Below are positions 1 through 64,000 of a DNA stretch of 64,000 bases, piece by piece. Source of the DNA: Fimbriimonadia bacterium (GTDB taxonomy: Bacteria; Armatimonadota; Fimbriimonadia; Fimbriimonadales; JABRVX01); NCBI GenBank assembly GCA_041483895.1, contig JBGPGO010000001.1:160001-224000 (forward strand), read 5' to 3'. Positions within the stretch are counted from its first letter, which is position 1. Each line of letters opens with the position of its first letter. The notes below the pieces were generated by a model that was given only the letters and a program-made list of their open reading frames with translations, did not search any database and was not told the DNA's origin. The position numbers and the translations under genes were made by a program.

Positions 1-2147
1 CAGGCGGAGTTAAGGGCCGGGAGCAAATGGACTTCCCCCAAATGACTTTGTAGAAGCATCTCCGCAATCGCCGATGTGCCGCCGAAATTGCCGTCGATCT
101 GGAATGGCGGGTGGCAGTCGAACAGGTTGGGATATGTGCCGCCGTTCCGCCCCTCGACGGCGAACGGGTCCACCTTTTCCAGCGCCATCTTTAGCATCTT
201 ATAGACGTGGTCGCCATCGCGCAACCGCGCCCACAGGTTCATCTTCCACGCCATGGACCATCCCGTTCCCGCGTCCCCTCGCATCTGCAGCGACTTCTTC
301 GCGGCGTTCGCCAGGTCCGTCCCGGAGGCGATCCCATTGCCTGGATAAAGTCCCCATACATGCGAGACATGTCGATGATGGTCGTTGGGATCGTCCACGT
401 CCTCCATCCACTCCTGCAGCTGGCCATGCTTTCCTATCCGCACTGGCGCCAGTTTGTCTCGCGTCGCACGCAATCGCTTGGCAAAATCGCTATCACCCAT
501 TTCGTCCGCCGCCGATGCGCATTCACCGAAGAACTGCTTCAATATCTCTTGATCCATCGCCGGGCCGGCACAGATTCCGACCGGCTTGGTGTACGATCCG
601 TCCTTGTTCCACACCCACGCTTTATCCCCGCCGGGGCCGTTTTCCGGCGAGCTGGATGGGCAAGTGACCAGGCCGCCGTACTCCGGATGCTCGACCAAAG
701 TATCCAAGAAAAACTGCGCCGCGCCCTTCATCGCCGGGTATGCGCGCTTTAGGAAAACCTCGTCGCCGGTGAACAGATAGTGGTCCCAAAGCTGAGACGA
801 AAGCCAAGCGCCGCCGGTGTGCCACGCAGCCCAATATGCCCCGTGGATCGGCGCGCAGGCACGCCACTGGTCCATGTTATGGCCGAGTACCCAGCCGGAC
901 GCGCCCCAATTCTTCTTCGCCACCGCCGCCCCGGTCTGCGCCAGCTCCTCGGTTGCCTTTTCGAACGGGTTGAAGCACTCCGATAGGCCGGTCAGGTCTG
1001 CGGGCCAGTAGTTCATTTCGAAGTTGATGTTGGTGGTATGCTTGCAGCCCCATGCGGGGTTCATGTCCTCGTTCCAGAGGCCCTGCAGGTTGGCGGGTTG
1101 GCCCCCTTCCCTGCTGCATGAGATGAGCAGGTAGCGCCCGAATTGGAAGTACAGGGCGGCAAAGGCCGGGTCTTTGCCGTCTTGGAATGCCTTGAACCGC
1201 TCGTCCGTCGGGAGGTTGTTCCCTTTGCCAAGGTCGATGCTGCAGCGGTGGAATAACTCTTGAAAATCTTTCAGATGATCGGCTTTGAGTTGCTCGTAAC
1301 TTTTCTTTGGCGGTGTTAGGTCGCGCATTGGGCCCAGCTCGCGATAGGACTTGAAATTGGTTCCGGCGGTCAGATAGAGGGTGACGGCGTTGGCCTTCTC
1401 AATACGCAGGCGCGGATGCTCCTCCATGCCGACGAGCGCAATCTTGCCACCTTCCACCGATGCTGTCAGCCGCGCTTCGTATCGCAGTCCCGATCCGCCG
1501 CCGTAGGAGGCGGTGTTGCCGCTCAGAATCACCGAGTTCGGCTTCTCGCCCGCCACCGTGAACTTTGCGTCCGTGTTATCGCGCAGGTTGACGCGGCCGT
1601 CCAATGTCGCTTCCATCGTGATCGAATCGGGCTTATCGGCGGTGATTCGCACGGCCATCACCTGGTCGGGGTGGGAGATAAACAGTACCCGCGTGTAGGT
1701 CACCTCGCCAACTATGTAGGTGACGCGGGCGATGGCGGTGTCCAGGTCCAGCTCCCGGCGGTAATCGGTCGGGAGGCCGTGGCCGGGGAAGGTCAGCTTC
1801 AGATCACCGAGCGGCTGGTATTGGGCCATTTCGCCGGTCTTGGACATCATCGCCTTGTCGAAAAGCGCCTCCGCCTCACGGCCCTTGCCGTCGAAGATCA
1901 GGCGGCGGATCTCCGGCAGCGCCTTGGCCCCTTCGCCATCTCCCAGCGGGTCGTAGGGCCCGCCGGTCCAGACGGTGCTTTCGTTCAATCTTATCAATTC
2001 ATCCTGCGTCCGGCCATACACCATCGCGCCGATGCGCCCGTTGCCAAGCGGCATCGCCTCCACCCACGCCGCGGCGGGCTGCCGATACCAGAGTAGGTTG
2101 TTGGAGTTTTGCATGAGGAGTCCTGAGATGAGAAGGATTGGGATCAT
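1..2147 (-). CDS. Glycoside hydrolase family 95 (alpha-L-fucosidase-like), 3' end runs off the window
   Basis: Manual minus-strand translation from 2147 gives [45 protein letters not shown]...[11 protein letters not shown], and later [13 protein letters not shown]...PANLQGLWN...[14 protein letters not shown], all GH95 hallmarks. It is absent from the ORF track because its stop lies outside the window. Confidence 0.9.
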
Positions 2148-2283
2148 AGGTCTAATCGGACGTATTCGACGTATAGGACATAGACCCTGTTTGTGCCAAA
2201 ATTCGGCCGCGTTCTTCAAGCTGAATCCTTGCGGTCAACGAACGCCTAGACTAGCATGGTAACATACCTAACGGAGATGTAAT

Positions 2284-3159
2284 ATGCGACGATTATTGTC
2301 CGTCTTAGCAGTTCTGTTGGCATGCGCATGGGTTGTCGGCGGTGTCTTGGTTCCTTCCGACGATCTGCAGCGAGACTGCATGGCTCACCACAACACGATG
2401 ATCAAGGCGATCATCATGTATGCCAACGATAACGACGATCTGCTTCCTCCGGCTGGAGGCAACGGCCTGACCGGTCGAAGTTGGGCGAAGTTGACGCCTC
2501 CAAATGCCGATTTCCCTTGGACTATGGCACTGTGGCCGTACTTCAAGGACCTCACCCATTTGCGCTGCCCGGCCGATCCCGCTTATCGCAAGCCTGAGAT
2601 TTATGCCTCCGATCCGCGGAGCGGCCAAGCGGTGCCAACTTCGGTCACGAGCGAAGCGAAGCGCATGGCCACCTTCTTTCACACAAACGTCGGATACAAC
2701 CATGTTTGGCTCTCCCCGGAACAGCACGTTCGAGGATTGCCGTGGGTGATGCCTGCAACTCAATCAGAGGTGGCATCGCCGGCAAATACGGTCCTATTTG
2801 TCGACAGCGCATGGTCGCGCGACAGTAAAGGAGCACCGATCGGCGGCGGTAGATATATCATCGACGCACCGATCCGGCCGAATAGGGGCGTGCTCTGGGG
2901 CAAACTTCCGGCCACAGCGGGCGGGGCCGGGGGCTGGCTTTGTTACACCATGGGGAACGGCGAGCCATCAAGCCCGTATTGCAAGACCAACCCGCAGGCA
3001 TACGGCTATTGCTATCCCTTCCACACCGAACAGTTCACCGTGTCGTTCTTGGACGGCCACACGAAAGGGATGACGGCGGACCAATTGGTCGTGGGGATCG
3101 ATTTCAAGAAGAACAAGATCGTTGACTTCGATCAGTGCCTTTGGGATACGCAGGAATAG
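2284..3159 (+). CDS. DUF1559/H-X9-DG-motif secreted protein (pilin-like family)
   Basis: C..N...AIIMYANDNDDLLP, W...LWPYFK....RCPAD and C-terminal FHTEQFTVSFLDGHTK (H-X9-DG). Confidence 0.8.
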   Translation: MRRLLSVLAVLLACAWVVGGVLVPSDDLQRDCMAHHNTMIKAIIMYANDNDDLLPPAGGNGLTGRSWAKLTPPNADFPWTMALWPYFKDLTHLRCPADPAYRKPEIYASDPRSGQAVPTSVTSEAKRMATFFHTNVGYNHVWLSPEQHVRGLPWVMPATQSEVASPANTVLFVDSAWSRDSKGAPIGGGRYIIDAPIRPNRGVLWGKLPATAGGAGGWLCYTMGNGEPSSPYCKTNPQAYGYCYPFHTEQFTVSFLDGHTKGMTADQLVVGIDFKKNKIVDFDQCLWDTQE

Positions 3160-3245
3160 TCCATAGTTAGCCCATCTCACCGACCTTGGAATCGGCCATT
3201 CAGAGCAATCGGCAAGACGACCCGCGTGTACAATGGAGAGAAATC

Positions 3246-4313
3246 ATGAGCGTTTTTGAACGATTCCTGACTCTTTGGGTGTTCCTTTGCATTGGGGTGG
3301 GGGTCGCCCTGGGCCGCCTCACGCCGGGGCCGTTCCAGGCCATCGGCCGGTTGGAATATGCGCACGTGAACATCCCGGTCGCCGTTTTGATCTGGCTGAT
3401 GATCGTTCCGATGCTGTTACGAATCGATTTTGCATCGCTCCGCCAGGTCGGGCGGTTTTGGAAGGGGTCGGGCGTCACGCTGTTCGTCAACTGGCTCGTC
3501 AAGCCGTTCTCCATGGCGTTCTTCGCTTGGCTGTTCATCGCGAACATATTTCGGCCCATGCTGCCCCCCGATCAGATCGACGCTTACACGGCGGGGTTGA
3601 TCCTGCTTGCGGCCGCTCCGTGCACAGCGATGGTGTTCGTGTGGAGCAATCTGTCCCGAGGGGAGCCGACCTTCACGCTCACGCAGGTGGCGCTCAACGA
3701 CCTGATTATGATCTTCGCTTTCGGTCCGATTGTTGGACTATTGCTGGGTCTGTCCTCCATCACGGTTCCTTGGGCCACGCTGTTTTTCTCCGTGCTGATT
3801 TTTATCGTCATTCCGGTCGCGATCTCCCAGGTGTGGCGAAGCGTTCAGCTGCGGCGGAAGGGCGAGGAGAGCCTGCGCCGCACTATCCTGGCGCTAAACC
3901 GCGTCTCGCTGGTTGCGCTGCTTTCCACATTGGTGTTGCTGTTCGGATTCCAGGGCGATGTGATCTTGGCGCAGCCATTGGTGATCGCGCTCTTGGCTGT
4001 CCCGATCTTGATTCAGGTTGTGTTCAATTCCAGCCTCGCTTACCTTCTGAATCGGGCTTTGGGATCGCCGCACTGTGTTGCCGGGCCGTCTTCGTTGATA
4101 GGGGCAAGCAACTTCTTCGAGTTGGCGGTCGCAACGGCGATTTCTCTGTTCGGCTTCCGCTCCGGCGCTGCGCTCGCTACTGTGGTGGGGGTTCTTATCG
4201 AGGTACCTGTGATGCTGGCGGTGGTGCGGATTGTCACTCGCTCGCAGGGTTGGTATGAGCGGAGGAGAGGGATCCAAAGTTATGCGGAGTGCTGTCCGGA
4301 GGTCGCCGCGTAG
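3246..4313 (+). CDS. acr3: ACR3-family arsenite efflux transporter
   Basis: MSVFERFLTLWV, NIPVAVLIWLMIVPM, APCTAMVFVWS, GASNFFELAVA, VGVLIEVPVML. ATG 3246 follows GGAGAG. Confidence 0.95.
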   Translation: MSVFERFLTLWVFLCIGVGVALGRLTPGPFQAIGRLEYAHVNIPVAVLIWLMIVPMLLRIDFASLRQVGRFWKGSGVTLFVNWLVKPFSMAFFAWLFIANIFRPMLPPDQIDAYTAGLILLAAAPCTAMVFVWSNLSRGEPTFTLTQVALNDLIMIFAFGPIVGLLLGLSSITVPWATLFFSVLIFIVIPVAISQVWRSVQLRRKGEESLRRTILALNRVSLVALLSTLVLLFGFQGDVILAQPLVIALLAVPILIQVVFNSSLAYLLNRALGSPHCVAGPSSLIGASNFFELAVATAISLFGFRSGAALATVVGVLIEVPVMLAVVRIVTRSQGWYERRRGIQSYAECCPEVAA

Positions 4314-4418
4314 GCGCGGGTCGTCTTTCCGATTCCTATCGATCGGCGACCACCAAGACCCGCGTTGGTGTGTCTGCCGATCGGTCGAGGGTATACCACC
4401 GGGTACGATTGAGGCATC

Positions 4419-5327
4419 ATGTCCATCCGACCCGTCAAGAAACTGATCAAGGCCAAGCCGACGCTGGAGGGGGCGGGGGTGCATCTGCGCCGCGCGTTCG
4501 GCTTCGGCAACACGTCCGACTTCGACCCGTTCCTCCTTTTGGATGACTTTCGCAACGATATTCCTGAGGACTATCTGGCCGGATTCCCCTGGCATCCGCA
4601 TCGGGGAATCGAGACGATCACTTATGTGCTGGCCGGCACGGTAGAGCATGGCGACAGCATGGGAAACAGCGGCGCAATCGGCCCCGGCGACATCCAGTGG
4701 ATGACCGCCGGCCGCGGCATCATCCACCAGGAGATGCCGAAAGGCGACCCGGAAGGGCGGATGCACGGCTTCCAACTTTGGGCCAACTTGCCCTCATCGC
4801 TGAAGATGACCGCGCCCCGATACCAAGAGGTGAAAGAGGGCGAAATCCCGGAGATCACCGACGACGATGGTACCCATGTGCGGCTGGTCTGCGGCAGCTT
4901 CTGGGGCAAGCGCGGGCCGGTGGAGGGCATCGCCGCCGACCCGGTCTACATCGACGTGTCGGTCGCGCCGGGCAAACGCAGGTCTCTTCCGGTGGAGACC
5001 ACCAGCCATGCGTTCGCGTATGTCTTCGCGGGTTCGGGCAAGTTTTGCAACGCCTCCGAGCCGCTTGCGGTGCCAACGGAAGGAGTTGGCTGGGCGGATA
5101 CGATTGTGCCGCAAGAGGCCGAAAACCGCTCGCTCATCCTGTTTGATAGCGGTGACGAGGTGACTGTTCAGGCCGGCGAAGAAGGGATCCGGTTCTTGCT
5201 GGTTTCCGGGAAACCGCTGCAAGAGCCGGTGGCGTGGTACGGGCCGATCGTGATGAACACGCAAAAGGAGCTGCAGCAGGCGTACGAGGAGTTGCAGAAG
5301 GGGACGTTCTTAGGTCAGGACGTGTAA
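4419..5327 (+). CDS. Pirin family protein
   Basis: DPFLLLDDF, GFPWHPHRGIETITY, QWMTAGRGIIHQEMP, EPVAWYGPIVMNT. Confidence 0.95.
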   Translation: MSIRPVKKLIKAKPTLEGAGVHLRRAFGFGNTSDFDPFLLLDDFRNDIPEDYLAGFPWHPHRGIETITYVLAGTVEHGDSMGNSGAIGPGDIQWMTAGRGIIHQEMPKGDPEGRMHGFQLWANLPSSLKMTAPRYQEVKEGEIPEITDDDGTHVRLVCGSFWGKRGPVEGIAADPVYIDVSVAPGKRRSLPVETTSHAFAYVFAGSGKFCNASEPLAVPTEGVGWADTIVPQEAENRSLILFDSGDEVTVQAGEEGIRFLLVSGKPLQEPVAWYGPIVMNTQKELQQAYEELQKGTFLGQDV

Positions 5328-5381
5328 ATACGGTCTGACGATAGGTGTTGCGAATTTGACTCGCTCCAACGTTCTCTTGGA

Positions 5382-5834
5382 CTATTCTGCCAAGGCGTCG
5401 CTCGGCGAAACAATTGAAACGAAACCGTACCGCAGAAAGTCTCGGGCATCAAGGGTGAGTACCCGGCTAATGTCGTGATACTTCATTGCCGCAACCTGGT
5501 TTGCGTCGTGGCAATTCTTACCGGAAACCTGGTTCTCCCGGACCAAGGCCGTCCAAATGTCGAACTGTTCAGGCGAATCGTCCAGCGGAGTGCAAATCTG
5601 CAGCAGTCCGTCAATCACCTCGCCCGCCACGTCAGGTAACAGTCCATAACCGTTGACGTCCTTCGGGCGCGTCAGAACAGACCAGGATTCCCGGATTGAC
5701 TGGGTCGTGCAGCGTATTTCAATCCCTGCTACGATAAGTTTGTGAATCGCATGCTGGACGATGCCGTGGTCGGGATCCGTCAAGATCGCCAAACGCAGTA
5801 GTACGCTTGTGTCAACCAGATAACGTTCAGCCAT
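5382..5834 (-). CDS. PIN-domain (VapC-like) toxin
   Basis: YLVDTSVLL, E in SIRESWSVLTRP, HDANQVAAM, LTLDARDF give the PIN acidic residues. Its start overlaps the upstream small gene's stop. Confidence 0.88.
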   Translation of the reverse strand: MAERYLVDTSVLLRLAILTDPDHGIVQHAIHKLIVAGIEIRCTTQSIRESWSVLTRPKDVNGYGLLPDVAGEVIDGLLQICTPLDDSPEQFDIWTALVRENQVSGKNCHDANQVAAMKYHDISRVLTLDARDFLRYGFVSIVSPSDALAE

Positions 5835-6055
5835 TAGTCGTACAGATTTTCCGTGGAGGTTACTTCCAACGGCAACACTGGCAATTCAGAGCAGTATTTC
5901 TCAAAGACTGCCATTGCAGAATTCCAGTCAGCCTCCGAGACCTGTCCCACCTTACCGATACTCAGGACCCGCACCTCCACCTCTTTGCCGGCCAACTCCT
6001 TGCCATATTTCCCGGCAATTTCCTCCCACGTTCCTCTCAGTGTTTGTGTTGACAT
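5834..6055 (-). CDS. Putative antitoxin of the PIN toxin
   Basis: 73 aa (MSTQTLRGTWEEIA...TENLYD), translationally coupled to the PIN gene (TAATG overlap). Acidic C-terminus. TATAAT lies 9 nt upstream. Confidence 0.7.
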   Translation of the reverse strand: MSTQTLRGTWEEIAGKYGKELAGKEVEVRVLSIGKVGQVSEADWNSAMAVFEKYCSELPVLPLEVTSTENLYD

Positions 6056-6101
6056 TCTATCCATATTATACGATGATCGTTGGCCGAAGTCCAATCGGGC
6101 A

Positions 6102-6890
6102 TTAATGGGAGGCGGCAGCCGCGTCTCTCTCCGCGCGTGCGCGGGAGTAGTACATCACCGTGAACATGCAGGTTTCGACGAAGCCGAGGCGCGCGTAGAG
6201 GCTCGCCGCCTTTTTGTGGCTTTGCAATATCGCGACGTGGCAGCCGTGGTCGCGGGCAAATGAGAGGGCCTCGGTCAGTACCGCGGTCGCGCCGTGCTGT
6301 CGGCGATATTCGTTCTTTGTCACGACGTCATAAATGCCGGCGATGCCGTCGGCGATGAAGACCGTCGCGGCGCTCGCCAGCCATCCGCCGACGTGGCAGA
6401 CGAAGTTATGCGTGTTGCCCAGCGCCTGCAGCTGTTGCAAAATGGTGTGCGTGTCCGCCCGCGCGGCTTTGGGCACCCACAGCGACCAGGGATGCTGTTG
6501 GGCGATGATCGGCTCCCAGTCTTCCACACGATATGAGGGATGCTCCGGTTTTCCGGCCTTCCATTTCTTCAGGTCCAGTTCCATCCCAGGCAGGTACATA
6601 GGGCCCATGAACCTCCGCTCCCGCCGCAGGATCTTTCCGAGGTCGTCTGGGGTTGCGCACGGTCCCAGGGTCCAGTTGGCAGGACTGCCGACCTTTTGGT
6701 ATTCGCGCAAGATGCGATCGATTTGACTGTGCAATTTGTCGGCGTCGAATCGGCAGGCGGTGACGCAGCTATGACCCGCCGGACGCGACGATACGCCCCA
6801 CAACGCGTAGGGTTTTTCGAACACGGTGTGCCCAGGTAGGCGGAACCGTTCGCGCGCAAAAGCGATCTGATTTTGCTCCACAGGGTTCAC
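6102..6890 (-). CDS. GNAT family N-acetyltransferase
   Basis: AGIYDVVTKNEYRRQHGAT and SLYARLGF motifs. Confidence 0.85.
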   Translation of the reverse strand: MNPVEQNQIAFARERFRLPGHTVFEKPYALWGVSSRPAGHSCVTACRFDADKLHSQIDRILREYQKVGSPANWTLGPCATPDDLGKILRRERRFMGPMYLPGMELDLKKWKAGKPEHPSYRVEDWEPIIAQQHPWSLWVPKAARADTHTILQQLQALGNTHNFVCHVGGWLASAATVFIADGIAGIYDVVTKNEYRRQHGATAVLTEALSFARDHGCHVAILQSHKKAASLYARLGFVETCMFTVMYYSRARAERDAAAASH

Positions 6891-6950
6891 GGCAGTCCGG
6901 TTTTACCCGTCGTCGCATCATAATGGGGCCTGGAAAGGAGTCAATCAGCG

Positions 6951-7244
6951 ATGGAACACTCAGGAGCGCTGCCTGTGCCGCCGCAGGCGCAAAGCGACCG
7001 CGGGGCGGTGGAGATTGCTAGAATTTGGGCCGCGAGCGGTCAGATGGAAGTGGCCTTGCGGCCGGACCTATGGGACGATCCCGGAACGTGGGGCATCATG
7101 CTGGTCGATCTGGCGCGGCATGTGGCGAACGCCTATCGGCAGATCAAAGGCCACGACGTCGACATCACCCTGGCGGCGATAAGGGAGATATTCGAAGCGG
7201 AATGGAACCGACCGACCGATACTCCTCGCGGGCAGATGATGTAG
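6951..7244 (+). CDS. DUF5076-like protein
   Basis: EIARIWAA...WDDPGTWGIMLVDLARHVANAY pattern, with SD GGAG upstream. Confidence 0.7.
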   Translation: MEHSGALPVPPQAQSDRGAVEIARIWAASGQMEVALRPDLWDDPGTWGIMLVDLARHVANAYRQIKGHDVDITLAAIREIFEAEWNRPTDTPRGQMM

Positions 7245-8534
7245 ATGGCAAAGATCGCATTGATCGGCGCGGGGAGCGGGGTGTTTACGCGCAATTTGTG
7301 CTGCGACATTCTGTTCACTGCGGCCCTGCGGGATTGCACGATCGCCCTGATGGACATCGATCCGATTCGACTCGAGAGCAGTCGGCGCATGGTGCAAGAC
7401 ATGATCGACCGGCGGGGATTGAAAACGCGTCTGGAAGCGACGCTTGATCGCAAAGAGGCGGTGCGGGGGGCGAAGTATGTCATCACAACATTCCAGCAGG
7501 GCGGGCTGCAGGCGTACGAGCTAGACATCGAAATCCCACGCAAATACGGCGTGGAGCAGTGCGTGGGTGACACGCTCGGTCCCGGTGGCGTGTTCCGCGG
7601 CCTTCGAACAATTCCCGTGCTGCTGGATTTGTGCGAAGAGATGGATCCGGACGCCATGCTGCTGAACTATGTAAACCCGATGGCGATCAACTGCTGGGCG
7701 ATTGCGGAGGGGACCGGCCGCCCGCACGTCGGTCTGTGCCACAGCGTCCAGGGCACCTCCGAAATGCTGGCGCGATGGATCGGGGCGCCGTATGATGAGG
7801 TCGCCTATCTCTGCGCCGGCATCAATCATCAAGCATGGTTCCTCAGTTTCCGGCGCGGATCGGAGGACCTTTATCCACGGGTTTGGAAGGCGTTGGATCG
7901 GCAGGAGGTAATCGACGAAGAACCGGTCCGGACGGACCTCATGAAAAGTCTCGGCTTCTTCGTCACCGAATCCAGCGGGCACGCCAGCGAATATGTTCCC
8001 TACTTTCGCAAGTCCGCGCGCATGGTGGAAAAAGAGCTGGCGCCTCGCTTTAAGAATCCGGGCGACCACTGGTTTGACTTTGGGCGCACGGGCGGGTATC
8101 TGCGGCATAGTCTTGCGCGGACGGAAACGAGCGGTGAGAACATAGAGCGCACGCACGAATATGGCTCCTATATCATCGAGGCGATGGAAACAAACCAACC
8201 GATCCGAATCAACGGCAATGTGCCGAACGCCGGCCTCATCACCAACCTGCCCCAAGGCTGCTGCGTCGAGGTTCCCTGCCTTGTAGATGGGAACGGGGTT
8301 CAGGGCGTGGTCATCGGCGAGCTGCCGAAGCAGCTGGCGGCCGTCAATCGGACGAACATCAATGTGCAAGAGTTGGTGGTCGAAGCCTCTCTGTCGGGCG
8401 ACCGCGACGCGGTGCACCATGCCGTCATGTTAGACCCGCTCACCGCCGCCGTCTGCACCCTACCCCAAATCCATACGATGGTGGACGAGATGCTTGAGGC
8501 GCAATCCAGGTGGCTGCCACAGTTCAGTGGGTAA
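7245..8534 (+). CDS. melA: NAD-dependent alpha-galactosidase, GH4
   Basis: KIALIGAGS, GDTLGPGG, LNYVNPM, GLCHSVQGT, AGINHQAW, TESSGHASEYVPYF. Confidence 0.9.
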   Translation: MAKIALIGAGSGVFTRNLCCDILFTAALRDCTIALMDIDPIRLESSRRMVQDMIDRRGLKTRLEATLDRKEAVRGAKYVITTFQQGGLQAYELDIEIPRKYGVEQCVGDTLGPGGVFRGLRTIPVLLDLCEEMDPDAMLLNYVNPMAINCWAIAEGTGRPHVGLCHSVQGTSEMLARWIGAPYDEVAYLCAGINHQAWFLSFRRGSEDLYPRVWKALDRQEVIDEEPVRTDLMKSLGFFVTESSGHASEYVPYFRKSARMVEKELAPRFKNPGDHWFDFGRTGGYLRHSLARTETSGENIERTHEYGSYIIEAMETNQPIRINGNVPNAGLITNLPQGCCVEVPCLVDGNGVQGVVIGELPKQLAAVNRTNINVQELVVEASLSGDRDAVHHAVMLDPLTAAVCTLPQIHTMVDEMLEAQSRWLPQFSG

Positions 8535-8613
8535 GATACGTTCAGTCGTGGCATCGATCGACTGGCAACCGCTTGGCAGTGAGTGGGACAAGGCGAATGA
8601 CAGCAGGAACTGA

Positions 8614-9459
8614 TTGAAGTCGCGTCCGCCGGTGTTTGTGATCACTCTACTCGCGATGATCGCCTTCGCGGCAAACTCCCTCCTCTGCCGACTGGCGCTA
8701 AAAGAAACAAGCATCGACGCGGCGACATTCACGGCCATTCGCATCCTTTCCGGCGCGGTGGTTCTGTGGCTAATCACGCGGCTTCGAGGTGGACCGCTCA
8801 ATCCGCCGGGGAATTGGCTTTCGGCGCTTGCCCTCTTCGCATACGCAGCCGAATTTTCGTTTGCCTACATCAGTTTGCCTGCGGGGACTGGCGCGTTGCT
8901 GCTTTTTGGGTCGGTTCAGGCCACGATGATCGGGTATGGGCTTTGGTCTGGGGAGCGCTTTCGGCTCCGGCAGGTAGCCGGATTGGCGCTCGCGTTCGGC
9001 GGTCTGGTCGGCCTCTTGCTGCCCGGTCTCACCGCGCCACCGCTGCAGGGGTCCGCGTTGATGCTTGCCGCCGGCGTTGCTTGGGGTGTCTATTCGCTGC
9101 GCGGCAGAGGCGCCGGCGATCCAACGCAGATTACGGCGGGGAATTTCTTGCGTGCCGTCCCTTTTGCTGTGGCGCTGAGATTGGCCGTGCCGTCTTCAAT
9201 CTCATTTGGCGCGGGTGCCTGGTATGCAATTGCGTCCGGCGCTCTTGCTTCAGGAGTTGGCTACGCCGTTTGGTACACGGCGCTAAAAGAGTTGAAGGCC
9301 ACCCATGGGGCGACAGTGCAGCTCAGCGTTCCAGTAATTGCGGCGACGGGAGGCATACTGTTCCTGGGCGAGCATGCAACTCTACGCTTGGCGCTTGCCT
9401 CCGTTGCCATATTGGGCGGCATCGCACTGGTGATTCTCGGTCGAAATCGGTCGGAATGA
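8614..9459 (+). CDS. DMT/EamA family transporter
   Basis: About 10 hydrophobic segments. AFAANSLLCRLAL, SGALASGVGYAVWY, VQLSVPVIAA. Confidence 0.88.
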   Translation: MKSRPPVFVITLLAMIAFAANSLLCRLALKETSIDAATFTAIRILSGAVVLWLITRLRGGPLNPPGNWLSALALFAYAAEFSFAYISLPAGTGALLLFGSVQATMIGYGLWSGERFRLRQVAGLALAFGGLVGLLLPGLTAPPLQGSALMLAAGVAWGVYSLRGRGAGDPTQITAGNFLRAVPFAVALRLAVPSSISFGAGAWYAIASGALASGVGYAVWYTALKELKATHGATVQLSVPVIAATGGILFLGEHATLRLALASVAILGGIALVILGRNRSE

Positions 9460-9477
9460 TTGGAGTAACATTGAATC

Positions 9478-9882
9478 ATGCCAGGCAACACCCCTGATAA
9501 GTTCATCATCAAAGCCGCGAAAGCAGGAGACTCCGCAGCCGTTCGCGAGCTCCTAAAGACCGACCGCTCCCTAATCAACGCGAAGGACACGGACGGCTCG
9601 ACGCCGCTCCATTGCGCTGCCTGGAAAGGGCATCCGGAAGTTGTGAGTGTCCTCCTAGATCATGGAGCGGACATCAATGCTCGCAATCAGAATGATCACT
9701 GGGGAGATACGCCGCTTCACGCCGCCGCGCATGGCAATCAAAGGACGGTCGCCGAGGTCCTGATTGCGCGCGGCGCTGACCTCCAGGCAAAGAATCCGGC
9801 CGGTCGCACCCCATTGCAGGAGACGGAGATTCACAAAGCAACTGCGGTCGCGAAACTGCTTCGGGAACACGGAGCTACATAG
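9478..9882 (+). CDS. Ankyrin repeat protein
   Basis: GSTPLHCAA, GDTPLHAAA and GRTPL repeats. Confidence 0.92.
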   Translation: MPGNTPDKFIIKAAKAGDSAAVRELLKTDRSLINAKDTDGSTPLHCAAWKGHPEVVSVLLDHGADINARNQNDHWGDTPLHAAAHGNQRTVAEVLIARGADLQAKNPAGRTPLQETEIHKATAVAKLLREHGAT

Positions 9883-10000
9883 TTAATTTTGGGTGGGTCA
9901 TGCCGATCACGCCGATCCGACCCATGGCCACCGGCTGACCTGGTGCAAAGGGACATTCGAAGTGGTACTCCGCTCCCACCGCTGGATAGCGCCAGTACTG

Positions 10001-12289
10001 TCAGCCGCCGAGGTTCCACGATCGAATGATTTGGCCCGTCTCCACGCTCCGCAACTCCGAAAGCTGGCCATCGATCCACCATCCCACGGTGAGGAAGCTC
10101 TTGCTGTCCGGCGCAAAGCCGATGAGGCCGTCGTCGGCGATGTTGAACGTGCCGAGTCGAATAACCTGTTTGCCGGTCTCTAGGTTCCAAAGCGCGCTGC
10201 CGTTGGGACCGACGCCGTTATCGGGGGTTGGATTGAATTTCACCAAGCAGTACCTGCAGTCCGGACTGAGCAATGTTCGGCAGACGGTGCCCGCATTATG
10301 GAGATTGTTCAGCTCCTTGCCCGTCGCGGCGTCCCAGATTCGAATCGTCCCGTCCTCTCCGCCCGTCACGATGCGGCTTCCGTCGTTCGTAAAGTAAGCA
10401 TCAACGACATAACCTGAGTGGCCGACAAATCGTTGTGTTTCTTTCCCGGTGCGGATGTCCCATATCTGCGCAATGCCGTTGAGGGATGCGGTCAAGATGC
10501 TGTGCCCATCCGGGCTGAACACCGCCGTTTCGAATCCACCGGTCCCGTCCTTCTCTGCAATGTCCCGCAATCTCCTGCCTTTCGCCACAACCAACACACG
10601 GACTTTGGAGCACCCATCCATTAGAGCAAGAACGAGCCTTCCGTCATGACTCCATCGCGCCTCGCCGTCTGTATCGGTGGCGATGAGCCGCCCGCGCCGA
10701 GAAGCCACATCCCAAATTCGGATCGCGCCGCCTGTTTCGGTGGTCAAGATGCGCTTGCCGTCAGGACAGAATTGGAGGGTCTCGATCGGGTTTTCCGCGC
10801 CCTCAAGCTGGGCAACCTGCTTACCGTCGTCCGCATTCCACAGCCGCAGTGACCGATCCGTCGACGGCTCCTCCGAACTGGGCTTAGTTCCCCCACTGGC
10901 TGTGGCTATCAGTTTGCCGTCTGGGCTGAACGCGACCGCGCCGTCTTGGGGAGTGCCGCTGCCAGCTAGCGCCGACGTCTTTCCCGTCTCGGTATCACAC
11001 AGGCTGATGCCCTGGAAGCGCGCCTCAAGAACCCGCTTCCCATCCCAGTCGAGCGTGGGATTGAAGCGGGTCTCGCTCCAGCTACTCCCCGCTCGAAAGT
11101 CGTTCGAGACTCGGTTTTCTCTTCCTTGCAGGCCGTACGCATCGTGGGCGATAATGCACCCCGCGCGCATCACCAACCCGGTTTGAGTGTTTCGCATGAC
11201 GGACTTCTGCCACTGACGGCCGAGGGTATAGAAGCTCTTTCCATCCGGCGCGAAACCGACCAGCCCCTCGGTATCCCAGTGATTGAACCGCCGAATCTCC
11301 TTTCCCGTTGCCAAATCCCAAAGTGTCATGCCGAATGGGACCTCAACGCCGTTATTCGGCTCCCAAAGGGCCAGGCAGTATCTGCCGGCGGCGATCGCGA
11401 TCCGGTCCACCGCTCCCGGATTCGGAAGGCTCTGCAACTCTTTTCCTGTCGCCGGATCCCAGATCTTCACCATCTTGTCCCGCGCTCCGGTCACGACCCG
11501 TTTTGCGCCTTCGATAAACTGTGCGTCGTGGACGAACCCACGATGTCCGACGAATCGCCGTATCTCCTTGCCGGTCGTGGCATCCCAAATCTGAGCGATG
11601 CGGTCTGTGGAGGAGGTGAGGATCGTTTTCGCGTCCGGACTGAAAACGGCGGTCTCCATGAAGCCCTGCGGAGTGCGGCAAATCTCTTTTCCCGTCATCG
11701 AATCGTAGACGATGGCGTGAAATCCACCGGCGTTCAGGCAAAGGATCGTCTTGCCGTCCGGGCTGAAGCCGACTGATTTGTTGGACGCGATCGTATTCGG
11801 CGGAGGCTCGATGTCGAGCATCTGCTTCTTCGTGCCGATGTCCCAAACCCGAATCGCGCCGGTGTTATCCGTGCCGACAATTCGCTTGCCGTCTGGGCTG
11901 AAAGCTACCGATTCGACCGTAGCATTGAATCCTTCAAAAACGGCGAGCCGCTTGCCGGTGCGGGCATCCCACACGCGAATCGTAGGATCGGGCGGCATGC
12001 GATTCCATGGAGGCGCTATAAGGCCGCCTACGGCAACCAATCGGGTGTCTGGGCTGAGAGCAACGCAGCTAGTATTTCCTTTGTGGGTATCGAAGCGCCG
12101 AATCAACCGCCCCGTGCCGGCCTCCCACAGAAAAGCGTACGGCCCTCCGCATGTCAGAACCCGCTTGCCATCGTAGGCGTAGAAAGGGCTGAACTGCCCC
12201 GACCATTGGCTTCCCGAATGGCTGACGCTCTGCGCATCGCAACCCAGCGTCCCGATCAAGGCACAAAGACTGAGCGCGAACAGCTTCAC
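10001..12289 (-). CDS. Secreted WD40 repeat protein (two propellers)
   Basis: N-terminal signal peptide and many FSPDG...WD..TG repeats. The two halves are mutually similar. Confidence 0.9.
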   Translation of the reverse strand: MKLFALSLCALIGTLGCDAQSVSHSGSQWSGQFSPFYAYDGKRVLTCGGPYAFLWEAGTGRLIRRFDTHKGNTSCVALSPDTRLVAVGGLIAPPWNRMPPDPTIRVWDARTGKRLAVFEGFNATVESVAFSPDGKRIVGTDNTGAIRVWDIGTKKQMLDIEPPPNTIASNKSVGFSPDGKTILCLNAGGFHAIVYDSMTGKEICRTPQGFMETAVFSPDAKTILTSSTDRIAQIWDATTGKEIRRFVGHRGFVHDAQFIEGAKRVVTGARDKMVKIWDPATGKELQSLPNPGAVDRIAIAAGRYCLALWEPNNGVEVPFGMTLWDLATGKEIRRFNHWDTEGLVGFAPDGKSFYTLGRQWQKSVMRNTQTGLVMRAGCIIAHDAYGLQGRENRVSNDFRAGSSWSETRFNPTLDWDGKRVLEARFQGISLCDTETGKTSALAGSGTPQDGAVAFSPDGKLIATASGGTKPSSEEPSTDRSLRLWNADDGKQVAQLEGAENPIETLQFCPDGKRILTTETGGAIRIWDVASRRGRLIATDTDGEARWSHDGRLVLALMDGCSKVRVLVVAKGRRLRDIAEKDGTGGFETAVFSPDGHSILTASLNGIAQIWDIRTGKETQRFVGHSGYVVDAYFTNDGSRIVTGGEDGTIRIWDAATGKELNNLHNAGTVCRTLLSPDCRYCLVKFNPTPDNGVGPNGSALWNLETGKQVIRLGTFNIADDGLIGFAPDSKSFLTVGWWIDGQLSELRSVETGQIIRSWNLGG

Positions 12290-12386
12290 TACAACTTACT
12301 TCCCCCCGGTGCGCGGAGCCGGCGCACACCACGCTTTAGACGAACGGAGGAGGTGCGGGATACTCTGGAATCGCTGGGAAATTCGA

Positions 12387-12431
12387 TGGTGGTGCATTCT
12401 GGACGCATTTCGAACTTCCGCAAGGCTCTGA
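12387..12431 (+). other. Distal att junction carrying the displaced recombinase 3' end (WWCILDAFRTSARL*)
   Basis: TGGTGGtgcattctGGACgcattTCGAACt resembles the tRNA-side TGGTGGaggctagcGGACTCGAACc. The frame is open to TGA at 12429-12431. Confidence 0.65.
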
Positions 12432-12722
12432 GGCCGGCCGGCAGCAACCTGAGAAATGAGGCTCTGTGGCTATCTTGGCTCGCAAATCGGGACGAAGAAG
12501 CTATCTATGGCCGTCACGGGACACGTTTTCGAGTTGCACGTGCTCGTCAGCGAATGCTAGGCAATGCGGAATGGGCAATCTCGCGGCAGCAGATTTCGCC
12601 GACCGATTGCGACCTTCTGAGCCGCAGTTCGACCTGGCAATGTCCAAATGGTATGCTGAGTTACTCCCGCGTACGGTATTGATGGCCCTTCCGTCCACTT
12701 GGTCCGCTGGTTCAACTGCAAG

Positions 12723-12885
12723 GCTGTCGGCTAGGCTGTCAACTGGGCTGTCAAAATGGGCTCGCCTGACAATTTCCGCGCGGTATCGTGGGGCAATTCC
12801 CTGTTCGATTTTGACCGCCTTGTCGTCCGCACTCCCAAATTGTTGATTTGAAGCGCTGTCGGCTAGGCTGGCAATTGGGCTGTCA
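12723..12885. repeat. Two 31-bp direct repeats, each built of three GCTG(T/G)C units at 12-bp period
   Basis: gctgtcggctaggctgtcaactgggctgtca (12723-12753) vs gctgtcggctaggctggcaattgggctgtca (12855-12885), 29/31 identical. Confidence 0.85.
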
Positions 12886-13022
12886 GATAAACTCTCGGAA
12901 TCGATTTGTTCTCCACCCGCATAACCGGGCGGATTAGAGGAATCTTATGGTCACGTGAAGTAGTGGATGGTATTCTGGCCTACTTCCGGTCGAATCGTCT
13001 TAGAACTCCAGGAGTGAATTGA

Positions 13023-16000
13023 GTGGTATCCGACACCAAACCCGGCTTACCCCGAGTAGGTATGCTGGCCATTATTCGGAATAGACGTGCCGTCGTGGAT
13101 TCCGTCGAGCCCTACGACGGCGCAGGCGGTCGCCTGCATATGGTCCGCCTGGAATACATGGACGCTGACGGCATCCAGAGCGACCAAATCCTTTGGGAGC
13201 GCGAGGTTTCCACAAAGCTCATTGAACCCGCGCAACTCCCGCGAATCTCTCAAGCTGGACCAATGTCTGGAGACAATTTCGATGCGCTGCAGCGAGCAGT
13301 TCGGTGGACCGCCCTAAGTCGATTCGGCGTTGCGGAGGAAGGGACATGCGTGCCTATAGCCGCCCCTCTCTTCGGTTCGATTCAGGTCGAAGATTATCAG
13401 CTTGTGCCGATCGCGAAGGCGCTGGATATGCCGAGGGTATCGCTTCTCCTGGCAGATGATGTGGGTCTCGGCAAGACCGTCGAGGCTGGCATGCTCCTGA
13501 CAGAACTGATCGTCAGACGTCGAATTCAACGCGTGTTGGTGTTGACGCCAGCATCGCTCTGCAGCCAGTGGCAGCAGGAGTTGCTCGAAAAATTCGCCCT
13601 GTCATCCGACCTGGTTGATCGAGCGTCAACCTACTATCTTCAGAAGAGGCTTGGCCTTGACGCCAATCCTTGGAGAACATTCCCTCGCATAATTTCCTCT
13701 TATCACTACCTTCGCCAAGCGGATGTACTGGAGCAGTTTCTCTCAGTGTGCATCGGCCACATGAAGCATGCGCGGATGCCCTGGGATCTATTGATCGTTG
13801 ATGAAGCTCATAACCTGACTCCCTCCGGATTTGGTGACGACAGTGAACTTGCCAAGATGTTGAGGCGTATTGCCCCATATTTCGAACACAAGCTGTTTCT
13901 TACGGCAACACCCCACAATGGCCACACACGCAGCTTCACGGGTCTGTTAGAACAACTCGATCCTGCGCGATTCACTCAAAAGTCCGAGTTCAGCCAATCG
14001 GAGAAAGACCGGATCAAGCAGGTTGTTGTTCGCAGGCTTAAGCACGAGATCATCGAGCAAGATCGTCGGATCGGCCGGATACCGCGTTTCTCCGAGCGCC
14101 ATCTCACGCCTCTCCCATTGTTTCTTGGTTCAGAAGAACAGAGGGTATCGACGGCATTCCGCGAATTTCGGAAAGCAGCTGCGCGCGATCGTTCGGATCC
14201 TGCTTCGTTCGCAATCGAAGTGCTGAACAAGCGATTACTGTCGTGTCCTTATTCATTCGCCGACTCTTGGCACCGGTTCAGAGAAGGTGTCGAACAAGAG
14301 GAAGCCGACCAAAGGGTGGTCATCGCAGCGCGAAGAGCCGCAGAAGAAGAGGTAATCGATGAGCAGGAAGCAGAAATCCGTGTCCGACATGCAGTTAAAG
14401 CAACAGGTGCTTGGTTCAAAGGGCTTGCAGAGATTCACGCGGATCGAATAGGTAATGTGGACGCGGCTCTTATGGCATTGGGGCTGTCACCCGGCGAAGA
14501 TGGCGATGCCAAAGCGCCCAGTTCTGATGCCCGCTTCGACCGCCTTCTAGATCTCATCCGGCAAAGGCTGCGTATAGGCGATACGTGGGTTGAAGATGAA
14601 CGCCTAGTCATCTTCACGGAATACAAGACGACCCTAGACTATGTTGAACGCAGGCTCCGAGAAGAGTTTCCCGACGAACTGCGCATTAGAGTTCTATTTG
14701 GAGGCTTGCCGGAGGAGGTGCGCGACAAGGTCAAGCAGGCCTTCAATGATCCTAACGATCCTGTACGAATCCTAGTTGCAACCGATGTTGCATCAGAGGG
14801 CTTGAACCTTCAGGAGACGGCAAGACTCTTATTGCACTACGACATTCCGTGGAATCCGGCTCGGCTGGATCAGCGTAATGGCCGCCTAGACCGCCACGGC
14901 CAGGCGCGCGACGTGGAGGTCTTCCATTTTACGAGCGACGAAGATGCCGATCTCAAGTTCCTCTCCTACGTCATCGGCAAGGTTAACTCCATTCGCGAAG
15001 ATCTAGGATCCATGGGAGAAGTCTTCGATCGCGCATTTGAGCGCCGTTTCCTCGACAACATCGACGCATCCCTTATTGAGCGTGGCATCGAGGACGGGGT
15101 CCGTGAACGAAAGGACCGAGCTGAGTTCGAACACGATCAGGATCTGGGCGGCGAGGAGCTTAGTGCCGTCGCAAGCTTCAAGGATGAAATTGACCTCAAT
15201 CCTGATACGATACGATGGACAGTGGAAACAGCCCTAGGTATAAAGGTCGGCCTGCCAAGGCTCGAAGACGTCGGAAACGGTCGTTACCGCCTCCTGCAGC
15301 CTCTGCCTGCGCGATGGGAAAACGTACTGGACGATTCAGTGCGAATTAACAGTGGACGCGAACTGGGGCCGCTGCGCCAGCTCCTTTTCGATCCCGAATG
15401 CCTGGTTGAGGTTAGAAGTGGGCGCCCCATTTTCCGGAGTGCAAAGGATACCGTGTTGCTGCATCTCGGACATCCAGTCGTGAAATTGGCACTGGCGACG
15501 ATCGCGCGTGAACGGTTCCCCGGTGCCGCAGACGGACCAACCCAAAGCCGGTGGACCGTCCGGCACGGTGACCTGCCATCCGGCGCAGAGGCTCTTGTTC
15601 TCCTAACGGTCGAAGAGATGGGTGTAAACCTGTTGCGGGAACCTTTTCATCACTGGGTTCGCACACTACGATTTCCTGTCGCCGACGGAACGGTCGGTGA
15701 TCTGCTCCCTCATGTGGCCGCAGCGAAGGACAGACCCGCACCGACTGTCTTGGATGCATCGGCCATTCGTCGCGCTCAGGACATTTGGGATGAGGTAGAG
15801 AGCGAAATTGCCGACAGATTGCAGAAGTACTCAATCGTGCTGAACGACGAAATCTCAGCGAAGATGATCGATGTGCGGCAAGCAGCCCAATCCGACGAAA
15901 AGAAGCGTTTCACCAACCGAATTGCCGAGGTCAAGCAACAAATGTCGGAGACCAAGATCAACACAATCGCCCGCGAGCGAAACAAGCTGATTGCAGAAAT

Positions 16001-16217
16001 GATGCAGGGGGTGCTCTTCGACGAAGATAGACGCATCGCTGAGGAACGGCTGAAGGATTTGGAATCAGAACTCGAGAATCGCCAGCGAAACCTGCGAGGC
16101 CTGTTGGAGTATCTGGAAAATGAGCGCGATCGAGTACTTGATTACGTTGTTCCACAACGGTTTGCCCTAAGGGGCCAGGTTCACGTCTTCCCTGTAACAG
16201 TGGAGATCCGCCTATGA
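13023..16217 (+). CDS. SNF2-family helicase, DISARM DrmD-like
   Basis: LLADDVGLGKT, DEAH, TATPH, ATDVASEGLNLQ, QRNGRLDRHGQ, and a C-terminal coiled coil. Confidence 0.88.
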   Translation: MVSDTKPGLPRVGMLAIIRNRRAVVDSVEPYDGAGGRLHMVRLEYMDADGIQSDQILWEREVSTKLIEPAQLPRISQAGPMSGDNFDALQRAVRWTALSRFGVAEEGTCVPIAAPLFGSIQVEDYQLVPIAKALDMPRVSLLLADDVGLGKTVEAGMLLTELIVRRRIQRVLVLTPASLCSQWQQELLEKFALSSDLVDRASTYYLQKRLGLDANPWRTFPRIISSYHYLRQADVLEQFLSVCIGHMKHARMPWDLLIVDEAHNLTPSGFGDDSELAKMLRRIAPYFEHKLFLTATPHNGHTRSFTGLLEQLDPARFTQKSEFSQSEKDRIKQVVVRRLKHEIIEQDRRIGRIPRFSERHLTPLPLFLGSEEQRVSTAFREFRKAAARDRSDPASFAIEVLNKRLLSCPYSFADSWHRFREGVEQEEADQRVVIAARRAAEEEVIDEQEAEIRVRHAVKATGAWFKGLAEIHADRIGNVDAALMALGLSPGEDGDAKAPSSDARFDRLLDLIRQRLRIGDTWVEDERLVIFTEYKTTLDYVERRLREEFPDELRIRVLFGGLPEEVRDKVKQAFNDPNDPVRILVATDVASEGLNLQETARLLLHYDIPWNPARLDQRNGRLDRHGQARDVEVFHFTSDEDADLKFLSYVIGKVNSIREDLGSMGEVFDRAFERRFLDNIDASLIERGIEDGVRERKDRAEFEHDQDLGGEELSAVASFKDEIDLNPDTIRWTVETALGIKVGLPRLEDVGNGRYRLLQPLPARWENVLDDSVRINSGRELGPLRQLLFDPECLVEVRSGRPIFRSAKDTVLLHLGHPVVKLALATIARERFPGAADGPTQSRWTVRHGDLPSGAEALVLLTVEEMGVNLLREPFHHWVRTLRFPVADGTVGDLLPHVAAAKDRPAPTVLDASAIRRAQDIWDEVESEIADRLQKYSIVLNDEISAKMIDVRQAAQSDEKKRFTNRIAEVKQQMSETKINTIARERNKLIAEMMQGVLFDEDRRIAEERLKDLESELENRQRNLRGLLEYLENERDRVLDYVVPQRFALRGQVHVFPVTVEIRL

Positions 16218-19200
16218 CTACTCTCCGAGGCGACGTCGACCAGCCAAATTGGTGGTCTTCCCTCAAGCACGGCGGTTTGCTTATTGCACCTTCCAAGCTG
16301 ATGGAATGCTTTCCGTATGGCACATTTCCGCTAAGGCGCGACAAGACCGAAGCGTTACGTCGTTCCGTCACGCTTGCACGAGCAGGAGGGAGCGATGCCA
16401 CATCTCGTCTTCTTGATACGGTCTTCGATGAAGTTCTCGGCTTAAGTCCTGACGGCTGGAAGAAGGGCAACGCGGTAGACGCAAGCTGGGGTCACAAGAT
16501 GGCGAATGGGCGAAGTGTTAAGCCGAGACGTATTTGGATGGCACCGAACGGCTGGACCTTCCCTGTCTTTGTCACCGAAGATTCGCAGCGATTGGGAATC
16601 GGCCGCGGTCGCAGGGAGATATCGCTCGTAGTCGAGTGGCTCCGTCGAACAGGCCGCCTGATCGCGCTCATTACGAACGGTGTGCAATGGCGGCTGATCC
16701 ACGCTGGCAGCGATTACGAGGCGTGGTGCGAATGGGATGTAGAGTTCTGGTTTGAATCCGGCAATCCCGCGCCACAGCTCGATGCACTACGAATCCTTCT
16801 GGGATCGGACTCGCTTACTGCAGCGGAACCGGATGAACTTCCGGCTCTTGTTCAAGCGATCCTGGCGTCCCGGCAAGGCCAAGCAGAATTATCCACTTTG
16901 CTCGGGGAACGGGTTCGACAAGCGGTCGAACTCACAATTCGAGAGAGTGCCGGAACCCTTAGGGACCTTGACAATGATGCGGAAACCCGCAGGGCAATTT
17001 ACGTGGCTGCAACTCGCGTAGTAATGCGTTGTGTAGTCGTTTTGTTTGCGGAAGCACGTGATCTTCTGCCTCGAGATAACCCCATCTATCATGGCTCATA
17101 TGGAATCCAAGGATTGCGAGAGCAATTAGATCGACAGGCGGGGGGCAGGGGACACGAGAGATTGCGAGACCGATGCTCAGCATGGCCGCGAATGCTATCG
17201 CTCTTCCGTCTGGTCTACGAAGGATCGGATCACGAAGCCCTACCTGTGTTGAGATATGGTGGCGGCCTCTTCGTGCCTGGTGACAGAAACTCTAAGGACT
17301 TGATTCTGAAGGCGCTCGGTGCATTTGAAGACACACGTAATACTCCCGCGGACGCTACGGTCCATAGAATCCTTGAGCTGCTCTGCCGTAGCAAAGTGAA
17401 AGTCCGTCAGGGGCGAGGCAGTATTTGGGTGGAAGCGCCTGTGGATTTTTCTGACCTCTCATCAGAGTACATCGGCATCCTCTATGAAGGGCTATTGGAC
17501 TATGAGTTAAGGAGGACGGAAGCCGACGAGTCGATTCTTTTCGTGAACGTTGGCGATCAGCCGGCATTGCCTCTTTCGAGATTGGAACAAATGGATGATA
17601 AGACGCTGTCTTCCCTAGTCGAGAAATTCAAGAAGTCAAGAAAATTGGATGGCGAAGACGCCGAAGAAAACGACGACGAAGAAGAGCCATTAGAAGATGA
17701 GGAAAGCGAGGAAGAGCCAGAAGTACCAATCGAAGTGATTCCGGATCAGGACGTCGACGACGGCGATGAAGCGCGTCTTTGTCGTGAACGGGCTCATGCC
17801 TGGGCCATACGAGCCGTTATGGCAGGCAAGCTTGTCGCCAAGCCTCGCGGAAGACTCACTGCGGAATCACAGGCGCGATACGAGCAAGCGGTGGAAGCGG
17901 CCGCTCACGCTTTGGTTACACGGATTGTGCTGCCCGGTGATTGGTTCCTGGTCCGATGGGGTGGAACGAGAAAGGGCGCTGGGACATTCTACACTCGACC
18001 ACAACTTGCTGTGCCAACGACACGTCGAACTCTGCAACCGCTCGCCTATGACCCTTTGCGCAAGGAAATCGACCAACGCTCCGGGCTCGAAATTATCCGT
18101 GAGTGGGCGCCGAAGCTGCCCGAGGAGATCCTCAGCCTAAAGGTTTGTGATCCCGCGATGGGCTCCGGGTCCTTCTTGGTGGCAGCACTCCGGTTTCTGA
18201 CGCAAGCACTTTATGAAAGCCTCTATCATCATGGCCGCATCGAGGCTCACGGCGAAAGTGCTCTGTGCAGACTGGCGGATGGAAAAGACACGAACAGCCT
18301 GCTCGAAGAAACCCTCCCCGTGTCGCCCGACGATCCGGATTTTGAAGAGCGATTGAAGGCAAGGCTCAAACGGTATGTGGTGGAGCGCTGCCTTTACGGG
18401 GTGGACCTCGACCCATTGGCGGTCGAACTGGGCCAAATGGCGCTATGGATCGAGACGATGGACCGCGAACTGCCTTTCGAATTCCTGGATCACAAGCTCA
18501 AGTGCGGCAATTCCCTTGTCGGCTGTTGGTTCGACCGGTTTCTTGATTATCCCGTGCTTGCCTGGAACCGGGAAGGCGGCGACAAGGAACACAGGAACGG
18601 TACGCATTTTGAGAGGGCGGCATGGACAAACGCAATCAAGTCGAAGCGCGAGGCTGTAAAGTCCGACATGGCGCGACTGCTGGGCCAGCCTGAGTTATTT
18701 GCCGAGAACAAGGCTGCACAGTTCGCACTTGAAACTCGGGAGAAAGCGCTGAAGGACGTCGAGTATGTCCACAGCCTATCCATCGGCGATGAGGACACAC
18801 GATCCCAGGCCTACAAGGATCTTTTCCACGGAAGTCAAGCGATAATGCGTCTTCGCCGTGACCTCGACACCTGGTGTGCGATCTGGTTCTGGCCTTCGGA
18901 CAAGCTCGCGGATGCACCGATGCCACTGTCGCAGTTCAAACCTGTCTCCGAGACAAATCTCATCGTCGAGGATATTGCGAGGGTTCATCGCTTCTTCCAC
19001 TGGGAGTTGGAGTTTCCGGATGTTTTTCGCAGCAATGGCTCAGGCTTCGATGCGGTCGTTGGAAATCCGCCTTGGGAGACGCAAAAGCCGAATTCCAAAG
19101 AGTTCTTCTCCAACCATGACCCACTCTATCGATCGTACGGCAAACAAGAAGCCATCGGAAAACAGAGAGAGTTGTTCACAGAGACGTCCGAAATAGAGAA

Positions 19201-21253
19201 GGAGTGGCTTGAATACTCCTCGCGATTCAAGGCTCTCTCCAACTGGACGAAGAATGCCGCGCGTCCATTCGGAGATCCGGAAGAAGTCGGCGAGAACTTT
19301 AGCTTTACGAGATCGTCCACACGAAATCTCGCTTCTCACGCTACTTGGCAAGAGCGACGGAAGAACCGCAAGGGCTACGCCGATCCGGCACACCCCTTCC
19401 GCCATCAGGGCTCGGCGGACATAAACACCTACAAGATGTTCCTGGAGATTTCACATGCTCTGGTAAGCACCTCTGGTCGAATAGGGATGATAGTTCCTTC
19501 AGCGGTGTACACAGATAAGGGCTCAACAGAGTTGCGCGAACTGTTCCTCAAGCATTGTCGGTGGGAATGGCTATTTGGATTCGAGAATCGCGACGCCATC
19601 TTCGACATTCACCGCTCGTTCAAGTTCTGTCCGATCATTGTTCAAAAAGGGGGGGAAACGAAGGCGATTCGGACCGCTTTCATGCGCCGTTCGCTGCACG
19701 ATTGGGAGGTGGGAGACAAGTTCGCCATTGCTTACCCAAGGGAGCAGGTCGAACTGTTTAGCCCAGCGTTCAAAGCGATTCTCGAACTACAGTCCCAGCG
19801 CGATCTGGAGGCAATAGAGAGGCTTTATTCAAACAGCATCTTGCTTGGCGACGAGGGTCCAGATAGCTGGGGTATCAAGTACCGGACTGAGTTTCACATG
19901 ACGAATGACTCCAAACTGTTCCCGCCGCGTCTGCAGTGGGAATCTCAGGGACTCCGTCCGGATGCCTACGGGCGTTGGCTTCAATGGTCTCGATCCGTAC
20001 AAGAAGCGCCAATAGCCGGGGAGGTCGGTTGGGTGCCTCTCTTAGGAGCCGGGTGGGTCCCCGAGTCAGACGTCGTGGAAGTGGCGTTGCCGGTTTATGA
20101 AGGACGCATGGTCGGTCAGTTCGACTTCAGCCAGAAAGGGTGGGTTAGCGGTAAGGGTCGAACAGCCGTTTGGCGAGAAATCCCTTGGCAGGCTAAGGCG
20201 TTGGAACCGCAGTTCCTTATGAGTGCTGATGACTACGCAGGAGCAAAGGATAAGGACGGGCTGCCAAAGGCACGGCGCGGGATCAAGGTTGGCTATATGG
20301 ATGTTGCCTCGGCCACGAACTCACGCACGATGATCGCAACCCTCGTGGCGGACATGCCATGCGGGAACAAGGTGCCTGTACTGAGCACACGGATTCCGGC
20401 CAGGGTTCCTGTCCTTTGCGCGGTCTTGAACTCCTTCGTGTACGACTACTGCCTCCGGCAGAGGCTCGGGGGACTTACCATCAATTACTTCATCTTGGCC
20501 GAGACGCCCGTACCCAGGCTCACCGGCGATGGTGAGACAATTGCGGACCTGGTCAGCACGCTAACACTTCGTTTGGGAGCGACCCACTGCAGCTTCTCGC
20601 TAGTGTTAGACCAGCTTCCGAGAGTCGCCAGGGCTTGGGCCGACAGAAGATGGTGGGCACTTACACCTCATGAGCGAACTCGACTCCGATGCATTCTGGA
20701 TGCTGTGGTGGCTGAGTTGTTTGGGCTCGACTACGATGATCTGTCGTGGATTTTACGGGACTGTGATCGACCTATCAACGTCTTACGTGACAACGCTTTC
20801 TCCCGCCGCCTCGATCCCAAGGGGTTCTGGCGGGTGGACAAAGAGAAGGACCCTGCACTCCGACACACCGTGCTCTCTCTGATGGCGTTTCATAGCCTGA
20901 AGGAGATGGGCCTTCGGGCGTTTGTCGAGCAGAATGACGGAGAAGGGTGGTTTTTGCCCGAGAAATTGTGTCTCACCGACTACGGATTCGGCCACGACGA
21001 GCAGGCGAGGGAACACCAGCCGGTTGCGTCCAGACTTGGACCCCGGTTCCTGCCATGGCAACTGGAACTCTCCTCCGAGGAATCGTGGGAAGAGTGCGAA
21101 CGGCATGCTGAGAATCTGCGTCGGCTTCTAGGCGAGCCGGAAAAGAGAACGCCTTCTTCAACCGAAGGCACCGCCTCTAATCTCTTCGGTGGACCGGTCG
21201 CCACCGATCTGTTCGGGAACGCACTTCCGGTTCGGAAAGGAAAAATAGGCTAG
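16214..21253 (+). CDS. Eco57I/type IIG-like N6-adenine DNA methyltransferase (DrmMI-like)
   Basis: GILYEGLL, RKGAGTFYT, DPAMGSGSFL (motif I), YGVD, NPPW (motif IV), N-terminal LITNGVQWRLI, TRD-like C-terminal half. ATGA overlap with the SNF2 gene. Confidence 0.88.
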   Translation: MTTLRGDVDQPNWWSSLKHGGLLIAPSKLMECFPYGTFPLRRDKTEALRRSVTLARAGGSDATSRLLDTVFDEVLGLSPDGWKKGNAVDASWGHKMANGRSVKPRRIWMAPNGWTFPVFVTEDSQRLGIGRGRREISLVVEWLRRTGRLIALITNGVQWRLIHAGSDYEAWCEWDVEFWFESGNPAPQLDALRILLGSDSLTAAEPDELPALVQAILASRQGQAELSTLLGERVRQAVELTIRESAGTLRDLDNDAETRRAIYVAATRVVMRCVVVLFAEARDLLPRDNPIYHGSYGIQGLREQLDRQAGGRGHERLRDRCSAWPRMLSLFRLVYEGSDHEALPVLRYGGGLFVPGDRNSKDLILKALGAFEDTRNTPADATVHRILELLCRSKVKVRQGRGSIWVEAPVDFSDLSSEYIGILYEGLLDYELRRTEADESILFVNVGDQPALPLSRLEQMDDKTLSSLVEKFKKSRKLDGEDAEENDDEEEPLEDEESEEEPEVPIEVIPDQDVDDGDEARLCRERAHAWAIRAVMAGKLVAKPRGRLTAESQARYEQAVEAAAHALVTRIVLPGDWFLVRWGGTRKGAGTFYTRPQLAVPTTRRTLQPLAYDPLRKEIDQRSGLEIIREWAPKLPEEILSLKVCDPAMGSGSFLVAALRFLTQALYESLYHHGRIEAHGESALCRLADGKDTNSLLEETLPVSPDDPDFEERLKARLKRYVVERCLYGVDLDPLAVELGQMALWIETMDRELPFEFLDHKLKCGNSLVGCWFDRFLDYPVLAWNREGGDKEHRNGTHFERAAWTNAIKSKREAVKSDMARLLGQPELFAENKAAQFALETREKALKDVEYVHSLSIGDEDTRSQAYKDLFHGSQAIMRLRRDLDTWCAIWFWPSDKLADAPMPLSQFKPVSETNLIVEDIARVHRFFHWELEFPDVFRSNGSGFDAVVGNPPWETQKPNSKEFFSNHDPLYRSYGKQEAIGKQRELFTETSEIEKEWLEYSSRFKALSNWTKNAARPFGDPEEVGENFSFTRSSTRNLASHATWQERRKNRKGYADPAHPFRHQGSADINTYKMFLEISHALVSTSGRIGMIVPSAVYTDKGSTELRELFLKHCRWEWLFGFENRDAIFDIHRSFKFCPIIVQKGGETKAIRTAFMRRSLHDWEVGDKFAIAYPREQVELFSPAFKAILELQSQRDLEAIERLYSNSILLGDEGPDSWGIKYRTEFHMTNDSKLFPPRLQWESQGLRPDAYGRWLQWSRSVQEAPIAGEVGWVPLLGAGWVPESDVVEVALPVYEGRMVGQFDFSQKGWVSGKGRTAVWREIPWQAKALEPQFLMSADDYAGAKDKDGLPKARRGIKVGYMDVASATNSRTMIATLVADMPCGNKVPVLSTRIPARVPVLCAVLNSFVYDYCLRQRLGGLTINYFILAETPVPRLTGDGETIADLVSTLTLRLGATHCSFSLVLDQLPRVARAWADRRWWALTPHERTRLRCILDAVVAELFGLDYDDLSWILRDCDRPINVLRDNAFSRRLDPKGFWRVDKEKDPALRHTVLSLMAFHSLKEMGLRAFVEQNDGEGWFLPEKLCLTDYGFGHDEQAREHQPVASRLGPRFLPWQLELSSEESWEECERHAENLRRLLGEPEKRTPSSTEGTASNLFGGPVATDLFGNALPVRKGKIG

Positions 21254-21256
21254 GCG

Positions 21257-24200
21257 ATGCTCAACCCGATTGTCTTTACCGAGAAAGTGGTGGGTGACTT
21301 CCTCAAGTACCAACTCACGACCTACCCATTAGCCGACACCAGGCTTTACCAGCAGATGCGCCGACTGCTCAATCTCGAGGAGACGCGCAACTCTCCACTC
21401 TTGAAGGGACCGTATATCAGCCTTAGCCCGGCGTTCCGAGAAGGTCCTCCATTACCACAGCTCATCAAGGAGGGGCAGCTACATTCCCACATTGGCAATC
21501 TTGCGCCATTCCCAGTCCTCTATGGGCACCAGGAGAGCGCGATTCGCGCGATCGCCGCTGGAAAGACGACTGTTATCTCGACCGGTACCGGCTCTGGAAA
21601 GACGGAATGCTTCCTCTATCCTATCATAAGTAGGTGTCTGGAGCTGCGCGATCAAGAAGCAACGTCTGGCATCAGCGCCGTCATCGTCTATCCGATGAAT
21701 GCATTGGCGGAAGATCAGACAGAACGCATTCGCGAGCTTCTTGCAGGCACCGGCATTAGCTTCGGCCTGTACATCGGTAAGACGCCGGAGAAGTCTGCGG
21801 ATGCAAGCGGTAGGCGACTTAGTACTGGAGCATCGCGTGATAGCTATCGCAAGGAGATTGCGCGACGCGATGTTGGAAGTGAGCGATATGCAATCTACCC
21901 GGCTGAGGAACGTGTTTCCCGAGAAGAAATGCGCTCGCCGGAAGGACGCCCACGAATACTGTTAACAAACGTTAAACAGCTTGAGTTGTTACTGACGCGT
22001 GTACGCGACATTGAGATGTTTGACGAGGCGCGACTAGACTACTTGGTGTTCGATGAGGCGCATACATTCTCCGGCGCAGAAGGTGCAGAGACTGCGTGCC
22101 TTATCCGGCGACTTCGCGCGTTTTGTGGCAATCCAAAAACCGTTTGCATTGCTGCATCGGCCACGATCGTTGACACCGAGCGAGGCCCAGATGCGGGTAG
22201 AAACTTCGCGTCGCGGTTCTTCGGAGTTCCAAGCGACAGTGTCGCACTGGTAGGTGAGGAGTACGAGCCCCATAACTGGCAGGACAATCGCTCAATGCCG
22301 CCTGCGCCCGCAGGGGACCCCGCCACTCAGCTACGCATGATTTTGGAGGCCGTCGAAAAGGAAGACGGAACGCTCGTCAGCTCCGCATATAAATCGCTCA
22401 GTGGACATTCGCTTGACAGCGGAGATTGGCAGCAGTCTCTTTACGACAAGCTAAGTGCGATTGACCTTATCTACGAGATCTCAGCGTCACTCGCAACGCC
22501 GCGATTGTTGATGGATTTGGTTGAGAACTTGTCCGAAAACGTGGGCCGGCAAGTGTCAGAAGAGGAGATTCTCTGCTGGCTAGCACTTGGTGCTGCATCG
22601 CGCAGCGACGGCCGCCCCCTGTTGCGACCGGTTGTTCATGTGTTCACGTCCGGTGTTTCCGGCGCAGTAGTAACCTTCCCCAAGGATCTCGACGGCCCGA
22701 GGCTGTGGCTCTCCGCCGATGCTGCAGAAATGGAGGACGGAGCGGCGGCGCTCTTTCGGCTAGCAATCACAACATGCACGACCTGTGGACAGCACTACTT
22801 TCCTCATTTCGTCGCGGATCTCGTTTTCACTGGTGACGTTCCGGGCGGTGGAGAGGCGATCGACGATCGAAGGTTCTGGAGTCCGTTGGAAGAACCTCTT
22901 GGGGGTCGACGAGTGGTTCTCGTGGATCGGCTCATATCGCAGGAAGACACAGACTACGTTGACGCAGACGCTCCAGGCTTAGTGCGCCGCGGTGTGCCCG
23001 TGTACTTCTGCCGTGCATGCGGTGCGCTTCACCCTCAGGAAATGCCTCGATGTGACGGTTGTGGGGTTGAAGGGGAACTGGTCCGGCTATTCGTCCTGCG
23101 AGAAACCGGTGAACGTCCAGGGCGATTGACGCGGTGTGTAGCCTGTGGTGCACGCGGTGGAGAGCGCTTGGGTGAATATAGAGAGCCAGCTCGTCCAGTT
23201 CGGGCCGTAGCGGTGGCTGACGTTCATGTTCTCGCCCAGAACATGCTCCAGCATGCGGATCGGAAGCGCCTATTGGTGTTCGCGGACAACCGACAAGATG
23301 CGGCATTTCAGGCCGGCTGGATGCAGGACCATGCTCGACGGTTTCGGCTTCGGGCGCTTATGTTCGAACGCATCAAGCAAGGCCCAGTCTCCATCGGGGA
23401 CCTTTCTGCGCACTTGGATGATAAGTTGGACGCCGATGACGAGTTGAGCTTGTCCCTAGCACCTGAAGTCTGGCGTGTTCAGCGGAAAGAGAGTGCAGGG
23501 CATCGCCATCAAGAGGAACGCAAACGGTTCCTTCGCATCCAGGTTTTTCGAGAGCTTACGACGGCCCCGAAACAACGATTGGGACTTGAGCCATGGGGAC
23601 GGTTGAGAGTGGAGTATTTGGGAATCGATCCTGAACATCCGTTCATTCGGGAATGGTCGGCTCTGCTCTCGACTTCACCCGATGAGCTGGCTGGCGGAAT
23701 CAGCGCGCTTCTAGACTACTATCGACGCAGCCAGTCCGTATTATTGGACCGTGAAGGGCATATCTTTTCGCGGTTATGGTTGGATGGCGATTATGAGATC
23801 CAGCGCGGTTACTTATCTCGCAATCCGGCTGTTCCAAAAGGGCTCAAGCTTGAGATGGAGCCCGGGGACGAGAACAACCGAATTGTCCGCCTATTGAGTC
23901 AGCAGGGCGAGACTGTTGCACGGCACGCCGTGAAACGCTGGGGCGTTCCAAGGGACAACGTGAATGCGTTCATTGAAGCACTGTGGCAATTCCTAACTCA
24001 GGACTTGGGACTGCTTGCTGCCGTGACGTTGAAGGATCCTCGCGGTAGGTCCCTGCGAGGCTCCGCTGGAGCAAGACAGATCGACGCTGATAAACTGGTT
24101 TTGCGCGAGAACCGCGGATTATTTCGGTGCAAAACCTGCCGAAGGTCATCTCTTTGGCCCACACCGATGAGCGCATGCCTCGCCTACCAATGTGACGGGA

Positions 24201-26659
24201 CAATGCAATTCGGGGATGAGAATCCTGACGACTACGATCTAATGGTCTTGGATCAACAGTTCACTCCGGTCCTCGCTCGTGAACACTCTGGCCAGACGCC
24301 GGCTACCCTTCGCGACGAGTTGGAGCGCGCGTTCAAAAGTAGTCAGGACGGAGTGAACACACTCGTCTGCACGCCGACCCTGGAACTCGGCGTAGACATC
24401 GGGGCGCTCGATTCCGTTTTGATGCGCAACGTCCCTCCGCTACCCTCTAACTATTGGCAGCGGGCTGGTCGTGCGGGTCGCCGCCATAGGATGGCGGTGA
24501 ACCTCACCTACGCCCGCCAGGCAAGCCACGATCGGGCTTACTTTGTCGACCCGCTGAAATTGCTCCAAGGTCTAATCCAGCCTCCTCGGTTCAACCTGCA
24601 AAACGAGTTGATGATTCGAAAGCATGTTCATGCCGCGAGCCTTACAATACTTTATCGACTAACAAGAGAGGGTTCGGAACTGCCGTCCGAGGATCGAACA
24701 GAACTGATTGATGCCCTGCGTCACTGCTTCCCCCCAAAGGTCAAAGGCTATCTATTTGATGCGGCTGACGAAGTTCGTAATGCTCCACTCGATGTTAGCC
24801 AATTTGCGATGATCGTGTCGAAGCACGAAGGGCTCATACTCGACCATCTCACCAGCATATTCTCTCTGACCTGGCCATTAGAGATTTCCGGGCTTGTGAC
24901 TCGGGAATCTCTTGTGCAATACGTCCGCGAGAGCACTGATCGTTTGGCTGATGTCATCCGGCGGATTTGGTTACGTCTGCAATGGGCGCTTGACCAGATG
25001 AGGCGCTTGGACGATTCTCGGCGCGTCAAGGGCACTCTCGATCCGGATGAGGATGCGCTGTTTGCGCGCTGTGATCGGTTGGTAAAGAGGCTGAAAGGAA
25101 CTGACCGACGGCGGCGCACACAAGCCGAGGGACACGATGATATAAACACGTACTCCGTTTTGGCTGCAGAAGGCTTCCTGCCCGGATATGGGTTAGAAAC
25201 GGGATCGATCTTGGTTAATGCTCAACTGCCTCGAACATTTACGGGCATCCCGGATTTCGATTTGCGCAGGGCACCCGCATTGGCAGTTCGCGAGGAAGTG
25301 CCCGGCAATCTGATCTATGCAAATGGACATCGGTTCGTGCCGCGTTACTACCACTTGGAACCTGTTGATCCGATTGTCTTCCAGATCGATCTCCAACGCG
25401 AAGCCATCTCCGAAGTCGGAACGGCAAGAGACCACATTGCACCAGGGCTTGGTTCAATAGCTATGCGTGGCGTACCGATCTGCGATGTGGATCTGCCACA
25501 CTTCTCGGGCATCTCCGACGAGGAGGAACACCGATTCCAAATGGGAGTGTCCGTCATTGGGTACGAGCAGGGACGTCATGCAGGCGGACGGAGCTTCGAA
25601 TGGGGTGCGAAAACGGTGCAGCTTCGGCACGGACTCCACTTACGTCTGGTCAACGTCGGCCCTTCCAGTCAGGTGCGCGCCGGCACGAGCATCGGCTATC
25701 CTGTCTGTCTTGTTTGCGGCCAGAGCCGGTCGCCATTTTCATCACAGACTGAGAGGGATGCCTTCGCTTCCGACCATCGTGACAGATGTGCGCAAACTGT
25801 CGAACCGACGGCCTTCTATGCCGATATCGTCGCTGACTCTCTCTGCATCCAATCGTGTGCAGATCGGCGGGAGGCGTATAGCACGTTGGAGGCATTGCGG
25901 CTTGGTGCTTCCCTAATTCTGGACATGGAAACTGAGGACCTTCAGATCATTGTGCTTGCATCGGGAGATGCGGAAGCCGTGGATGCCTTGCTCTACGACC
26001 CAATGCCCGGCGGCTCAGGCTTGATCGAACAGATGGTTGAACGGTGGACGGAGGTGATAACTGCTGCGGCCGAGTTAGTTCGATCATGTCCAGGTGGCTG
26101 CGACACGGCTTGCGTCGACTGTCTTCTTACATTCCGCAATGCTTTCTACCATCGTTACTTGGATCGACACGTTGCGGAGCGGGAGCTATCCGACCGGGGC
26201 GGTGTATTAGAGCCTGCGCACGAGATTCCGGCTCGCCAATCGCTGGACAGCGCGCAGGGCAATGGTGAATCGGTGAATCCTGGAGAAGACGTGCTGAGGG
26301 CCATGCTACTTCGTGCCGGGTTCCCTGAACCGATCACACAGCAGCAAATAGATATCGGACCGCCGTACGGGCAGACGACGCCAGATTACTTTTACAACGA
26401 CCCTTTTGAAAGAAGCGAAGGGATCTGCATTTATCTGGACGGTTTGAGCACCCACATCCATGGCAATCCCGTGGCGAAGAACCGAGACCAAGCCATTAGG
26501 ACAATCCTTGAGAACGAGGGCTACGATGTGCTTGCCATCAGCGCAACAGAGTTGACAGACCGTGGCGCCATGTCACGCCACTTTTATCGACTGGCTCGCA
26601 AGTTACTCGACCGTGAACGGGCAATCGGGGTACGTGACGAGACCAATTGGTTTGACTGA
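21257..26659 (+). CDS. YprA/MrfA-like DEAH helicase with DUF1998 and C-terminal Vsr/DUF559-like nuclease domain
   Basis: STGTGSGKTE, YPMNALAEDQ, DEAH, SAT, several CxxC pairs, CTPTLELGVDIG, QRAGRAGR, LYDPMPGGSG..C...C..AC..CL (DUF1998), and TPDY...CIYLDG..H...D..IR..LE..GY. Confidence 0.88.
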   Translation: MLNPIVFTEKVVGDFLKYQLTTYPLADTRLYQQMRRLLNLEETRNSPLLKGPYISLSPAFREGPPLPQLIKEGQLHSHIGNLAPFPVLYGHQESAIRAIAAGKTTVISTGTGSGKTECFLYPIISRCLELRDQEATSGISAVIVYPMNALAEDQTERIRELLAGTGISFGLYIGKTPEKSADASGRRLSTGASRDSYRKEIARRDVGSERYAIYPAEERVSREEMRSPEGRPRILLTNVKQLELLLTRVRDIEMFDEARLDYLVFDEAHTFSGAEGAETACLIRRLRAFCGNPKTVCIAASATIVDTERGPDAGRNFASRFFGVPSDSVALVGEEYEPHNWQDNRSMPPAPAGDPATQLRMILEAVEKEDGTLVSSAYKSLSGHSLDSGDWQQSLYDKLSAIDLIYEISASLATPRLLMDLVENLSENVGRQVSEEEILCWLALGAASRSDGRPLLRPVVHVFTSGVSGAVVTFPKDLDGPRLWLSADAAEMEDGAAALFRLAITTCTTCGQHYFPHFVADLVFTGDVPGGGEAIDDRRFWSPLEEPLGGRRVVLVDRLISQEDTDYVDADAPGLVRRGVPVYFCRACGALHPQEMPRCDGCGVEGELVRLFVLRETGERPGRLTRCVACGARGGERLGEYREPARPVRAVAVADVHVLAQNMLQHADRKRLLVFADNRQDAAFQAGWMQDHARRFRLRALMFERIKQGPVSIGDLSAHLDDKLDADDELSLSLAPEVWRVQRKESAGHRHQEERKRFLRIQVFRELTTAPKQRLGLEPWGRLRVEYLGIDPEHPFIREWSALLSTSPDELAGGISALLDYYRRSQSVLLDREGHIFSRLWLDGDYEIQRGYLSRNPAVPKGLKLEMEPGDENNRIVRLLSQQGETVARHAVKRWGVPRDNVNAFIEALWQFLTQDLGLLAAVTLKDPRGRSLRGSAGARQIDADKLVLRENRGLFRCKTCRRSSLWPTPMSACLAYQCDGTMQFGDENPDDYDLMVLDQQFTPVLAREHSGQTPATLRDELERAFKSSQDGVNTLVCTPTLELGVDIGALDSVLMRNVPPLPSNYWQRAGRAGRRHRMAVNLTYARQASHDRAYFVDPLKLLQGLIQPPRFNLQNELMIRKHVHAASLTILYRLTREGSELPSEDRTELIDALRHCFPPKVKGYLFDAADEVRNAPLDVSQFAMIVSKHEGLILDHLTSIFSLTWPLEISGLVTRESLVQYVRESTDRLADVIRRIWLRLQWALDQMRRLDDSRRVKGTLDPDEDALFARCDRLVKRLKGTDRRRRTQAEGHDDINTYSVLAAEGFLPGYGLETGSILVNAQLPRTFTGIPDFDLRRAPALAVREEVPGNLIYANGHRFVPRYYHLEPVDPIVFQIDLQREAISEVGTARDHIAPGLGSIAMRGVPICDVDLPHFSGISDEEEHRFQMGVSVIGYEQGRHAGGRSFEWGAKTVQLRHGLHLRLVNVGPSSQVRAGTSIGYPVCLVCGQSRSPFSSQTERDAFASDHRDRCAQTVEPTAFYADIVADSLCIQSCADRREAYSTLEALRLGASLILDMETEDLQIIVLASGDAEAVDALLYDPMPGGSGLIEQMVERWTEVITAAAELVRSCPGGCDTACVDCLLTFRNAFYHRYLDRHVAERELSDRGGVLEPAHEIPARQSLDSAQGNGESVNPGEDVLRAMLLRAGFPEPITQQQIDIGPPYGQTTPDYFYNDPFERSEGICIYLDGLSTHIHGNPVAKNRDQAIRTILENEGYDVLAISATELTDRGAMSRHFYRLARKLLDRERAIGVRDETNWFD

Positions 26660-26921
26660 CACTCTTTTTGGGAGACCTTTGATCGGCTTGCAATCAGGCA
26701 ATTCAGGGCATGGATGGACGGGCAATTTGCGGACGGGAACTCAGCCCGAGGTATTGCGCCACAGGGATTAGCATTTCGGGCTCGCGGGTTACGCTTCCAA
26801 CTATCGATAATGGACGTTTTCGATACCTTCCGCTCCACCCTCAGCTAGCTGAGTGGCGGCCAACCAATGGCTGGCCGCTCCTATCACCTGGCGAAATCAT
26901 CCTTAGCCCATGCGATCTGGT

Positions 26922-29900
26922 CTACTGATGATCCCCAATCAGCCCAAAGTTGATGAAGATAATGTTCATGTCTTTCAAATCAACTGTGCCGCTTCCATCC
27001 AAGTCGCTGTCCGGCGTCGGAAGTCCGAAGTTGACGAAGATTGAGTTCAGATCCCTGATGTCCACAGCATTATCCAAGTTGGCGTCGCCGTTGGTTAGCT
27101 CCAGGTTGTTTCCAGAAATGCTTCCAGATGATGTGTCAATTTGCACGGACCTTCTCAGCCAGTGGCTCAGTTTGACCGACAACTTGAATGCACCTTGAGG
27201 GGCGGGCACCGTATAGGAACCGTCGGCACCGAGTGCGACCGAATAAGAACCGAGGTTCGTCCCACCTTGGCTAAAATCAAATGTCGCCGAAGTAATAGGG
27301 GAGCCAACCCACGTTTCTAAAGTGATCTTGCCGCTGACGGTCACTGGGCTCGTAAGGCTAGCACTATTATTGTCATACCGCACTTCAGGTATCAGTCGGT
27401 CAGGATTCACTACAACCCAAAGCGCCCCGGGGACACCTTCGAGCGGGATATTATCGAATGGCAAAACTACATCCGCATATCGGGCAAGAGAGGCGATGAA
27501 TTTCTCGTCAAGGGGTATGGAACCCGGAGGACCAGCAAGAACTTGTACCTTGACATTCTCGGCCGCACTCCAGCCGATATTCTGGATAGTGACATCGACC
27601 TTCGCCTTGCCGCCACCGATCGGAGTGAGCCGAGCAAGGACCGGATTGATGTAGAGATCGGGGAGAAGACCAACCTTGGATTGTGCTACGTTGTTATTCC
27701 GATTAGGCTCCCCGAGTTTGTTTGCCGGATCGACTACGAGGAAGAGTTCATAGGTGCCGGGACTTACCTGCCCTGGATCCCAGACCGTAGAAATTGCCGC
27801 GCTTTGTCCGGCACCGAGAGCCGGGACCGAACCTTGATCGAGGACAGTTCCGTTAGCGGGATCATCCCTCATTAGCTTCCATTCAACAGCCGATCCTGTC
27901 GCAACTGTCGATATATTTTCAATGCCGAATTCTATGACCAATTGGCCGTTCGGCAGGTATTGCCCAACGACAGGTACTTTCGCGGCGAGATCGAGGCTTG
28001 CTAAGCCAATCCCCTGTTCATTGTTCGTCTCGTCAGTTTCCGGAACGACATTTCCGGGATCAGCTTTCGCTCTCAATGTGTGGCTCTTGCCGTCGGACGG
28101 TATCGTCCATTCCAGCGCCGCAATGCCGGTCGCTCCGCCCAACAATGGGTTGGGAGAAACGACAACAAGCGCTCCTATTAGCGTGGGTCCGTCATAAAAG
28201 CCCACCTTGACGTCCTTGACGCCCAGCGCCCGCAGATTCCGGACTGTGGCGGACAACTTGACCTTCTGCCCTGGTCCCGCGTCAAGTGGATCGACTGCGA
28301 AGTCACCCGGCAATATGGCCAGGTCCGGTTTCGGCGTATGAGAAAGGAGATAGAGATCGGCGGGACCCGGCTTTCGAGTATCAACAATGTGACCACCGCC
28401 CACATCGCGCTGGTTCTTTTCGAGAAGCCGCCTCAAGTAGACGGCCGACGGGTTCCCAGCGGGGTCCCAGGCTGTGGCCACCTCGACTTCGTCCGCAGGT
28501 TCCTGACCGGGATCGTCCCATGTCAGTCGCACAGGATCCGAATACTGTTGCGCTGCCGATGCATCATAGACGGATGTCCAAATATCGCTGATTCCCTTTG
28601 AAGTCGTCGTCCAAAGGGCGGATACCTTGCCTTGAGGAGACCTCAGTACAGAAAGGTCTCCGAGCGTTGGAGATTGAGTGACCGGAACCCAACTCATCCA
28701 AGAGCCGTTGTTGAAATTCGTAACGTCGAGTTCCTCGAGCAAGTACCGAGGGAAGTCAGGATCGGGGATCTCGCTTCTTACAAAGTACAGAACCGGAACT
28801 CCGTCCGCATCGACACTTACCTCAGGGCTGCTCTCGGGCCGGTTGCCATTTGCATCTTCAGATGTAACTCTAGAACGCGACGTCCAATTGCCGTTCGCGA
28901 ATTGCGAGTAGAAAAGCCTTTGGTCACTCGTTGACGGATCAGCATCCTGATCGGCACTCCAAACGAGCGCCATTGAACCGTCCGAACGGACAGACAATCC
29001 AGGATGCTCTTTCGTATTCGCCCCGGTCAAACTCCGAATCTCGATGAAGTTTGTGCCATTCCATCGAGCAACGTGAATATCGGTGTGCGGGTTCAGAGGC
29101 TTGCTTAGATCCAATGAATACTGATTGTCCGGGCTCTTCAGCCAGGCCAAGTAAATGCCGCCATCCGCCCCGTGAACCAGCTTCGGGTTGATATCCATCC
29201 GACCGTCCTGCGTGATGAGAGAAGGCGTGTTCCAAGTATGCGAATTGGTATCATAATTCGAAAAGGCTATCTCGGCTTTCGCTTTGCGTGTGTCAGCCAG
29301 TTCTCCATCAACCGGACCAACAATCGTTGTCCATACGCCGATCAACCGTCCGTTGGGATCCAGGGCGACCTGTGGCTGGCTATCGAGTCCCGTGTCATTA
29401 TCCGGGGAAACAAGCTGCTCAGTTTTCGTGCCGTCCGTGGCATATCGAAGCGCCCGAATCTGCGTCGCCTGCCATAGGGGCTTCGACGGATCGAAGTAGG
29501 TGAAGAGTACAACGGCAGTATCGCCATCCCAGGCGAGGGATGGTTGCGCGCCAGGATAGGTGTTCGCAATGAGTTGCGTTTGGTGGACGTCTGGAGTATC
29601 ACCTTGCGCCGAAACTCCTCCCGCAAGATTGTGGTAGTTGGCATTGACAAAGCTCGTATCAGGATGGCCCCAAATCCAGGAACCATTGCCTCCCGGCGGG
29701 TACTTCGCCGGTGGATAGACGAAGTGCTGGCTCCAGAGATCGCCTTCCCAGGTTTGGTCCATGAACAGTGTCCAGACCTTCAATCGCCCCGTGACAAAGA
29801 AATCAAGCGCGATCTCATTTATGAATGGCACTCCCCAGAAATTCTTCGCGTTCTCTGCGGTGCCGGGATATTGAATCTCAGGAGACAATGCGCCGCCGGC

Positions 29901-32657
29901 TTCAAGCTCCGCAAGGATCCAGTCGCTCACAGACCGATCAGTGCTAACAACTCCGGAGACTTTCAGACCGAGGGGTGCGTCTACCTTCTGTCTGAGGTCG
30001 TCCCCATCCTCCGAAAGACAGACGGAGAATCCCGCGTTAACGCCGACGCGGAAGAATGCATCAAGAAATGGAACGAGTGGCGCCAACAGTGGAATGCCTG
30101 CGGCGGCGACCTCGATTATGTCGGGTGTTTCGAAGGTGATGCTAAAATCCGGTCCGAGACAGCTCTCAGACAAATGGAATCCATTCGCAAATGAATACGA
30201 TTGATCGAGTTTGAAACCCAGGCTCCACTCAAGATCCGACATCTTGTTCAGGAACAGTGAAGGAGCGAACTTCTTCTTCCGATGCTTGTCAAGGTCCGCT
30301 CCAATGTAGGTAGAGACATCTCCTGTTACTTTGGAATTCGGATATTGAATGGCATCCAACGAAATGTCAACTCCGGCAACGCCCTTCACCGAAGCCAATC
30401 CAGTCTTTGAATAGCCATCTAGGAAGGGGACTCCCAGTTTGAAAGGTACCGTAGCATCAAATGCGTCTGGAGGAGTCGTATAGTCAATGGACAACTGGTA
30501 TCTGTTGTCTGCGATGATAGGGATTGGGGAGAAACCGAAGTTCCAAAGCGCGGGCCGCAGTGATGGCGGGAGCGCCAACCCAAAGAAGTGAATCACGACG
30601 CTCTGAGATGCTTGTCCCGCAGCGTTGTAGGCCGTGACGCGCAGATCATTCCATATGCCTTTGTCCGAGTACCTAAGATCGGTTCCCATGTCGAGATCGA
30701 GCGATGCAGATTGGCCGGCCGTCGGCTTGGACCAACTCTTCCCGTTCATCACGAACTCAATTCTTCCGGCCGACCCGTGCCAATAGGATATTGTCGCCGT
30801 CACAGTGTTCGTCTTAGAAATGGAGCCCAAGAACGGTCCCTGAATGGGAAGTGATGGCTCGACCTTGTCGATAACCGGCCCATCTCCGGATACCGGATAG
30901 AACGAGATCTGCGCCGACACCGGGATACTCTGTCCAATCGTTTCATCACGGCAGGTTATCGTCGCGATGCCTTCCGTACCTGACGAGAGATTCACTCGCG
31001 CTTGGCCAAACTGATCGGTGGGGACGGTTGCGGCGGAAAAGCTATCTGCGGAACCTCGATTGCTGCTAAATCGAATTATTCGACCGCTCAATAGATCGCC
31101 GGCGGTATTTCGGTAAGTGAGAACGAGGACCGATGCCGATGTATTATCGGCCGGCAAGGTCGTCGGCAGTCCCACGAGGGATGAAGCTCCGCCGCTTCCT
31201 CCGGTCTGACCGCTCCAATATTCGTCTGCCCCAATATCGACGTGGGTGCTCATGATGCGGGTTTCTCCGTCCATATCAGTCCAGCCGTTTTGGATCCAGC
31301 TATCGTCTCCTCTGTCGATGCACGGGGAGTTTGGCTGGATGTGGAGGTTGCCATAGGCTCTGCTGACGAGGACCGGATCCACGGAAATGTTCTTGCTGAT
31401 GTCGATTTGGCCGGTGAGGCCTGAGTAATCGTAGATGGAGTTCCCATAGACGTCGTTGTTGAAAAAGGTCGGCACGCTGCTGGAGACGAGAACTCCAGTC
31501 GAGTTGAAAGCGATCAGATTATTGGCGACGACAGGTGTGGAACTGCTGGAGAATGAGAGAGCCGCTCCGCCGATTGACGTATTGCTAACGATCGTGTTGT
31601 TGACTATTCTGGCTGCGTTTGTGACGTTGCCGCATGAGATTCCGCCGGCGTTGCTCGTGATGATGTTGTTGGCGATGGTCGGCGCGCCAGAGCAGGAGAT
31701 TCCGAATGCGCCATTGCCGACGACCAAATTGTTGGCTATGTATGGATTGTTGCCGCTGCTCGTTATTCCAGTTGCCGTGTTGCTCGAAAATGTGTTGTTT
31801 CGTATTGAGGATCCGGCATACGGGCCGCCCAAGTAAAGCCCTATACCTGTATTGCTTTGGAACACGTTGTCATCAGCCATGATGAGGCAAGAGTCCGCCC
31901 ACACCCCGCCAATCCCAGTTCCGTCGTAACGTCGGTTCCCTGAAATGACGTTCGATCGAAGCGTGATCGTTCCCAGGCTGGACTGAGACAGGTACAAACC
32001 GCCCCCATTAGTCCAGGCGACATTCCCCGTAATCATGTTGCCAACGATCTGTCCGCTGTAGTTCGAACAGTAGATACCGCCACCGTAGTTAATTGAATTA
32101 GAATATTGCGTTGTATTGCCGCTGACGACGTTGTTCAGGATCGTGCATGACGAATTCGAACAGTAGATTCCAGCTCCCTGAACAGCCCCCGAATTCGATT
32201 TAATCGTGTTGTTGGCAATTGTGAAGCTCGACGATGTGCAGGAGATCCCTTGCGTACCACCCGTAATCGTAAAGCCGTCGATTGTCGCGGTCTGTTCCCC
32301 AAGGTTGTTGCACAAAACCAAGACGCCACTCTTCGGGCCAATCGTTGTCACGTTCGTAACCCAATTCCTTTGGGAAAGAACGGATTCTGTCCCGGCGAAG
32401 CCCCCGTACAGGTACACATACCGCTTCAGAATGACGTTCTCCAGGTAGCTCCCAGCAGCCACCCACACATCACCAGGGCCTACTAACGCGGCCGCATCGA
32501 TGCCACCCTGGATCGTTTTCTTCGCTTTCTCCCAAGACAAACCGTCATTCGAATCAGAACCCAATGGCGTGACGTGGATCGTCACAATTCCGAACCCAAT
32601 AGAGTACACGCCGACCATGAACAACATGCAGGCAAGCGCTCGAATCAAGTTTCTCAT
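26922..32657 (-). CDS. Very large secreted/surface protein: right-handed beta-helix, Ig-like, propeller-like and CARDB domains, dockerin-like C-terminus
   Basis: Signal peptide MRNLIRAL... after GGAGG. G.D.NDG.SW..AKKTIQ and GGGIYC/NN.I..N repeats. PDLAI..., DP.N.V.E.DE.NN (CARDB). C-terminal GDANLDNAVDIRD...DLDGSGTVDLKD. Confidence 0.8.
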   Translation of the reverse strand: MRNLIRALACMLFMVGVYSIGFGIVTIHVTPLGSDSNDGLSWEKAKKTIQGGIDAAALVGPGDVWVAAGSYLENVILKRYVYLYGGFAGTESVLSQRNWVTNVTTIGPKSGVLVLCNNLGEQTATIDGFTITGGTQGISCTSSSFTIANNTIKSNSGAVQGAGIYCSNSSCTILNNVVSGNTTQYSNSINYGGGIYCSNYSGQIVGNMITGNVAWTNGGGLYLSQSSLGTITLRSNVISGNRRYDGTGIGGVWADSCLIMADDNVFQSNTGIGLYLGGPYAGSSIRNNTFSSNTATGITSSGNNPYIANNLVVGNGAFGISCSGAPTIANNIITSNAGGISCGNVTNAARIVNNTIVSNTSIGGAALSFSSSSTPVVANNLIAFNSTGVLVSSSVPTFFNNDVYGNSIYDYSGLTGQIDISKNISVDPVLVSRAYGNLHIQPNSPCIDRGDDSWIQNGWTDMDGETRIMSTHVDIGADEYWSGQTGGSGGASSLVGLPTTLPADNTSASVLVLTYRNTAGDLLSGRIIRFSSNRGSADSFSAATVPTDQFGQARVNLSSGTEGIATITCRDETIGQSIPVSAQISFYPVSGDGPVIDKVEPSLPIQGPFLGSISKTNTVTATISYWHGSAGRIEFVMNGKSWSKPTAGQSASLDLDMGTDLRYSDKGIWNDLRVTAYNAAGQASQSVVIHFFGLALPPSLRPALWNFGFSPIPIIADNRYQLSIDYTTPPDAFDATVPFKLGVPFLDGYSKTGLASVKGVAGVDISLDAIQYPNSKVTGDVSTYIGADLDKHRKKKFAPSLFLNKMSDLEWSLGFKLDQSYSFANGFHLSESCLGPDFSITFETPDIIEVAAAGIPLLAPLVPFLDAFFRVGVNAGFSVCLSEDGDDLRQKVDAPLGLKVSGVVSTDRSVSDWILAELEAGGALSPEIQYPGTAENAKNFWGVPFINEIALDFFVTGRLKVWTLFMDQTWEGDLWSQHFVYPPAKYPPGGNGSWIWGHPDTSFVNANYHNLAGGVSAQGDTPDVHQTQLIANTYPGAQPSLAWDGDTAVVLFTYFDPSKPLWQATQIRALRYATDGTKTEQLVSPDNDTGLDSQPQVALDPNGRLIGVWTTIVGPVDGELADTRKAKAEIAFSNYDTNSHTWNTPSLITQDGRMDINPKLVHGADGGIYLAWLKSPDNQYSLDLSKPLNPHTDIHVARWNGTNFIEIRSLTGANTKEHPGLSVRSDGSMALVWSADQDADPSTSDQRLFYSQFANGNWTSRSRVTSEDANGNRPESSPEVSVDADGVPVLYFVRSEIPDPDFPRYLLEELDVTNFNNGSWMSWVPVTQSPTLGDLSVLRSPQGKVSALWTTTSKGISDIWTSVYDASAAQQYSDPVRLTWDDPGQEPADEVEVATAWDPAGNPSAVYLRRLLEKNQRDVGGGHIVDTRKPGPADLYLLSHTPKPDLAILPGDFAVDPLDAGPGQKVKLSATVRNLRALGVKDVKVGFYDGPTLIGALVVVSPNPLLGGATGIAALEWTIPSDGKSHTLRAKADPGNVVPETDETNNEQGIGLASLDLAAKVPVVGQYLPNGQLVIEFGIENISTVATGSAVEWKLMRDDPANGTVLDQGSVPALGAGQSAAISTVWDPGQVSPGTYELFLVVDPANKLGEPNRNNNVAQSKVGLLPDLYINPVLARLTPIGGGKAKVDVTIQNIGWSAAENVKVQVLAGPPGSIPLDEKFIASLARYADVVLPFDNIPLEGVPGALWVVVNPDRLIPEVRYDNNSASLTSPVTVSGKITLETWVGSPITSATFDFSQGGTNLGSYSVALGADGSYTVPAPQGAFKLSVKLSHWLRRSVQIDTSSGSISGNNLELTNGDANLDNAVDIRDLNSIFVNFGLPTPDSDLDGSGTVDLKDMNIIFINFGLIGDHQ

Positions 32658-32741
32658 TTCTGTGCCTCCGCTAATCGATAAAACCATATTGATATTTGCC
32701 ACTCGGCTAGACTCCCAAATTATTCCTCGGCAAAGCCATTA

Positions 32742-34481
32742 CTATCGTCTCTCACGACCGAAACCCAAACGCTCCTGTGCTTTGAGTTCGACGTTTATCC
32801 ATAGTCTCACTTCAGCCAGGTTCGGATTCATCTCGTCAATCGCGTAATTCAGCGCCAATCGACGGCCGAACTTTCCTGACTCCAGCTTGCCGTATGCCTC
32901 CGCAAGGATGTGAAGCGCCATCCGGCCTCGCGGAGACCGGAGTTCATCGTCCGTCATCCATTCGATCTGTTGTTTGATTTCGCCGATGTACTTTCGCAAG
33001 TCCGGGTGATTTGGTCCTTGAACCCGATTGATCGCCTTGATTAGCCAAGGCACTGCTCCTCGGTCCGGATTCAAAAGTCTCGCCGCATCCGCAGCTTGCA
33101 CCGATGGCTCGAGATTCGGTGGCCTCGGCGGATCGAAAGGACGTCCTTCTCGTTTACCAGCGTCCAGGCGGCGCTTCACTTCGTCCAGGTGCTCTTGCTC
33201 CGCAATAACCCGCCGTACTTCCGTCAGCGCGGCAAAGGCCGGATTGCAGCGCAACCCGAAGCGGCCGACGTTTTCCAGCTTCTCATTGGCCCATTTCCAA
33301 TACAGCCTCGACGCAGGGTCGTAGATGACCGAGCAGGCATAACTCGCGATCATGTAGTCGTGCCAGCCGTCGTAGAGATCGCTGAGCCATTGCTGTTGAC
33401 CCGCTACGACAGTCTCTCGGCGGGCCATAAACGTCTTTGCGGGAAGCCAAGGCAACTCGTTTAATTTCCGTTTCGGTGGCTCTGCGGTTTCATCTTCCTG
33501 CGTTTTTTGGGCTTCGAGAACCCGATTGGCAATGGCCTCCGACTGCTCATCCCAGGTCACGATCTCTTTGGCGACAATTGCAATGGCCTGCATGCGCGGC
33601 GTGTGGGAGCTCTCCGGCAAGAGGGCCAGCGCATCGGGTACGTAGTCCGGGTAGCCGTGCAACAGAAGGGATTCCGCGAGTTGTTCGACTTCGGCGGGCT
33701 TTGCGCCGGTGACGGTCAAGCGCCGTTGAAGCGCAACGATCTCTCGCGGCCAGATCTCTGGGCTGGTCTCCCTTGGCGAGAAGATGAAGACTTCGGGTTC
33801 CTCGTTGGGGACAAGGATCAGGAGCACCCGCTGTCCCGCCCGTGCCGTCCTGCCTCCGATTTGGATTGCGCGCCGGGCGACTTGCAGGGCGATCCGGTGT
33901 TCTGATAGGACTTGGAAGTTGGCCTGCGAACCAAGACCTTCGATCTGCCCCTTGCGGCCCACCACGAATGCGTTGGCCCTGCCGAACCACTGCCATGACC
34001 AGAATCCGGCTTGTGTCACATGAACTTGAGGCTTTGTCGAACCCTGCCGAATGGTGGTCCCAAGGAACGAACCGCGGACCATTGTCTGGCCGCTCGGATC
34101 CCGAATGGCGAATTGTCCCGCCGACGGAAACTCCAGGACCGGAATTGCGGCGCTTTTGAGGACGCCATACGTCGACACTGCCAGAATTGTGATTGCCGCG
34201 GCGAAAAGTAACTTGCCGGCTGGTCGCCGGCGTTGGCGTTCCAGGTTCCGCATTACGAGTCGTGTAAATCGCGCGGCCTCCTCGGGCGATGATGGCTCCG
34301 CCGAGCGGAAGTGGTCCTTGAGCAGACCCGCGTCGTCCTGCATGGTCTTAATTCGGTCGCGGCAACTTTGACAGCTATCTACATGGCGCTGAATCACCTC
34401 GCGTTCGGATTGCGAAAGTTCGCCGTCTATCAGCGCCAGCAGGATCTCCGGGGCCGGGCATTCTATTTGTCCTTCGGTCAT
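32742..34481 (-). CDS. Zinc-finger (zf-HC2) anti-sigma factor with TM helix and large extracytoplasmic domain
   Basis: C...L.ALIDGEL...RHVDSCQSC, TM segment LLFAAAITILAVSTYGVL, 4-bp overlap with the sigma gene. Confidence 0.8.
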   Translation of the reverse strand: MTEGQIECPAPEILLALIDGELSQSEREVIQRHVDSCQSCRDRIKTMQDDAGLLKDHFRSAEPSSPEEAARFTRLVMRNLERQRRRPAGKLLFAAAITILAVSTYGVLKSAAIPVLEFPSAGQFAIRDPSGQTMVRGSFLGTTIRQGSTKPQVHVTQAGFWSWQWFGRANAFVVGRKGQIEGLGSQANFQVLSEHRIALQVARRAIQIGGRTARAGQRVLLILVPNEEPEVFIFSPRETSPEIWPREIVALQRRLTVTGAKPAEVEQLAESLLLHGYPDYVPDALALLPESSHTPRMQAIAIVAKEIVTWDEQSEAIANRVLEAQKTQEDETAEPPKRKLNELPWLPAKTFMARRETVVAGQQQWLSDLYDGWHDYMIASYACSVIYDPASRLYWKWANEKLENVGRFGLRCNPAFAALTEVRRVIAEQEHLDEVKRRLDAGKREGRPFDPPRPPNLEPSVQAADAARLLNPDRGAVPWLIKAINRVQGPNHPDLRKYIGEIKQQIEWMTDDELRSPRGRMALHILAEAYGKLESGKFGRRLALNYAIDEMNPNLAEVRLWINVELKAQERLGFGRERR

Positions 34482-35017
34482 GATTCCTCATCTCCCCCAG
34501 CGATCTCCCGCAGCCGGATTAGGGCGCGGGAGATCCGTTTACGCACTGCATCGGGTTCCATTCCTATGATCTTCCCAATCTCCCGATGGCTCATCTCCTC
34601 CCCATAGCGAAGTCCCAAAATGCGACGGTCAATGTCGGTCAAAGCCGCTACCTTGGTCGCCAGGTCCATGTCCTCACAGTTGGCATCTGGAGGATTTGGA
34701 AACAGGCTTGCAGGATCCGGGTTCGCGATCTCCTGTCTTGGCCGACGCGAGTACCGAATCCAGTTCTTGCATCGGTTCCGGCTCACAACCACGACCCACG
34801 GCAAGAGGGCCTTTCGACCGTCGTACTTCGGCGCGTGTTGGCACAGATGCAGCAAGCACTCTTGGACCATGTCCTCCCGGTCGTCGGCGTCGCAATGGAA
34901 GTTGCGGACGACCGTTTTCACGGTTGGCAGGCAACAACCGATCCACCGCTCCACCGATGCCGGCTCGCGGCGTCTCACGCCCTCCACTAACTTGACCATT
35001 TCGGGTCCGGTTTCCAT
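34478..35017 (-). CDS. ECF RNA polymerase sigma factor
   Basis: DREDMVQECLLHL...LLPWVVVVSRNRCKN (region 2) and LRYGEEMSHREIGKIIGMEPDAVRKRISRALIRLR (region 4). Confidence 0.88.
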   Translation of the reverse strand: METGPEMVKLVEGVRRREPASVERWIGCCLPTVKTVVRNFHCDADDREDMVQECLLHLCQHAPKYDGRKALLPWVVVVSRNRCKNWIRYSRRPRQEIANPDPASLFPNPPDANCEDMDLATKVAALTDIDRRILGLRYGEEMSHREIGKIIGMEPDAVRKRISRALIRLREIAGGDEES

Positions 35018-35110
35018 GCCTTCCCATTGAGATATTACAACTAGGACCAGCAAAACCGGACATTCTGCCGCTGGGACTGGATGTTTCCGCCGCCTCCTGG
35101 TACATGTCCT

Positions 35111-35144
35111 TTTGGTATCGATAATGGCCCTTTTCGATACCAAA
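35111..35144. other. dif-like palindromic recombination site upstream of tyrosine recombinase
   Basis: tttggtatcgataa-tggccc-ttttcgataccaaa: 14-bp arms (13/14 complementary) around a 6-bp spacer, adjoining the AAGGAGG SD. Confidence 0.7.
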
Positions 35145-35158
35145 GGAGGCAGAAAACC

Positions 35159-35608
35159 ATGGCAATTGAACTCAAAGTTACAGAAGCTGCCCCAGCCGGA
35201 CCGGATGCGCTGGAGTTCCTTCTGAAGTCCAAAAGGAGGGAGGTCACGAGGCTGGCCTACCAGCGGGACCTGCGGCTGTTCTTCCGGGTCTTCGCCCGAA
35301 GCGAGCCGACGCCGCAGACGATCGGCGCATTCTTCAAGCTGAACACGCCCGGCGTCGTTCGGGCGATGCTCACCTTCAAGATGCAGCAGATAGAGCAAGG
35401 CGTGGCCGAAGTCACGCTCAACCGTCGTCTGACCGCCATCCGCTCGCTTCTGAGCGTGGCAAGGCAGCTTGGCCTGACGGAAGTCAACCCGCAAGGCCTA
35501 GTGCCGGGCGAGAAGACGATGCAGTACCGCGACACGAGAGGCGTCGACAAGGACGCTGCGGCCGCGATGCTCCTTCTTCCCGATACCTCAATGCTCAAAG
35601 GGAACCGC
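35159..35608 (+). pseudogene. Truncated XerC/D-like tyrosine recombinase (core-binding domain only)
   Basis: TRLAYQRDLRLFF, TLNRRLTAIRSLL, LLLPDTSMLKGNR. Homology stops just before the RD..GLR catalytic box. Confidence 0.8.
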
Positions 35609-35625
35609 AGCGCGGCGAGCCTCAG

Positions 35626-35677
35626 TGTAAGCAGCGGAGAGAACCGGGCCCACTTGGGCGGAGCAAATATGTACCAC
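35626..35677 (+). repeat. IS21-family-like terminal sequence (left of CBASS)
   Basis: Begins TGT, followed by two GCGGAG..AA......CCAC units. 35/44 identical to 41054-41097. Confidence 0.6.
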
Positions 35678-35687
35678 TGGACGGCGC

Positions 35688-35930
35688 TATGCGCTGATGC
35701 TGGAACTGGAGCAAATCAACCTGCCGCTGGAGTATTTGGACACGTTCCCTGCCAGGTTCGAGGCGATCACGGCTGCGAACATCCCGCACGTCGCGCGATA
35801 ATATCCGGCAAAGAACCGCATCCAGCTGATTTCAGCAGTGGAACGCAAACAGATCGAGGCGGGAGTGCGCAAATACGGGGCTACCGAAATCGTTTTGGAC
35901 GGCCAGCTTGACGAGAGAAGAAACCGCTGA
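35688..35930 (+). pseudogene. Remnant resembling the C-terminus of an M16 (pitrilysin-like) peptidase
   Basis: Manual translation: LELEQINLPLEYLDTFPARFEAITAANIPHVAR*YPAKNRIQLI...KQIEAGVRKYG, with an in-frame TAA at 35799. Confidence 0.5.
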
Positions 35931-35981
35931 GGAGCGGAGGTTATTGACAATCGCACGATTTGGAGGTAGATCTCATTGTAA

Positions 35982-37589
35982 ATGCTGCCCCCAGAAATTA
36001 GGACGCTGAATCCGCGCGAAATTGATCGTCTCGTCGAATGCTTCAATCGATACGAGTATGTGGTTCCGTTTATTGGAGCGGGCATGTCGGTTCCTTTCGG
36101 ATATCCAAGCTGGACAGGATTTTTGCGCGGCGCCGCAAAGGACGCCAACCGATCTGCGGAAGTAGCGAACTCAATTGCAAAAGGCATGTTCGACGACGCT
36201 GCCCAAATTATTTGCGATGCGTTCGGGCAGTCGGTATTCGACGACCTTATCACGCAGACATTTGGCGACAACGGAAGCAAGGCCAAAGGAGCGGAACCAC
36301 TCGTCGTTGTACCGCACATTACCACTGGACTTGTGATCACTACGAATTTTGACTCGAAGACTAAGGACACGTTCGCCGAGAACGATGCACCGCTTGAATT
36401 GGCACGGGGGCCCGCGATCGATACCGTAGTTGGGGCCAGCCTCGCCCGCAAGCCGTTGCTTTGGCATGTCCACGGGACTGCGGATGAACGTAGCAACCGG
36501 GTGGTGACAGCATCGGATTATCGTAGGGCATATCCCGACGAGCGGCCAGATAAAACGATCGGGGTCGCTGTCGATTGGCTGCTCGAAAGAGTGTTCGTCT
36601 CCCAAAGAATGCTCTTCCTTGGCTGCAGTTTGCTGACCGATCGCACTGTGCAAGCACTTCAAAATGCGCATGGCAAAAACCCAGTCCGCCAGCATTTCGC
36701 CATTCTGGAAGAGCCTGTTGATAGCGATAAGATTCACCGGACCCGTCAGCTCGGCGAAATGGGAATTTGTCCAATCTGGTACCCAGCCGGCAGGTACGAC
36801 CTCATTTATCCCACACTGAGATGGATCGAAAGCAACACAGCAGAGAGCATCGCACACGACAGACCTTCCGCCAGACGGCAGTTTGCCATCGTCACATATG
36901 ACGCAACGCCATCATCAGTAATTGCTCATCCGGGTTGCCTCGACCTCCGCGCCCCATTTGCGTCCGGGCCACTGGCGGATGAGGCCGCTTGGACGGACCT
37001 GGTGGCGGGGCCAGTATCGCGATTTGCTCGGACCATGTGCGAAGAGGCTTCGGCGTGTGTCGTCCAATTGAATTGCAGGCTTGCAGTCGCATTCTGTTTA
37101 GGTACGAACGTCCCAATTGGTACGGGCATAAACATCGTAATTCTGCAACAGGGCATCAGCGGACCGCGAGAGTGGTCCCCCAGATGGGGAGAGGATTCTG
37201 GTCTACGGTGGAATATTACTAAAGCTGCCGTAGGTTCGGGGCAGGACATCGTTCTATCCGTGCATGCAGGACACGGTACCCTGAAGGAGCCGCCTGAATT
37301 CGCGAGTGCAGAGATCCCCAGTGCTGGTACCTTGATCGAAGCACAAATGGAGAATACAAACGCTACTGCCGCGGTGTCCAGCGGGGCGCACGCGTACGCC
37401 CTCGCCCAAGAGTTGATTCGAATTGTGTCCGACACTAGGTCAGCCAAAACCAGCACCCATATTTTCTATAAGGGACCCATTGCACTCGCGTTTTTCCTCG
37501 GTCAACTACATAAGAGCTTAGGGCCAGGCATCTTTTACGAGTATAATTCACCGGAAGCGAGCTACGTACCCGCAATACATTTTCCGTAG
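35982..37589 (+). CDS. CBASS effector: SIR2-like NADase domain fused to SAVED sensor
   Basis: N-terminus: PFIGAGMS..GYPSW, ITTNFD, HVHG, LFLGCSL. C-terminus: RLAVAFCLG, HIFYKGPIALAFFLGQ...FYEY....YVPA (SAVED). Confidence 0.85.
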   Translation: MLPPEIRTLNPREIDRLVECFNRYEYVVPFIGAGMSVPFGYPSWTGFLRGAAKDANRSAEVANSIAKGMFDDAAQIICDAFGQSVFDDLITQTFGDNGSKAKGAEPLVVVPHITTGLVITTNFDSKTKDTFAENDAPLELARGPAIDTVVGASLARKPLLWHVHGTADERSNRVVTASDYRRAYPDERPDKTIGVAVDWLLERVFVSQRMLFLGCSLLTDRTVQALQNAHGKNPVRQHFAILEEPVDSDKIHRTRQLGEMGICPIWYPAGRYDLIYPTLRWIESNTAESIAHDRPSARRQFAIVTYDATPSSVIAHPGCLDLRAPFASGPLADEAAWTDLVAGPVSRFARTMCEEASACVVQLNCRLAVAFCLGTNVPIGTGINIVILQQGISGPREWSPRWGEDSGLRWNITKAAVGSGQDIVLSVHAGHGTLKEPPEFASAEIPSAGTLIEAQMENTNATAAVSSGAHAYALAQELIRIVSDTRSAKTSTHIFYKGPIALAFFLGQLHKSLGPGIFYEYNSPEASYVPAIHFP

Positions 37590-37618
37590 TGCCGGAAACG
37601 GCGGAAGTAGGTGAATAG

Positions 37619-38695
37619 ATGGATCTCCCGTACTATTTTAGTGAATTCGTGTCGCGGATCCGACTGGCCGACATGGCTAACTATGTCGACGCCCATAAAA
37701 TTCTTCGTGATCGGCTGAAAGCGTACCCATCGCTCAAGGAAATCTATATTTCTACGTTCCTCCAGGGCAGCTACCGCAGACATACGGCGATCCGCACGGT
37801 GGCCGGGAAAAGTGCCGACATAGATGTCGTCGTTGTCACGAACCTAAGGGAAGAAGAAAAGACACCGACTCAGGCGATGGCCATCTTTCGGCCTTTTCTC
37901 GACGAATACTATTCGGGGCAATGGCGTTATCAGGACCGCTCGATTCTCGTTAGTCTTCCCGACCTGGAACTCGATTTGGTCGTGACCTCAGCGCCATCGG
38001 AATCTGCCAAAGCGGTATTGTTGAGCGATCCAGTCATTTCATCGTTCGATGTCACTGATGACAGGCACGATGCATTTTGGAGCAACATTGGTGGCAGCAA
38101 CGGTATTTCTGCCGCAGAATCAGCCACGTGGAAATTAGATCCTTTGCGGATTCCAGATCGTAGTGCCAAAGAATGGACATCAACTCATCCGTTGGACCAA
38201 ATCGCATGGACATGGAAGAAGAATAAGGGCTGCGATTTCAACTATTTAGGTGTTGTTAAGATATTGAAGTGGTGGCGTCGAATCACTTACGACGAGCCCA
38301 AATATCCGAAAGGTTACCCCCTGGAGCATATCACTGGGTATTGCTGTCCGGACTCCATCAACGGGCTGGCCCAAGGCATCACCGAGACACTTGAATCGAT
38401 TGTGGCCACGTTCGCGGTAGATTTCCGGTTCGGCAAGGTGCCCGTGCTGCCGGATCATGGGGTTCCGGCCCACAACGTGCTTAAGCGGCTCACTGGAGAG
38501 GATTTTGCAACGTTTTACGAAAAGGCAAGCGATGCAGCAGCGAAAGCGCGCCTCGCGCTAGATGAACCAGACAAGGACAAGAGCATCCAATATTGGCGAG
38601 AACTGCTCGGTGATGAGTTTGGCGAGGATCCCGACGAATCTGAACGCATTCTTGCACCGGCGGTGGCGAAACCCAGAACGGAGCGATTTGCCTAG
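37619..38695 (+). CDS. CD-NTase (SMODS/cGAS-DncV-like cyclic oligonucleotide synthase), CdnD-like
   Basis: FLQGSYRRHTAIR...DIDVVV, ELDLVVT, W..THP..Q, VKILKWWR, PKGYPLEH, and flexible tail ending KPRTERFA. Confidence 0.92.
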   Translation: MDLPYYFSEFVSRIRLADMANYVDAHKILRDRLKAYPSLKEIYISTFLQGSYRRHTAIRTVAGKSADIDVVVVTNLREEEKTPTQAMAIFRPFLDEYYSGQWRYQDRSILVSLPDLELDLVVTSAPSESAKAVLLSDPVISSFDVTDDRHDAFWSNIGGSNGISAAESATWKLDPLRIPDRSAKEWTSTHPLDQIAWTWKKNKGCDFNYLGVVKILKWWRRITYDEPKYPKGYPLEHITGYCCPDSINGLAQGITETLESIVATFAVDFRFGKVPVLPDHGVPAHNVLKRLTGEDFATFYEKASDAAAKARLALDEPDKDKSIQYWRELLGDEFGEDPDESERILAPAVAKPRTERFA

Positions 38696-38699
38696 GCAC

Positions 38700-40493
38700 G
38701 TGTCCTTTGAAATTCCAAAGCCGATACAGATGGGGTTGCGCGAAGCCGACGGGAGCGTGCCCCAAGTTCACCTCGTACCACCAGTCATCGCTGTTCAAGA
38801 AGGCACTTTCGCCCTTGAATTTAGGATCATATCAGAACACACGAGCCAGTTCGTGCCCGAATCGACGACGTGGTACGCAATTTTGCAAGAAGACTACCCA
38901 TACGGCAAAATCGACATTTTTCCGGCAAAGGAAGGCGGGATTACTTGCACCTTTCCGCATCAGCAGTTCAACGGTCCTAATACCTCCAGCGATTATCCGT
39001 GGCGAAGCGGCAACATTTGCGTTACGGAAACCGGATATCGCATCGGTCGCGAGGTCATTCTTGCAGAGCCATTCAATAGTAAACGTCTAGCATGGCATCT
39101 TGAACAGGCGAGAGACTGGATCCAATGTGCCGCAAGAGGGCTTCTGTCGCAACCAGGAGACCCTTTTGAATTGCCGGACTTTCCTCGGTCCGAAAACGCG
39201 ACGTCCTTTGCATATTGGGAAGACCGTACGACCTTTTCTGCATGGTCAGAGATTAACGAGGTCTGCGGTCTAGCTGAACTGTGTTCTGTTCCCGGGAATA
39301 GTAGCATCCGCGCAATTAAGTCATTCAATTCGGGTCGCGACACAATTGATCTCAGACCACCCTGGGGAAAGTTTCTGAAGGACAGAACACCAACGCAAGC
39401 CGCAATATGGCTCCGATTCCCAAGCGTTCCTATTCTCCCACCTTGGCAAGTTCCTGTGACAATCGGACAGCTCATCGATGCCGGCAACGTCGTCGGACTA
39501 GATGTCACTGATCAAGTTAAGGCAGCGATGCGCCACTGCCCAGCCTCATCTATTACATCATTCCTCGTCGGCATCCCGATACCCGAGTATTTTGGCGGAG
39601 TGCCGATTCAGTGGCATTGGCAGGCGATGGAGTTCGGGCCGTCGCTGCTTGATACCCAATCCGCGAAGAGAGTGAGACGCCGAGCCACCTTCTACAAAAG
39701 GGATATCGAGACATTGACGGAGAGGTCAAGAGGTATCGCGTGGTTTCCTTCAACAAACTGGTCTAAGGATCAGCTAATGGTGCGGGGTGCCATAGAGGCT
39801 ATTCAGGATAAGTTTATCCTGGTAATTGGCGTTGGCGCGATCGGGTCTGTAGTCGCTGAACTCCTCGTACGCGGAGGTTCGAAACGAGTAATGCTGGCTG
39901 ATGCAGAACGGTTCACTGTTGGCAATCTCGTTCGGCACATCGCTTCGATCCCACATGTTATGTTTCAAAAATCCATTGCGATGGAGCATCGTTACAATAA
40001 CACAGTTCCCTATGCGAATGTCGACAGTTCTATTAGCCGATTTCGAGCCAATGGAGCAGACTTCCCCGGGCACGCTCCAAATCTCGACCTAATTGTCGAT
40101 TGCACAGGAGAGGACGCCGTCATCGAGGGAGTCCAATTGTCCGCGTTGGAGGGGGATCTCCCATTCGTATCCATTTCTCTTGGTTGGGAAGCCAAGAGGT
40201 TGTTTCTGTACAGCGCACCCAAGCAATTGATCAATGTCGAGTGGTTTCAAGAAAAGTGGAACGAGGTTACCGAAGACGAGCGCAAGGTTCGCCGCAGAGA
40301 GGACTTTACAATGGAAGGTATTGGCTGTTGGCATCCGGCGTTTCCCGCACCCATTCATCGCGTTTGGTCGTTGGCTGCTCTTTCCGTTGTAGCCCTCGAA
40401 AAACTGCTCATTGAGGGCATCAATAACCCAGGTTTCCATGTGATCGAATTTGAAGCGGAAAGCGGCTCAGCATTGATCACCAGGATTCCGTGA
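38700..40493 (+). CDS. cap2: CBASS Cap2 E2-E1 (ThiF) fusion
   Basis: E2: YPYG...TFPHQ...GNICV. E1: VIGVGAIGS, GNLVRH, IVDCTG, GCWHP. GTG start 4 nt after the CD-NTase stop. Confidence 0.88.
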   Translation: MSFEIPKPIQMGLREADGSVPQVHLVPPVIAVQEGTFALEFRIISEHTSQFVPESTTWYAILQEDYPYGKIDIFPAKEGGITCTFPHQQFNGPNTSSDYPWRSGNICVTETGYRIGREVILAEPFNSKRLAWHLEQARDWIQCAARGLLSQPGDPFELPDFPRSENATSFAYWEDRTTFSAWSEINEVCGLAELCSVPGNSSIRAIKSFNSGRDTIDLRPPWGKFLKDRTPTQAAIWLRFPSVPILPPWQVPVTIGQLIDAGNVVGLDVTDQVKAAMRHCPASSITSFLVGIPIPEYFGGVPIQWHWQAMEFGPSLLDTQSAKRVRRRATFYKRDIETLTERSRGIAWFPSTNWSKDQLMVRGAIEAIQDKFILVIGVGAIGSVVAELLVRGGSKRVMLADAERFTVGNLVRHIASIPHVMFQKSIAMEHRYNNTVPYANVDSSISRFRANGADFPGHAPNLDLIVDCTGEDAVIEGVQLSALEGDLPFVSISLGWEAKRLFLYSAPKQLINVEWFQEKWNEVTEDERKVRRREDFTMEGIGCWHPAFPAPIHRVWSLAALSVVALEKLLIEGINNPGFHVIEFEAESGSALITRIP

Positions 40494-41002
40494 GCGTGAA
40501 CTACGACCAATTGGAATTCGTCGGCAAGATCTCTACAGTCCTCGTCATCGTCTCATCCACCGCACTCTCGAAAATGCTAATGGAATGCTCCGTAGACCCA
40601 GATATTGAGACCGGAGGTGTTCTGCTGGGCCGGTTTCGGACAAAGGACGCCGCAGTTCTTGTGAAGGAAGCCACCGGTTCCCCAGCCGATTCGGCTAAGT
40701 CTCCTGGGGAGTTCATACGAGGAACTGAAGGATTAGACGATACCTTGCAACGAGCATATAATTGTTCACTTCAATATGTCGGTGAATGGCATTTCCACCG
40801 CACGGCAGAACCCAGGCCGAGCGATCGTGACCGGCGCACAATGATGGGCATAACTAAGAGCGATAACTACCACATGCTATATCCGATCCTAGCGATCGTT
40901 TCAAACAAAAAGGCTTGTTGGACCATTGGCATCTACCGCTTCGAACGGAGTGGAATGTGCGAGTGCTGTGGTACAGCATTATTCGCCACTACTGGGATAT
41001 AG
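40490..41002 (+). CDS. cap3: CBASS Cap3 JAB/JAMM isopeptidase
   Basis: ETGGVLLG, YVGEWHFH...PSDRD. GTGA overlap with cap2. Confidence 0.88.
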   Translation: MSVNYDQLEFVGKISTVLVIVSSTALSKMLMECSVDPDIETGGVLLGRFRTKDAAVLVKEATGSPADSAKSPGEFIRGTEGLDDTLQRAYNCSLQYVGEWHFHRTAEPRPSDRDRRTMMGITKSDNYHMLYPILAIVSNKKACWTIGIYRFERSGMCECCGTALFATTGI

Positions 41003-41053
41003 AGAACTTGCGCTTGTGCGCCCCGATGCACCGGGTGGCTGACGGGCAAAATG

Positions 41054-41147
41054 GCGGAGAGAAATGCGGCCACATAGGCGGAGCAAAATTGTTCCACGTT
41101 GCGACGAGCTGTGTCAACGGCGGCGGAACAGTGTACCACTGCGGCGG
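41054..41147 (+). repeat. IS21-family-like terminal repeats (right of CBASS)
   Basis: Three GGCGG..AA..TG..CCAC units, the third starting TGTCAACGGCGG at 41112. No transposase follows. Confidence 0.6.
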
Positions 41148-41332
41148 TGGGTTATGACCCACCTCACCGCTGAATTTAGACTTCCAGAAGTTCCGGCTCC
41201 ATTCTGGCATTGGTCGTCAGAGTCGGTCTTATCAACATTGCCGACTTTGGGGGCATTCCAGGTGGAATAATGGTCTTCTTATTAGCCATGCGAGTCCCGG
41301 CTGGCCTACTCCATTCAGGGTGGCATGTCGAT

Positions 41333-42328
41333 CTATTGTTCGGGATGCGGAAGCCTGACAGCGGCGTCCGTCCGAGTGAATTCCTCCCAGTCTTCATCGC
41401 TGATCTTGTAATTCTCACGTTTCTCGACGTACTGGCGAATCTTGTCCATATCCACCACGTCATGGTGAACTCCAACCCCGACAGGGTCGACGGGCTGTTG
41501 AGCCGCACTTCCCGAAGAGCTGGACAGCTGATAAGCGGCAAGCCCGAGGCCCGTTAGCTCCTCATCGTACTGTTGGCATTCGGGACGAGTTTTGAACTTA
41601 GTCGAAGATTCGATCTCTACCAGCCATTTCCTAATCCTCGAAAAAGCCGTATGCATCCGGTGTTTCATAGGCTTTCTATCGTCGGGATTTTCGACCAATT
41701 CACCTTCTTTCGCAAACATCAGTACAGTTTCTCGTTCCATCTCGGAGGGTTTGACGCAATGCAGGGCAAACGCCTTCAGGTTCCTTTGTTCGGCCCCCGT
41801 GAGAGTCGGTCGGGGGCGACCGTGCACTAAGGGCACGAGCAATTCGCCGTGGTTGCCACGCTCATTCTTAAGATCTGCGCGTAGCGTGATGAGGGCAGAC
41901 TCGACCGCCTTGACTTCGCGAAGAGCATCTTCCACGCATTGAAGAGCGGTTTGCCAGGGTTGTTTGAATAGACGCTTTGCCAATCGAGTCGGCAGGTTCT
42001 CGGCTAGTTTCACCACTGCTTCGCGCTTTTTGCAAGTGGAGTAGCTGATGCGCGTCCAAGCGCTTGCTTTCGAGAATCCTTCTTCCCGCAGATCCTCTAA
42101 TTTCCGGAGCCATGCAAACCACATCCGCACCAAGCATTTTGGCCCAATCTCGTAGGGCCCACCGATCTCTTCGATGTCGAGAAACCGGCTACGGTTCCCG
42201 TCTCTCGCGTGACGACGGAGATTCAATGCCTCGAGTTGTTGTTGCAGACGATTGTCCGTAGCAACGATCAAATGGTGCATCAAGAAGGCGAGCTTGATGT
42301 CGTCTTGTTGGCTCTTCGATATCTCCAT
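41333..42328 (-). CDS. Hypothetical protein, divergent from the recombinase operon
   Basis: 331-aa ORF with GAGGA SD. No family recognised. Confidence 0.6.
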   Translation of the reverse strand: MEISKSQQDDIKLAFLMHHLIVATDNRLQQQLEALNLRRHARDGNRSRFLDIEEIGGPYEIGPKCLVRMWFAWLRKLEDLREEGFSKASAWTRISYSTCKKREAVVKLAENLPTRLAKRLFKQPWQTALQCVEDALREVKAVESALITLRADLKNERGNHGELLVPLVHGRPRPTLTGAEQRNLKAFALHCVKPSEMERETVLMFAKEGELVENPDDRKPMKHRMHTAFSRIRKWLVEIESSTKFKTRPECQQYDEELTGLGLAAYQLSSSSGSAAQQPVDPVGVGVHHDVVDMDKIRQYVEKRENYKISDEDWEEFTRTDAAVRLPHPEQ

Positions 42329-42564
42329 TTTTTTCCTCTCACAAGAAACTCAGGCTCTAGATTGTGACACCCCTCCTCGTGAGATGCTCAATCCTATGCG
42401 CTCAGAGAGTTCAACTCCAAAGGACGGAGAAGAGACCGCCGGTGTGCCGGTGGATGGAAGTGAGCACGAGCGCCGCGACCAACACGAGGCGGAAAAGGTG
42501 TTGTTGCGGTTCTTCTCGATCCTCTTGCACATTTCTGAGAGCAAATCCAACGGAGGAGCAAAAC

Positions 42565-42759
42565 ATGAAGGGACCTAAGAAACGGGAGGCGTCGCGTCGC
42601 ACCCCTCATCCTAAGGACATGGAAGTCGTGAGAAGTGCTGGCTCGCTGCTTGCGGAAGCCGCACTACGCGCCGCAATGAACCCAAATCAAGGCGAGCGGC
42701 TAAGCATTGCGGACGCTTTGGATACACCAGTAAACGTCAACCACGAGACATCTGTCTAG
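42565..42759 (+). CDS. Small hypothetical protein upstream of the recombinases
   Basis: GGAGGA SD before ATG 42565, 64 aa MKGPKKRE... Confidence 0.5.
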   Translation: MKGPKKREASRRTPHPKDMEVVRSAGSLLAEAALRAAMNPNQGERLSIADALDTPVNVNHETSV

Positions 42760-42798
42760 CTCTTTTATGCTACGATAAACTTCCAAAGGAGAAAGGTA

Positions 42799-44883
42799 AT
42801 GAATAACACAAACGAAACAAACCGAGCTATGCCGCACGTTGCCATCTATGCGCGTGTCAGTACCGAGGAGCAAGCAAGAGAGGGCTTTTCCATTAAAGTC
42901 CAGCCTCAACAGTGCATTGAGGAACTCGAAAAGCGATTTGGCAGGAACGGCTTCACCCATGAATCGTTCTCAGACGCCGGCAAGTCCGGATCCTCTGGAC
43001 CAAGACCATGGGAGCCCGATCTCCGCAAGCGTGGCGACCGCAAGGGCCTTCACGAGCTATTCGAAGGATTGCGGCAAAAACGGTTTACTCACATCGTTGC
43101 CCTCAGGCGAGATCGGATCTATCGAAACATCGCCAATTGGTTGGCCTTCAAGGCAATTATGTTGCAAGGCGTCGATCTGATATTTGTCTTGGAACCTGAT
43201 GAAGATGACTCACCTTCCGGCGAATTGGCGTCCGGCATGATTGCTTATGTTGCTCAGTATGAGTTGGACAAGACGCGCGAGAATGTCAAGAATGCGCTTC
43301 GTAAACGGGTAGCACAAGGCTACAAGCTCGGCGCCGAATTATATGGTTGGCGCAAACAGGAATCTCACGAGGTCGAAGCGGGAAAGCGCAAGAGCATCGT
43401 ACCGATTGAAGAGGAGCTTTCGATTGTGCGCCAGGTCAAGGACTGGTATCTGTCCGGGATGTCGTACGCTCAGATTGCTGACAAGCTCAACGATCTTGGT
43501 GTACCAAGACGCATAGCAAAGGGCAAGAAATGGGAAAGCTCGACGATTCGCATCTTGCTGTCCAATCCGACGCATGCAGGCTTGATCAAGAATGCCGACG
43601 GGGACCTCGTACCCGCGGAATTCTATGAGAGCCGTGCGTACGATCCGGAAGTCTACTACCGCATCCAACAGGTCAAGGCGGAACGCAATCGGCGCTTCAA
43701 GGGACTAGCGGCCACCGAACCCCATCGACTGTTCGCAAAAGTTGTGAGTTGCGGAATATGTAGCAAGGCTTTGCGATCCATGATGCAAGGGGACGGCTAC
43801 GCCTACCGATGCAACCAACGCCGATTCGGCCCGGCCCAAGGCCATGTGTATATCGCGGCAAAGACTCTTGAGAAAGCCATACTTTCAGAGCTCGAACGGG
43901 TATCTCAATTGCCCGATGTCTTGTCCGAAGCGGAGAATTGCATCCGTGAGTATTCGGATTCGAACGCAGGCCAACTCGAAGCAGAACTGAGGCGTCTGAA
44001 ACAACATGTCGCCGTTCTGGACTGTAGGAAGAAGGAATTGCAGCGGTCGGTTGTGCGAGGGGAGATCCAACCGAAGGAGTTTCAGCCGATCAGCGATTGC
44101 ATTGAAGAAGCTCGCAGCGGACCGCTAGCATCGATCACTGAGTTAGAGATGCAGCTGACGAATCGCACTTCTCATGAAGAGACATGCCGCAGAGCCATTG
44201 AGGCGCTTCGCTCGTTCCCGACGCTCTGGGGGAACCTCACCGACACCGAAAAGCGCGAGTTCCTCCGGATTGTTGTCGAAAAGGCGGTCCTAAACAAGGA
44301 TGAAAATGAGATGTGGCTGGAGCTCAAACTTTGCATGCTCGATGAAGTAAGGATCGCGGTGCCCCGCCGGGCTATCGACGGCAGGTACGAGCGTCCTCCA
44401 GGTGCTGAGGGGCTTACAGAGCGGCAACTTGCCATTCTATGGCACGTACTTCAAGGCCGCGGACCAAAGGAAATCGCTTCGCATTTTGAAGTGACGCCAA
44501 CCTCCGTCAATGAGATGGGCCGCAAGATCCGGCAGCACTTAGGAGTTGCCGATCTGGTGTCGGCAGCCGCCATGGCTCAGGAGGCGATCAACCGATATGA
44601 GCGCTTCTTGCCAGTCGAAGGCGCCTATTTCCGCAAATATAACTCGCTTCGTCTTCGCGTGACGGAGTATCGTGTCCTAACGGCGCTGGCCGCCGGGTCA
44701 AGTTGGGACGACATTTGCCAACAGGCCGGAATGGACTTACCTCGCCTGAAGAAGGCGTTCGCGAAGGCGGTTGCCAAACTGGGGACCGACGATCCCAAAG
44801 AAATGCTTCGCATTGCTAAGGACCGGAACCTGCTGCCATCGAGACTAAAGCGAAAGGATGAAAATGGGAAGGACCTCCTCTAA
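42799..44883 (+). CDS. Large serine recombinase with two C-terminal LuxR-type HTH domains
   Basis: YARVSTEEQ, RRDRIYRN, recombinase domain, CGIC..YRC zinc ribbon, coiled coil, then LTERQLAIL..G...KEIA and LRVTEYRVL.ALAAG. Confidence 0.88.
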   Translation: MNNTNETNRAMPHVAIYARVSTEEQAREGFSIKVQPQQCIEELEKRFGRNGFTHESFSDAGKSGSSGPRPWEPDLRKRGDRKGLHELFEGLRQKRFTHIVALRRDRIYRNIANWLAFKAIMLQGVDLIFVLEPDEDDSPSGELASGMIAYVAQYELDKTRENVKNALRKRVAQGYKLGAELYGWRKQESHEVEAGKRKSIVPIEEELSIVRQVKDWYLSGMSYAQIADKLNDLGVPRRIAKGKKWESSTIRILLSNPTHAGLIKNADGDLVPAEFYESRAYDPEVYYRIQQVKAERNRRFKGLAATEPHRLFAKVVSCGICSKALRSMMQGDGYAYRCNQRRFGPAQGHVYIAAKTLEKAILSELERVSQLPDVLSEAENCIREYSDSNAGQLEAELRRLKQHVAVLDCRKKELQRSVVRGEIQPKEFQPISDCIEEARSGPLASITELEMQLTNRTSHEETCRRAIEALRSFPTLWGNLTDTEKREFLRIVVEKAVLNKDENEMWLELKLCMLDEVRIAVPRRAIDGRYERPPGAEGLTERQLAILWHVLQGRGPKEIASHFEVTPTSVNEMGRKIRQHLGVADLVSAAAMAQEAINRYERFLPVEGAYFRKYNSLRLRVTEYRVLTALAAGSSWDDICQQAGMDLPRLKKAFAKAVAKLGTDDPKEMLRIAKDRNLLPSRLKRKDENGKDLL

Positions 44884-46408
44884 CGGAAAATCGAGGCGCT
44901 CCACTGCCGTGATCTATGCGCGCGTTAGTTCCAAGGAGCAAAACGACGAAGGCTACAGCATTCCCGCTCAGCTTCGGCTCCTGCGGGATTATGCGCGCGA
45001 GAAGGGCATTGAGGTCGTTGAAGAATTCACGGATGCTGAAACGGCAAAGCAAGCCGGTCGAACTTCGTTTGCCAAGATGCTTCAATTCATCAAGGCAAAA
45101 TCTATCTCCACGATACTTGTTGAGAAGACCGATCGTCTCTACCGAAACTTTGCCGACTTCGTCAAGGTCGACGAATTGGGGTCCGAACTCCATTTTGTTA
45201 AAGAAGGTCAGGTCATCAGCGTCGAATCGCGGAGCGCCGATAAGTTCATGCATTCGATTCGGGTGTGCATGGCGAAGAACTACGTCGACAACTTAAGCGA
45301 AGAGATTCGCAAGGGCATGGCAGAGAAGGCGAGGCAAGGAATCTATCCGACCCACGCGCCCCTTGGCTACCTCAATGCTCCCGACGGTCCGAGGAAGAAG
45401 ATCGTACTGGATCCGGATCGAGGAGTACTCGTCACTCGCCTCTTCGAAGCCTATGCAAGCGGCTCATACTCTCTGACGCAATTGACACAGTTCGCTCGCG
45501 AGATCGGATTGGTGACAAAGAAGCATCACCAGGTGCAAAGGAGCAACATCGCCCTGATGCTCCAGAGCCCTGTCTATTCCGGCCGAATCGTATGGAACGG
45601 CGAGAGCTACCCAGGCACCCACACACCGCTTGTCGACAAGCTGACCTTCGATCGAGTCCAGGACATACTGCACGGCCGGCGCAGTAAGGCCGGGTTTGGC
45701 CATAGGGAGTTTGCATTCAAAGGGCTCGTATATTGCCGATGCGGCGCGGCCATGACCGGCGACATTAAGAAAGGGAAATACATCTACTACCGATGCAATG
45801 GGCGCAAAGGGCTGTGCGACAAGCCGAGTGTGAAAGAAGAGGTTTTCATTGACCACATCCGGGATCTGCTCTCAAGGCTGTCGTTGCCTCCTGAGATATT
45901 TGAATGGCTGAGGACGGCGCTCAAATCAAGCTTGGACGACGAACAACGATTTCGCCAACTAGAAGACGAGCGGATGGAAACGAACGCAGCACAGATCAAA
46001 AAGCGCCTCGAGACGCTCTACCTCGACAAGATTCAAGGCGATGTGTCAGCCGAGTTTTATCGCGACACCCGGCAGAAGTGGGAAGAGGAACTAGACGATA
46101 TTCGGGCCCGCCAGGCTGCGATGAGCCGGACTGAGGGCGCATATTACGACGATGGACTTCAATTGCTCGAACTCGCGAGAACAGCCGCAGACAGGTACGA
46201 ATCGGCCTCCGTGAGCGAGAAACGGGAACTCTTACAATGTATCTGTTCGAACTGCATCTTTGACGGCAGCACCATCTCCGTCAACCTGCGAAAACCGTTT
46301 GATTTGCTCCTAAAAGCGCCCGAATTCGGCAGCGTGCCTAATGCCGCAAAATGCCCAGATTCCCCAGCAAATCAAGATTGGTGGAGGCTAGCGGACTCGA
46401 ACCGCTGA
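44858..46408 (+). CDS. Large serine recombinase (integrase); 3' end runs antisense into tRNA-Ala
   Basis: YARVSSKEQ, KTDRLYRN, APLGY, CRCG..YYRC..C. The terminal WWRLADSNR* is encoded by the tRNA reverse complement. Confidence 0.92.
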   Translation: MKMGRTSSNGKSRRSTAVIYARVSSKEQNDEGYSIPAQLRLLRDYAREKGIEVVEEFTDAETAKQAGRTSFAKMLQFIKAKSISTILVEKTDRLYRNFADFVKVDELGSELHFVKEGQVISVESRSADKFMHSIRVCMAKNYVDNLSEEIRKGMAEKARQGIYPTHAPLGYLNAPDGPRKKIVLDPDRGVLVTRLFEAYASGSYSLTQLTQFAREIGLVTKKHHQVQRSNIALMLQSPVYSGRIVWNGESYPGTHTPLVDKLTFDRVQDILHGRRSKAGFGHREFAFKGLVYCRCGAAMTGDIKKGKYIYYRCNGRKGLCDKPSVKEEVFIDHIRDLLSRLSLPPEIFEWLRTALKSSLDDEQRFRQLEDERMETNAAQIKKRLETLYLDKIQGDVSAEFYRDTRQKWEEELDDIRARQAAMSRTEGAYYDDGLQLLELARTAADRYESASVSEKRELLQCICSNCIFDGSTISVNLRKPFDLLLKAPEFGSVPNAAKCPDSPANQDWWRLADSNR

Positions 46409-46454
46409 CCTGTTGCATGCAAAGCAACTGCTCTCCCAACTGAGCTAAGCCCCC
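46379..46454 (-). tRNA. tRNA-Ala(TGC)
   Basis: GGGGGCT...GTTGC-TTTGCAT-GCAAC...TTCGAGT...AGCCTCCACCA, 76 nt, G3:U70 pair. Confidence 0.97.
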
Positions 46455-46598
46455 AAAGAAACAATCGCGTGGGTCTAGGTGGTCTACCATCGGACAGTTG
46501 TCGCCGATCCGACCCACGACACCATGCTGTCCAACGCGGGCCGTAGGTTGACGGAAAGAGAACATCCGGCATGCCGGCCCGCGCCTATAGAGGTATCT

Positions 46599-46674
46599 TG
46601 GTGGGCCCAGTTAGATTCGAACTAACCACCTCACCCTTATCAGGGGTGCGCTCTACCGAATGAGCTATGAGCCC
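46599..46674 (-). tRNA. tRNA-Ile(GAT)
   Basis: GGGCTCA...CACCC-CTGATAA-GGGTG...TTCGAAT...TGGGCCCACCA, 76 nt. Confidence 0.97.
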
Positions 46675-46686
46675 AAACCGACGGCC

Positions 46687-46695
46687 ATTATACCA
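46687..46695 (-). promoter_or_regulatory. Extended -10 promoter (TGgTATAAT) of the tRNA-Ile/Ala unit
   Basis: Consensus TGnTATAAT 12 nt upstream of tRNA-Ile. Confidence 0.75.
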
Positions 46696-46741
46696 TTGTG
46701 GGCAGATAGGACCCCCACCCCAACCCTCCCCCATCCAGCAG

Positions 46742-47404
46742 TCAAAACAGCCGCATCTGTTCGTCACCGGCCGGGGCCTCGACCGGCTGCTGGGCCTTTT
46801 GCCAGGCCCGCTCCAGATCTTCCCGCAGCTCCTGCTCAGCGTTCGCGTACCCCTCGTTCATCCGCCGCAGAATATAGGCCGGATGAAGTGCGGCGGTAGC
46901 GACCGGGGCCCAGCGGCAGGGATAGAACTGCCCCCGCATCTGCGAAATCTTGAAGTTCCTGTCGATGACCAGCTTGGCGGCGGGCGCGCCGAGACAGCAG
47001 ATCACACGCGGGCTGATGATCGATAGCTGCGAATCCAGCCAGCGCGTGCAGGCCTGCACCTCCTCCGGCATTGGGGGACGGTTCTGCGCCCTGCCATCGA
47101 CGGTATCGAACGCACGGCACTTTACGATATTGCATATATAGACATCGCGGCGATTGACCCCAAAAGCCATCAAAGCCTTGTCCAGGCAAGCCCCTGCCCG
47201 CCCGACAAACGGCCTGCCGCTCGCATCCTCATGCTCGCCCGGCCCCTCCCCTATCAGAACCAGTGGGCTTTCGGCATTCCCCTCCCCGAACACGACGGTT
47301 CGCCGCGTCTCGGAGAGGACACATGCGGTGCATCCCGCCGCTTGCCCGCCCAGCACGGCCAAGCGACCCGATTTGTCCATCTCGACCGCCGCGGTGTTGC
47401 TCAC
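46742..47404 (-). CDS. Uracil-DNA glycosylase family 4
   Basis: C..C Fe-S motif, GEGPG..ED..GRPFVG.AG, NIVKCR, HPAYILR. Confidence 0.93.
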   Translation of the reverse strand: MSNTAAVEMDKSGRLAVLGGQAAGCTACVLSETRRTVVFGEGNAESPLVLIGEGPGEHEDASGRPFVGRAGACLDKALMAFGVNRRDVYICNIVKCRAFDTVDGRAQNRPPMPEEVQACTRWLDSQLSIISPRVICCLGAPAAKLVIDRNFKISQMRGQFYPCRWAPVATAALHPAYILRRMNEGYANAEQELREDLERAWQKAQQPVEAPAGDEQMRLF

Positions 47405-47886
47405 TTGTGGGCCTCCTCGCTCAATCTTTCATACGTCTTTTGGAGGGCTTCGGGCATGACGCGCACGTCGGCCAGCAACGGCATGAAATTTGTGTCTCCC
47501 GACCATCGAGGAACGACATGGATATGGATGTGACCCTCAATGCCCGCCCCTGCGGCACGGCCCAGGTTTGCGCCGATGTTGAATCCTTGGGGGCTATAGG
47601 CCGATATGAGCCATTTCCGGCACTCGCGCAGAAGACGGAACATCTCCAGCATCTCGGCGTCGGTCAATTCATCCAGCTCGGCGCTATGACGGTACGGGGC
47701 GACCATCAGATGCCCGTGTGAGTAAGGAAACGCGTTGAGCATGACAAAAGCCGTCTCGCCGCGAAACACGAGCAGGTTTCCGGCATCGTCCTTCTCTATC
47801 GGCTTGTCGCAGAAGATGCAGCCTCCAGATTTGTCCGCCTGCTCGATGTATTCCAGCCTCCACGGCGCCCATAAGCGCTCGGCCAC
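47401..47886 (-). CDS. HIT domain protein
   Basis: LWAPWR, CIFC, NAFPY..GHLM, HIHIHVVPRW. Confidence 0.93.
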   Translation of the reverse strand: MAERLWAPWRLEYIEQADKSGGCIFCDKPIEKDDAGNLLVFRGETAFVMLNAFPYSHGHLMVAPYRHSAELDELTDAEMLEMFRLLRECRKWLISAYSPQGFNIGANLGRAAGAGIEGHIHIHVVPRWSGDTNFMPLLADVRVMPEALQKTYERLSEEAHK

Positions 47887-48037
47887 GCGTCACCTCGTCT
47901 AGAAATGGGAATTCTTTCGCGGCCAAACAAGTCCTGCCCAAGAAAATCCTGGTCAGATTGTGTACCATGTTGTATTATAATGATGGTTAGCATTACGATT
48001 AGAGTTGGTGAACCTGCTTTCAGTGCATTCTTGCTTC

Positions 48038-49777
48038 ATGCGTGTCTGTTTGACCTGCGCGGTCGCTCTCATTGGGTTGACCTTCGGATATGGGCAGGTG
48101 AAGCAGGAGTGGCTGCGCGGATTTGACGGGCAACAGACGACGTCGATTGTCCCCACTTCTGACGGTGGGGCGGTGGCTTTGGTTGAAAAGAATGGGACCA
48201 CGTTCACGATTGCCCGAATGGCAACCGACGGACAGATTGTGTGGTCTCGCGATGAGTGGGTTACCCATTCATCGGCGGAAGCACCATATTCAAAGCTGTA
48301 TCGCGGTCCGAACGGATCGTGCTACGCCGTTTTGCGGGGCACTTTCACGGGTTCCGTCGGGTATGGCGTTCTGATCGTTCGGTATGGGGACGATGGCTCG
48401 GAGATTTGGCGCCGCATCTACGATTTGGGTGGCGATCCCTCATCGTCAAAGGACCTTTTCTATGATGGCTTCGTCGACGCCGAAGGGAATCTCTATCTGA
48501 CTGGGAGCCGATCGTTGGGATCGGTGGCGTTCGGCCCCTTCGTTGTAAAGTATACGGCAGCCGGCAGCATAGCCTATGCGGTTACGCCCGTGATGGCAGG
48601 CGTCGCCGGAAAAAGCATCACTGTGGATTCGGAAGGGTCCGCGTATGTGGCCACCAGCACAACGAACTCCCTGCTAACGCAGACTTCCGGCGCGATGGCG
48701 ATATCTCCCGGCGGGCTGTTGGATTGGTCGGTAAAGGTCAGCTCGGACAGCGCCGATCAGCGGGTCGGGCAGATCGGTTTGACCCCGGATGGCGGCTGCA
48801 TCCTTGCCGGCGCAACGATCGATTTAACCGGCAAGTGGCGGGTGATGCTCGCTCGGTTGACCGGAACTGGGGCGACGAGCTACTTCATGCAGTTGCCGGG
48901 GCTTTGGCTGCCAAACCCGGATAGCTATTTGGGAATGGTGCAAACGGATATCCGCATCTTCCTCGCCGGCACCGACGTTGGAGCGAATGGCGACGTCCAG
49001 ACGGGATTTGTCACGGCAATGGCGCTCGACGGGACCCGTATCTGGACTAGCTCCATCCGGGTTGGGCACGGCACGAGCCTGTTGGGAATCGCTCTCGACG
49101 CCGATTCACAGATTTATGTAACCGGCCAGACGACGCTCGGAGACGCGACCTCGCGATCCATATTTGCGACAAAATATCGCGCAAGCGGGGAGCGATTGTG
49201 GTCGACCCAGGTCGCGACGACGCGAATGCAATCCGTTTACAAATTCGCTCCGGTTGTAATGTCACCGGACAACACAATTCTCGTTGGCGGGCCGGATTGG
49301 AGCAGCTCGCCTTCCTCATTTGTAGCCAAGCATTCCGGCCTGTCATCCCGATTCCAGGTCGAGGTGGATCTCGATGTTCAGAACTACTCGATAGGGAAAG
49401 ATGTGGTAGGCAATCTCGATCTGATGGTGCTCGGCGGGTCGGCGACAGGGACTGAAGGCTATGCCCTGCAGCGCGGACGAAACATCATCACGCCTCTAAG
49501 CGCCCCAGGCAGCTTCGATTTGCAGATCACCGTGCCGCAGGGGTCTTGGCTGAAGCGCCATTTGCACGCGGCGCTTGCCGACCAGACCGAGATAAGCGCC
49601 ACGTTGCCGAATGGCGATGCCACTAGGGACGGCAAAGTGAATCTGTTCGATCTCTCCATGGAGTTCATATTATTTGGGAGTTCGGACCCGTCAGCGGATA
49701 TTGATGGGGATGGCGCTGTCACCCTCGCCGATCTTAACAGCGTGTTTCAGAACTTCGGCATGGTCGCCGACGACTAG
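48038..49777 (+). CDS. Secreted beta-propeller (SBBP-like) protein with dockerin-like C-terminus
   Basis: Signal peptide, D..GN.Y.TG / KY...G...W repeats, C-terminal GDATRDGKVNLFD...DIDGDGAVTLAD. Confidence 0.75.
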   Translation: MRVCLTCAVALIGLTFGYGQVKQEWLRGFDGQQTTSIVPTSDGGAVALVEKNGTTFTIARMATDGQIVWSRDEWVTHSSAEAPYSKLYRGPNGSCYAVLRGTFTGSVGYGVLIVRYGDDGSEIWRRIYDLGGDPSSSKDLFYDGFVDAEGNLYLTGSRSLGSVAFGPFVVKYTAAGSIAYAVTPVMAGVAGKSITVDSEGSAYVATSTTNSLLTQTSGAMAISPGGLLDWSVKVSSDSADQRVGQIGLTPDGGCILAGATIDLTGKWRVMLARLTGTGATSYFMQLPGLWLPNPDSYLGMVQTDIRIFLAGTDVGANGDVQTGFVTAMALDGTRIWTSSIRVGHGTSLLGIALDADSQIYVTGQTTLGDATSRSIFATKYRASGERLWSTQVATTRMQSVYKFAPVVMSPDNTILVGGPDWSSSPSSFVAKHSGLSSRFQVEVDLDVQNYSIGKDVVGNLDLMVLGGSATGTEGYALQRGRNIITPLSAPGSFDLQITVPQGSWLKRHLHAALADQTEISATLPNGDATRDGKVNLFDLSMEFILFGSSDPSADIDGDGAVTLADLNSVFQNFGMVADD

Positions 49778-49804
49778 TCGGGCCCCTTCGGTATACTGCC
49801 GGGC

Positions 49805-51079
49805 ATGCTGGACCGCCAACTATTGAGGGAAAATCCCGACCTTGTCCGCGCCGGTGTGGCCCGGAAACACATGGATGCTCCGATTGACGATCTCCTCGCC
49901 GTCGATTCCGAATGGCGGAAGCTCAAGACAGAGGGCGATACCCTGCGCGCTGAGTTGCAAAAGGTGAGCAAGGAGATCGGCGCGATGAAGGCCCGGGGCG
50001 AAGACGCCTCGGAAGTGATGGCGCGAACCCGCACGCTAGGGGACGATATCCGTGACAAGGAGGAGCTTGTCAAGGGACTGGAATCTAAGCTGGCTGAGTT
50101 CGAGCTTCAAATCCCCAACTTGGCTCATGCGAGCGTGCCCGACGGAAAAACGGAAGACGATAACCAGCAAGTCCGATCGTGGGGAGAAAAGCCAAAATTC
50201 GATTTCGATCCGCTCCCCCATTGGGACCTGGCGGAAAAAACGGGGATTCTGGACTTCGAGCGGGGCGCGAAGATCGCCGGCAGCGGGTTCATCCTCTACC
50301 GCGGTCTGGGCGCTCGGCTGGAGAGGTCGCTGATAAACTTCATGCTCGATACGCATATCGGGCGGCACGGATATACCGAATTATTTGTGCCGTTCCTGGC
50401 CAATCGGGACACGATGACCACGACGGGCCAACTCCCAAAATTCGAAGATGACATGTATCGGCTGCCGGAAGACGACTTTTTCCTGATCCCGACGGCAGAG
50501 GTCCCGATAACCAATATTTTCCGAGATGAAATACTTCCCGCAGAAAAGCTGACCGCCAAGTTCTGCGCGTATTCCCCCTGCTTTCGGCGCGAAGCTGGGG
50601 CGGCCGGGCGGGACACGCGGGGCCTCTTGCGGGTCCACCAATTCAACAAGGTAGAACTGGTCAAGTTCACGAAACCCGAGGACTCCTACGATGAGCTTGA
50701 GACGCTTTGCACCGATGCCTGCGCGATATTGGAGGCGCTCGGTCTGCACTATCGAGTGTCGGTTCTGTGCACGGGCGAGATGAGCTTTTCGAACGCCAAG
50801 TGCTACGACATCGAGGTCTGGTCGCCGGGGGTCGGGAAGTATTTGGAAGTCAGCTCGTGCAGCAATTTTGAGGCGTTTCAAGCGCGTCGCGGACAGATAA
50901 GATTTCGGCGCGAGCAGGGTGCCAAGCCGGAGCTGGTCCATACCCTAAACGCCTCCGGCACAGCATGTCCCCGGCTGTTTTCCGCAGTTGTGGAAACCTA
51001 CCAGCAACCCGACGGCTCGATCGCCGTCCCACCAGCCCTGCATTCGTACCTGGGCACAGACATCATTTCCATCGTATAA
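49805..51079 (+). CDS. serS: Serine--tRNA ligase
   Basis: [48 protein letters not shown]. Confidence 0.98.
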
Positions 51080-51088
51080 TAGTATGGT

Positions 51089-51316
51089 ATGACAAACAAA
51101 ACGATACGCGGCACTTGGGATGAAATCGCAAGCAAATATGCCGGAGAGTTGAGAGGGCTCGAGGTGGAAGTGCGCGTTGTGAACGGCGAGGATGGGGCTA
51201 AGGGTTCGTTTGACCCTGTTCGGTGGGATCACGCGATGCGGATCATCGAGTCGTTTCGGGGCAAACTGCGATCGTTGCCAGACGAGGCGTTTACGACCGA
51301 AAGTCTCTACGATTAG
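51089..51316 (+). CDS. Orphan paralog of the putative antitoxin at 5834-6055
   Basis: RGTWDEIASKY.GEL.G.EVEVRV...W..AM......LP.E..TESLYD aligns end-to-end. No toxin lies downstream. Confidence 0.75.
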   Translation: MTNKTIRGTWDEIASKYAGELRGLEVEVRVVNGEDGAKGSFDPVRWDHAMRIIESFRGKLRSLPDEAFTTESLYD

Positions 51317-51321
51317 GGGCC

Positions 51322-52347
51322 CTACGGGGGCGATTCTTGGACTGCCACTTTGAGGCGGGTCGTGATCGGCAAGCGGTTGCGCAGCACCTTTATCTCAATC
51401 AGGGCGCCCTCGTCCTGATCGAATACTACCGCCGCCAGGTCCGCCGCGCTGCGTATCACCTTGCCACCCGCGGCGATAATCACATCACCCGGAAACAGCC
51501 CCGCCGCCTGGCCCGGTCCGTTGAAAGCGATACGCCCGACAACCGCACCCTGCGCATTGGCAGCGGATTGGCATTCCACCCCGATCCACCGATGCCGAAC
51601 CTTGAACGGCTCCTTCGAGAACCCATCGGCGACCCTAGCGACCAACTTGCCGCTCAGCGCAAACCAGGTCGCCTGTGGCCGATTGATAATCACGGTACCG
51701 GCCGTCTCCTGGGCGCGCACCATCCCCGCAAACTTTCCATCCATCGTAAAGATCGCCGCGCCACCCAGCCCTGTCGCCAATTCCTGTACGTGAAATTCGA
51801 CCAACGGCAGATATTGACGGGTCGCGGAATCAATCCCGACCGCCACCGATCCGGTGAACACAGCCTCCATCGGCTTGCGGCCCTGTGCGATGACCGCCGC
51901 CTTTTGTCCGGGCGCAATCCGAAGCTCGTCAATCGGTTCCACAGCGGCCAGCCTCGCATCCGGCGGCAAGGCCAATTGGATGGCGGCGAGCCCCGTGCGC
52001 GGGTCGATATTGACCAATCGAGCGGCGACGGCGGCGCCATCGTGCAGAACTACGGCAATAGTCGCCTGGGAAACATAGTTCGGAATCACCTGCCCTGACG
52101 AAGTGCGGGTCGCCAGGCCGTTGGAAAACGCTTCGGCTGGGACGAGCGCCATGCCGGTGGCACGAACAACCACGCCGAGAGCGACCCGATGGGTCTGCTC
52201 TACCCGGATGCTGATAACGGTCCGGCTAAGCTTGGCTATTTGCGCGGGGGTAAGCGCTGGGCCACCTTGATCGGGGTCCGTGTCAAACGCCATGCAGCGC
52301 GCGAGCGCGAGGCAGCAGCTAAGTATCGATAACGACTTCAGAGTCAT
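51322..52347 (-). CDS. HtrA/DegP-like trypsin-fold + PDZ protein, catalytic triad degenerate
   Basis: Signal peptide, trypsin-like layout, PDZ (WIGV..., GPGQAAGLFPGDVI). Confidence 0.75.
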   Translation of the reverse strand: MTLKSLSILSCCLALARCMAFDTDPDQGGPALTPAQIAKLSRTVISIRVEQTHRVALGVVVRATGMALVPAEAFSNGLATRTSSGQVIPNYVSQATIAVVLHDGAAVAARLVNIDPRTGLAAIQLALPPDARLAAVEPIDELRIAPGQKAAVIAQGRKPMEAVFTGSVAVGIDSATRQYLPLVEFHVQELATGLGGAAIFTMDGKFAGMVRAQETAGTVIINRPQATWFALSGKLVARVADGFSKEPFKVRHRWIGVECQSAANAQGAVVGRIAFNGPGQAAGLFPGDVIIAAGGKVIRSAADLAAVVFDQDEGALIEIKVLRNRLPITTRLKVAVQESPP

Positions 52348-53011
52348 GTTCCTTTATCACCGAGGCGTCCATTTCGCCTGTATGACTGTTGGGCGCAAGC
52401 TCGACCGCAACCGAGCGGCGCGGCTCCCAACTGAAGGTGTCCTGACCGTTCATCGGCTCGGACGGATTTTCTTCCCGATTGACTGCCAATTCGGTTCTTG
52501 GTCTCACGCGCTTTCGGACGACCGAGGCAGAAATCTTTGCAGCCGGCTTCTTCACTTTCACCGTGGTTTCCGTGCGGGCTCCATTACCCGGCATTGGAGT
52601 GGGTGATTTGATCACATTGCCAGTCCCTGGACTCACCGCCACAGCGATGGGTTTTTCGGTCTGGGAACCCGATCCGGTCAGCCAGGAATATCCATAGAAG
52701 AGACAGCCGAGGAGTAAGACGGTCGCGCCTGAAGCCAATAGGATAGGCCGCAGCGTCTGAAGGAACGGCCTCCGCCGCAATTGACGCCGTTCGATGCGGG
52801 CCCGCACCGACGACCAGCTTGGCATGTTGCTTGGGGCCGGTCGGCTCGTGGCAGCTTCGCCGGACCAGGATCGCAGCGCCGAGTAGGTGGCGACTTCCCG
52901 CGAACAGTCCGCGCAGGCGTTCAAATGCTCTTGGCACCGCGTCCGGGAGGCGCCGTCCAGCTCGCCGTAGGCGTAAGAGGCCAACTGTTTCTTCCAAATC
53001 CTACATGACAT
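52319..53011 (-). CDS. zf-HC2 anti-sigma factor
   Basis: MSC...LASYAYGEL...EHLNACADC, one TM helix. Confidence 0.82.
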   Translation of the reverse strand: MSCRIWKKQLASYAYGELDGASRTRCQEHLNACADCSREVATYSALRSWSGEAATSRPAPSNMPSWSSVRARIERRQLRRRPFLQTLRPILLASGATVLLLGCLFYGYSWLTGSGSQTEKPIAVAVSPGTGNVIKSPTPMPGNGARTETTVKVKKPAAKISASVVRKRVRPRTELAVNREENPSEPMNGQDTFSWEPRRSVAVELAPNSHTGEMDASVIKEHDSEVVIDT

Positions 53012-53666
53012 AATCGCCTTCTCCTTCCAGAAGCGGCCGCAGCCGGTCCCGCAGCGCCCGCCGGGCCCGCAGCACCCGAAGCTTGGCTCCGCCGTATGTG
53101 CAGCCGATGATGGCGGATATCTCGTCGTATTCTCGTTCTTCAAAATCTCTTAGCACTATCATGAGCTTATGGTGTTCGGGCAGTGCGTTCAGAGCCCGTC
53201 GGACCGTGTTCGCTCGGCGCTCCAATTCCATGTTCTCGACCGGGTCCTCGGTGGCCTCGCCGGTCATCCAGATCAGCCCGTCGGCGGCCTCTTTGTCTTC
53301 TAGGGCGGTCCGCCGAACCTTCATGCGCGCCCGGTCGGTGCATAGGTTGACCGCGATGCGCATCAGCCAGGTCGTGAACCGGCACTCCGCGCGAAAATTG
53401 TCAAGTTTCTCGAACGCCCGGACAAAACACTCTTGGGTAATGTCCTCGGTATCGTCCCGGCTGCCGGCCATTTGAGATATGAAGCGATATACCATCATCC
53501 GGTGCCGCTCGAACAGCGTCTCGAAGGCGCTGACATCCCCGGCCATTGCCTGCAAGACAAGTGCCTCATCCGCCCCGGACCAAGCAAGATCACCGGGCGG
53601 CGTGCCGAGAGCTACGGCGTGTGCATCCATATCTGGCTTTGGGCTCGGAAGCCTCTCTGGTTTCAT
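53001..53666 (-). CDS. ECF sigma factor (RpoE/SigW-like)
   Basis: GDVSAFETLF, EDITQECFVRAF, FTTWLMRIAVN, YDEISAIIGC..G..K.R..RAR. Confidence 0.92.
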   Translation of the reverse strand: MKPERLPSPKPDMDAHAVALGTPPGDLAWSGADEALVLQAMAGDVSAFETLFERHRMMVYRFISQMAGSRDDTEDITQECFVRAFEKLDNFRAECRFTTWLMRIAVNLCTDRARMKVRRTALEDKEAADGLIWMTGEATEDPVENMELERRANTVRRALNALPEHHKLMIVLRDFEEREYDEISAIIGCTYGGAKLRVLRARRALRDRLRPLLEGEGDYVM

Positions 53667-53800
53667 TGACGCCTATCCACCGATTTGGGTACTGACAAAT
53701 CGCTCCCCATTCCATCTTTGGTGCAATCTACCTAGCCGTAAGACGGAATTGTGGGCGATTTCGTTTGCCGTTTGTCTCGTTCCCAGGATTTTTGCGGGCG

Positions 53801-54994
53801 TCAGCCGCGGCCCGGCTTGCCGGTCCGCCTCGTTTTCAGCAGCGGGACGAGGGCGGCAAGGATGACCCAACCGGCCGGCTCCGGGACGGGCGTGGAGAGG
53901 TAGTAGTAGGTTTGGTTGTTGTACTTGGCCGACCAAAGCACCTGTCCGTTTTGGTTGATGTCGAAGGCGGCTATGTAGCTGTAGGGCTGAGAACCGAGCG
54001 CATCTACACCGAGGTCCAGACCGTTAACGTATATGTGATTTCTTCTGTCAATGGTGCTGTACCCGCTCCACAGTACGTCCCCTCGATCATTCAGGTTGAT
54101 GCCCTTGCTGCCGATATTCGTGGTACCGACGACGGGGGTGCTGATGTCTTTGCCATCAAGCATGACAACGAAGTCACTGGTAGTCCTCAAGTAGTACCAA
54201 AGCACTTGATCGTGATTGTTGACGGCCTGCGGCTCGGATCCCTCATCTCTGCCAAGGTACTTGAGCGTAATGTCCGTCGTGTTGAAGAAGGCATGCCCGA
54301 ACTGAGGCGTTCCCCCCTGCCACACAACGTTACCCAGGTTGTTGATATCCTTCGCATAATACTCGGCTTGGGGTCCGAGCATATCATTCGTGATGTTCGT
54401 CCGATCGACATATATCTGGGTTCTTCCGTTTGAGAAATCCTGGTGTTGCCACAACACTTGGCCGAGGTCGTTGATGGCGCCGGCCCCCGCGCCATCCAGC
54501 AATTGGCTGTAATAGTCGTAGTTATAGTTCGTGGTTCCTTTGAACACGTACTGGGTGGAGCACTGATCGATGATCCCCCCGCATCCCTCCCACAAGGCGT
54601 CGCCCTGCTGGTTGAGTTGGAAGGCCCGCACCAGCGTCGCGCCGGAAAAGACCTGGTTGGTAAGGTTCGTGGAGTTCAGCCAGACTTTGTTGCGACCATC
54701 TGCCTTCCAATAGCCCTGCCAGAGCAGATCGCCTTTGTCATTGATGCCGAATGCTTGCGGAGACTCGACATTCGAGAATTGCGATGTGTAGTTGACCCCA
54801 TTCAGGTACAAATCTGTCTTACCATTGACTACAGCGGAAAGGAACACATCGCCCTTATTATTAAGGGCGGAATAGCCGCCGAACTGGGCGTCCGCGACGA
54901 ACACCAGGTCATGCCGGTACTGCTGGGCTGGTCCCTGTATGAAGGCACCGAGGCACAGGGACGCGGACCAGCCCAATCTCTTCCATTCTCCCAT
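53801..54994 (-). CDS. PEP-CTERM protein with about 45-aa IND.G.V.W repeats
   Basis: C-terminal VPEPAGWVILAALVPLLKTRR. Repeated (L/I)N(D/N).G(D/Q)V(L/V)W. Confidence 0.82.
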   Translation of the reverse strand: MGEWKRLGWSASLCLGAFIQGPAQQYRHDLVFVADAQFGGYSALNNKGDVFLSAVVNGKTDLYLNGVNYTSQFSNVESPQAFGINDKGDLLWQGYWKADGRNKVWLNSTNLTNQVFSGATLVRAFQLNQQGDALWEGCGGIIDQCSTQYVFKGTTNYNYDYYSQLLDGAGAGAINDLGQVLWQHQDFSNGRTQIYVDRTNITNDMLGPQAEYYAKDINNLGNVVWQGGTPQFGHAFFNTTDITLKYLGRDEGSEPQAVNNHDQVLWYYLRTTSDFVVMLDGKDISTPVVGTTNIGSKGINLNDRGDVLWSGYSTIDRRNHIYVNGLDLGVDALGSQPYSYIAAFDINQNGQVLWSAKYNNQTYYYLSTPVPEPAGWVILAALVPLLKTRRTGKPGRG

Positions 54995-55360
54995 CCAGGT
55001 TCCCCTTTTACAATATATTCTAGTATCCGCCGCCGAAGGCGGTAAAAAGCTCGACCTCGTGGCCAAATTGGGCCGTGTTTTGCCAGCCCCCCAACATTTT
55101 ATACTCCATGATCCAGCCTTTCGCCAGGAAATAATGCTTAAAGAAGAATATGGGATCGCCCATGAGGGGATCAACGGAGCACCAGTCCCGTCCCAATACG
55201 GTGGATAGGGGTGCGGTGGCAGATTTGGATCCCTCAATAATCACATTATTGAGGGTCTTTGGCGACCACGCGCCTAACCTGCAGCAAAGCTCTTCATTGT
55301 ACGATCACCAACGAAATCATGTCCTATCAACGTACAGAAGACCTGTTGATGCATGGAAAC

Positions 55361-55396
55361 AAAAAGAAAAGAGGGGTGGCGTCTGGTGGCCACCCC
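55361..55396 (-). terminator. Rho-independent terminator
   Basis: GGGGTGGC/GCCACCCC stem followed by a U-rich tract on the minus strand. Confidence 0.75.
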
Positions 55397-55417
55397 GAAT
55401 GTCTCAGCTAGTAGGTT

Positions 55418-57124
55418 TTAGTTCCAGAGAAGGGAATTAATCATCTCAATCAGTAAGCATCCGATCGGCTCCTCATCACTGTCGATCAGGTAGTCGCTAA
55501 TGAAGCGGGCATCATAGTTGCCCTTTCCATCCTTGGCATCTCGCAGCACGCTGAAGTCGATTGCGCAGAAGGCAACCACGAATTCGAACTCCAGCAGCGC
55601 CGTGAGGTTGTCCGGTTCATCCAAGGCTGTCAGCAGCGCGTCGCGGCATTCCGAAGTGATCTTGCACTTCTGCGTCACGCCGGCGGCGACTGTTCCGAAG
55701 TAATCGATGTTGCACCGAATGTCATCCCGATTCTCGACCACAACCGTCCAGCATAGCTCGACGGTCTTGGGCGCGGAGATTCGGCCATTCTTCAGACGGG
55801 TCGTGTAGGTGACCTTGAGGCGGTAGGTCGTCCCTGGAGGCGAGAACAGCAGGCATCGGTCGCCCAGACACGGGCCGTCATCCATCTTGAACGCCACATT
55901 GCAGACGGATCGGTCCAGGTAGCTGCTGTTCGCATAGATTTTGCCGGTTGTGAAATTGGTGTTTCGTCCGCTGCCGGGTCCAGTGACAAAGGCCAGGCAC
56001 TTGTAGAACGGAGTCACTTTGGAAACTTCAACGGCCTGGACGAGCAGATTGTTGTCGACTCTCACGTTGTTCGCGTCGAGCACGTTGCGGATGGTGAAAC
56101 CGTCGACATTGATGGTCTGCGGCCGGTACAGCCGTTTGGGGGACTTGGTGAACGGATCCGTCGCTTCGTCTCCACAGATCAGGTTCTTGAGCGGCGTGCA
56201 TCCTTCGATGATCTGCCCGTTGCGAAGAATGAGCGTCGAAAAGTAAGAGTTGGTATGCCCGCAGTTGTCGGACACTTTGAACTCCACCAGGTGCGGACCG
56301 TCCGGGTAGCCCAAAGTATCCCAGTTGGCGGCGATCGCGTCGCTCGTGCCGGATTTCGGACTCAGACCCAAAGTCTGACCGTCAATGTTGAGCGACCAGT
56401 CCACGATCTGGGCATTCGACACCAGCGCGCTGATGGGCACGATGCCAAGAACGATGCTTCCCGATATAGGAAGAATGTTCTGCAATGTCGGAGAATCGTT
56501 GTCCACGAAAACCGTGATGATTGACGACGCGCTCGAGTTGTTGCACAGGTCCCCGGCTTTGATCTGAATCGTATGATTCGAGTTGTTGGGCAGACCTGTC
56601 GTGTCCCATTGCGCGCCGACATTCGGCCCCGAGCCCGTAAATCGTTTAACGCCGTCGATCCAGATGGACCAGTCCCCCGGCCCGGAGAACGCGTCCGAGA
56701 CCGTACCAACAATGGAGACGATCCCGTTGACGCAGCCGCCGTCCTTCGGGTTGGTTATCTGCTCGCTTGGTGGCGTATTGTCCACGCCGAGGGTAAGAGT
56801 CGCGGTCGCGGAGCCTCCCGAGCCTGCCACTTTGAGCGTCAACGTGTGCCAGCCATCCGGCACTCCGAGCCCGATTGGGTCGTAGCCGATGGAGATCAGA
56901 GATGGCGGCGCCCCGGCGTAGATGGTATCGAAAATCTTGTGGTTGAGCTCGTCCGTCACTGTCACATGCAGGGGAAGCGGTCCGCCGACCTTGAAGTCGA
57001 TTTGTGCAAAAGAGTTGAAGCAGGTCCCGTCCGGCGGAGAGACGAACTGGGCCGTGTATTGCCCGAACGAACTCGCAGCAACGGATATGGTCAGCCAGGT
57101 CAGAATTCTACGCAATGAGCACAT
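55418..57124 (-). CDS. Secreted protein with three bacterial Ig-like domains and Cys-rich C-terminal domain
   Basis: Signal peptide. VDNTPP..I..P, WDT..P.G.H repeats. Confidence 0.72.
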   Translation of the reverse strand: MCSLRRILTWLTISVAASSFGQYTAQFVSPPDGTCFNSFAQIDFKVGGPLPLHVTVTDELNHKIFDTIYAGAPPSLISIGYDPIGLGVPDGWHTLTLKVAGSGGSATATLTLGVDNTPPSEQITNPKDGGCVNGIVSIVGTVSDAFSGPGDWSIWIDGVKRFTGSGPNVGAQWDTTGLPNNSNHTIQIKAGDLCNNSSASSIITVFVDNDSPTLQNILPISGSIVLGIVPISALVSNAQIVDWSLNIDGQTLGLSPKSGTSDAIAANWDTLGYPDGPHLVEFKVSDNCGHTNSYFSTLILRNGQIIEGCTPLKNLICGDEATDPFTKSPKRLYRPQTINVDGFTIRNVLDANNVRVDNNLLVQAVEVSKVTPFYKCLAFVTGPGSGRNTNFTTGKIYANSSYLDRSVCNVAFKMDDGPCLGDRCLLFSPPGTTYRLKVTYTTRLKNGRISAPKTVELCWTVVVENRDDIRCNIDYFGTVAAGVTQKCKITSECRDALLTALDEPDNLTALLEFEFVVAFCAIDFSVLRDAKDGKGNYDARFISDYLIDSDEEPIGCLLIEMINSLLWN

Positions 57125-57287
57125 CTCTGTCTCCTTCGAATGCAATAACAAACCCAGAATGGGCAAACAATGAAGCGGTCTTTTGGCCGTTTTGTGCAGT
57201 GTAACGCCGAACTGACCGTCTGCAACTGCCATAGCTACTGGGAACTGTCCGCTCGGCGGAAAAACCGTTATGGCTGCTTGCCGGGAG

Positions 57288-58463
57288 TTATTGTGGCAAG
57301 CAAATCGCTAAGAACGAGGTCCCTGTGGGTGAGGAGACTTGGAAGGCATCCGCGATCGTGGCCCCGATGTCCGCCATGGTTGTTCTGACGCCTAGATCTT
57401 TACCCGCCTTCAGCGATGGTGAATAGGCGAGGAGAGGGGTGTATTCTCGGCTGTGGTCGGTACTCGGCGTGGTCGGATCGTTGCCATGATCGGCGGTGAT
57501 GATCAGTAGATCGGCGGGGCGAAGATACCCCATGATTGTGCCCAGCATATCGTCGAACTGTCGCAGGCAATCGGCAAAGCCGAGCGGATCGTTCCTATGA
57601 CCATAAAGCATGTCGAAGTCCTCAAAGTTGGCGAAGATGAACTGCCAATCGCCGGCCATCGCCTTCTTGAGCTCTTTGAAATGCTCCTGATTGTCCTGCG
57701 TCCGCTTGCCGCCCGAAAACCCGCGCATCGAAAACACCTCGCATATCACGCCCACCGCATAGGAGCGGATGCCTTTTGCCGCCAGATTGTCGAGCACGTT
57801 GGGTGGCGCCGCCAGTGGGTAATCGCGCCGGTTCTCCGTTCGCTTGAAGGTGTCGGCTGATTCGCCGATAAAAGGGCGGGCGATGACACGGGCGACATTG
57901 TTTGGGGCCGTAAGCTGCTTTCGGGCAATCGCGCACACGTCGTAAAGTTGCTGTAGTCCGAAGTGCTCTTCATGGGCAGCGACTTGGAAGACACTGTCCG
58001 CGCTCGTATAGACGATGGGACATCCCGTCCGAAGATGCTCCTCACCCAGTTGCTTGATGATCTCCGTGCCGGATGCGGGGACATTTCCCAGCGCCTGGCA
58101 TCCGACAGCCGCCTCGAACGGTTCGATGACCTCTAGCGGAAAGCCGTGGGGATAGGTCGGGAATGCAACTTCGGTGTGGATCCCCATCATCTCCCAATGA
58201 CCTGTTACCGTGTCCTTGCCCATCGAGATTTCGCGGCAGCGGCCAAAGCAGCCGGCGGCTTCGACGGGGGGATGGCCCAGGTCCGCGATCTGCCCGAGGC
58301 CGATTTTTTCCAAGTTTGGAAGGATGAGACCGCCGGCGGACTTGGCCACATTAGTGATGGTGTTGCCGCTGTTCTCGCCTATGTCTCCAAACATGGCGGC
58401 ATCCGGGGCCAGTCCTGCCCCGCATCCGTCCATGACGATGAGGATTACCCGTTCGATATTCAC
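57288..58463 (-). CDS. deoB: Phosphopentomutase
   Basis: IVMDGCG, GKDTVTGHWE, YTSADSVFQ, YGHRND, ITADHGNDP...DHSRE. Confidence 0.96.
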   Translation of the reverse strand: MNIERVILIVMDGCGAGLAPDAAMFGDIGENSGNTITNVAKSAGGLILPNLEKIGLGQIADLGHPPVEAAGCFGRCREISMGKDTVTGHWEMMGIHTEVAFPTYPHGFPLEVIEPFEAAVGCQALGNVPASGTEIIKQLGEEHLRTGCPIVYTSADSVFQVAAHEEHFGLQQLYDVCAIARKQLTAPNNVARVIARPFIGESADTFKRTENRRDYPLAAPPNVLDNLAAKGIRSYAVGVICEVFSMRGFSGGKRTQDNQEHFKELKKAMAGDWQFIFANFEDFDMLYGHRNDPLGFADCLRQFDDMLGTIMGYLRPADLLIITADHGNDPTTPSTDHSREYTPLLAYSPSLKAGKDLGVRTTMADIGATIADAFQVSSPTGTSFLAICLPQ

Positions 58464-58508
58464 GGTTCTAGCATAGCATGATCGCCAAATAGGCTAGAAT
58501 CTCATCAA

Positions 58509-58697
58509 ATGAAGATACCCGTTGACTTGTCACCGGATCCGGTCATCGAAGCCTATAAGAAAGATGTTGATCGGACTTTGCTACGCGCAAATCTCAAATT
58601 GACTCCTGCAGAACGTTTTCGTAATATGATGAAGTTGCAAGCGTTTGCCGAAGAGCTCCGTCGAGCCGGCCGGGCAGTCAAGAGGAAGCATGACTGA
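58509..58697 (+). CDS. Small protein, putative partner of the downstream nucleotidyltransferase
   Basis: VDRTLLRANLKLTPAER. Overlaps the next start. Confidence 0.6.
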   Translation: MKIPVDLSPDPVIEAYKKDVDRTLLRANLKLTPAERFRNMMKLQAFAEELRRAGRAVKRKHD

Positions 58698-59169
58698 CTA
58701 CGAAGGATTGCTCGATCTCCTGAACCGACATGATGTCAAGTTCATACTCATTGGTGGCGCGGCGGGAATTGCGCATGGCTCACCGAGACTCACTCTCGAT
58801 GTGGATGTCGTTTATCATCGCACGAACGAGAACATCGTGAAAATCGTTGACGCCCTTGCGAACCACGCCCCGTATCTGCGCGGAGCGCCGCCTGGATTGC
58901 CGTTCCTGTTCGACGCCCAGACCATCAAGAACGGATTGAATTTCACCCTGGAGACGGACTTGGGATGGTTGGATCTGCTTGGCGAGGTTACGGGCGGCGG
59001 ATCCTACGAAGACCTCCTCTCACACACAATTGTCCTCCCGATCTTTAGCAGCAGTTGTCTGTGTCTAGATTTGCCGACTCTAATCGCAACAAAGCGGGCT
59101 GCGGGGCGACCGAAGGACCTGGACGCAATTGCCGAGTTGGAAGCCCTCCGCGAAGAGTCTGATTCTTAG
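58690..59169 (+). CDS. Nucleotidyltransferase-fold protein (TA-like)
   Basis: LIGGAA..AHG..R.T.DVD, LIATKRAAGRPKD. Confidence 0.8.
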   Translation: MTDYEGLLDLLNRHDVKFILIGGAAGIAHGSPRLTLDVDVVYHRTNENIVKIVDALANHAPYLRGAPPGLPFLFDAQTIKNGLNFTLETDLGWLDLLGEVTGGGSYEDLLSHTIVLPIFSSSCLCLDLPTLIATKRAAGRPKDLDAIAELEALREESDS

Positions 59170-59174
59170 CGCAG

Positions 59175-60623
59175 CTATTCGCCCTGCCCCATCGAATATC
59201 CCGGCTCGCCGTCATATTTGTACAGATTCTCCGTCTCGATGAAATCCACGCCGGCCTCGGCCATGCGGAATAACAGGTCGATAACGTCCCGGTGAGTAAT
59301 GGAAGACTTCGCGGCGGCTGCGAACCGGCAGCGCCAATGGTCCGTGCAGTAGGTTTCCGGCATGCCTTCCGGCCAGACCTTCACCCCGCGATTGCTGACC
59401 ATGGTGAGCTTCAGACTTTCGCCTTGCAACGCCGCCATTCGGCCGGCGAGGTCGTCCGGCGAGATGAAGCGCACGTGAACAAAGACATCCACCCCGACCA
59501 GCTCCTTATGCGCCGGCGGCCGCTCCACCCGTTGCATTTGAAACTTCCGCCGCTCCGTTCGGGCGTACCGGGCGGGGCGAAATCGCAGCGGTTCCTTCCC
59601 CAAACGCGCAACGACTGCCTTCGCGAACCCGTCCGTCCCAACGCGCTCAATGGTATGGGCGTCAGAGGCGACATCCGCCGTATGGATGCCGTCTTCGATC
59701 GTGGTCAGCCAGGCGTTGTGCACCGTCTCGGCCACCTCTGGCTGCCCGACGTGCACCAGCATCATGATCGCGCCATGCAGCAGGCCGGACGGGTTGGCAA
59801 CTCCCGCCCCCGCGATGTCCGGCGCGCTGCCGTGGATCGCCTCGAACATGGCGCACAGTTCGCCAATATTGGCCGAACCAGCCATGCCGACCGATCCCGC
59901 GATCTCCGCCGCCACGTCCGACAAGACGTCCCCGTAAAGGTTCGTGGTCACAATCACATCGAACTGTTCCGGCGCCGCAGCGAGGCGGGCCGTGCCGATG
60001 TCTATGATCTTGTGCTCCTGCATGATGTCGGGGTAGTCGGCGCCGATTTCGTCGAACACCTTGTGGAACAGCCCGTCCGTCATCTTCATGATGTTGTCCT
60101 TGGAGAAGCAGGACAGCTTCTTTCGCTCATGGGCGCGCGCGTACTCGAACGCATATCGGACGATCTTCTCGCAACCGGGGCGAGTGATGATTTTTAGCGC
60201 CTGGTACACCTCATCGGTCCCACGGTATTCGATACCGGCGTACAGGTCCTCTTCGTTCTCGCGGATGATCACCAGGTCCATCCCGGGATGCAGCGTGCGG
60301 ACATACGGGAAGTAAGCGATGCAGGGCCGGACATTGGCGAAAAGACCGAGGGTCTTGCGAATCGTGACGTTGAGGCTCTTGAAGCCGCCGCCCTGAGGCG
60401 TGGTGATGGGGGCTTTCAGGAACACTTTGGTGCGACGAAGCGATTCCCAGGCGGATGGCTCAATCCCGGCGCTGAAGCCGCGCTCGAACACTCGGCGGCC
60501 GATTTCGATTGTCTCCAGCTCGATGCCGGCCTCCGCCGCGTGCAGAATTTCCAGCGTCGCGGTCATGATTTCCGGCCCGATCCCGTCTCCGTAGGCCACC
60601 GTAATCGCCGTCTTATCGGTCAC
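59175..60623 (-). CDS. icd: NADP-dependent isocitrate dehydrogenase
   Basis: GDGIGPEI, KAPITTPQGGG, IRENEEDLY, KDNIMK, NLYGD, FEAIHGSAPDIAG, C-terminal TDHWRCRF extension. Confidence 0.95.
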   Translation of the reverse strand: MTDKTAITVAYGDGIGPEIMTATLEILHAAEAGIELETIEIGRRVFERGFSAGIEPSAWESLRRTKVFLKAPITTPQGGGFKSLNVTIRKTLGLFANVRPCIAYFPYVRTLHPGMDLVIIRENEEDLYAGIEYRGTDEVYQALKIITRPGCEKIVRYAFEYARAHERKKLSCFSKDNIMKMTDGLFHKVFDEIGADYPDIMQEHKIIDIGTARLAAAPEQFDVIVTTNLYGDVLSDVAAEIAGSVGMAGSANIGELCAMFEAIHGSAPDIAGAGVANPSGLLHGAIMMLVHVGQPEVAETVHNAWLTTIEDGIHTADVASDAHTIERVGTDGFAKAVVARLGKEPLRFRPARYARTERRKFQMQRVERPPAHKELVGVDVFVHVRFISPDDLAGRMAALQGESLKLTMVSNRGVKVWPEGMPETYCTDHWRCRFAAAAKSSITHRDVIDLLFRMAEAGVDFIETENLYKYDGEPGYSMGQGE

Positions 60624-60774
60624 TGCGTCCCCCTTTTGCGGTCGGATTCTATCCGACTCACTCCCTCCCTCGCTTGGATTCCGCGGGCCTTGGGTTGTCG
60701 GCATGAGGAGAGTTGCGGCCAAGCGGACCCTCGGCTACAGGGGTTGGGCGGCGCCTATCTTAAGGTAAGGCCCG

Positions 60775-60838
60775 ATGCGACCGGTCTCCCGACCGAGTCG
60801 CATCTTCCAAGGAGACGCAAGCTAAAGCTTGCAGCTAC
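60775..60838. repeat. Two REP-like hairpins in the icd-phhA intergenic region
   Basis: gatgcgac-cggtc/gaccg-a-gtcgcatc and gcaagct-aa-agcttgc-agctac (GTAG-headed on the minus strand). Confidence 0.5.
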
Positions 60839-60901
60839 CGGAGGGAGCCGGACCGTATCTTAAGGTAAGCTACTTTCAACGTCTTTCAATGGGGAGGGAC
60901 C

Positions 60902-61624
60902 ATGTATATCGTACAGGACTACAACGCCTACACGGACCAACATCACCGAACGTGGCGGAAGCTGTTCAAAAAGCGGATGGAAACGCTGCCCGACCAGGCC
61001 TGTTCCTTTTTCCTCAAGGGTCTTGCGATTATCAACATGGTGCCTGACCGCATGCCTCGGATTGAGGAGATCAATGCGAATTTGAAGCCGATGACCTGCT
61101 GGCAGGCCTGCCCCGTTGCCGGCTATATCGCTGCCAAGGACTTCTTCGGCTCGTTGGCCCAACGGAAGTTCCCGACCACGATCACCATCCGGCCCGAGGA
61201 CCAGCTCGACTACCTGCCGGAACCCGACATGTTCCACGACGCATTTGGCCACGTGCCACTGCATACCGATACCGTGTTTGCCGACTTTCTACAGAAATTC
61301 GGCGAGGTCGGGATGCGGGAGATGAGTGATGAAGAACGCCTTCGATTGTCCCGGCTGTTTTGGTTCACGGTGGAGTTTGGGCTGGTAGAGGAGGATGGCA
61401 AGGTCAAGCTGTACGGTTCGGGGCTCTGCTCCTCACCCGGTGAGGGTGAGTACTCCCTGACTGACGCCGTGGAAAAGCGGCCTTTCAATGCGGAACGTGC
61501 CATGGATACGGCGTTCGAAATCGATCACTATCAGCCAATCCTGTACGTGGCGGAGTCGTTTGAGCAGATTTTTGAGGCGATCGATCAGCAGGCTCGGCGC
61601 ACCGAACCGGCGGCAGCTAACTAG
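60902..61624 (+). CDS. phhA: Phenylalanine 4-monooxygenase
   Basis: YLPEPDMFHDAFGHVP, LFWFTVEFGL, YGSGLCSS.GE, YQPILY. Confidence 0.93.
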   Translation: MYIVQDYNAYTDQHHRTWRKLFKKRMETLPDQACSFFLKGLAIINMVPDRMPRIEEINANLKPMTCWQACPVAGYIAAKDFFGSLAQRKFPTTITIRPEDQLDYLPEPDMFHDAFGHVPLHTDTVFADFLQKFGEVGMREMSDEERLRLSRLFWFTVEFGLVEEDGKVKLYGSGLCSSPGEGEYSLTDAVEKRPFNAERAMDTAFEIDHYQPILYVAESFEQIFEAIDQQARRTEPAAAN

Positions 61625-61647
61625 CGATTCGACCCCGATTGTAACAA

Positions 61648-61679
61648 AGAAGGACCCTCCGAAGACGGTCCTTGCTTCG
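61648..61679. terminator. Hairpin between convergent genes, possible bidirectional terminator
   Basis: aaggacc...ggtcctt stem. Confidence 0.5.
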
Positions 61680-61691
61680 AATCCAATTGGA

Positions 61692-62234
61692 TTACTTACG
61701 ACGCCGTCGAAGCCCCAGCATGCCGGCAGCCGCGATGCCAATGCCGGCCATCGCGTTCGGTTCTGGGACAACTGTTGGATACCAACTGATTTCGAAATGC
61801 CCTTCCCCGTGCGGTCCGAGGTCCACAAGGAAGTTCAGATTTGCATAGAAGGTATCACCCGGAGCGATGGACAGTCCACCTGGATCAAAAAACATGATCG
61901 AGGCATTCGGTGTCCCGCTTCCGGCGATGAACTGATTCCAGGACATTCCGGGAACCTTGCCACCATCTTGGGCGCCGACAAATGTGACGTTGCCCAAGAA
62001 GTTGTGGATATCAAAATGGAAATCAATCCACGTGTCGTGCGTGTTGTTAATCTCCGTGAAATTGAGGTTGATCGCCGCTGCGGGCGGTCCGCCTCCCATG
62101 TCCCCAGAATAGTCCCAATCTAGATAAGTCATGCCGTCCACCCACGTGTCGGTGAAATTCCACACGTGCTGCGCATGGGCGGACATGATGCTCGAGGCAA
62201 CTATTGCGGCAAACGCAAATAGCCTCACTTTCAT
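61692..62234 (-). CDS. PEP-CTERM protein
   Basis: Signal peptide and VPEPNAMAGIGIAAAGMLGLRRRRK. Confidence 0.88.
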   Translation of the reverse strand: MKVRLFAFAAIVASSIMSAHAQHVWNFTDTWVDGMTYLDWDYSGDMGGGPPAAAINLNFTEINNTHDTWIDFHFDIHNFLGNVTFVGAQDGGKVPGMSWNQFIAGSGTPNASIMFFDPGGLSIAPGDTFYANLNFLVDLGPHGEGHFEISWYPTVVPEPNAMAGIGIAAAGMLGLRRRRK

Positions 62235-62400
62235 AGCCTAGGCTCCTTTCAATATCGGGAGTTTAGGCCACCCAAACTGGCATAAGCCAAAAACCATGTC
62301 TCTGTAGCTGCAGCCTACAGAACGAATTGCAATCCGAGTGTATGATATCGCAGGAATCCCCCGTTGTCAAGTAGATTCCCCAGCAATTGGACTATTTCTA

Positions 62401-63093
62401 ATGTTCAGCGACGCCATCAAGAAGCGAGTCCAGGCCGCGTTTGCCGACATTGAGCGCGCATGCGGGCAATCTGGGCGAGACGCGAGTGCGATCACGGTCG
62501 TGGCGGCCTCGGAATCCCGCTCGATTGAGGAGATCTTAGCGGCTCACCGGGCCGGCATAACCGATTTCGGGGCGAACTATTGGCAGGAGGCCCGCGACAA
62601 GGTCGATCGGGCGCCCGAAACCGTCACCTGGCACTTCATAGGCGCCTTGCAGGACAACAAGGCCAAGCACATCGCCCGCCATTTTCATGTCCTACAGTCC
62701 CTCGAAAGCATGAATCTTGCTAACACTCTTTCAAAATCGTTGATAGCTATTGACAGAACATGCAAAGTTTTGGTAGAAGTAAATATTGACAGCGAGCGTT
62801 CGAAGAGCGGTCTTGGGCCCGTTGCCGCATTGGATTTCGTGTTAGAAGCGGCAGAATTGCCGAATCTCGATGTTTGCGGCCTCATGACGATGGGTGAACC
62901 GGGCGCGAATGAGGCTATCTTATGGAAGAGATTTCGCCAAATGCGCGCTTTATTTGAGGGGCTGCCCGTCGAGCGCCGTAAAATCCTATCGATGGGGATG
63001 ACTGCCGATTTCGAGGTCGCGGTGGAAGAAGGCGCGACAATGGTCAGAATTGGGACCGCAATCTTCGGAGAGCGGCCCAGAAAAGAGGGCTGA
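62401..63093 (+). CDS. yggS: YggS/PLPBP family protein
   Basis: WHFIGALQDNK, VEVN...KSG, GLMTM, LSMGMTADF..AVEEGATMVRIGTAIFG. Upstream of sepF. Confidence 0.92.
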   Translation: MFSDAIKKRVQAAFADIERACGQSGRDASAITVVAASESRSIEEILAAHRAGITDFGANYWQEARDKVDRAPETVTWHFIGALQDNKAKHIARHFHVLQSLESMNLANTLSKSLIAIDRTCKVLVEVNIDSERSKSGLGPVAALDFVLEAAELPNLDVCGLMTMGEPGANEAILWKRFRQMRALFEGLPVERRKILSMGMTADFEVAVEEGATMVRIGTAIFGERPRKEG

Positions 63094-63097
63094 ACTC

Positions 63098-63526
63098 ATG
63101 GATGAGTTGATCGAGAAGGAAGACCGGGGCTTGCTCGGTCGCGTCGTGAAGCTGTTCCGTCGTGATGAGGAACAGGATGACTACGAAGAGGATCGATACG
63201 ATCTTCCGCCACTGGAAGGCAGACGGGGCTACTCAAAAATGCACCAAGTACATCCTTATAACGTATGTGTGCGAATGTATGTGAACTCATTCGAAGACGC
63301 GCGCCAGGCCGCGGACGGCCTGAAGTATGGTGAACAGCAGATTCTCAATCTCGTCGATACCGAGACGATCTTGCGGCAGAAGGTAGTCGACTTTCTTTCC
63401 GGCGTCGTCTATGCCCAAGAAGGCACCGTGGAGAAGCTGGCGGACAATGTGTTTCTGTTCGCGCCTCGCCAGGCGGTCGTGGACGTTTCACCGCCATCGC
63501 CTCGAATTGCCAGCATGAATAACTAA
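63098..63526 (+). CDS. sepF: Cell division protein SepF
   Basis: SFEDARQAADGLK..ILNL...VDFLSG..Y...G.VEK....FLFAP. Confidence 0.9.
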   Translation: MDELIEKEDRGLLGRVVKLFRRDEEQDDYEEDRYDLPPLEGRRGYSKMHQVHPYNVCVRMYVNSFEDARQAADGLKYGEQQILNLVDTETILRQKVVDFLSGVVYAQEGTVEKLADNVFLFAPRQAVVDVSPPSPRIASMNN

Positions 63527-63544
63527 GCTTGTTTACAAACTGGA

Positions 63545-63575
63545 AGACCTCTGCAACTCGCAGGGGTTTTTTCTT
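63545..63575 (+). terminator. Rho-independent terminator after sepF
   Basis: acctctgc-aactc-gcaggggt followed by a T tract. Confidence 0.75.
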
Positions 63576-63606
63576 GTTGGAAGGAGAAAAGACGTTGGAG
63601 GCATCG

Positions 63607-64000
63607 ATGGATATTCGGCCGTTGACTATTGGAATTCTCCTTCTCGGCATGAGCGGGCGCGCGATTTGCCAGGCGGCGTATTGGGACCCCGAGTCCCAGG
63701 CCATGAAGCAGACCGTCACGGTCCGGGTGCCAATGGCGAGGGATAATACACAGGCGATGCAGCTTCGGGATCAGCTCCTCAAGCCGCCGGCGGGAATCCG
63801 CGAGGTCCCCAACAACATTCCCAAGGAGCTGGTCCGGCACTTTATCCAGGACCCTTCCCTTGCGCAAGCGACGACGAAGGACGACCTCGTCCAGCAACTA
63901 TCCATGCCGGGATCGGCATTCCCCGGTCCGGGAATCAATGGCTGGACCCCTGGCGACCCGAATATCGCCGTCGGGCCGAATAACATCGTGGCGGTGATCA
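63607..64000 (+). CDS. Secreted protein, partial
   Basis: Manual translation MDIRPLTIGILLLGMSG... stays open to the window end and finishes in PGDPNIAVGPNNIVAVI. Confidence 0.7.
   Translation, partial: MDIRPLTIGILLLGMSGRAICQAAYWDPESQAMKQTVTVRVPMARDNTQAMQLRDQLLKPPAGIREVPNNIPKELVRHFIQDPSLAQATTKDDLVQQLSMPGSAFPGPGINGWTPGDPNIAVGPNNIVAVI

Follow-up and report, generated by a model that had tools for sequence, protein, structure and literature searches.

An anti-phage defence island at a tRNA-Ala gene and the predicted tail exchange of its serine integrase

Gene content and boundaries of the island

The window (the whole 64,000-nucleotide stretch analysed) contains a 33,992-bp anti-phage defence island bounded by TGGTGG cores that start at 12387 and 46379, and its features are collected in Table 1. 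The original prediction had placed the island at 12387..46408. Its left end stands, while its right end is corrected to the core at 46379-46384, as position 46408 is the stop codon of the integrase LSR2 and lies inside the host tRNA-Ala gene. The expected preservation of the tRNA CCA end was borne out, the gene being intact, and the assembly has no second gene called as Ala(TGC). GC content is 0.549 in the island, 0.595 in the left flank and 0.578 in the right flank, with the drop starting at the left core. Taken together, it is very probable that the island is a 33,992-bp circle that was inserted by LSR2 at the 3' tip of tRNA-Ala.

Table 1. Coordinates of the island, its ends and the neighbouring host tRNA genes
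Feature	Position	Strand	Basis
Left core TGGTGG, island far end	12387..12392	+	sequence, tail pattern, weight matrix
Parked integrase tail (14 codons + stop) and attP arm	12387..12431	+	sequence, pattern, weight matrix
Imperfect direct repeats, just inside island left end	12698..12885	.	
DISARM-like trio	13023..26659	+	profiles
Nested module between two 26-bp near-palindromic sites	26802..35141	.	
Frame with N-terminal part of tyrosine recombinase	35081..35911	+	
CBASS type II: SIR2-SAVED effector, cyclase, E1-E2, JAB	35982..41002	+	profiles
331-aa protein	41333..42328	-	
Two small ORFs (42396-42578, 42565-42759) upstream of LSR1	42396..42759	+	position
LSR1, large serine recombinase, C-terminal LuxR-type HTH, 694 aa	42799..44883	+	
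LSR2, tRNA-targeting large serine integrase, crosses right core, ends in antisense tRNA	44858..46408	+	
Right core TGGTGG, CCA end of tRNA-Ala	46379..46384	+	
Host tRNA-Ala(TGC), intact, encoded CCA	46379..46454	-	
Host tRNA-Ile(GAT), upstream of tRNA-Ala	46599..46674	-	

The DISARM-like trio encodes a DrmD-type SNF2 helicase, a type IIG/DrmMI methyltransferase and a DEAD helicase with an MrfA Zn-binding domain, the third of which has DruE as its best profile and matches DrmA weakly. From the DISARM class I set (DrmD, DrmMI, DrmA, DrmB and DrmC), DrmD and DrmMI/IIG were matched, and DrmC had no match among the nine proteins scanned. The genes of the nested module, all on the minus strand, encode a 1926-aa beta-helix/Ig/CARDB protein, a zf-HC2 anti-sigma factor and an ECF sigma factor. 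The likeness of the tyrosine recombinase frame to three intact-looking genomic copies ends near 35625. The CBASS genes were assigned by PADLOC with E-values of 1e-127 (cyclase), 2e-149 (E1-E2), 8e-34 (JAB) and 2e-38 (SAVED effector), and the system is of type II in that cyclase, E1-E2, JAB and effector lie in one operon. Profile scans placed the 331-aa protein in no family (Atlas score of 0.76).

LSR2 carries the PF00239, PF07508 and PF13408 domains (resolvase catalytic domain with its serine, recombinase, and zinc ribbon/coiled coil). Y-R-V-S is invariant in 73 sequences, and homologue models match the SPbeta, Bxb1, phiC31 and LI integrases in fold. LSR1 is an optional partner of LSR2. The small ORFs ahead of LSR1 occupy the place of two small ORFs conserved there in relatives; the second has a weak profile match to the relatives' ORFs, and the first resembles them by eye alone. 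No recombination directionality factor was recognised among the island annotations, and these two ORFs are candidates for that role by position only.

Attachment sites and the parked tail

The last nine residues of LSR2, WWRLADSNR, are read from antisense tRNA-Ala. Read in the same frame, the DNA from 12387 gives WWCILDAFRTSARL followed by a stop at 12429-12431, and insertion exchanges 12 C-terminal residues of LSR2 for seven tRNA-read residues. The proposal that attP lies inside the integrase gene is upheld by this same-frame tail, by paired sites and by natural two-tail pairs in relatives.

The TGGTGG core is uninformative alone, occurring 23 times on the plus strand of the window, and the left boundary had originally been placed by inference from this 6-bp core; it is now supported by a tail pattern and a weight matrix. 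The degenerate tail pattern has one match in the 3.95-Mb genome, at 12387 of the window and on the integrase strand, and its reversed control has none. With a matrix built on 12 far ends found in other genomes, 12387 has the top score of 7.9 million positions, 31.4 bits where the runner-up has 18.2 (26.1 against 19.7 with the core left out), the pattern that chose the training sites of the matrix having been composed with the window's own tail in view. A chance match, or a relic of another element with the true island end elsewhere, might be suspected from so short a core and from the tandem arrays present in relatives G043, G100 and G055. Such a reading is extremely improbable given the single pattern match in the genome, the lead of more than 13 bits, the fall in GC from 12387 on and a best upstream alternative on the contig that scores 7.8 bits against 30.2 for 12387.

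The attP arm carries GGA at 12401-12403 and TCGAAC at 12410-12415, and the tRNA arm carries the same elements at 46393-46395 and 46397-46402. Across 13 sites the TCGAAC-type motif occupies core positions 19-24 in tRNA arms versus 24-29 in far-end arms, and this 5-bp offset recurs in viral subfamilies. A rule described for serine integrases places the distal motif 4-5 bp nearer the centre in attB than in attP (PMC3783163); since the offset fits this rule, the likeness to the T-arm most plausibly marks the integrase's own DNA site. The resemblance first noted at the far end is real, and its reading as tRNA mimicry is replaced by that of a predicted integrase-binding motif. This motif is seen in the tRNA-side arm alone, with no clear mirror in the integrase-side or host-side arms, the att sites of large serine integrases being in general roughly symmetric about a crossover of 2 bp. 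In viral pairs and relatives' loci the core common to both ends narrows to positions 4-6, and the crossover would fall within the last three bases of the left TGGTGG.

Recurrence in relatives and constraint on the tail

The design, in which attP spans the end of the integrase gene and the target is a tRNA or tmRNA gene, is family-wide. The integrase runs into an antisense tRNA or tmRNA end at 56 of 80 relatives' loci, always in the same codon phase, with ten kinds of target (nine tRNA kinds, and tmRNA in 1 of the 56). At 14 far-end sites in 13 genomes, core positions 4-6, which are free in the pattern, equal the tRNA at the integrase end; G065 was left out as a pair for a mismatched integrase end. 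Parked tails at paired sites are 11-35 residues long. Among 13 further long-contig loci the far end is clear in six, weak in two and absent within 57-60 kb in five; G154 was left unscored with no tRNA called in its piece. The peptide pattern finds a tRNA-derived tail in 108 of 120 database proteins, and the LDxFRT-type tail that the original prediction looked for in homologous recombinases is present in four of the 120 and at many far ends.

Integrases that are nearly identical are also found in nature with one tail or the other. L042, in the tail form, and L026, in the tRNA form, are 95% identical; the viral L112, L114 and L115 are 99-100% identical over 470 aa and differ in their endings (the L114 record has a 119-nt terminal repeat); and parts of provirus G267 that lie 33 kb apart form one continuous piece in L105. 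Some near-identical viral integrases bear unrelated long tails, and the last 74 residues of P0027, used as a protein query, returned two proteins among 44 candidates. Scans for intact attP junctions found the integrase frame running in for 3 of 82 matches examined, most matches being far ends; the metagenome scan covered 80 of at least 119 matches. The linker ahead of the invariant W is variable.

For the island itself, neither circle nor empty site was seen in the relatives' genomes or sequencing contigs examined. The left flank gave short matches in 3 of 40 related genomes, with almost no DNA in common. In two same-family genomes tRNA-Met follows tRNA-Ala(TGC) and tRNA-Ile lies elsewhere, and because the neighbourhood is not syntenic the empty-site comparison is uninformative. 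The organism is contained in 21 DNA sequencing runs, with no RNA run among those listed. Four of the 21 were compared over 4000-21000 at a depth of about 3-7, where contigs drop rare forms; the integrated form is represented by two contigs that span the left junction (X3, 10955-12581; X4, 12048-12636), and no loose end at the left core was among those listed for the four runs (284 further loose ends and 929 pieces lay outside the listing).

The parked tail appears to be under coding constraint and is modelled as a helix. In 78 far ends, one stop was seen versus eight expected, and hydrophobic residues stand at free codons 4, 11 and 12 in 57, 61 and 48 cases versus 28% in the flank, counts that overstate the effect because the far ends are mutually related and were picked by pattern. 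Third codon positions are the most variable, and G046 keeps the peptide pattern while having lost the GGA motif. Two models predict the tail to be helical, with pLDDT of 76-95 in one, and in the full-length model its pLDDT is only about 57; alignment A2 was kept out of folding because it misplaced short tails. The other two frames could not serve as a control for the stop count, since the pattern itself makes stops there.

Among the subfamilies, the T[A/C]GAAC motif occurs in every one of the three reading frames, which makes the DNA site the primary constraint, and far-end conservation fades past about base 32, where the binding arm ends. Counted by eye, base 25 is A or C in 33 of 36 matches and in 53 of 61 matches; as proof of selection for arginine this is weakened by the same choice in cases with the motif in a different frame. 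The tail falls past the region aligning with solved integrases. In alignment, the C-terminus of the SPbeta integrase falls on the retained body (model residues to about 211) and not on the swapped tail (231-263), and the canonical integrase fold is complete ahead of the junction.

Possible consequences of the exchange and known systems

In the mechanism we propose, one half-site read by LSR2 would consist of near-invariant T-arm bases (tRNA nt 60-62 and 53-58), the enzyme would cut at about nt 71-73, and the near-invariance of this half-site would account for the many tRNA kinds used by relatives. The attP within its last codons would act both as a DNA site and as code for a short amphipathic helix, borne by LSR2 made from the circle and replaced in the integrated form by arbitrary antisense-tRNA residues. 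By analogy with phage Mx8, the helix-less chromosomal LSR2 may be less active or less stable, which would help to hold the island in place, and we give this functional reading an even chance. A degron shared by the integrated tails is unlikely, as these span 3 to 74 residues.

A neutral swap is possible though on the unlikely side: the overlap of attP with the end of the gene would then serve to save space, the peptide would follow incidentally from the DNA site, and the two forms would perform equally. A neutral swap would suit the reading of the motif in three frames, the end of conservation with the binding arm, the 11-35-residue tails, the completeness of the canonical fold before the junction and the variable linker; it sits poorly with the avoidance of stops and hydrophobic periodicity at free codons, the variable third positions, the retention of the peptide pattern in G046 and the confident helices of one model. 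A transcript of tRNA-Ile and tRNA-Ala running head-on into the integrase gene could instead damp its expression, with the peptide change secondary. The geometry of the locus, the complementarity of the last 30 nt of the mRNA to the tRNA and the family-wide overlap are consistent with this, but it would leave the coding constraint on the parked tail unexplained, and we regard it as very improbable.

The exchange could also set direction, the circle-encoded helix docking near the coiled-coil hinge to favour integration and its loss favouring excision, in place of a directionality factor. According to a recent account, the extreme C-terminus of the SPbeta integrase lines the factor-binding pocket and its F532 is needed for excision and not for integration (bioRxiv 10.1101/2025.01.03.631226), which would speak for such a switch, as would island annotations with no recognisable factor. 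It is nonetheless improbable, as the SPbeta C-terminus corresponds to the retained body, the role of directionality factor could fall to the small ORFs or LSR1, and an excision-prone chromosomal form would require tight silencing. Equally doubtful is the broadest version, in which a widespread serine integrase family would target almost any tRNA gene through the invariant T-arm half-site alone, its own recombination would attach or take away a docking helix, which would set direction in place of a directionality factor, and new insertions in tandem would supply older neighbours with the helix and so re-arm them.

If the swap does control activity, it would offer a handle on how serine integrases with no known directionality factor are regulated. 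Since database entries are mostly tRNA-tailed, mining them for genome-engineering tools likely tests the altered form. Island finders based on tRNA fragments presume tyrosine integrases and longer repeats, and a core of 3-10 bp nearly hides these islands, yet their parked tails mark them sharply for mapping. No paper describing a tRNA-end serine integrase family as such was found in a search of the main texts of mostly open literature. Large integrase surveys such as Mageeney 2020 and Durrant 2023 may include members. According to the 2015 Islander paper (PMC4383910), tRNA genes are not among the known targets of serine integrases.

An attP inside a serine integrase gene with exchange of the C-terminus is already in print (PMC3146451, PMC4701971), and the present locus adds another member to a design that has been described before. 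In the ssrA islands of Dehalococcoides, the 3' end of the serine integrase gene dsiB always overlaps the attachment site and the stop codon lies outside the island (McMurdie et al. 2011, PMC3146451); its authors suggest that the integrase is fully functional only when encoded by the circle or within a tandem array. LSR2 is likewise a serine integrase overlapping its site at the 3' end. Compared through the published description, DsiB differs in its target (the tmRNA T-loop with a 20-bp repeat, against the tRNA-Ala acceptor end with a 6-bp core) and in its company, a six-gene module with small DsiA, ParB and Mom, where LSR2 is partnered by a full-length serine recombinase with an HTH tail; no DsiA-, ParB- or Mom-type domain was found among the 24 proteins scanned.

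Streptococcal ICEs at rumA carry one serine integrase, whose gene contains attR, and integration exchanges the C-terminus (Ambroset et al. 2016, PMC4701971), with a functional difference between the forms proposed there by analogy to Mx8; unlike the present island they are conjugative elements with a protein-gene target and a frame change. In myxophage Mx8, attP lies inside int and integration replaces the C-terminus, with a less active enzyme reported (PMC6070905, PMC4701971). The Mx8 enzyme is a tyrosine recombinase that exchanges 112 residues for 13, whereas LSR2 is a serine recombinase by its domains and exchanges 12 for 7. LSR2 shares with the LI/A118, SPbeta, phiC31 and Bxb1 integrases (PMC3783163, bioRxiv 10.1101/2025.01.03.631226) its domain order, its fold and the shift of the distal motif by 5 bp from attP to attB. 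Unlike them, it has the motif in the tRNA-side arm only and a predicted extra, swapped helix beyond the canonical end.

Bounds and contents of the island

The island runs core to core between two TGGTGG copies, the right one at the CCA end of tRNA-Ala(TGC), for a length of 33,992 bp with a GC fraction of 0.549, compared with 0.595 and 0.578 outside. The features described in the original prediction, namely both TGGTGG copies, an end of the large serine integrase LSR2 encoded by antisense tRNA and an in-frame tail at 12387, were all recovered: the final nine residues of LSR2 are antisense tRNA read-through, and the LSR2 frame from 12387 reads WWCILDAFRTSARL followed by a stop. The right limit proposed at 46408 is merely the LSR2 stop codon and is replaced here by the right core.

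As there are 23 copies of TGGTGG on the + strand of the window, the hexamer alone proves nothing about the left end. Expressed as a DNA pattern, the tail occurs once in the genome (3.95 Mb), namely at 12387 on the strand of the integrase, and the reversed control pattern does not occur. A matrix built from 12 far ends (the island ends away from the integrase) of other genomes scores the 12387 site at 31.4 bits vs 18.2 for the runner-up among 7.9 million positions, a matrix omitting the core and trained on six non-Armatimonadota sites at 24.0 vs 18.3 bits, and a matrix from metagenome sites at 30.2 vs a best of 7.8 upstream on the contig; since the training sites were chosen with a pattern written knowing the window's tail, these scores are not fully independent, and independent support comes from core pairing in other genomes. 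The pattern match and top matrix score uphold the left boundary originally inferred near 12387. Two contigs from two sequencing runs span the left junction in its integrated form; neither the circle nor the empty site of this island was seen in sequencing-run contigs or in relatives, which are not syntenic at this locus. The predicted W...LDxFRT-type ending was found in homologues, with a W-x-x-x-hydrophobic-D/E-x-F/L-R-T tail in four of 120 proteins, tRNA-antisense type tails (by peptide pattern) in 108 and other endings in eight.

Among the cargo genes are a DISARM-like trio and a CBASS type II operon whose effector is of the SIR2-SAVED type; a nested module of sigma, anti-sigma and surface-protein genes lies between two 26-bp near-palindromic sites. 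Twelve more copies of the 26-bp site lie on five other contigs, three adjoining copies of the tyrosine recombinase that is broken in the island; together they resemble a second cassette system that spans the genome. A scan of 24 proteins detected neither phage structural nor conjugation domains. The CBASS operon lies between two copies of a 44-bp imperfect direct repeat, the first at the point where similarity of the tyrosine recombinase frame runs out; contigs C2 and C11 have short related matches. A cluster of imperfect direct repeats close to the left end, on the island side, may be binding sites or an origin and has one related copy on C11. Outside the left core, a WD40 repeat protein gene begins 97 bp away and is co-oriented with the tRNAs, from which the insertion would have parted it. 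The paired tRNA-Ile(GAT) and tRNA-Ala(TGC) have no rRNA genes evident alongside and are unlinked in both same-family genomes.

Features of the island and its flanks (window positions)
Feature	Position	Remark
WD40 repeat protein	10001-12289 (-)	762 aa
Left core TGGTGG	12387-12392	same hexamer as right core
Imperfect direct repeats	12698-12885	clustered
26-bp near-palindromic sites	26802-26827 and 35116-35141	flank surface-protein/anti-sigma/sigma module
44-bp imperfect direct repeat	35634-35677 and 41054-41097	
LSR1 and two small ORFs	42396-44883	
LSR2	ORF 44858-46408	resolvase, recombinase and zinc-ribbon domains
Right core TGGTGG	46379-46384	CCA end of tRNA-Ala(TGC)
tRNA-Ala(TGC)	46379-46454 (-)	
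tRNA-Ile(GAT) and tRNA-Ala(TGC)	46379-46674	paired

The attachment site in the window and in other genomes

An antisense tRNA or tmRNA end lies at the integrase end in 56 of 80 genome loci, always in one codon phase; about ten of the remaining 24 stop near a contig end. The targets are Gln (19), Asn (9), Arg (8), Pro (5), Ala (4), Glu (4), Asp (3), Ser (2), Cys (1) and tmRNA (1). The tail pattern was run against 35 of these genomes, picked because their contigs are long, and against 227 genomes from the host's order; it gave 14 sites in 13 genomes, upstream of the integrase on the same strand at 9 to 105 kb. Core positions 4-6 (position 1 being the first T), which the pattern leaves unconstrained, equal the integrase-end tRNA in all 14, and shared cores are 6-10 bp; a fifteenth candidate pair, in G065, was dropped. 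Scanning 40-60 kb upstream at 13 further long-contig loci gave six clear far ends, two weak and five none.

Locus L042, with a helix tail (the circle-type C-terminus), is 95% identical to L026, with a tRNA tail. Three viral records, L112, L114 (which has a 119-nt terminal repeat) and L115 (located at tRNA-Ala), share 99-100% identity across 470 residues and end in three different ways, and the one-piece arrangement of L105 occurs as two pieces 33 kb apart in provirus G267. Judged from these sequences, both tail states exist in nature in relatives.

GGA occupies positions 15-17 in both the tRNA arm and the parked arm (at the far end), whereas TCGAAC is at 19-24 in the former and 24-29 in the latter. 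This shift is the 5-bp attB/attP offset of the LI integrase, whose zinc-ribbon motif lies at 11-19 in attB and 16-24 in attP (PMC3783163). The cut probably falls within core positions 4-6 (tRNA nt 71-73), because LI numbering gives a crossover at 5-6 and, independently, TGG at positions 1-3 is absent in 12 of the 56 relatives, G267 shares positions 4-6 only, and position 7 differs between the two ends of this island. The tRNA's present CCA would then derive from the tryptophan codon of the element; CCA is encoded by 48 of the genome's 49 tRNA genes. On the tRNA side the bases read are nt 60-62 and 53-58. No part of a tRNA gene varies less, which would explain the spread over many tRNA kinds. 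As the other arms have no clear mirror motif, recognition may be largely one-sided.

Variants of this arrangement were also noted. In tandem arrays or chromosomal copies (G100 at L308, G055 at L152, L042, G043) the integrase ends in a helix tail, not tRNA, and an older element may regain its tail from a newer neighbour. The phage subfamilies (viral contigs L098-L115) keep the site register with two other reading frames and 30-45-residue tails, and some of their insertions leave a tRNA without encoded CCA. At seven loci (L175, L180, L202, L203, L206 and L231, about 230 bp; L217, about 920 bp) an integrase gene of opposite orientation begins shortly after a tail site, which itself follows a stretch resembling an integrase end. 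At six of the seven this integrase runs toward tRNA-Ser or tRNA-Asp; the arrangement is possibly an invertible or second site.

The tail as protein and the role of the swap

Several observations favour a role for the tail as protein. Among 78 distinct metagenome far ends, one stop was observed vs eight expected over seven free or partly free codons, and hydrophobic residues occupy codons 4, 11 and 12 in 57, 61 and 48 of them vs 28% in the flank, counts that overstate the effect as the far ends are kin and pattern-picked. The mean hydrophobic moment of tails is 0.50 vs 0.28. G046 has lost GGA and kept the peptide pattern. AlphaFold2 predicts a helix for the tail of homologue P0035 (pLDDT about 57); for the C-terminal domain of L042 it gives two helices (pLDDT 76-95, pTM 0.83). 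Against such a role, all three reading frames of the T[A/C]GAAC motif are used across subfamilies, site conservation weakens past about base 32, near-identical viral integrase bodies bear unrelated tails, the window's own two tails have near-equal moments (0.43 and 0.44), and the tail lies beyond the stretch aligning with solved integrases (most rows end at residue 203-213 of 266). In our reading the parked tail is primarily a DNA site, on which a helix under loose constraint is superimposed.

The most likely role, proposed at about even odds, is that the circle encodes the helix-bearing integrase that would perform integration, and that arbitrary residues replacing the helix in the chromosomal copy would yield a weaker or less stable enzyme. 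Its main rival, a neutral overlap of attP with the integrase gene end, we consider rather unlikely. The boldest reading, a directionality switch, appears improbable: the SPbeta C-terminus does participate in directionality (bioRxiv 10.1101/2025.01.03.631226), although in the alignment it matches the retained body rather than the swapped tail.

LSR1, the neighbouring serine recombinase with a LuxR-type HTH tail, is optional beside LSR2: of the 227 genomes of the order, 12 have LSR1, in 11 cases immediately upstream of an LSR2 homologue, vs 36 that have LSR2 homologues. Together with two small ORFs, LSR1 makes up a conserved, optional unit that precedes LSR2 in some of the relatives (L312-L321). 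Another contig carries a third serine recombinase, whose gene contains an internal TGA (G000:C4:168627-169646).

Relation to known systems

In conclusion, the island is real and well bounded, its design is a variant of one already known, and the functional role of the swap is a proposal. Islander reported in 2015 that tRNA genes were not known as targets of serine integrases (PMC4383910), and our search of mostly open-access text, two papers of 2026 among it, found no description of a tRNA-end serine integrase family. The regulatory idea has been put forward before, by the authors of the DsiB study (PMC3146451). Like the island described here, Mx8 (PMC6070905) and the serine systems DsiB and the rumA ICEs (PMC4701971) carry attP inside the integrase gene and exchange its C-terminus.

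Follow-up and report, generated by a model that had tools for sequence, protein, structure and literature searches.

A type II CBASS operon with a SIR2-SAVED effector in a Fimbriimonadia bacterium

The operon

The window, the whole 64,000-nt stretch of DNA that was analysed, contains a type II CBASS operon at 35982-41002 on the + strand. Its four tightly packed genes encode a SIR2-SAVED effector, a CD-NTase, the E1-E2 protein Cap2 and the JAB protein Cap3 (Table 1). The intergenic spacing is 29 nt and then 4 nt, and the last two genes share a 4-nt GTGA overlap in which the Cap3 start overlaps the Cap2 stop. A sequence-only reading had proposed both this packed gene set and its assignment to type II CBASS. 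Both proposals held. All four open reading frames are where they had been placed, Pfam and PADLOC assign each of them, and in these assignments the effector's partners make up a full type II CBASS gene set.

The mechanical Cap2 reading frame spans 38562-40493 and overlaps the cyclase gene. The GTG at 38700, which lies 4 nt past the cyclase stop, is likely the true Cap2 start, and the PADLOC E1-E2 alignment begins at residue 50 of the mechanical frame. None of the four frames is interrupted, and the catalytic motifs are intact throughout. A scan for promoters and terminators returned nothing above shuffled expectation.

Table 1. Genes, effector domains and flanking repeats, in window coordinates
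Feature	Coordinates	Strand	Evidence
44-nt imperfect direct repeat, upstream copy	35634..35677	+	repeat search, family D1
SIR2-SAVED effector, 535 aa	35982..37589	+	Pfam, PADLOC, PDB and fold matches
SIR2_2 NADase-like domain, ~residues 1-285	35982-36836	+	Pfam, PADLOC, fold
Cap4-type SAVED sensor, ~residues 286-535	36837-37586	+	Pfam, PADLOC, PDB, fold
CD-NTase (CdnD-like), 358 aa	37619..38695	+	SMODS, PADLOC Cyclase, PDB
Cap2 E2-E1 fusion, 597 aa from GTG 38700	38700..40493	+	PADLOC E1-E2, PDB Cap2
Cap3 JAB/JAMM isopeptidase, 170 aa	40490..41002	+	Prok-JAB, PADLOC JAB
44-nt direct repeat, downstream copy, 52 nt past Cap3 stop	41054..41097	+	repeat search

The SIR2-SAVED effector

The N-terminal half of the effector belongs to the SIR2 superfamily. 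Pfam SIR2_2 matches residues 117-265 (E 6e-18), and this half also matches the PADLOC LmuA/ThsA models. The SIR2 motifs reported earlier are intact in the translation: GAGMS at residues 32-36, TTNFD at 120-124, HG at 164-165 and GCSL at 214-217. PDB sequence matches of the effector include SeThsA (7uxt) and EcThsA (8wc0). A SIR2 profile search recovered ThsA at 2e-24 to 1.5e-30, as well as DSR2, KomC and FAM118B. N122 and H164 of the effector align with N112 and H152 of BcThsA, which we take to be the catalytic residues of ThsA. Residues T120, T121, N122, H164 and G165 do not vary across the 40 aligned SIR2 sequences or across the five SIR2-SAVED proteins.

The isolated SIR2 domain was modeled with a pLDDT of 92.2; in the full-length effector model the SIR2 core reached a pLDDT of only 64. 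A Foldseek search with the domain model placed SeThsA, BcThsA, KomC and DSR2 on top, at query-normalised TM-scores of 0.64-0.71. The SIR2 fold expected from the sequence is therefore borne out, nearest to ThsA, KomC and DSR2 and with both catalytic positions kept. A predicted complex of two SIR2 domain copies scored 0.00 and carries no weight either way. From these alignments and models, the domain is predicted to act as an NAD+-hydrolysing enzyme.

The C-terminal half is a SAVED domain, as had been proposed, and it is of the Cap4 type by both sequence and fold. Pfam SAVED matches residues 354-533 (E 2.8e-19). Cap4 (PDB 7yia) matches the effector by sequence at E 1e-16, with residues 284-531 aligned to 253-497, and Foldseek matches the SAVED half to EcCap4 7yia at E 3.8e-17 with a probability of 1.0. 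The Cap4 match begins at residue 284-287, in agreement with the domain boundary proposed near residues 285-290. The effector matches only positions 240-488 of the PADLOC SAVED_PDDEXK model (PDLC02004). Other SAVED fold matches are AbCap4 with cyclic trinucleotides, TIR-SAVED with cA3, SAVED-CHAT and Cap5, and a viral SAVED ring nuclease and SAVED-Lon are also among them.

The CD-NTase, Cap2 and Cap3

The CD-NTase matches Pfam SMODS (E 1.9e-20) and the PADLOC Cyclase model PDLC00822 (1.3e-127). Among PDB entries it is closest to the cyclic AMP-AMP-GMP synthase of Enterobacter cloacae (7ljl/7d48/7to3_C), at E 2.5e-82 over residues 1-335. The GS...DxD motif and the third Asp are intact and align with those of EcCdnD, and the protein ends in ...TERFA. 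Cap2 matches Pfam ThiF (E 1.8e-13), PADLOC E1-E2 PDLC00848 (2.1e-149) and PDB 7to3_A (E 2.3e-66). Where 7to3_A has Ala109 and Ala548, presumably at the catalytic cysteine sites of that protein, the Cap2 of this operon has Cys107 and Cys543. Cap3 matches Prok-JAB (E 1.3e-8) and PADLOC JAB PDLC00890 (7.7e-34), and it matches the NCBIfam Cap3 model NF050170 at E 4e-7, which is under that model's cut-off. The JAMM motif H-x-H-x7-S-x2-D (HFHRTAEPRPSDRD) is present in its translation.

The source genome, which is 95% complete, has one SMODS domain and one SAVED domain, and it gave no match to Csm1/Cas10. This leaves the neighbouring cyclase as the one evident source of a ligand for the effector.

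Distribution of SIR2-SAVED proteins

The SIR2-SAVED architecture is very rare. A search of 1.84 billion representatives found at least four other full-length relatives among the best 150 of 2,430 matches. These relatives are deep-branching, with 25-31% identity (alignment A1), and they keep the same full-length architecture and the invariant SIR2 and SAVED residues. Their genes are on contigs of 24.6 kb, up to 74.9 kb, 20.7 kb and 2.4 kb. The effector itself is a singleton at 90% identity, and in the SIR2 tree its SIR2 domain has a long branch (1.83). The association of SIR2-SAVED with a CD-NTase was seen at this one locus.

No SIR2-SAVED protein was found in 400 genomes of the same phylum or among 72,556 plasmids. 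A JGI metagenome scan returned 38 loci, all of which proved SIR2-only by tblastn; the best three encode a SIR2-HAD protein. Scans for the effector in viral contigs, and in genome contigs with a single-protein pattern, returned nothing. An alignment-based scan of genome contigs recovered one N-terminal fragment at a contig end in a Clostridia MAG, and the ESM Atlas gave SIR2-only clusters alone, with scores of 0.82 or below. Word-index searches with the whole protein, the SAVED region and alignment A1 returned relatives of the SIR2 half or the effector itself only. They missed even the four full-length relatives and are therefore uninformative on rarity.

The sequence-only reading considered this domain combination uncharacterised. 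That is consistent with PADLOC v2, which holds no full-length SIR2-SAVED model, and with literature searches, which found no paper naming SIR2-SAVED; the surveys Burroughs 2015, Millman 2020 and Lowey 2020 lay outside their coverage. One figure legend places SIR2 among CRISPR-linked CARF/SAVED proteins (PMC10910872).

Comparison with known systems

The closest known system is the E. cloacae type II CBASS (CdnD, Cap2, Cap3 and Cap4; 7ljl, 7d48, 7to3, 7yia/7yib), whose cyclase, Cap2, Cap3 JAB and SAVED components all have matches here. The difference lies in the N-terminal domain of the effector. E. cloacae Cap4 carries a PD-(D/E)xK (DUF4297) nuclease, whereas this effector has SIR2_2 in its place. 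No Cap4 or endonuclease model matches effector residues 1-285, and positions 1-239 of the PADLOC Cap4 model are unmatched. The predicted output, judged from sequence and model matches, is NAD+ loss instead of DNA cleavage. A more conventional arrangement occurs in another genome of the phylum (G122, locus L005), where a full-length Cap4 (PDLC02004, model positions 8-490) is immediately followed by a cyclase with 45% identity to the CD-NTase of this operon. The effector-then-cyclase order is common to both loci. EcCap4 presumably responds to cAAG.

TIR-SAVED (PDB 7qqk), a cA3-activated NADase filament, also joins an N-terminal NAD+-consuming domain to a C-terminal SAVED domain, and NAD+ consumption is predicted here as well. 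Foldseek matches the two SAVED domains at E 3.8e-9. By analogy, nucleotide-gated NAD+ depletion would be the expected outcome in both. The effector has no TIR match, however, and the SAVED_TIR model PDLC02012 aligns to residues 311-532 only. The two NADase folds are unrelated: that of the effector is a SIR2 Rossmann fold, that of TIR-SAVED a TIR fold. A TIR active site is assembled from more than one protomer and a SIR2 active site lies within one; the route of activation may therefore differ.

Thoeris ThsA (SIR2-SLOG; 6lhx, 8bto, 7uxt, 8wc0) has a SIR2 domain that resembles that of the effector both by sequence and by fold, and the Asn and His have counterparts in the two domains. It is a nucleotide-gated NADase effector, and the same role is predicted for SIR2-SAVED. 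The sensor here is SAVED and not SLOG, and the source of the signal is a CD-NTase, whereas in Thoeris it is the TIR protein ThsB. The PADLOC ThsA models are matched in their SIR2 part only, at positions 23-231 of 478, by effector residues 28-250. The SIR2 sequences closest to that of the effector, with identities of up to 41-43%, belong to SIR2-STAND/Avs5-like proteins and other SIR2_2 fusions. At their C-termini these proteins have STAND NTPase, TPR or HAD regions, and they lack SAVED. They sense phage proteins directly and not a second messenger.

Proposed mechanism and alternatives

The locus is probably a type II CBASS built like the E. cloacae CdnD-Cap2-Cap3-Cap4 system but with the nuclease swapped for a SIR2 NADase, leading to signal-gated NAD+ depletion and abortive infection. 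Upon infection, the CdnD-like CD-NTase would make a cyclic oligonucleotide. The products of CD-NTases are hard to predict from sequence; judging by the nearest characterised homologues, the signal would most likely be a cyclic trinucleotide of the cAAG/cAAA type. Cap2 would prime the cyclase by conjugation of its C-terminus, and Cap3 would reverse this conjugation. The signal would then bind the C-terminal SAVED domain of the effector. Ligand-dependent SAVED oligomerisation would cluster or release the N-terminal SIR2 domains, which would hydrolyse NAD+ through N122 and H164. The resulting NAD+ depletion would halt both the infected cell and the phage. A 2026 review (PMC13434031) describes SAVED, on experimental evidence from Tak et al. 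2026, as a ligand-dependent oligomerisation module with a swappable effector domain.

The step from a SIR2 fold to NAD+ loss has an alternative. Once its SAVED domain is occupied, the effector might not act as a bulk NADase and might instead ADP-ribosylate protein or nucleic acid, or make an ADPR-derived second signal. Transferases and deacylases both belong to the SIR2 superfamily, SIR2_2 domains might in principle be ADP-ribosyltransferases or deacylases, and the long branch of this SIR2 domain would suit this reading. The nearest structures by sequence and fold are nevertheless all defence NADases (ThsA, DSR2, KomC and Avs5-like SIR2-STAND), and the cassette has no candidate gene for a downstream receptor, which makes this alternative unlikely. 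A more elaborate form of it is slightly less likely again. In this form, SIR2-SAVED proteins would be a distinct, ancient and very rare class of CBASS effector. SAVED stacking would build an active SIR2 oligomer that yields an ADPR-derived product or an ADP-ribosylated target, for second-tier signalling or a targeted kill, and the 5.4-kb cassette would be mobile between the 44-nt repeats.

It is quite improbable that the SAVED domain answers a signal from elsewhere, such as a type III CRISPR cyclic oligoadenylate or a phage nucleotide, or that it is a ring nuclease that breaks the signal down. SAVED effectors are known from type III CRISPR as well as from CBASS, the legend in PMC10910872 places SIR2 among CARF/SAVED proteins linked to CRISPR, and the fold matches include SAVED-Lon and a SAVED ring nuclease from a virus. 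Against this, the effector gene opens a tight operon that includes a CD-NTase, the 95%-complete genome has no Csm1/Cas10 match, and the SAVED domain and the cyclase are both closest to their CdnD-system counterparts, Cap4 and CdnD.

A CBASS effector that depletes NAD+ on a signal from its own cyclase would be a rare and apparently uncharacterised pairing of two well-known parts, a cyclic-nucleotide sensor and a sirtuin-type NAD-destroying domain. The three best-studied types of bacterial NAD+-depleting effector are TIR-SAVED, TIR-STING and SIR2-SLOG (ThsA), and each consists of one sensor and one enzyme. SIR2-SAVED joins the sensor of one type to the enzyme of another, and it therefore offers a direct test of SAVED as a generic module. 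The question that it poses is whether ligand-driven SAVED oligomerisation can switch on any effector, even one with an active site inside a single protomer. If the proposal is true, CD-NTase signalling would gain its first sirtuin-type effector, and phage counter-defences that rebuild NAD+ or act as nucleotide sponges would extend to CBASS. It would not be a new kind of system, since nucleotide-gated NAD+ loss by a SAVED effector is already characterised in TIR-SAVED.

Flanking repeats and possible mobility

The two 44-nt repeats bracket the cassette. Each consists of two GCGGAG-N10-CCAC half units, and the copies are 80% identical. The repeat pattern has two matches in the window versus none in 100 shuffles. 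These are the only two copies in the 3.95-Mb genome, and a search of 100 further genomes from the order did not recover the pattern. A truncated XerC-like gene adjoins the operon, and serine recombinase genes are also in the neighbourhood. For the XerC-like gene, the missing half of this integrase was sought downstream of the second repeat and was not found.

Contigs from four sediment metagenome runs contain the cassette letter for letter; the runs are possibly not independent of the source. None of these contigs joins the two repeats, and hence neither an empty site nor an excised form was observed. A joint of 38566 to 42474 in the sediment contigs was disregarded, as it rests on a 20-letter side.

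The singleton status of the effector, the truncated integrase gene and a search that listed no RNA run would suit an operon that is decaying or silent, left behind on an old mobile island, with the SIR2-SAVED fusion as a non-functional accident. We give this reading very little credence, because the frames and catalytic motifs of all four genes are intact and the identical cassette recurs in the sediment contigs. The retention of full-length architecture and of the invariant SIR2 and SAVED residues in the four deep-branching relatives argues for selection.

An operon encoding a SIR2-SAVED effector

The sequence-only reading had claimed a type II CBASS with a SIR2-SAVED effector, encoded by four tightly packed genes. 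Four co-directional open reading frames (ORFs) are present, and their spacing (29 nt, 4 nt, then a GTGA overlap) defines a tight operon. The operon is thereby confirmed, and domain, structure and fold matches support its interpretation as a predicted CBASS. The mechanical start of the third ORF puts its first 134 nt inside the cyclase gene. Because the PADLOC E1-E2 model aligns only from ORF residue 50 and an in-frame GTG lies 4 nt past the cyclase stop, Cap2 most likely begins at this GTG.

Features of the CBASS cassette and its surroundings (window coordinates)
Feature	Position	Strand	Remarks
DrmD / type IIG methyltransferase / DruE-like helicase cluster	13023-26659	+	~10 kb upstream of cassette
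Truncated XerC-like ORF	35081-35911	+	N-terminal SAM-like domain only; upstream of cassette
44-nt direct repeat, upstream copy	35634-35677		brackets cassette
SIR2-SAVED effector ORF	35982-37589	+	co-directional with other three
Cyclase (CD-NTase) ORF	37619-38695	+	SMODS, PADLOC Cyclase
Cap2 ORF, mechanical call	38562-40493	+	ThiF, PADLOC E1-E2
Cap2, likely true extent	38700-40493	+	597 aa from GTG 38700
Cap3 JAB ORF	40490-41002	+	Prok-JAB, PADLOC JAB
44-nt direct repeat, downstream copy	41054-41097		brackets cassette
331-aa ORF	41333-42328	-	between CBASS cassette and serine recombinases
Two large serine recombinases	42799-46408	+	694 and 516 aa; adjacent, 26 nt overlap
UDG, HIT, SerRS genes			downstream of serine recombinases

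The cyclase matches Pfam SMODS (1.9e-20) and PADLOC Cyclase PDLC00822 (1.3e-127), Cap2 matches ThiF (1.8e-13) and E1-E2 PDLC00848 (2.1e-149), and Cap3 matches Prok-JAB (1.3e-8) and JAB PDLC00890 (7.7e-34). The effector matches Pfam SIR2_2 at residues 117-265 (6e-18) and SAVED at residues 354-533 (2.8e-19). The PADLOC model search found no end-to-end model for it. Instead, the effector is split between two kinds of model: residues 287-532 align with the Cap4-type SAVED_PDDEXK (positions 240-488, 5.6e-40), and residues 14-255 with the SIR2 regions of LmuA and ThsA.

The SIR2 domain

All four SIR2 motifs quoted earlier are found in the effector translation: GAGMS (32-36), TTNFD (120-124), HG (164-165) and GCSL (214-217). 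Residues 1-293, modeled alone with 40 aligned sequences, gave a pLDDT of 92.2 and a pTM of 0.91. The best Foldseek matches of this model are SeThsA, gcADPR-bound helical-form BcThsA, KomC, EcThsA and DSR2 (E 5e-12 to 1e-9; query-normalised TM-score 0.61 to 0.71), and the 40-sequence profile matches SeThsA (1.5e-30), EcThsA, BcThsA, DSR2, KomC and FAM118B. In the profile alignment, N122 and H164 align with N112 and H152 of BcThsA, which we take to be the residues needed for ThsA NADase activity. T120, T121, N122, H164 and G165 are invariant in 40/40 aligned SIR2 sequences. The SIR2 reading of the N-terminal half therefore holds by Pfam, fold and profile.

A Cap4-type sensor with a different effector domain

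The nearest solved structure to the cyclase is the E. cloacae cyclic AMP-AMP-GMP synthase CdnD (7ljl, 7d48, 7to3_C; E 2.5e-82, residues 1-335), with which its GS...DxD and third-Asp motifs line up. Cap2 is nearest to E. cloacae Cap2 of 7to3 (2.3e-66). Its Cys107 and Cys543 lie opposite alanines 109 and 548, which presumably replace the catalytic cysteines of E2 and E1, respectively, in that trapped complex. The C-terminal half of the effector is nearest to E. cloacae Cap4 (7yia/7yib; 1e-16, residues 284-531 vs 253-497). The AlphaFold model of the full-length effector is mediocre (pLDDT 64), with a usable SAVED half (most 10-residue blocks ~56-91). Foldseek with this half placed Cap4 at the top (E 3.8e-17, probability 1.0), ahead of AbCap4 with cyclic trinucleotides, SAVED-CHAT, TIR-SAVED with cA3, Cap5 and 3TM-SAVED. 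The claimed C-terminal SAVED domain is thus borne out by Pfam, sequence and fold. Because the cyclase, Cap2 and the SAVED half are each nearest to E. cloacae counterparts, the whole operon is a relative of the CdnD-Cap2-Cap3-Cap4 system, from which it differs in the N-terminal domain of the effector.

A profile of the window's effector and its four full-length relatives was searched against 400 other genomes of the phylum. Matches at E <= 1e-10 occurred in 11 (12/401 including the window's own), each to a SIR2-only or SAVED-only part; a full-length SIR2-SAVED protein was found in none of the 400. The best SAVED-only match, in genome G122, is a classical Cap4 (PDLC02004 model positions 8-490, 7.8e-125) directly upstream of a cyclase that has the same PADLOC model as the window's and is 45% identical to it. 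This locus (G122:C11:109371-113096) is a canonical Cap4 + CdnD-like CBASS with the gene order of the window; an unassigned 210-aa ORF overlaps its Cap4 gene at the start. The window's effector is alignable with this Cap4 from residue 336 onward only, at 27% identity. The SIR2/SAVED junction lies at about residue 284-287, directly past the last SIR2 helix of the predicted model (residues 272-284). The effector is a domain swap whose sensor is not new, and the SIR2-SAVED system joins two well-understood modules in a natural chimera.

Proposed mechanism

In the genome that holds the window (43 contigs totalling 3.95 Mb, 95% complete) there is a single SMODS, a single SAVED and no match to Csm1/Cas10, which leaves the adjacent cyclase as the only evident source of the ligand. 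Homology to CdnD and Cap4 suggests that the signal would be a cyclic trinucleotide. Its binding may drive oligomerisation of SAVED, by analogy with Cap4, TIR-SAVED, SAVED-CHAT, Cap5 and TM-SAVED, and SIR2 would then hydrolyse NAD+, with abortive infection as the outcome. According to excerpts of a 2026 review (PMC13434031), Tak et al. put SAVED forward as a generic module for oligomerisation, and their effector-domain swap yielded a working chimera.

The same genome has a second, weak SIR2_2 match (G000:C6:194834-195088, minus strand, E 8.9e-6) in a 343-aa ORF. This ORF falls in the size class of those stand-alone SIR2 proteins that count among the closest relatives of the SIR2 domain in the effector.

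Relatives and rarity

HMMER, run exhaustively against 1.84 billion cluster representatives, returned 2,430 matches at E <= 0.001. Among the best 150 of these, four proteins besides the query span SIR2 and SAVED: P0033 (541 aa, 32% identity), P0034 (536 aa, 32%), P0035 (570 aa, 27%) and P0129 (545 aa, 28%). The remaining 145 match the SIR2 half only, and further SIR2-SAVED proteins may lie beyond the best 150. The split PADLOC pattern and the invariant SIR2 and SAVED residues are kept in 4/4 relatives. All five proteins are singletons at 90% identity, and they come from one NCBI genome (the window's own), Logan assemblies and ENA. In the closest SIR2-only relatives, the place of SAVED is taken by STAND NTPase, TPR or HAD regions.

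A quick maximum-likelihood tree built from 77 SIR2 domains places all five SIR2-SAVED rows to one side of a single branch with SH-aLRT 83, and the window's SIR2 sits on a long branch. This grouping is compatible with a single origin of the fusion.

None of 72,556 plasmids had a match covering >= 80% of the effector, no relative was found on viral contigs, none of 38 loci in JGI metagenomes held a full-length relative, and the Atlas had no large cluster with this architecture. The SIR2-SAVED architecture is very rare, and its placement beside a CD-NTase was seen at one locus, that of the window.

The sequence-only reading knew of no characterisation of this combination, and no description was found in the literature searched, part of it available as excerpts. 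The architecture was not found there by name; the surveys Burroughs 2015, Millman 2020 and Lowey 2020 lie outside this coverage, and their figures or supplements may list it. A SIR2 effector in CBASS appears in none of the excerpts of PMC10952713, PMC10419184, PMC12480259, PMC12162218, PMC13464706, PMC13454610 and PMC13434031, and in neither of those of bioRxiv 10.1101/2024.05.08.593097 and 10.1101/2025.09.30.679545. Among CRISPR-linked CARF/SAVED proteins, "SIR2: sirtuin-like domain" is named in a figure legend of the excerpted Altae-Tran et al. 2023 (PMC10910872).

Repeats and genomic context

GC content is 0.52-0.55 at 36 to 46 kb vs 0.58-0.60 in the flanks. The four-gene cassette is exactly bracketed by a pair of imperfect 44-nt repeats, 80% identical and built from two GCGGAG-N10-CCAC half units. 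These are the only 2 copies in the whole 3.95-Mb genome, and the repeat was not found in 100 other searched genomes of the order. It may be an att-like or recombinase-binding site. The cassette is letter-identical in contigs of four sediment metagenome runs, which may include the source sample and so are not independent support. No contig in these runs joins the two repeats as an excised or empty form would.

The XerC-type tyrosine recombinase ORF is featureless past about residue 175, just ahead of the upstream repeat, and has a 17+17-nt palindrome (35111-35144) at its 5' end. Toward the left, metagenome contigs diverge at 35073 and 35100, points that may mark an island boundary. Downstream, nothing in Pfam, NCBIfam or PADLOC matches the 331-aa ORF. 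The serine recombinases share a 30-nt repeat at their 5' ends, and the first has a C-terminal LuxR/GerE HTH. Their best NCBIfam matches are XisF and Ccr-type cassette recombinases, under the cut-offs of those models.

The upstream cluster consists of three very large helicase-methylase defence genes in which DISARM and Druantia parts are mixed: a DrmD-like SNF2 helicase (PADLOC 4e-196), a 1679-aa type IIG REase-MTase / DrmMI-like protein, and an 1800-aa DruE-like helicase that carries an MrfA Zn-binding (DUF1998) domain. The minus strand at 26922-35494 encodes a 1926-aa secreted-looking protein with beta-helix, Big_1 and CARDB domains, adjoined by a zf-HC2 anti-sigma factor and an ECF sigma factor whose ORF is probably overlong at its 5' end.
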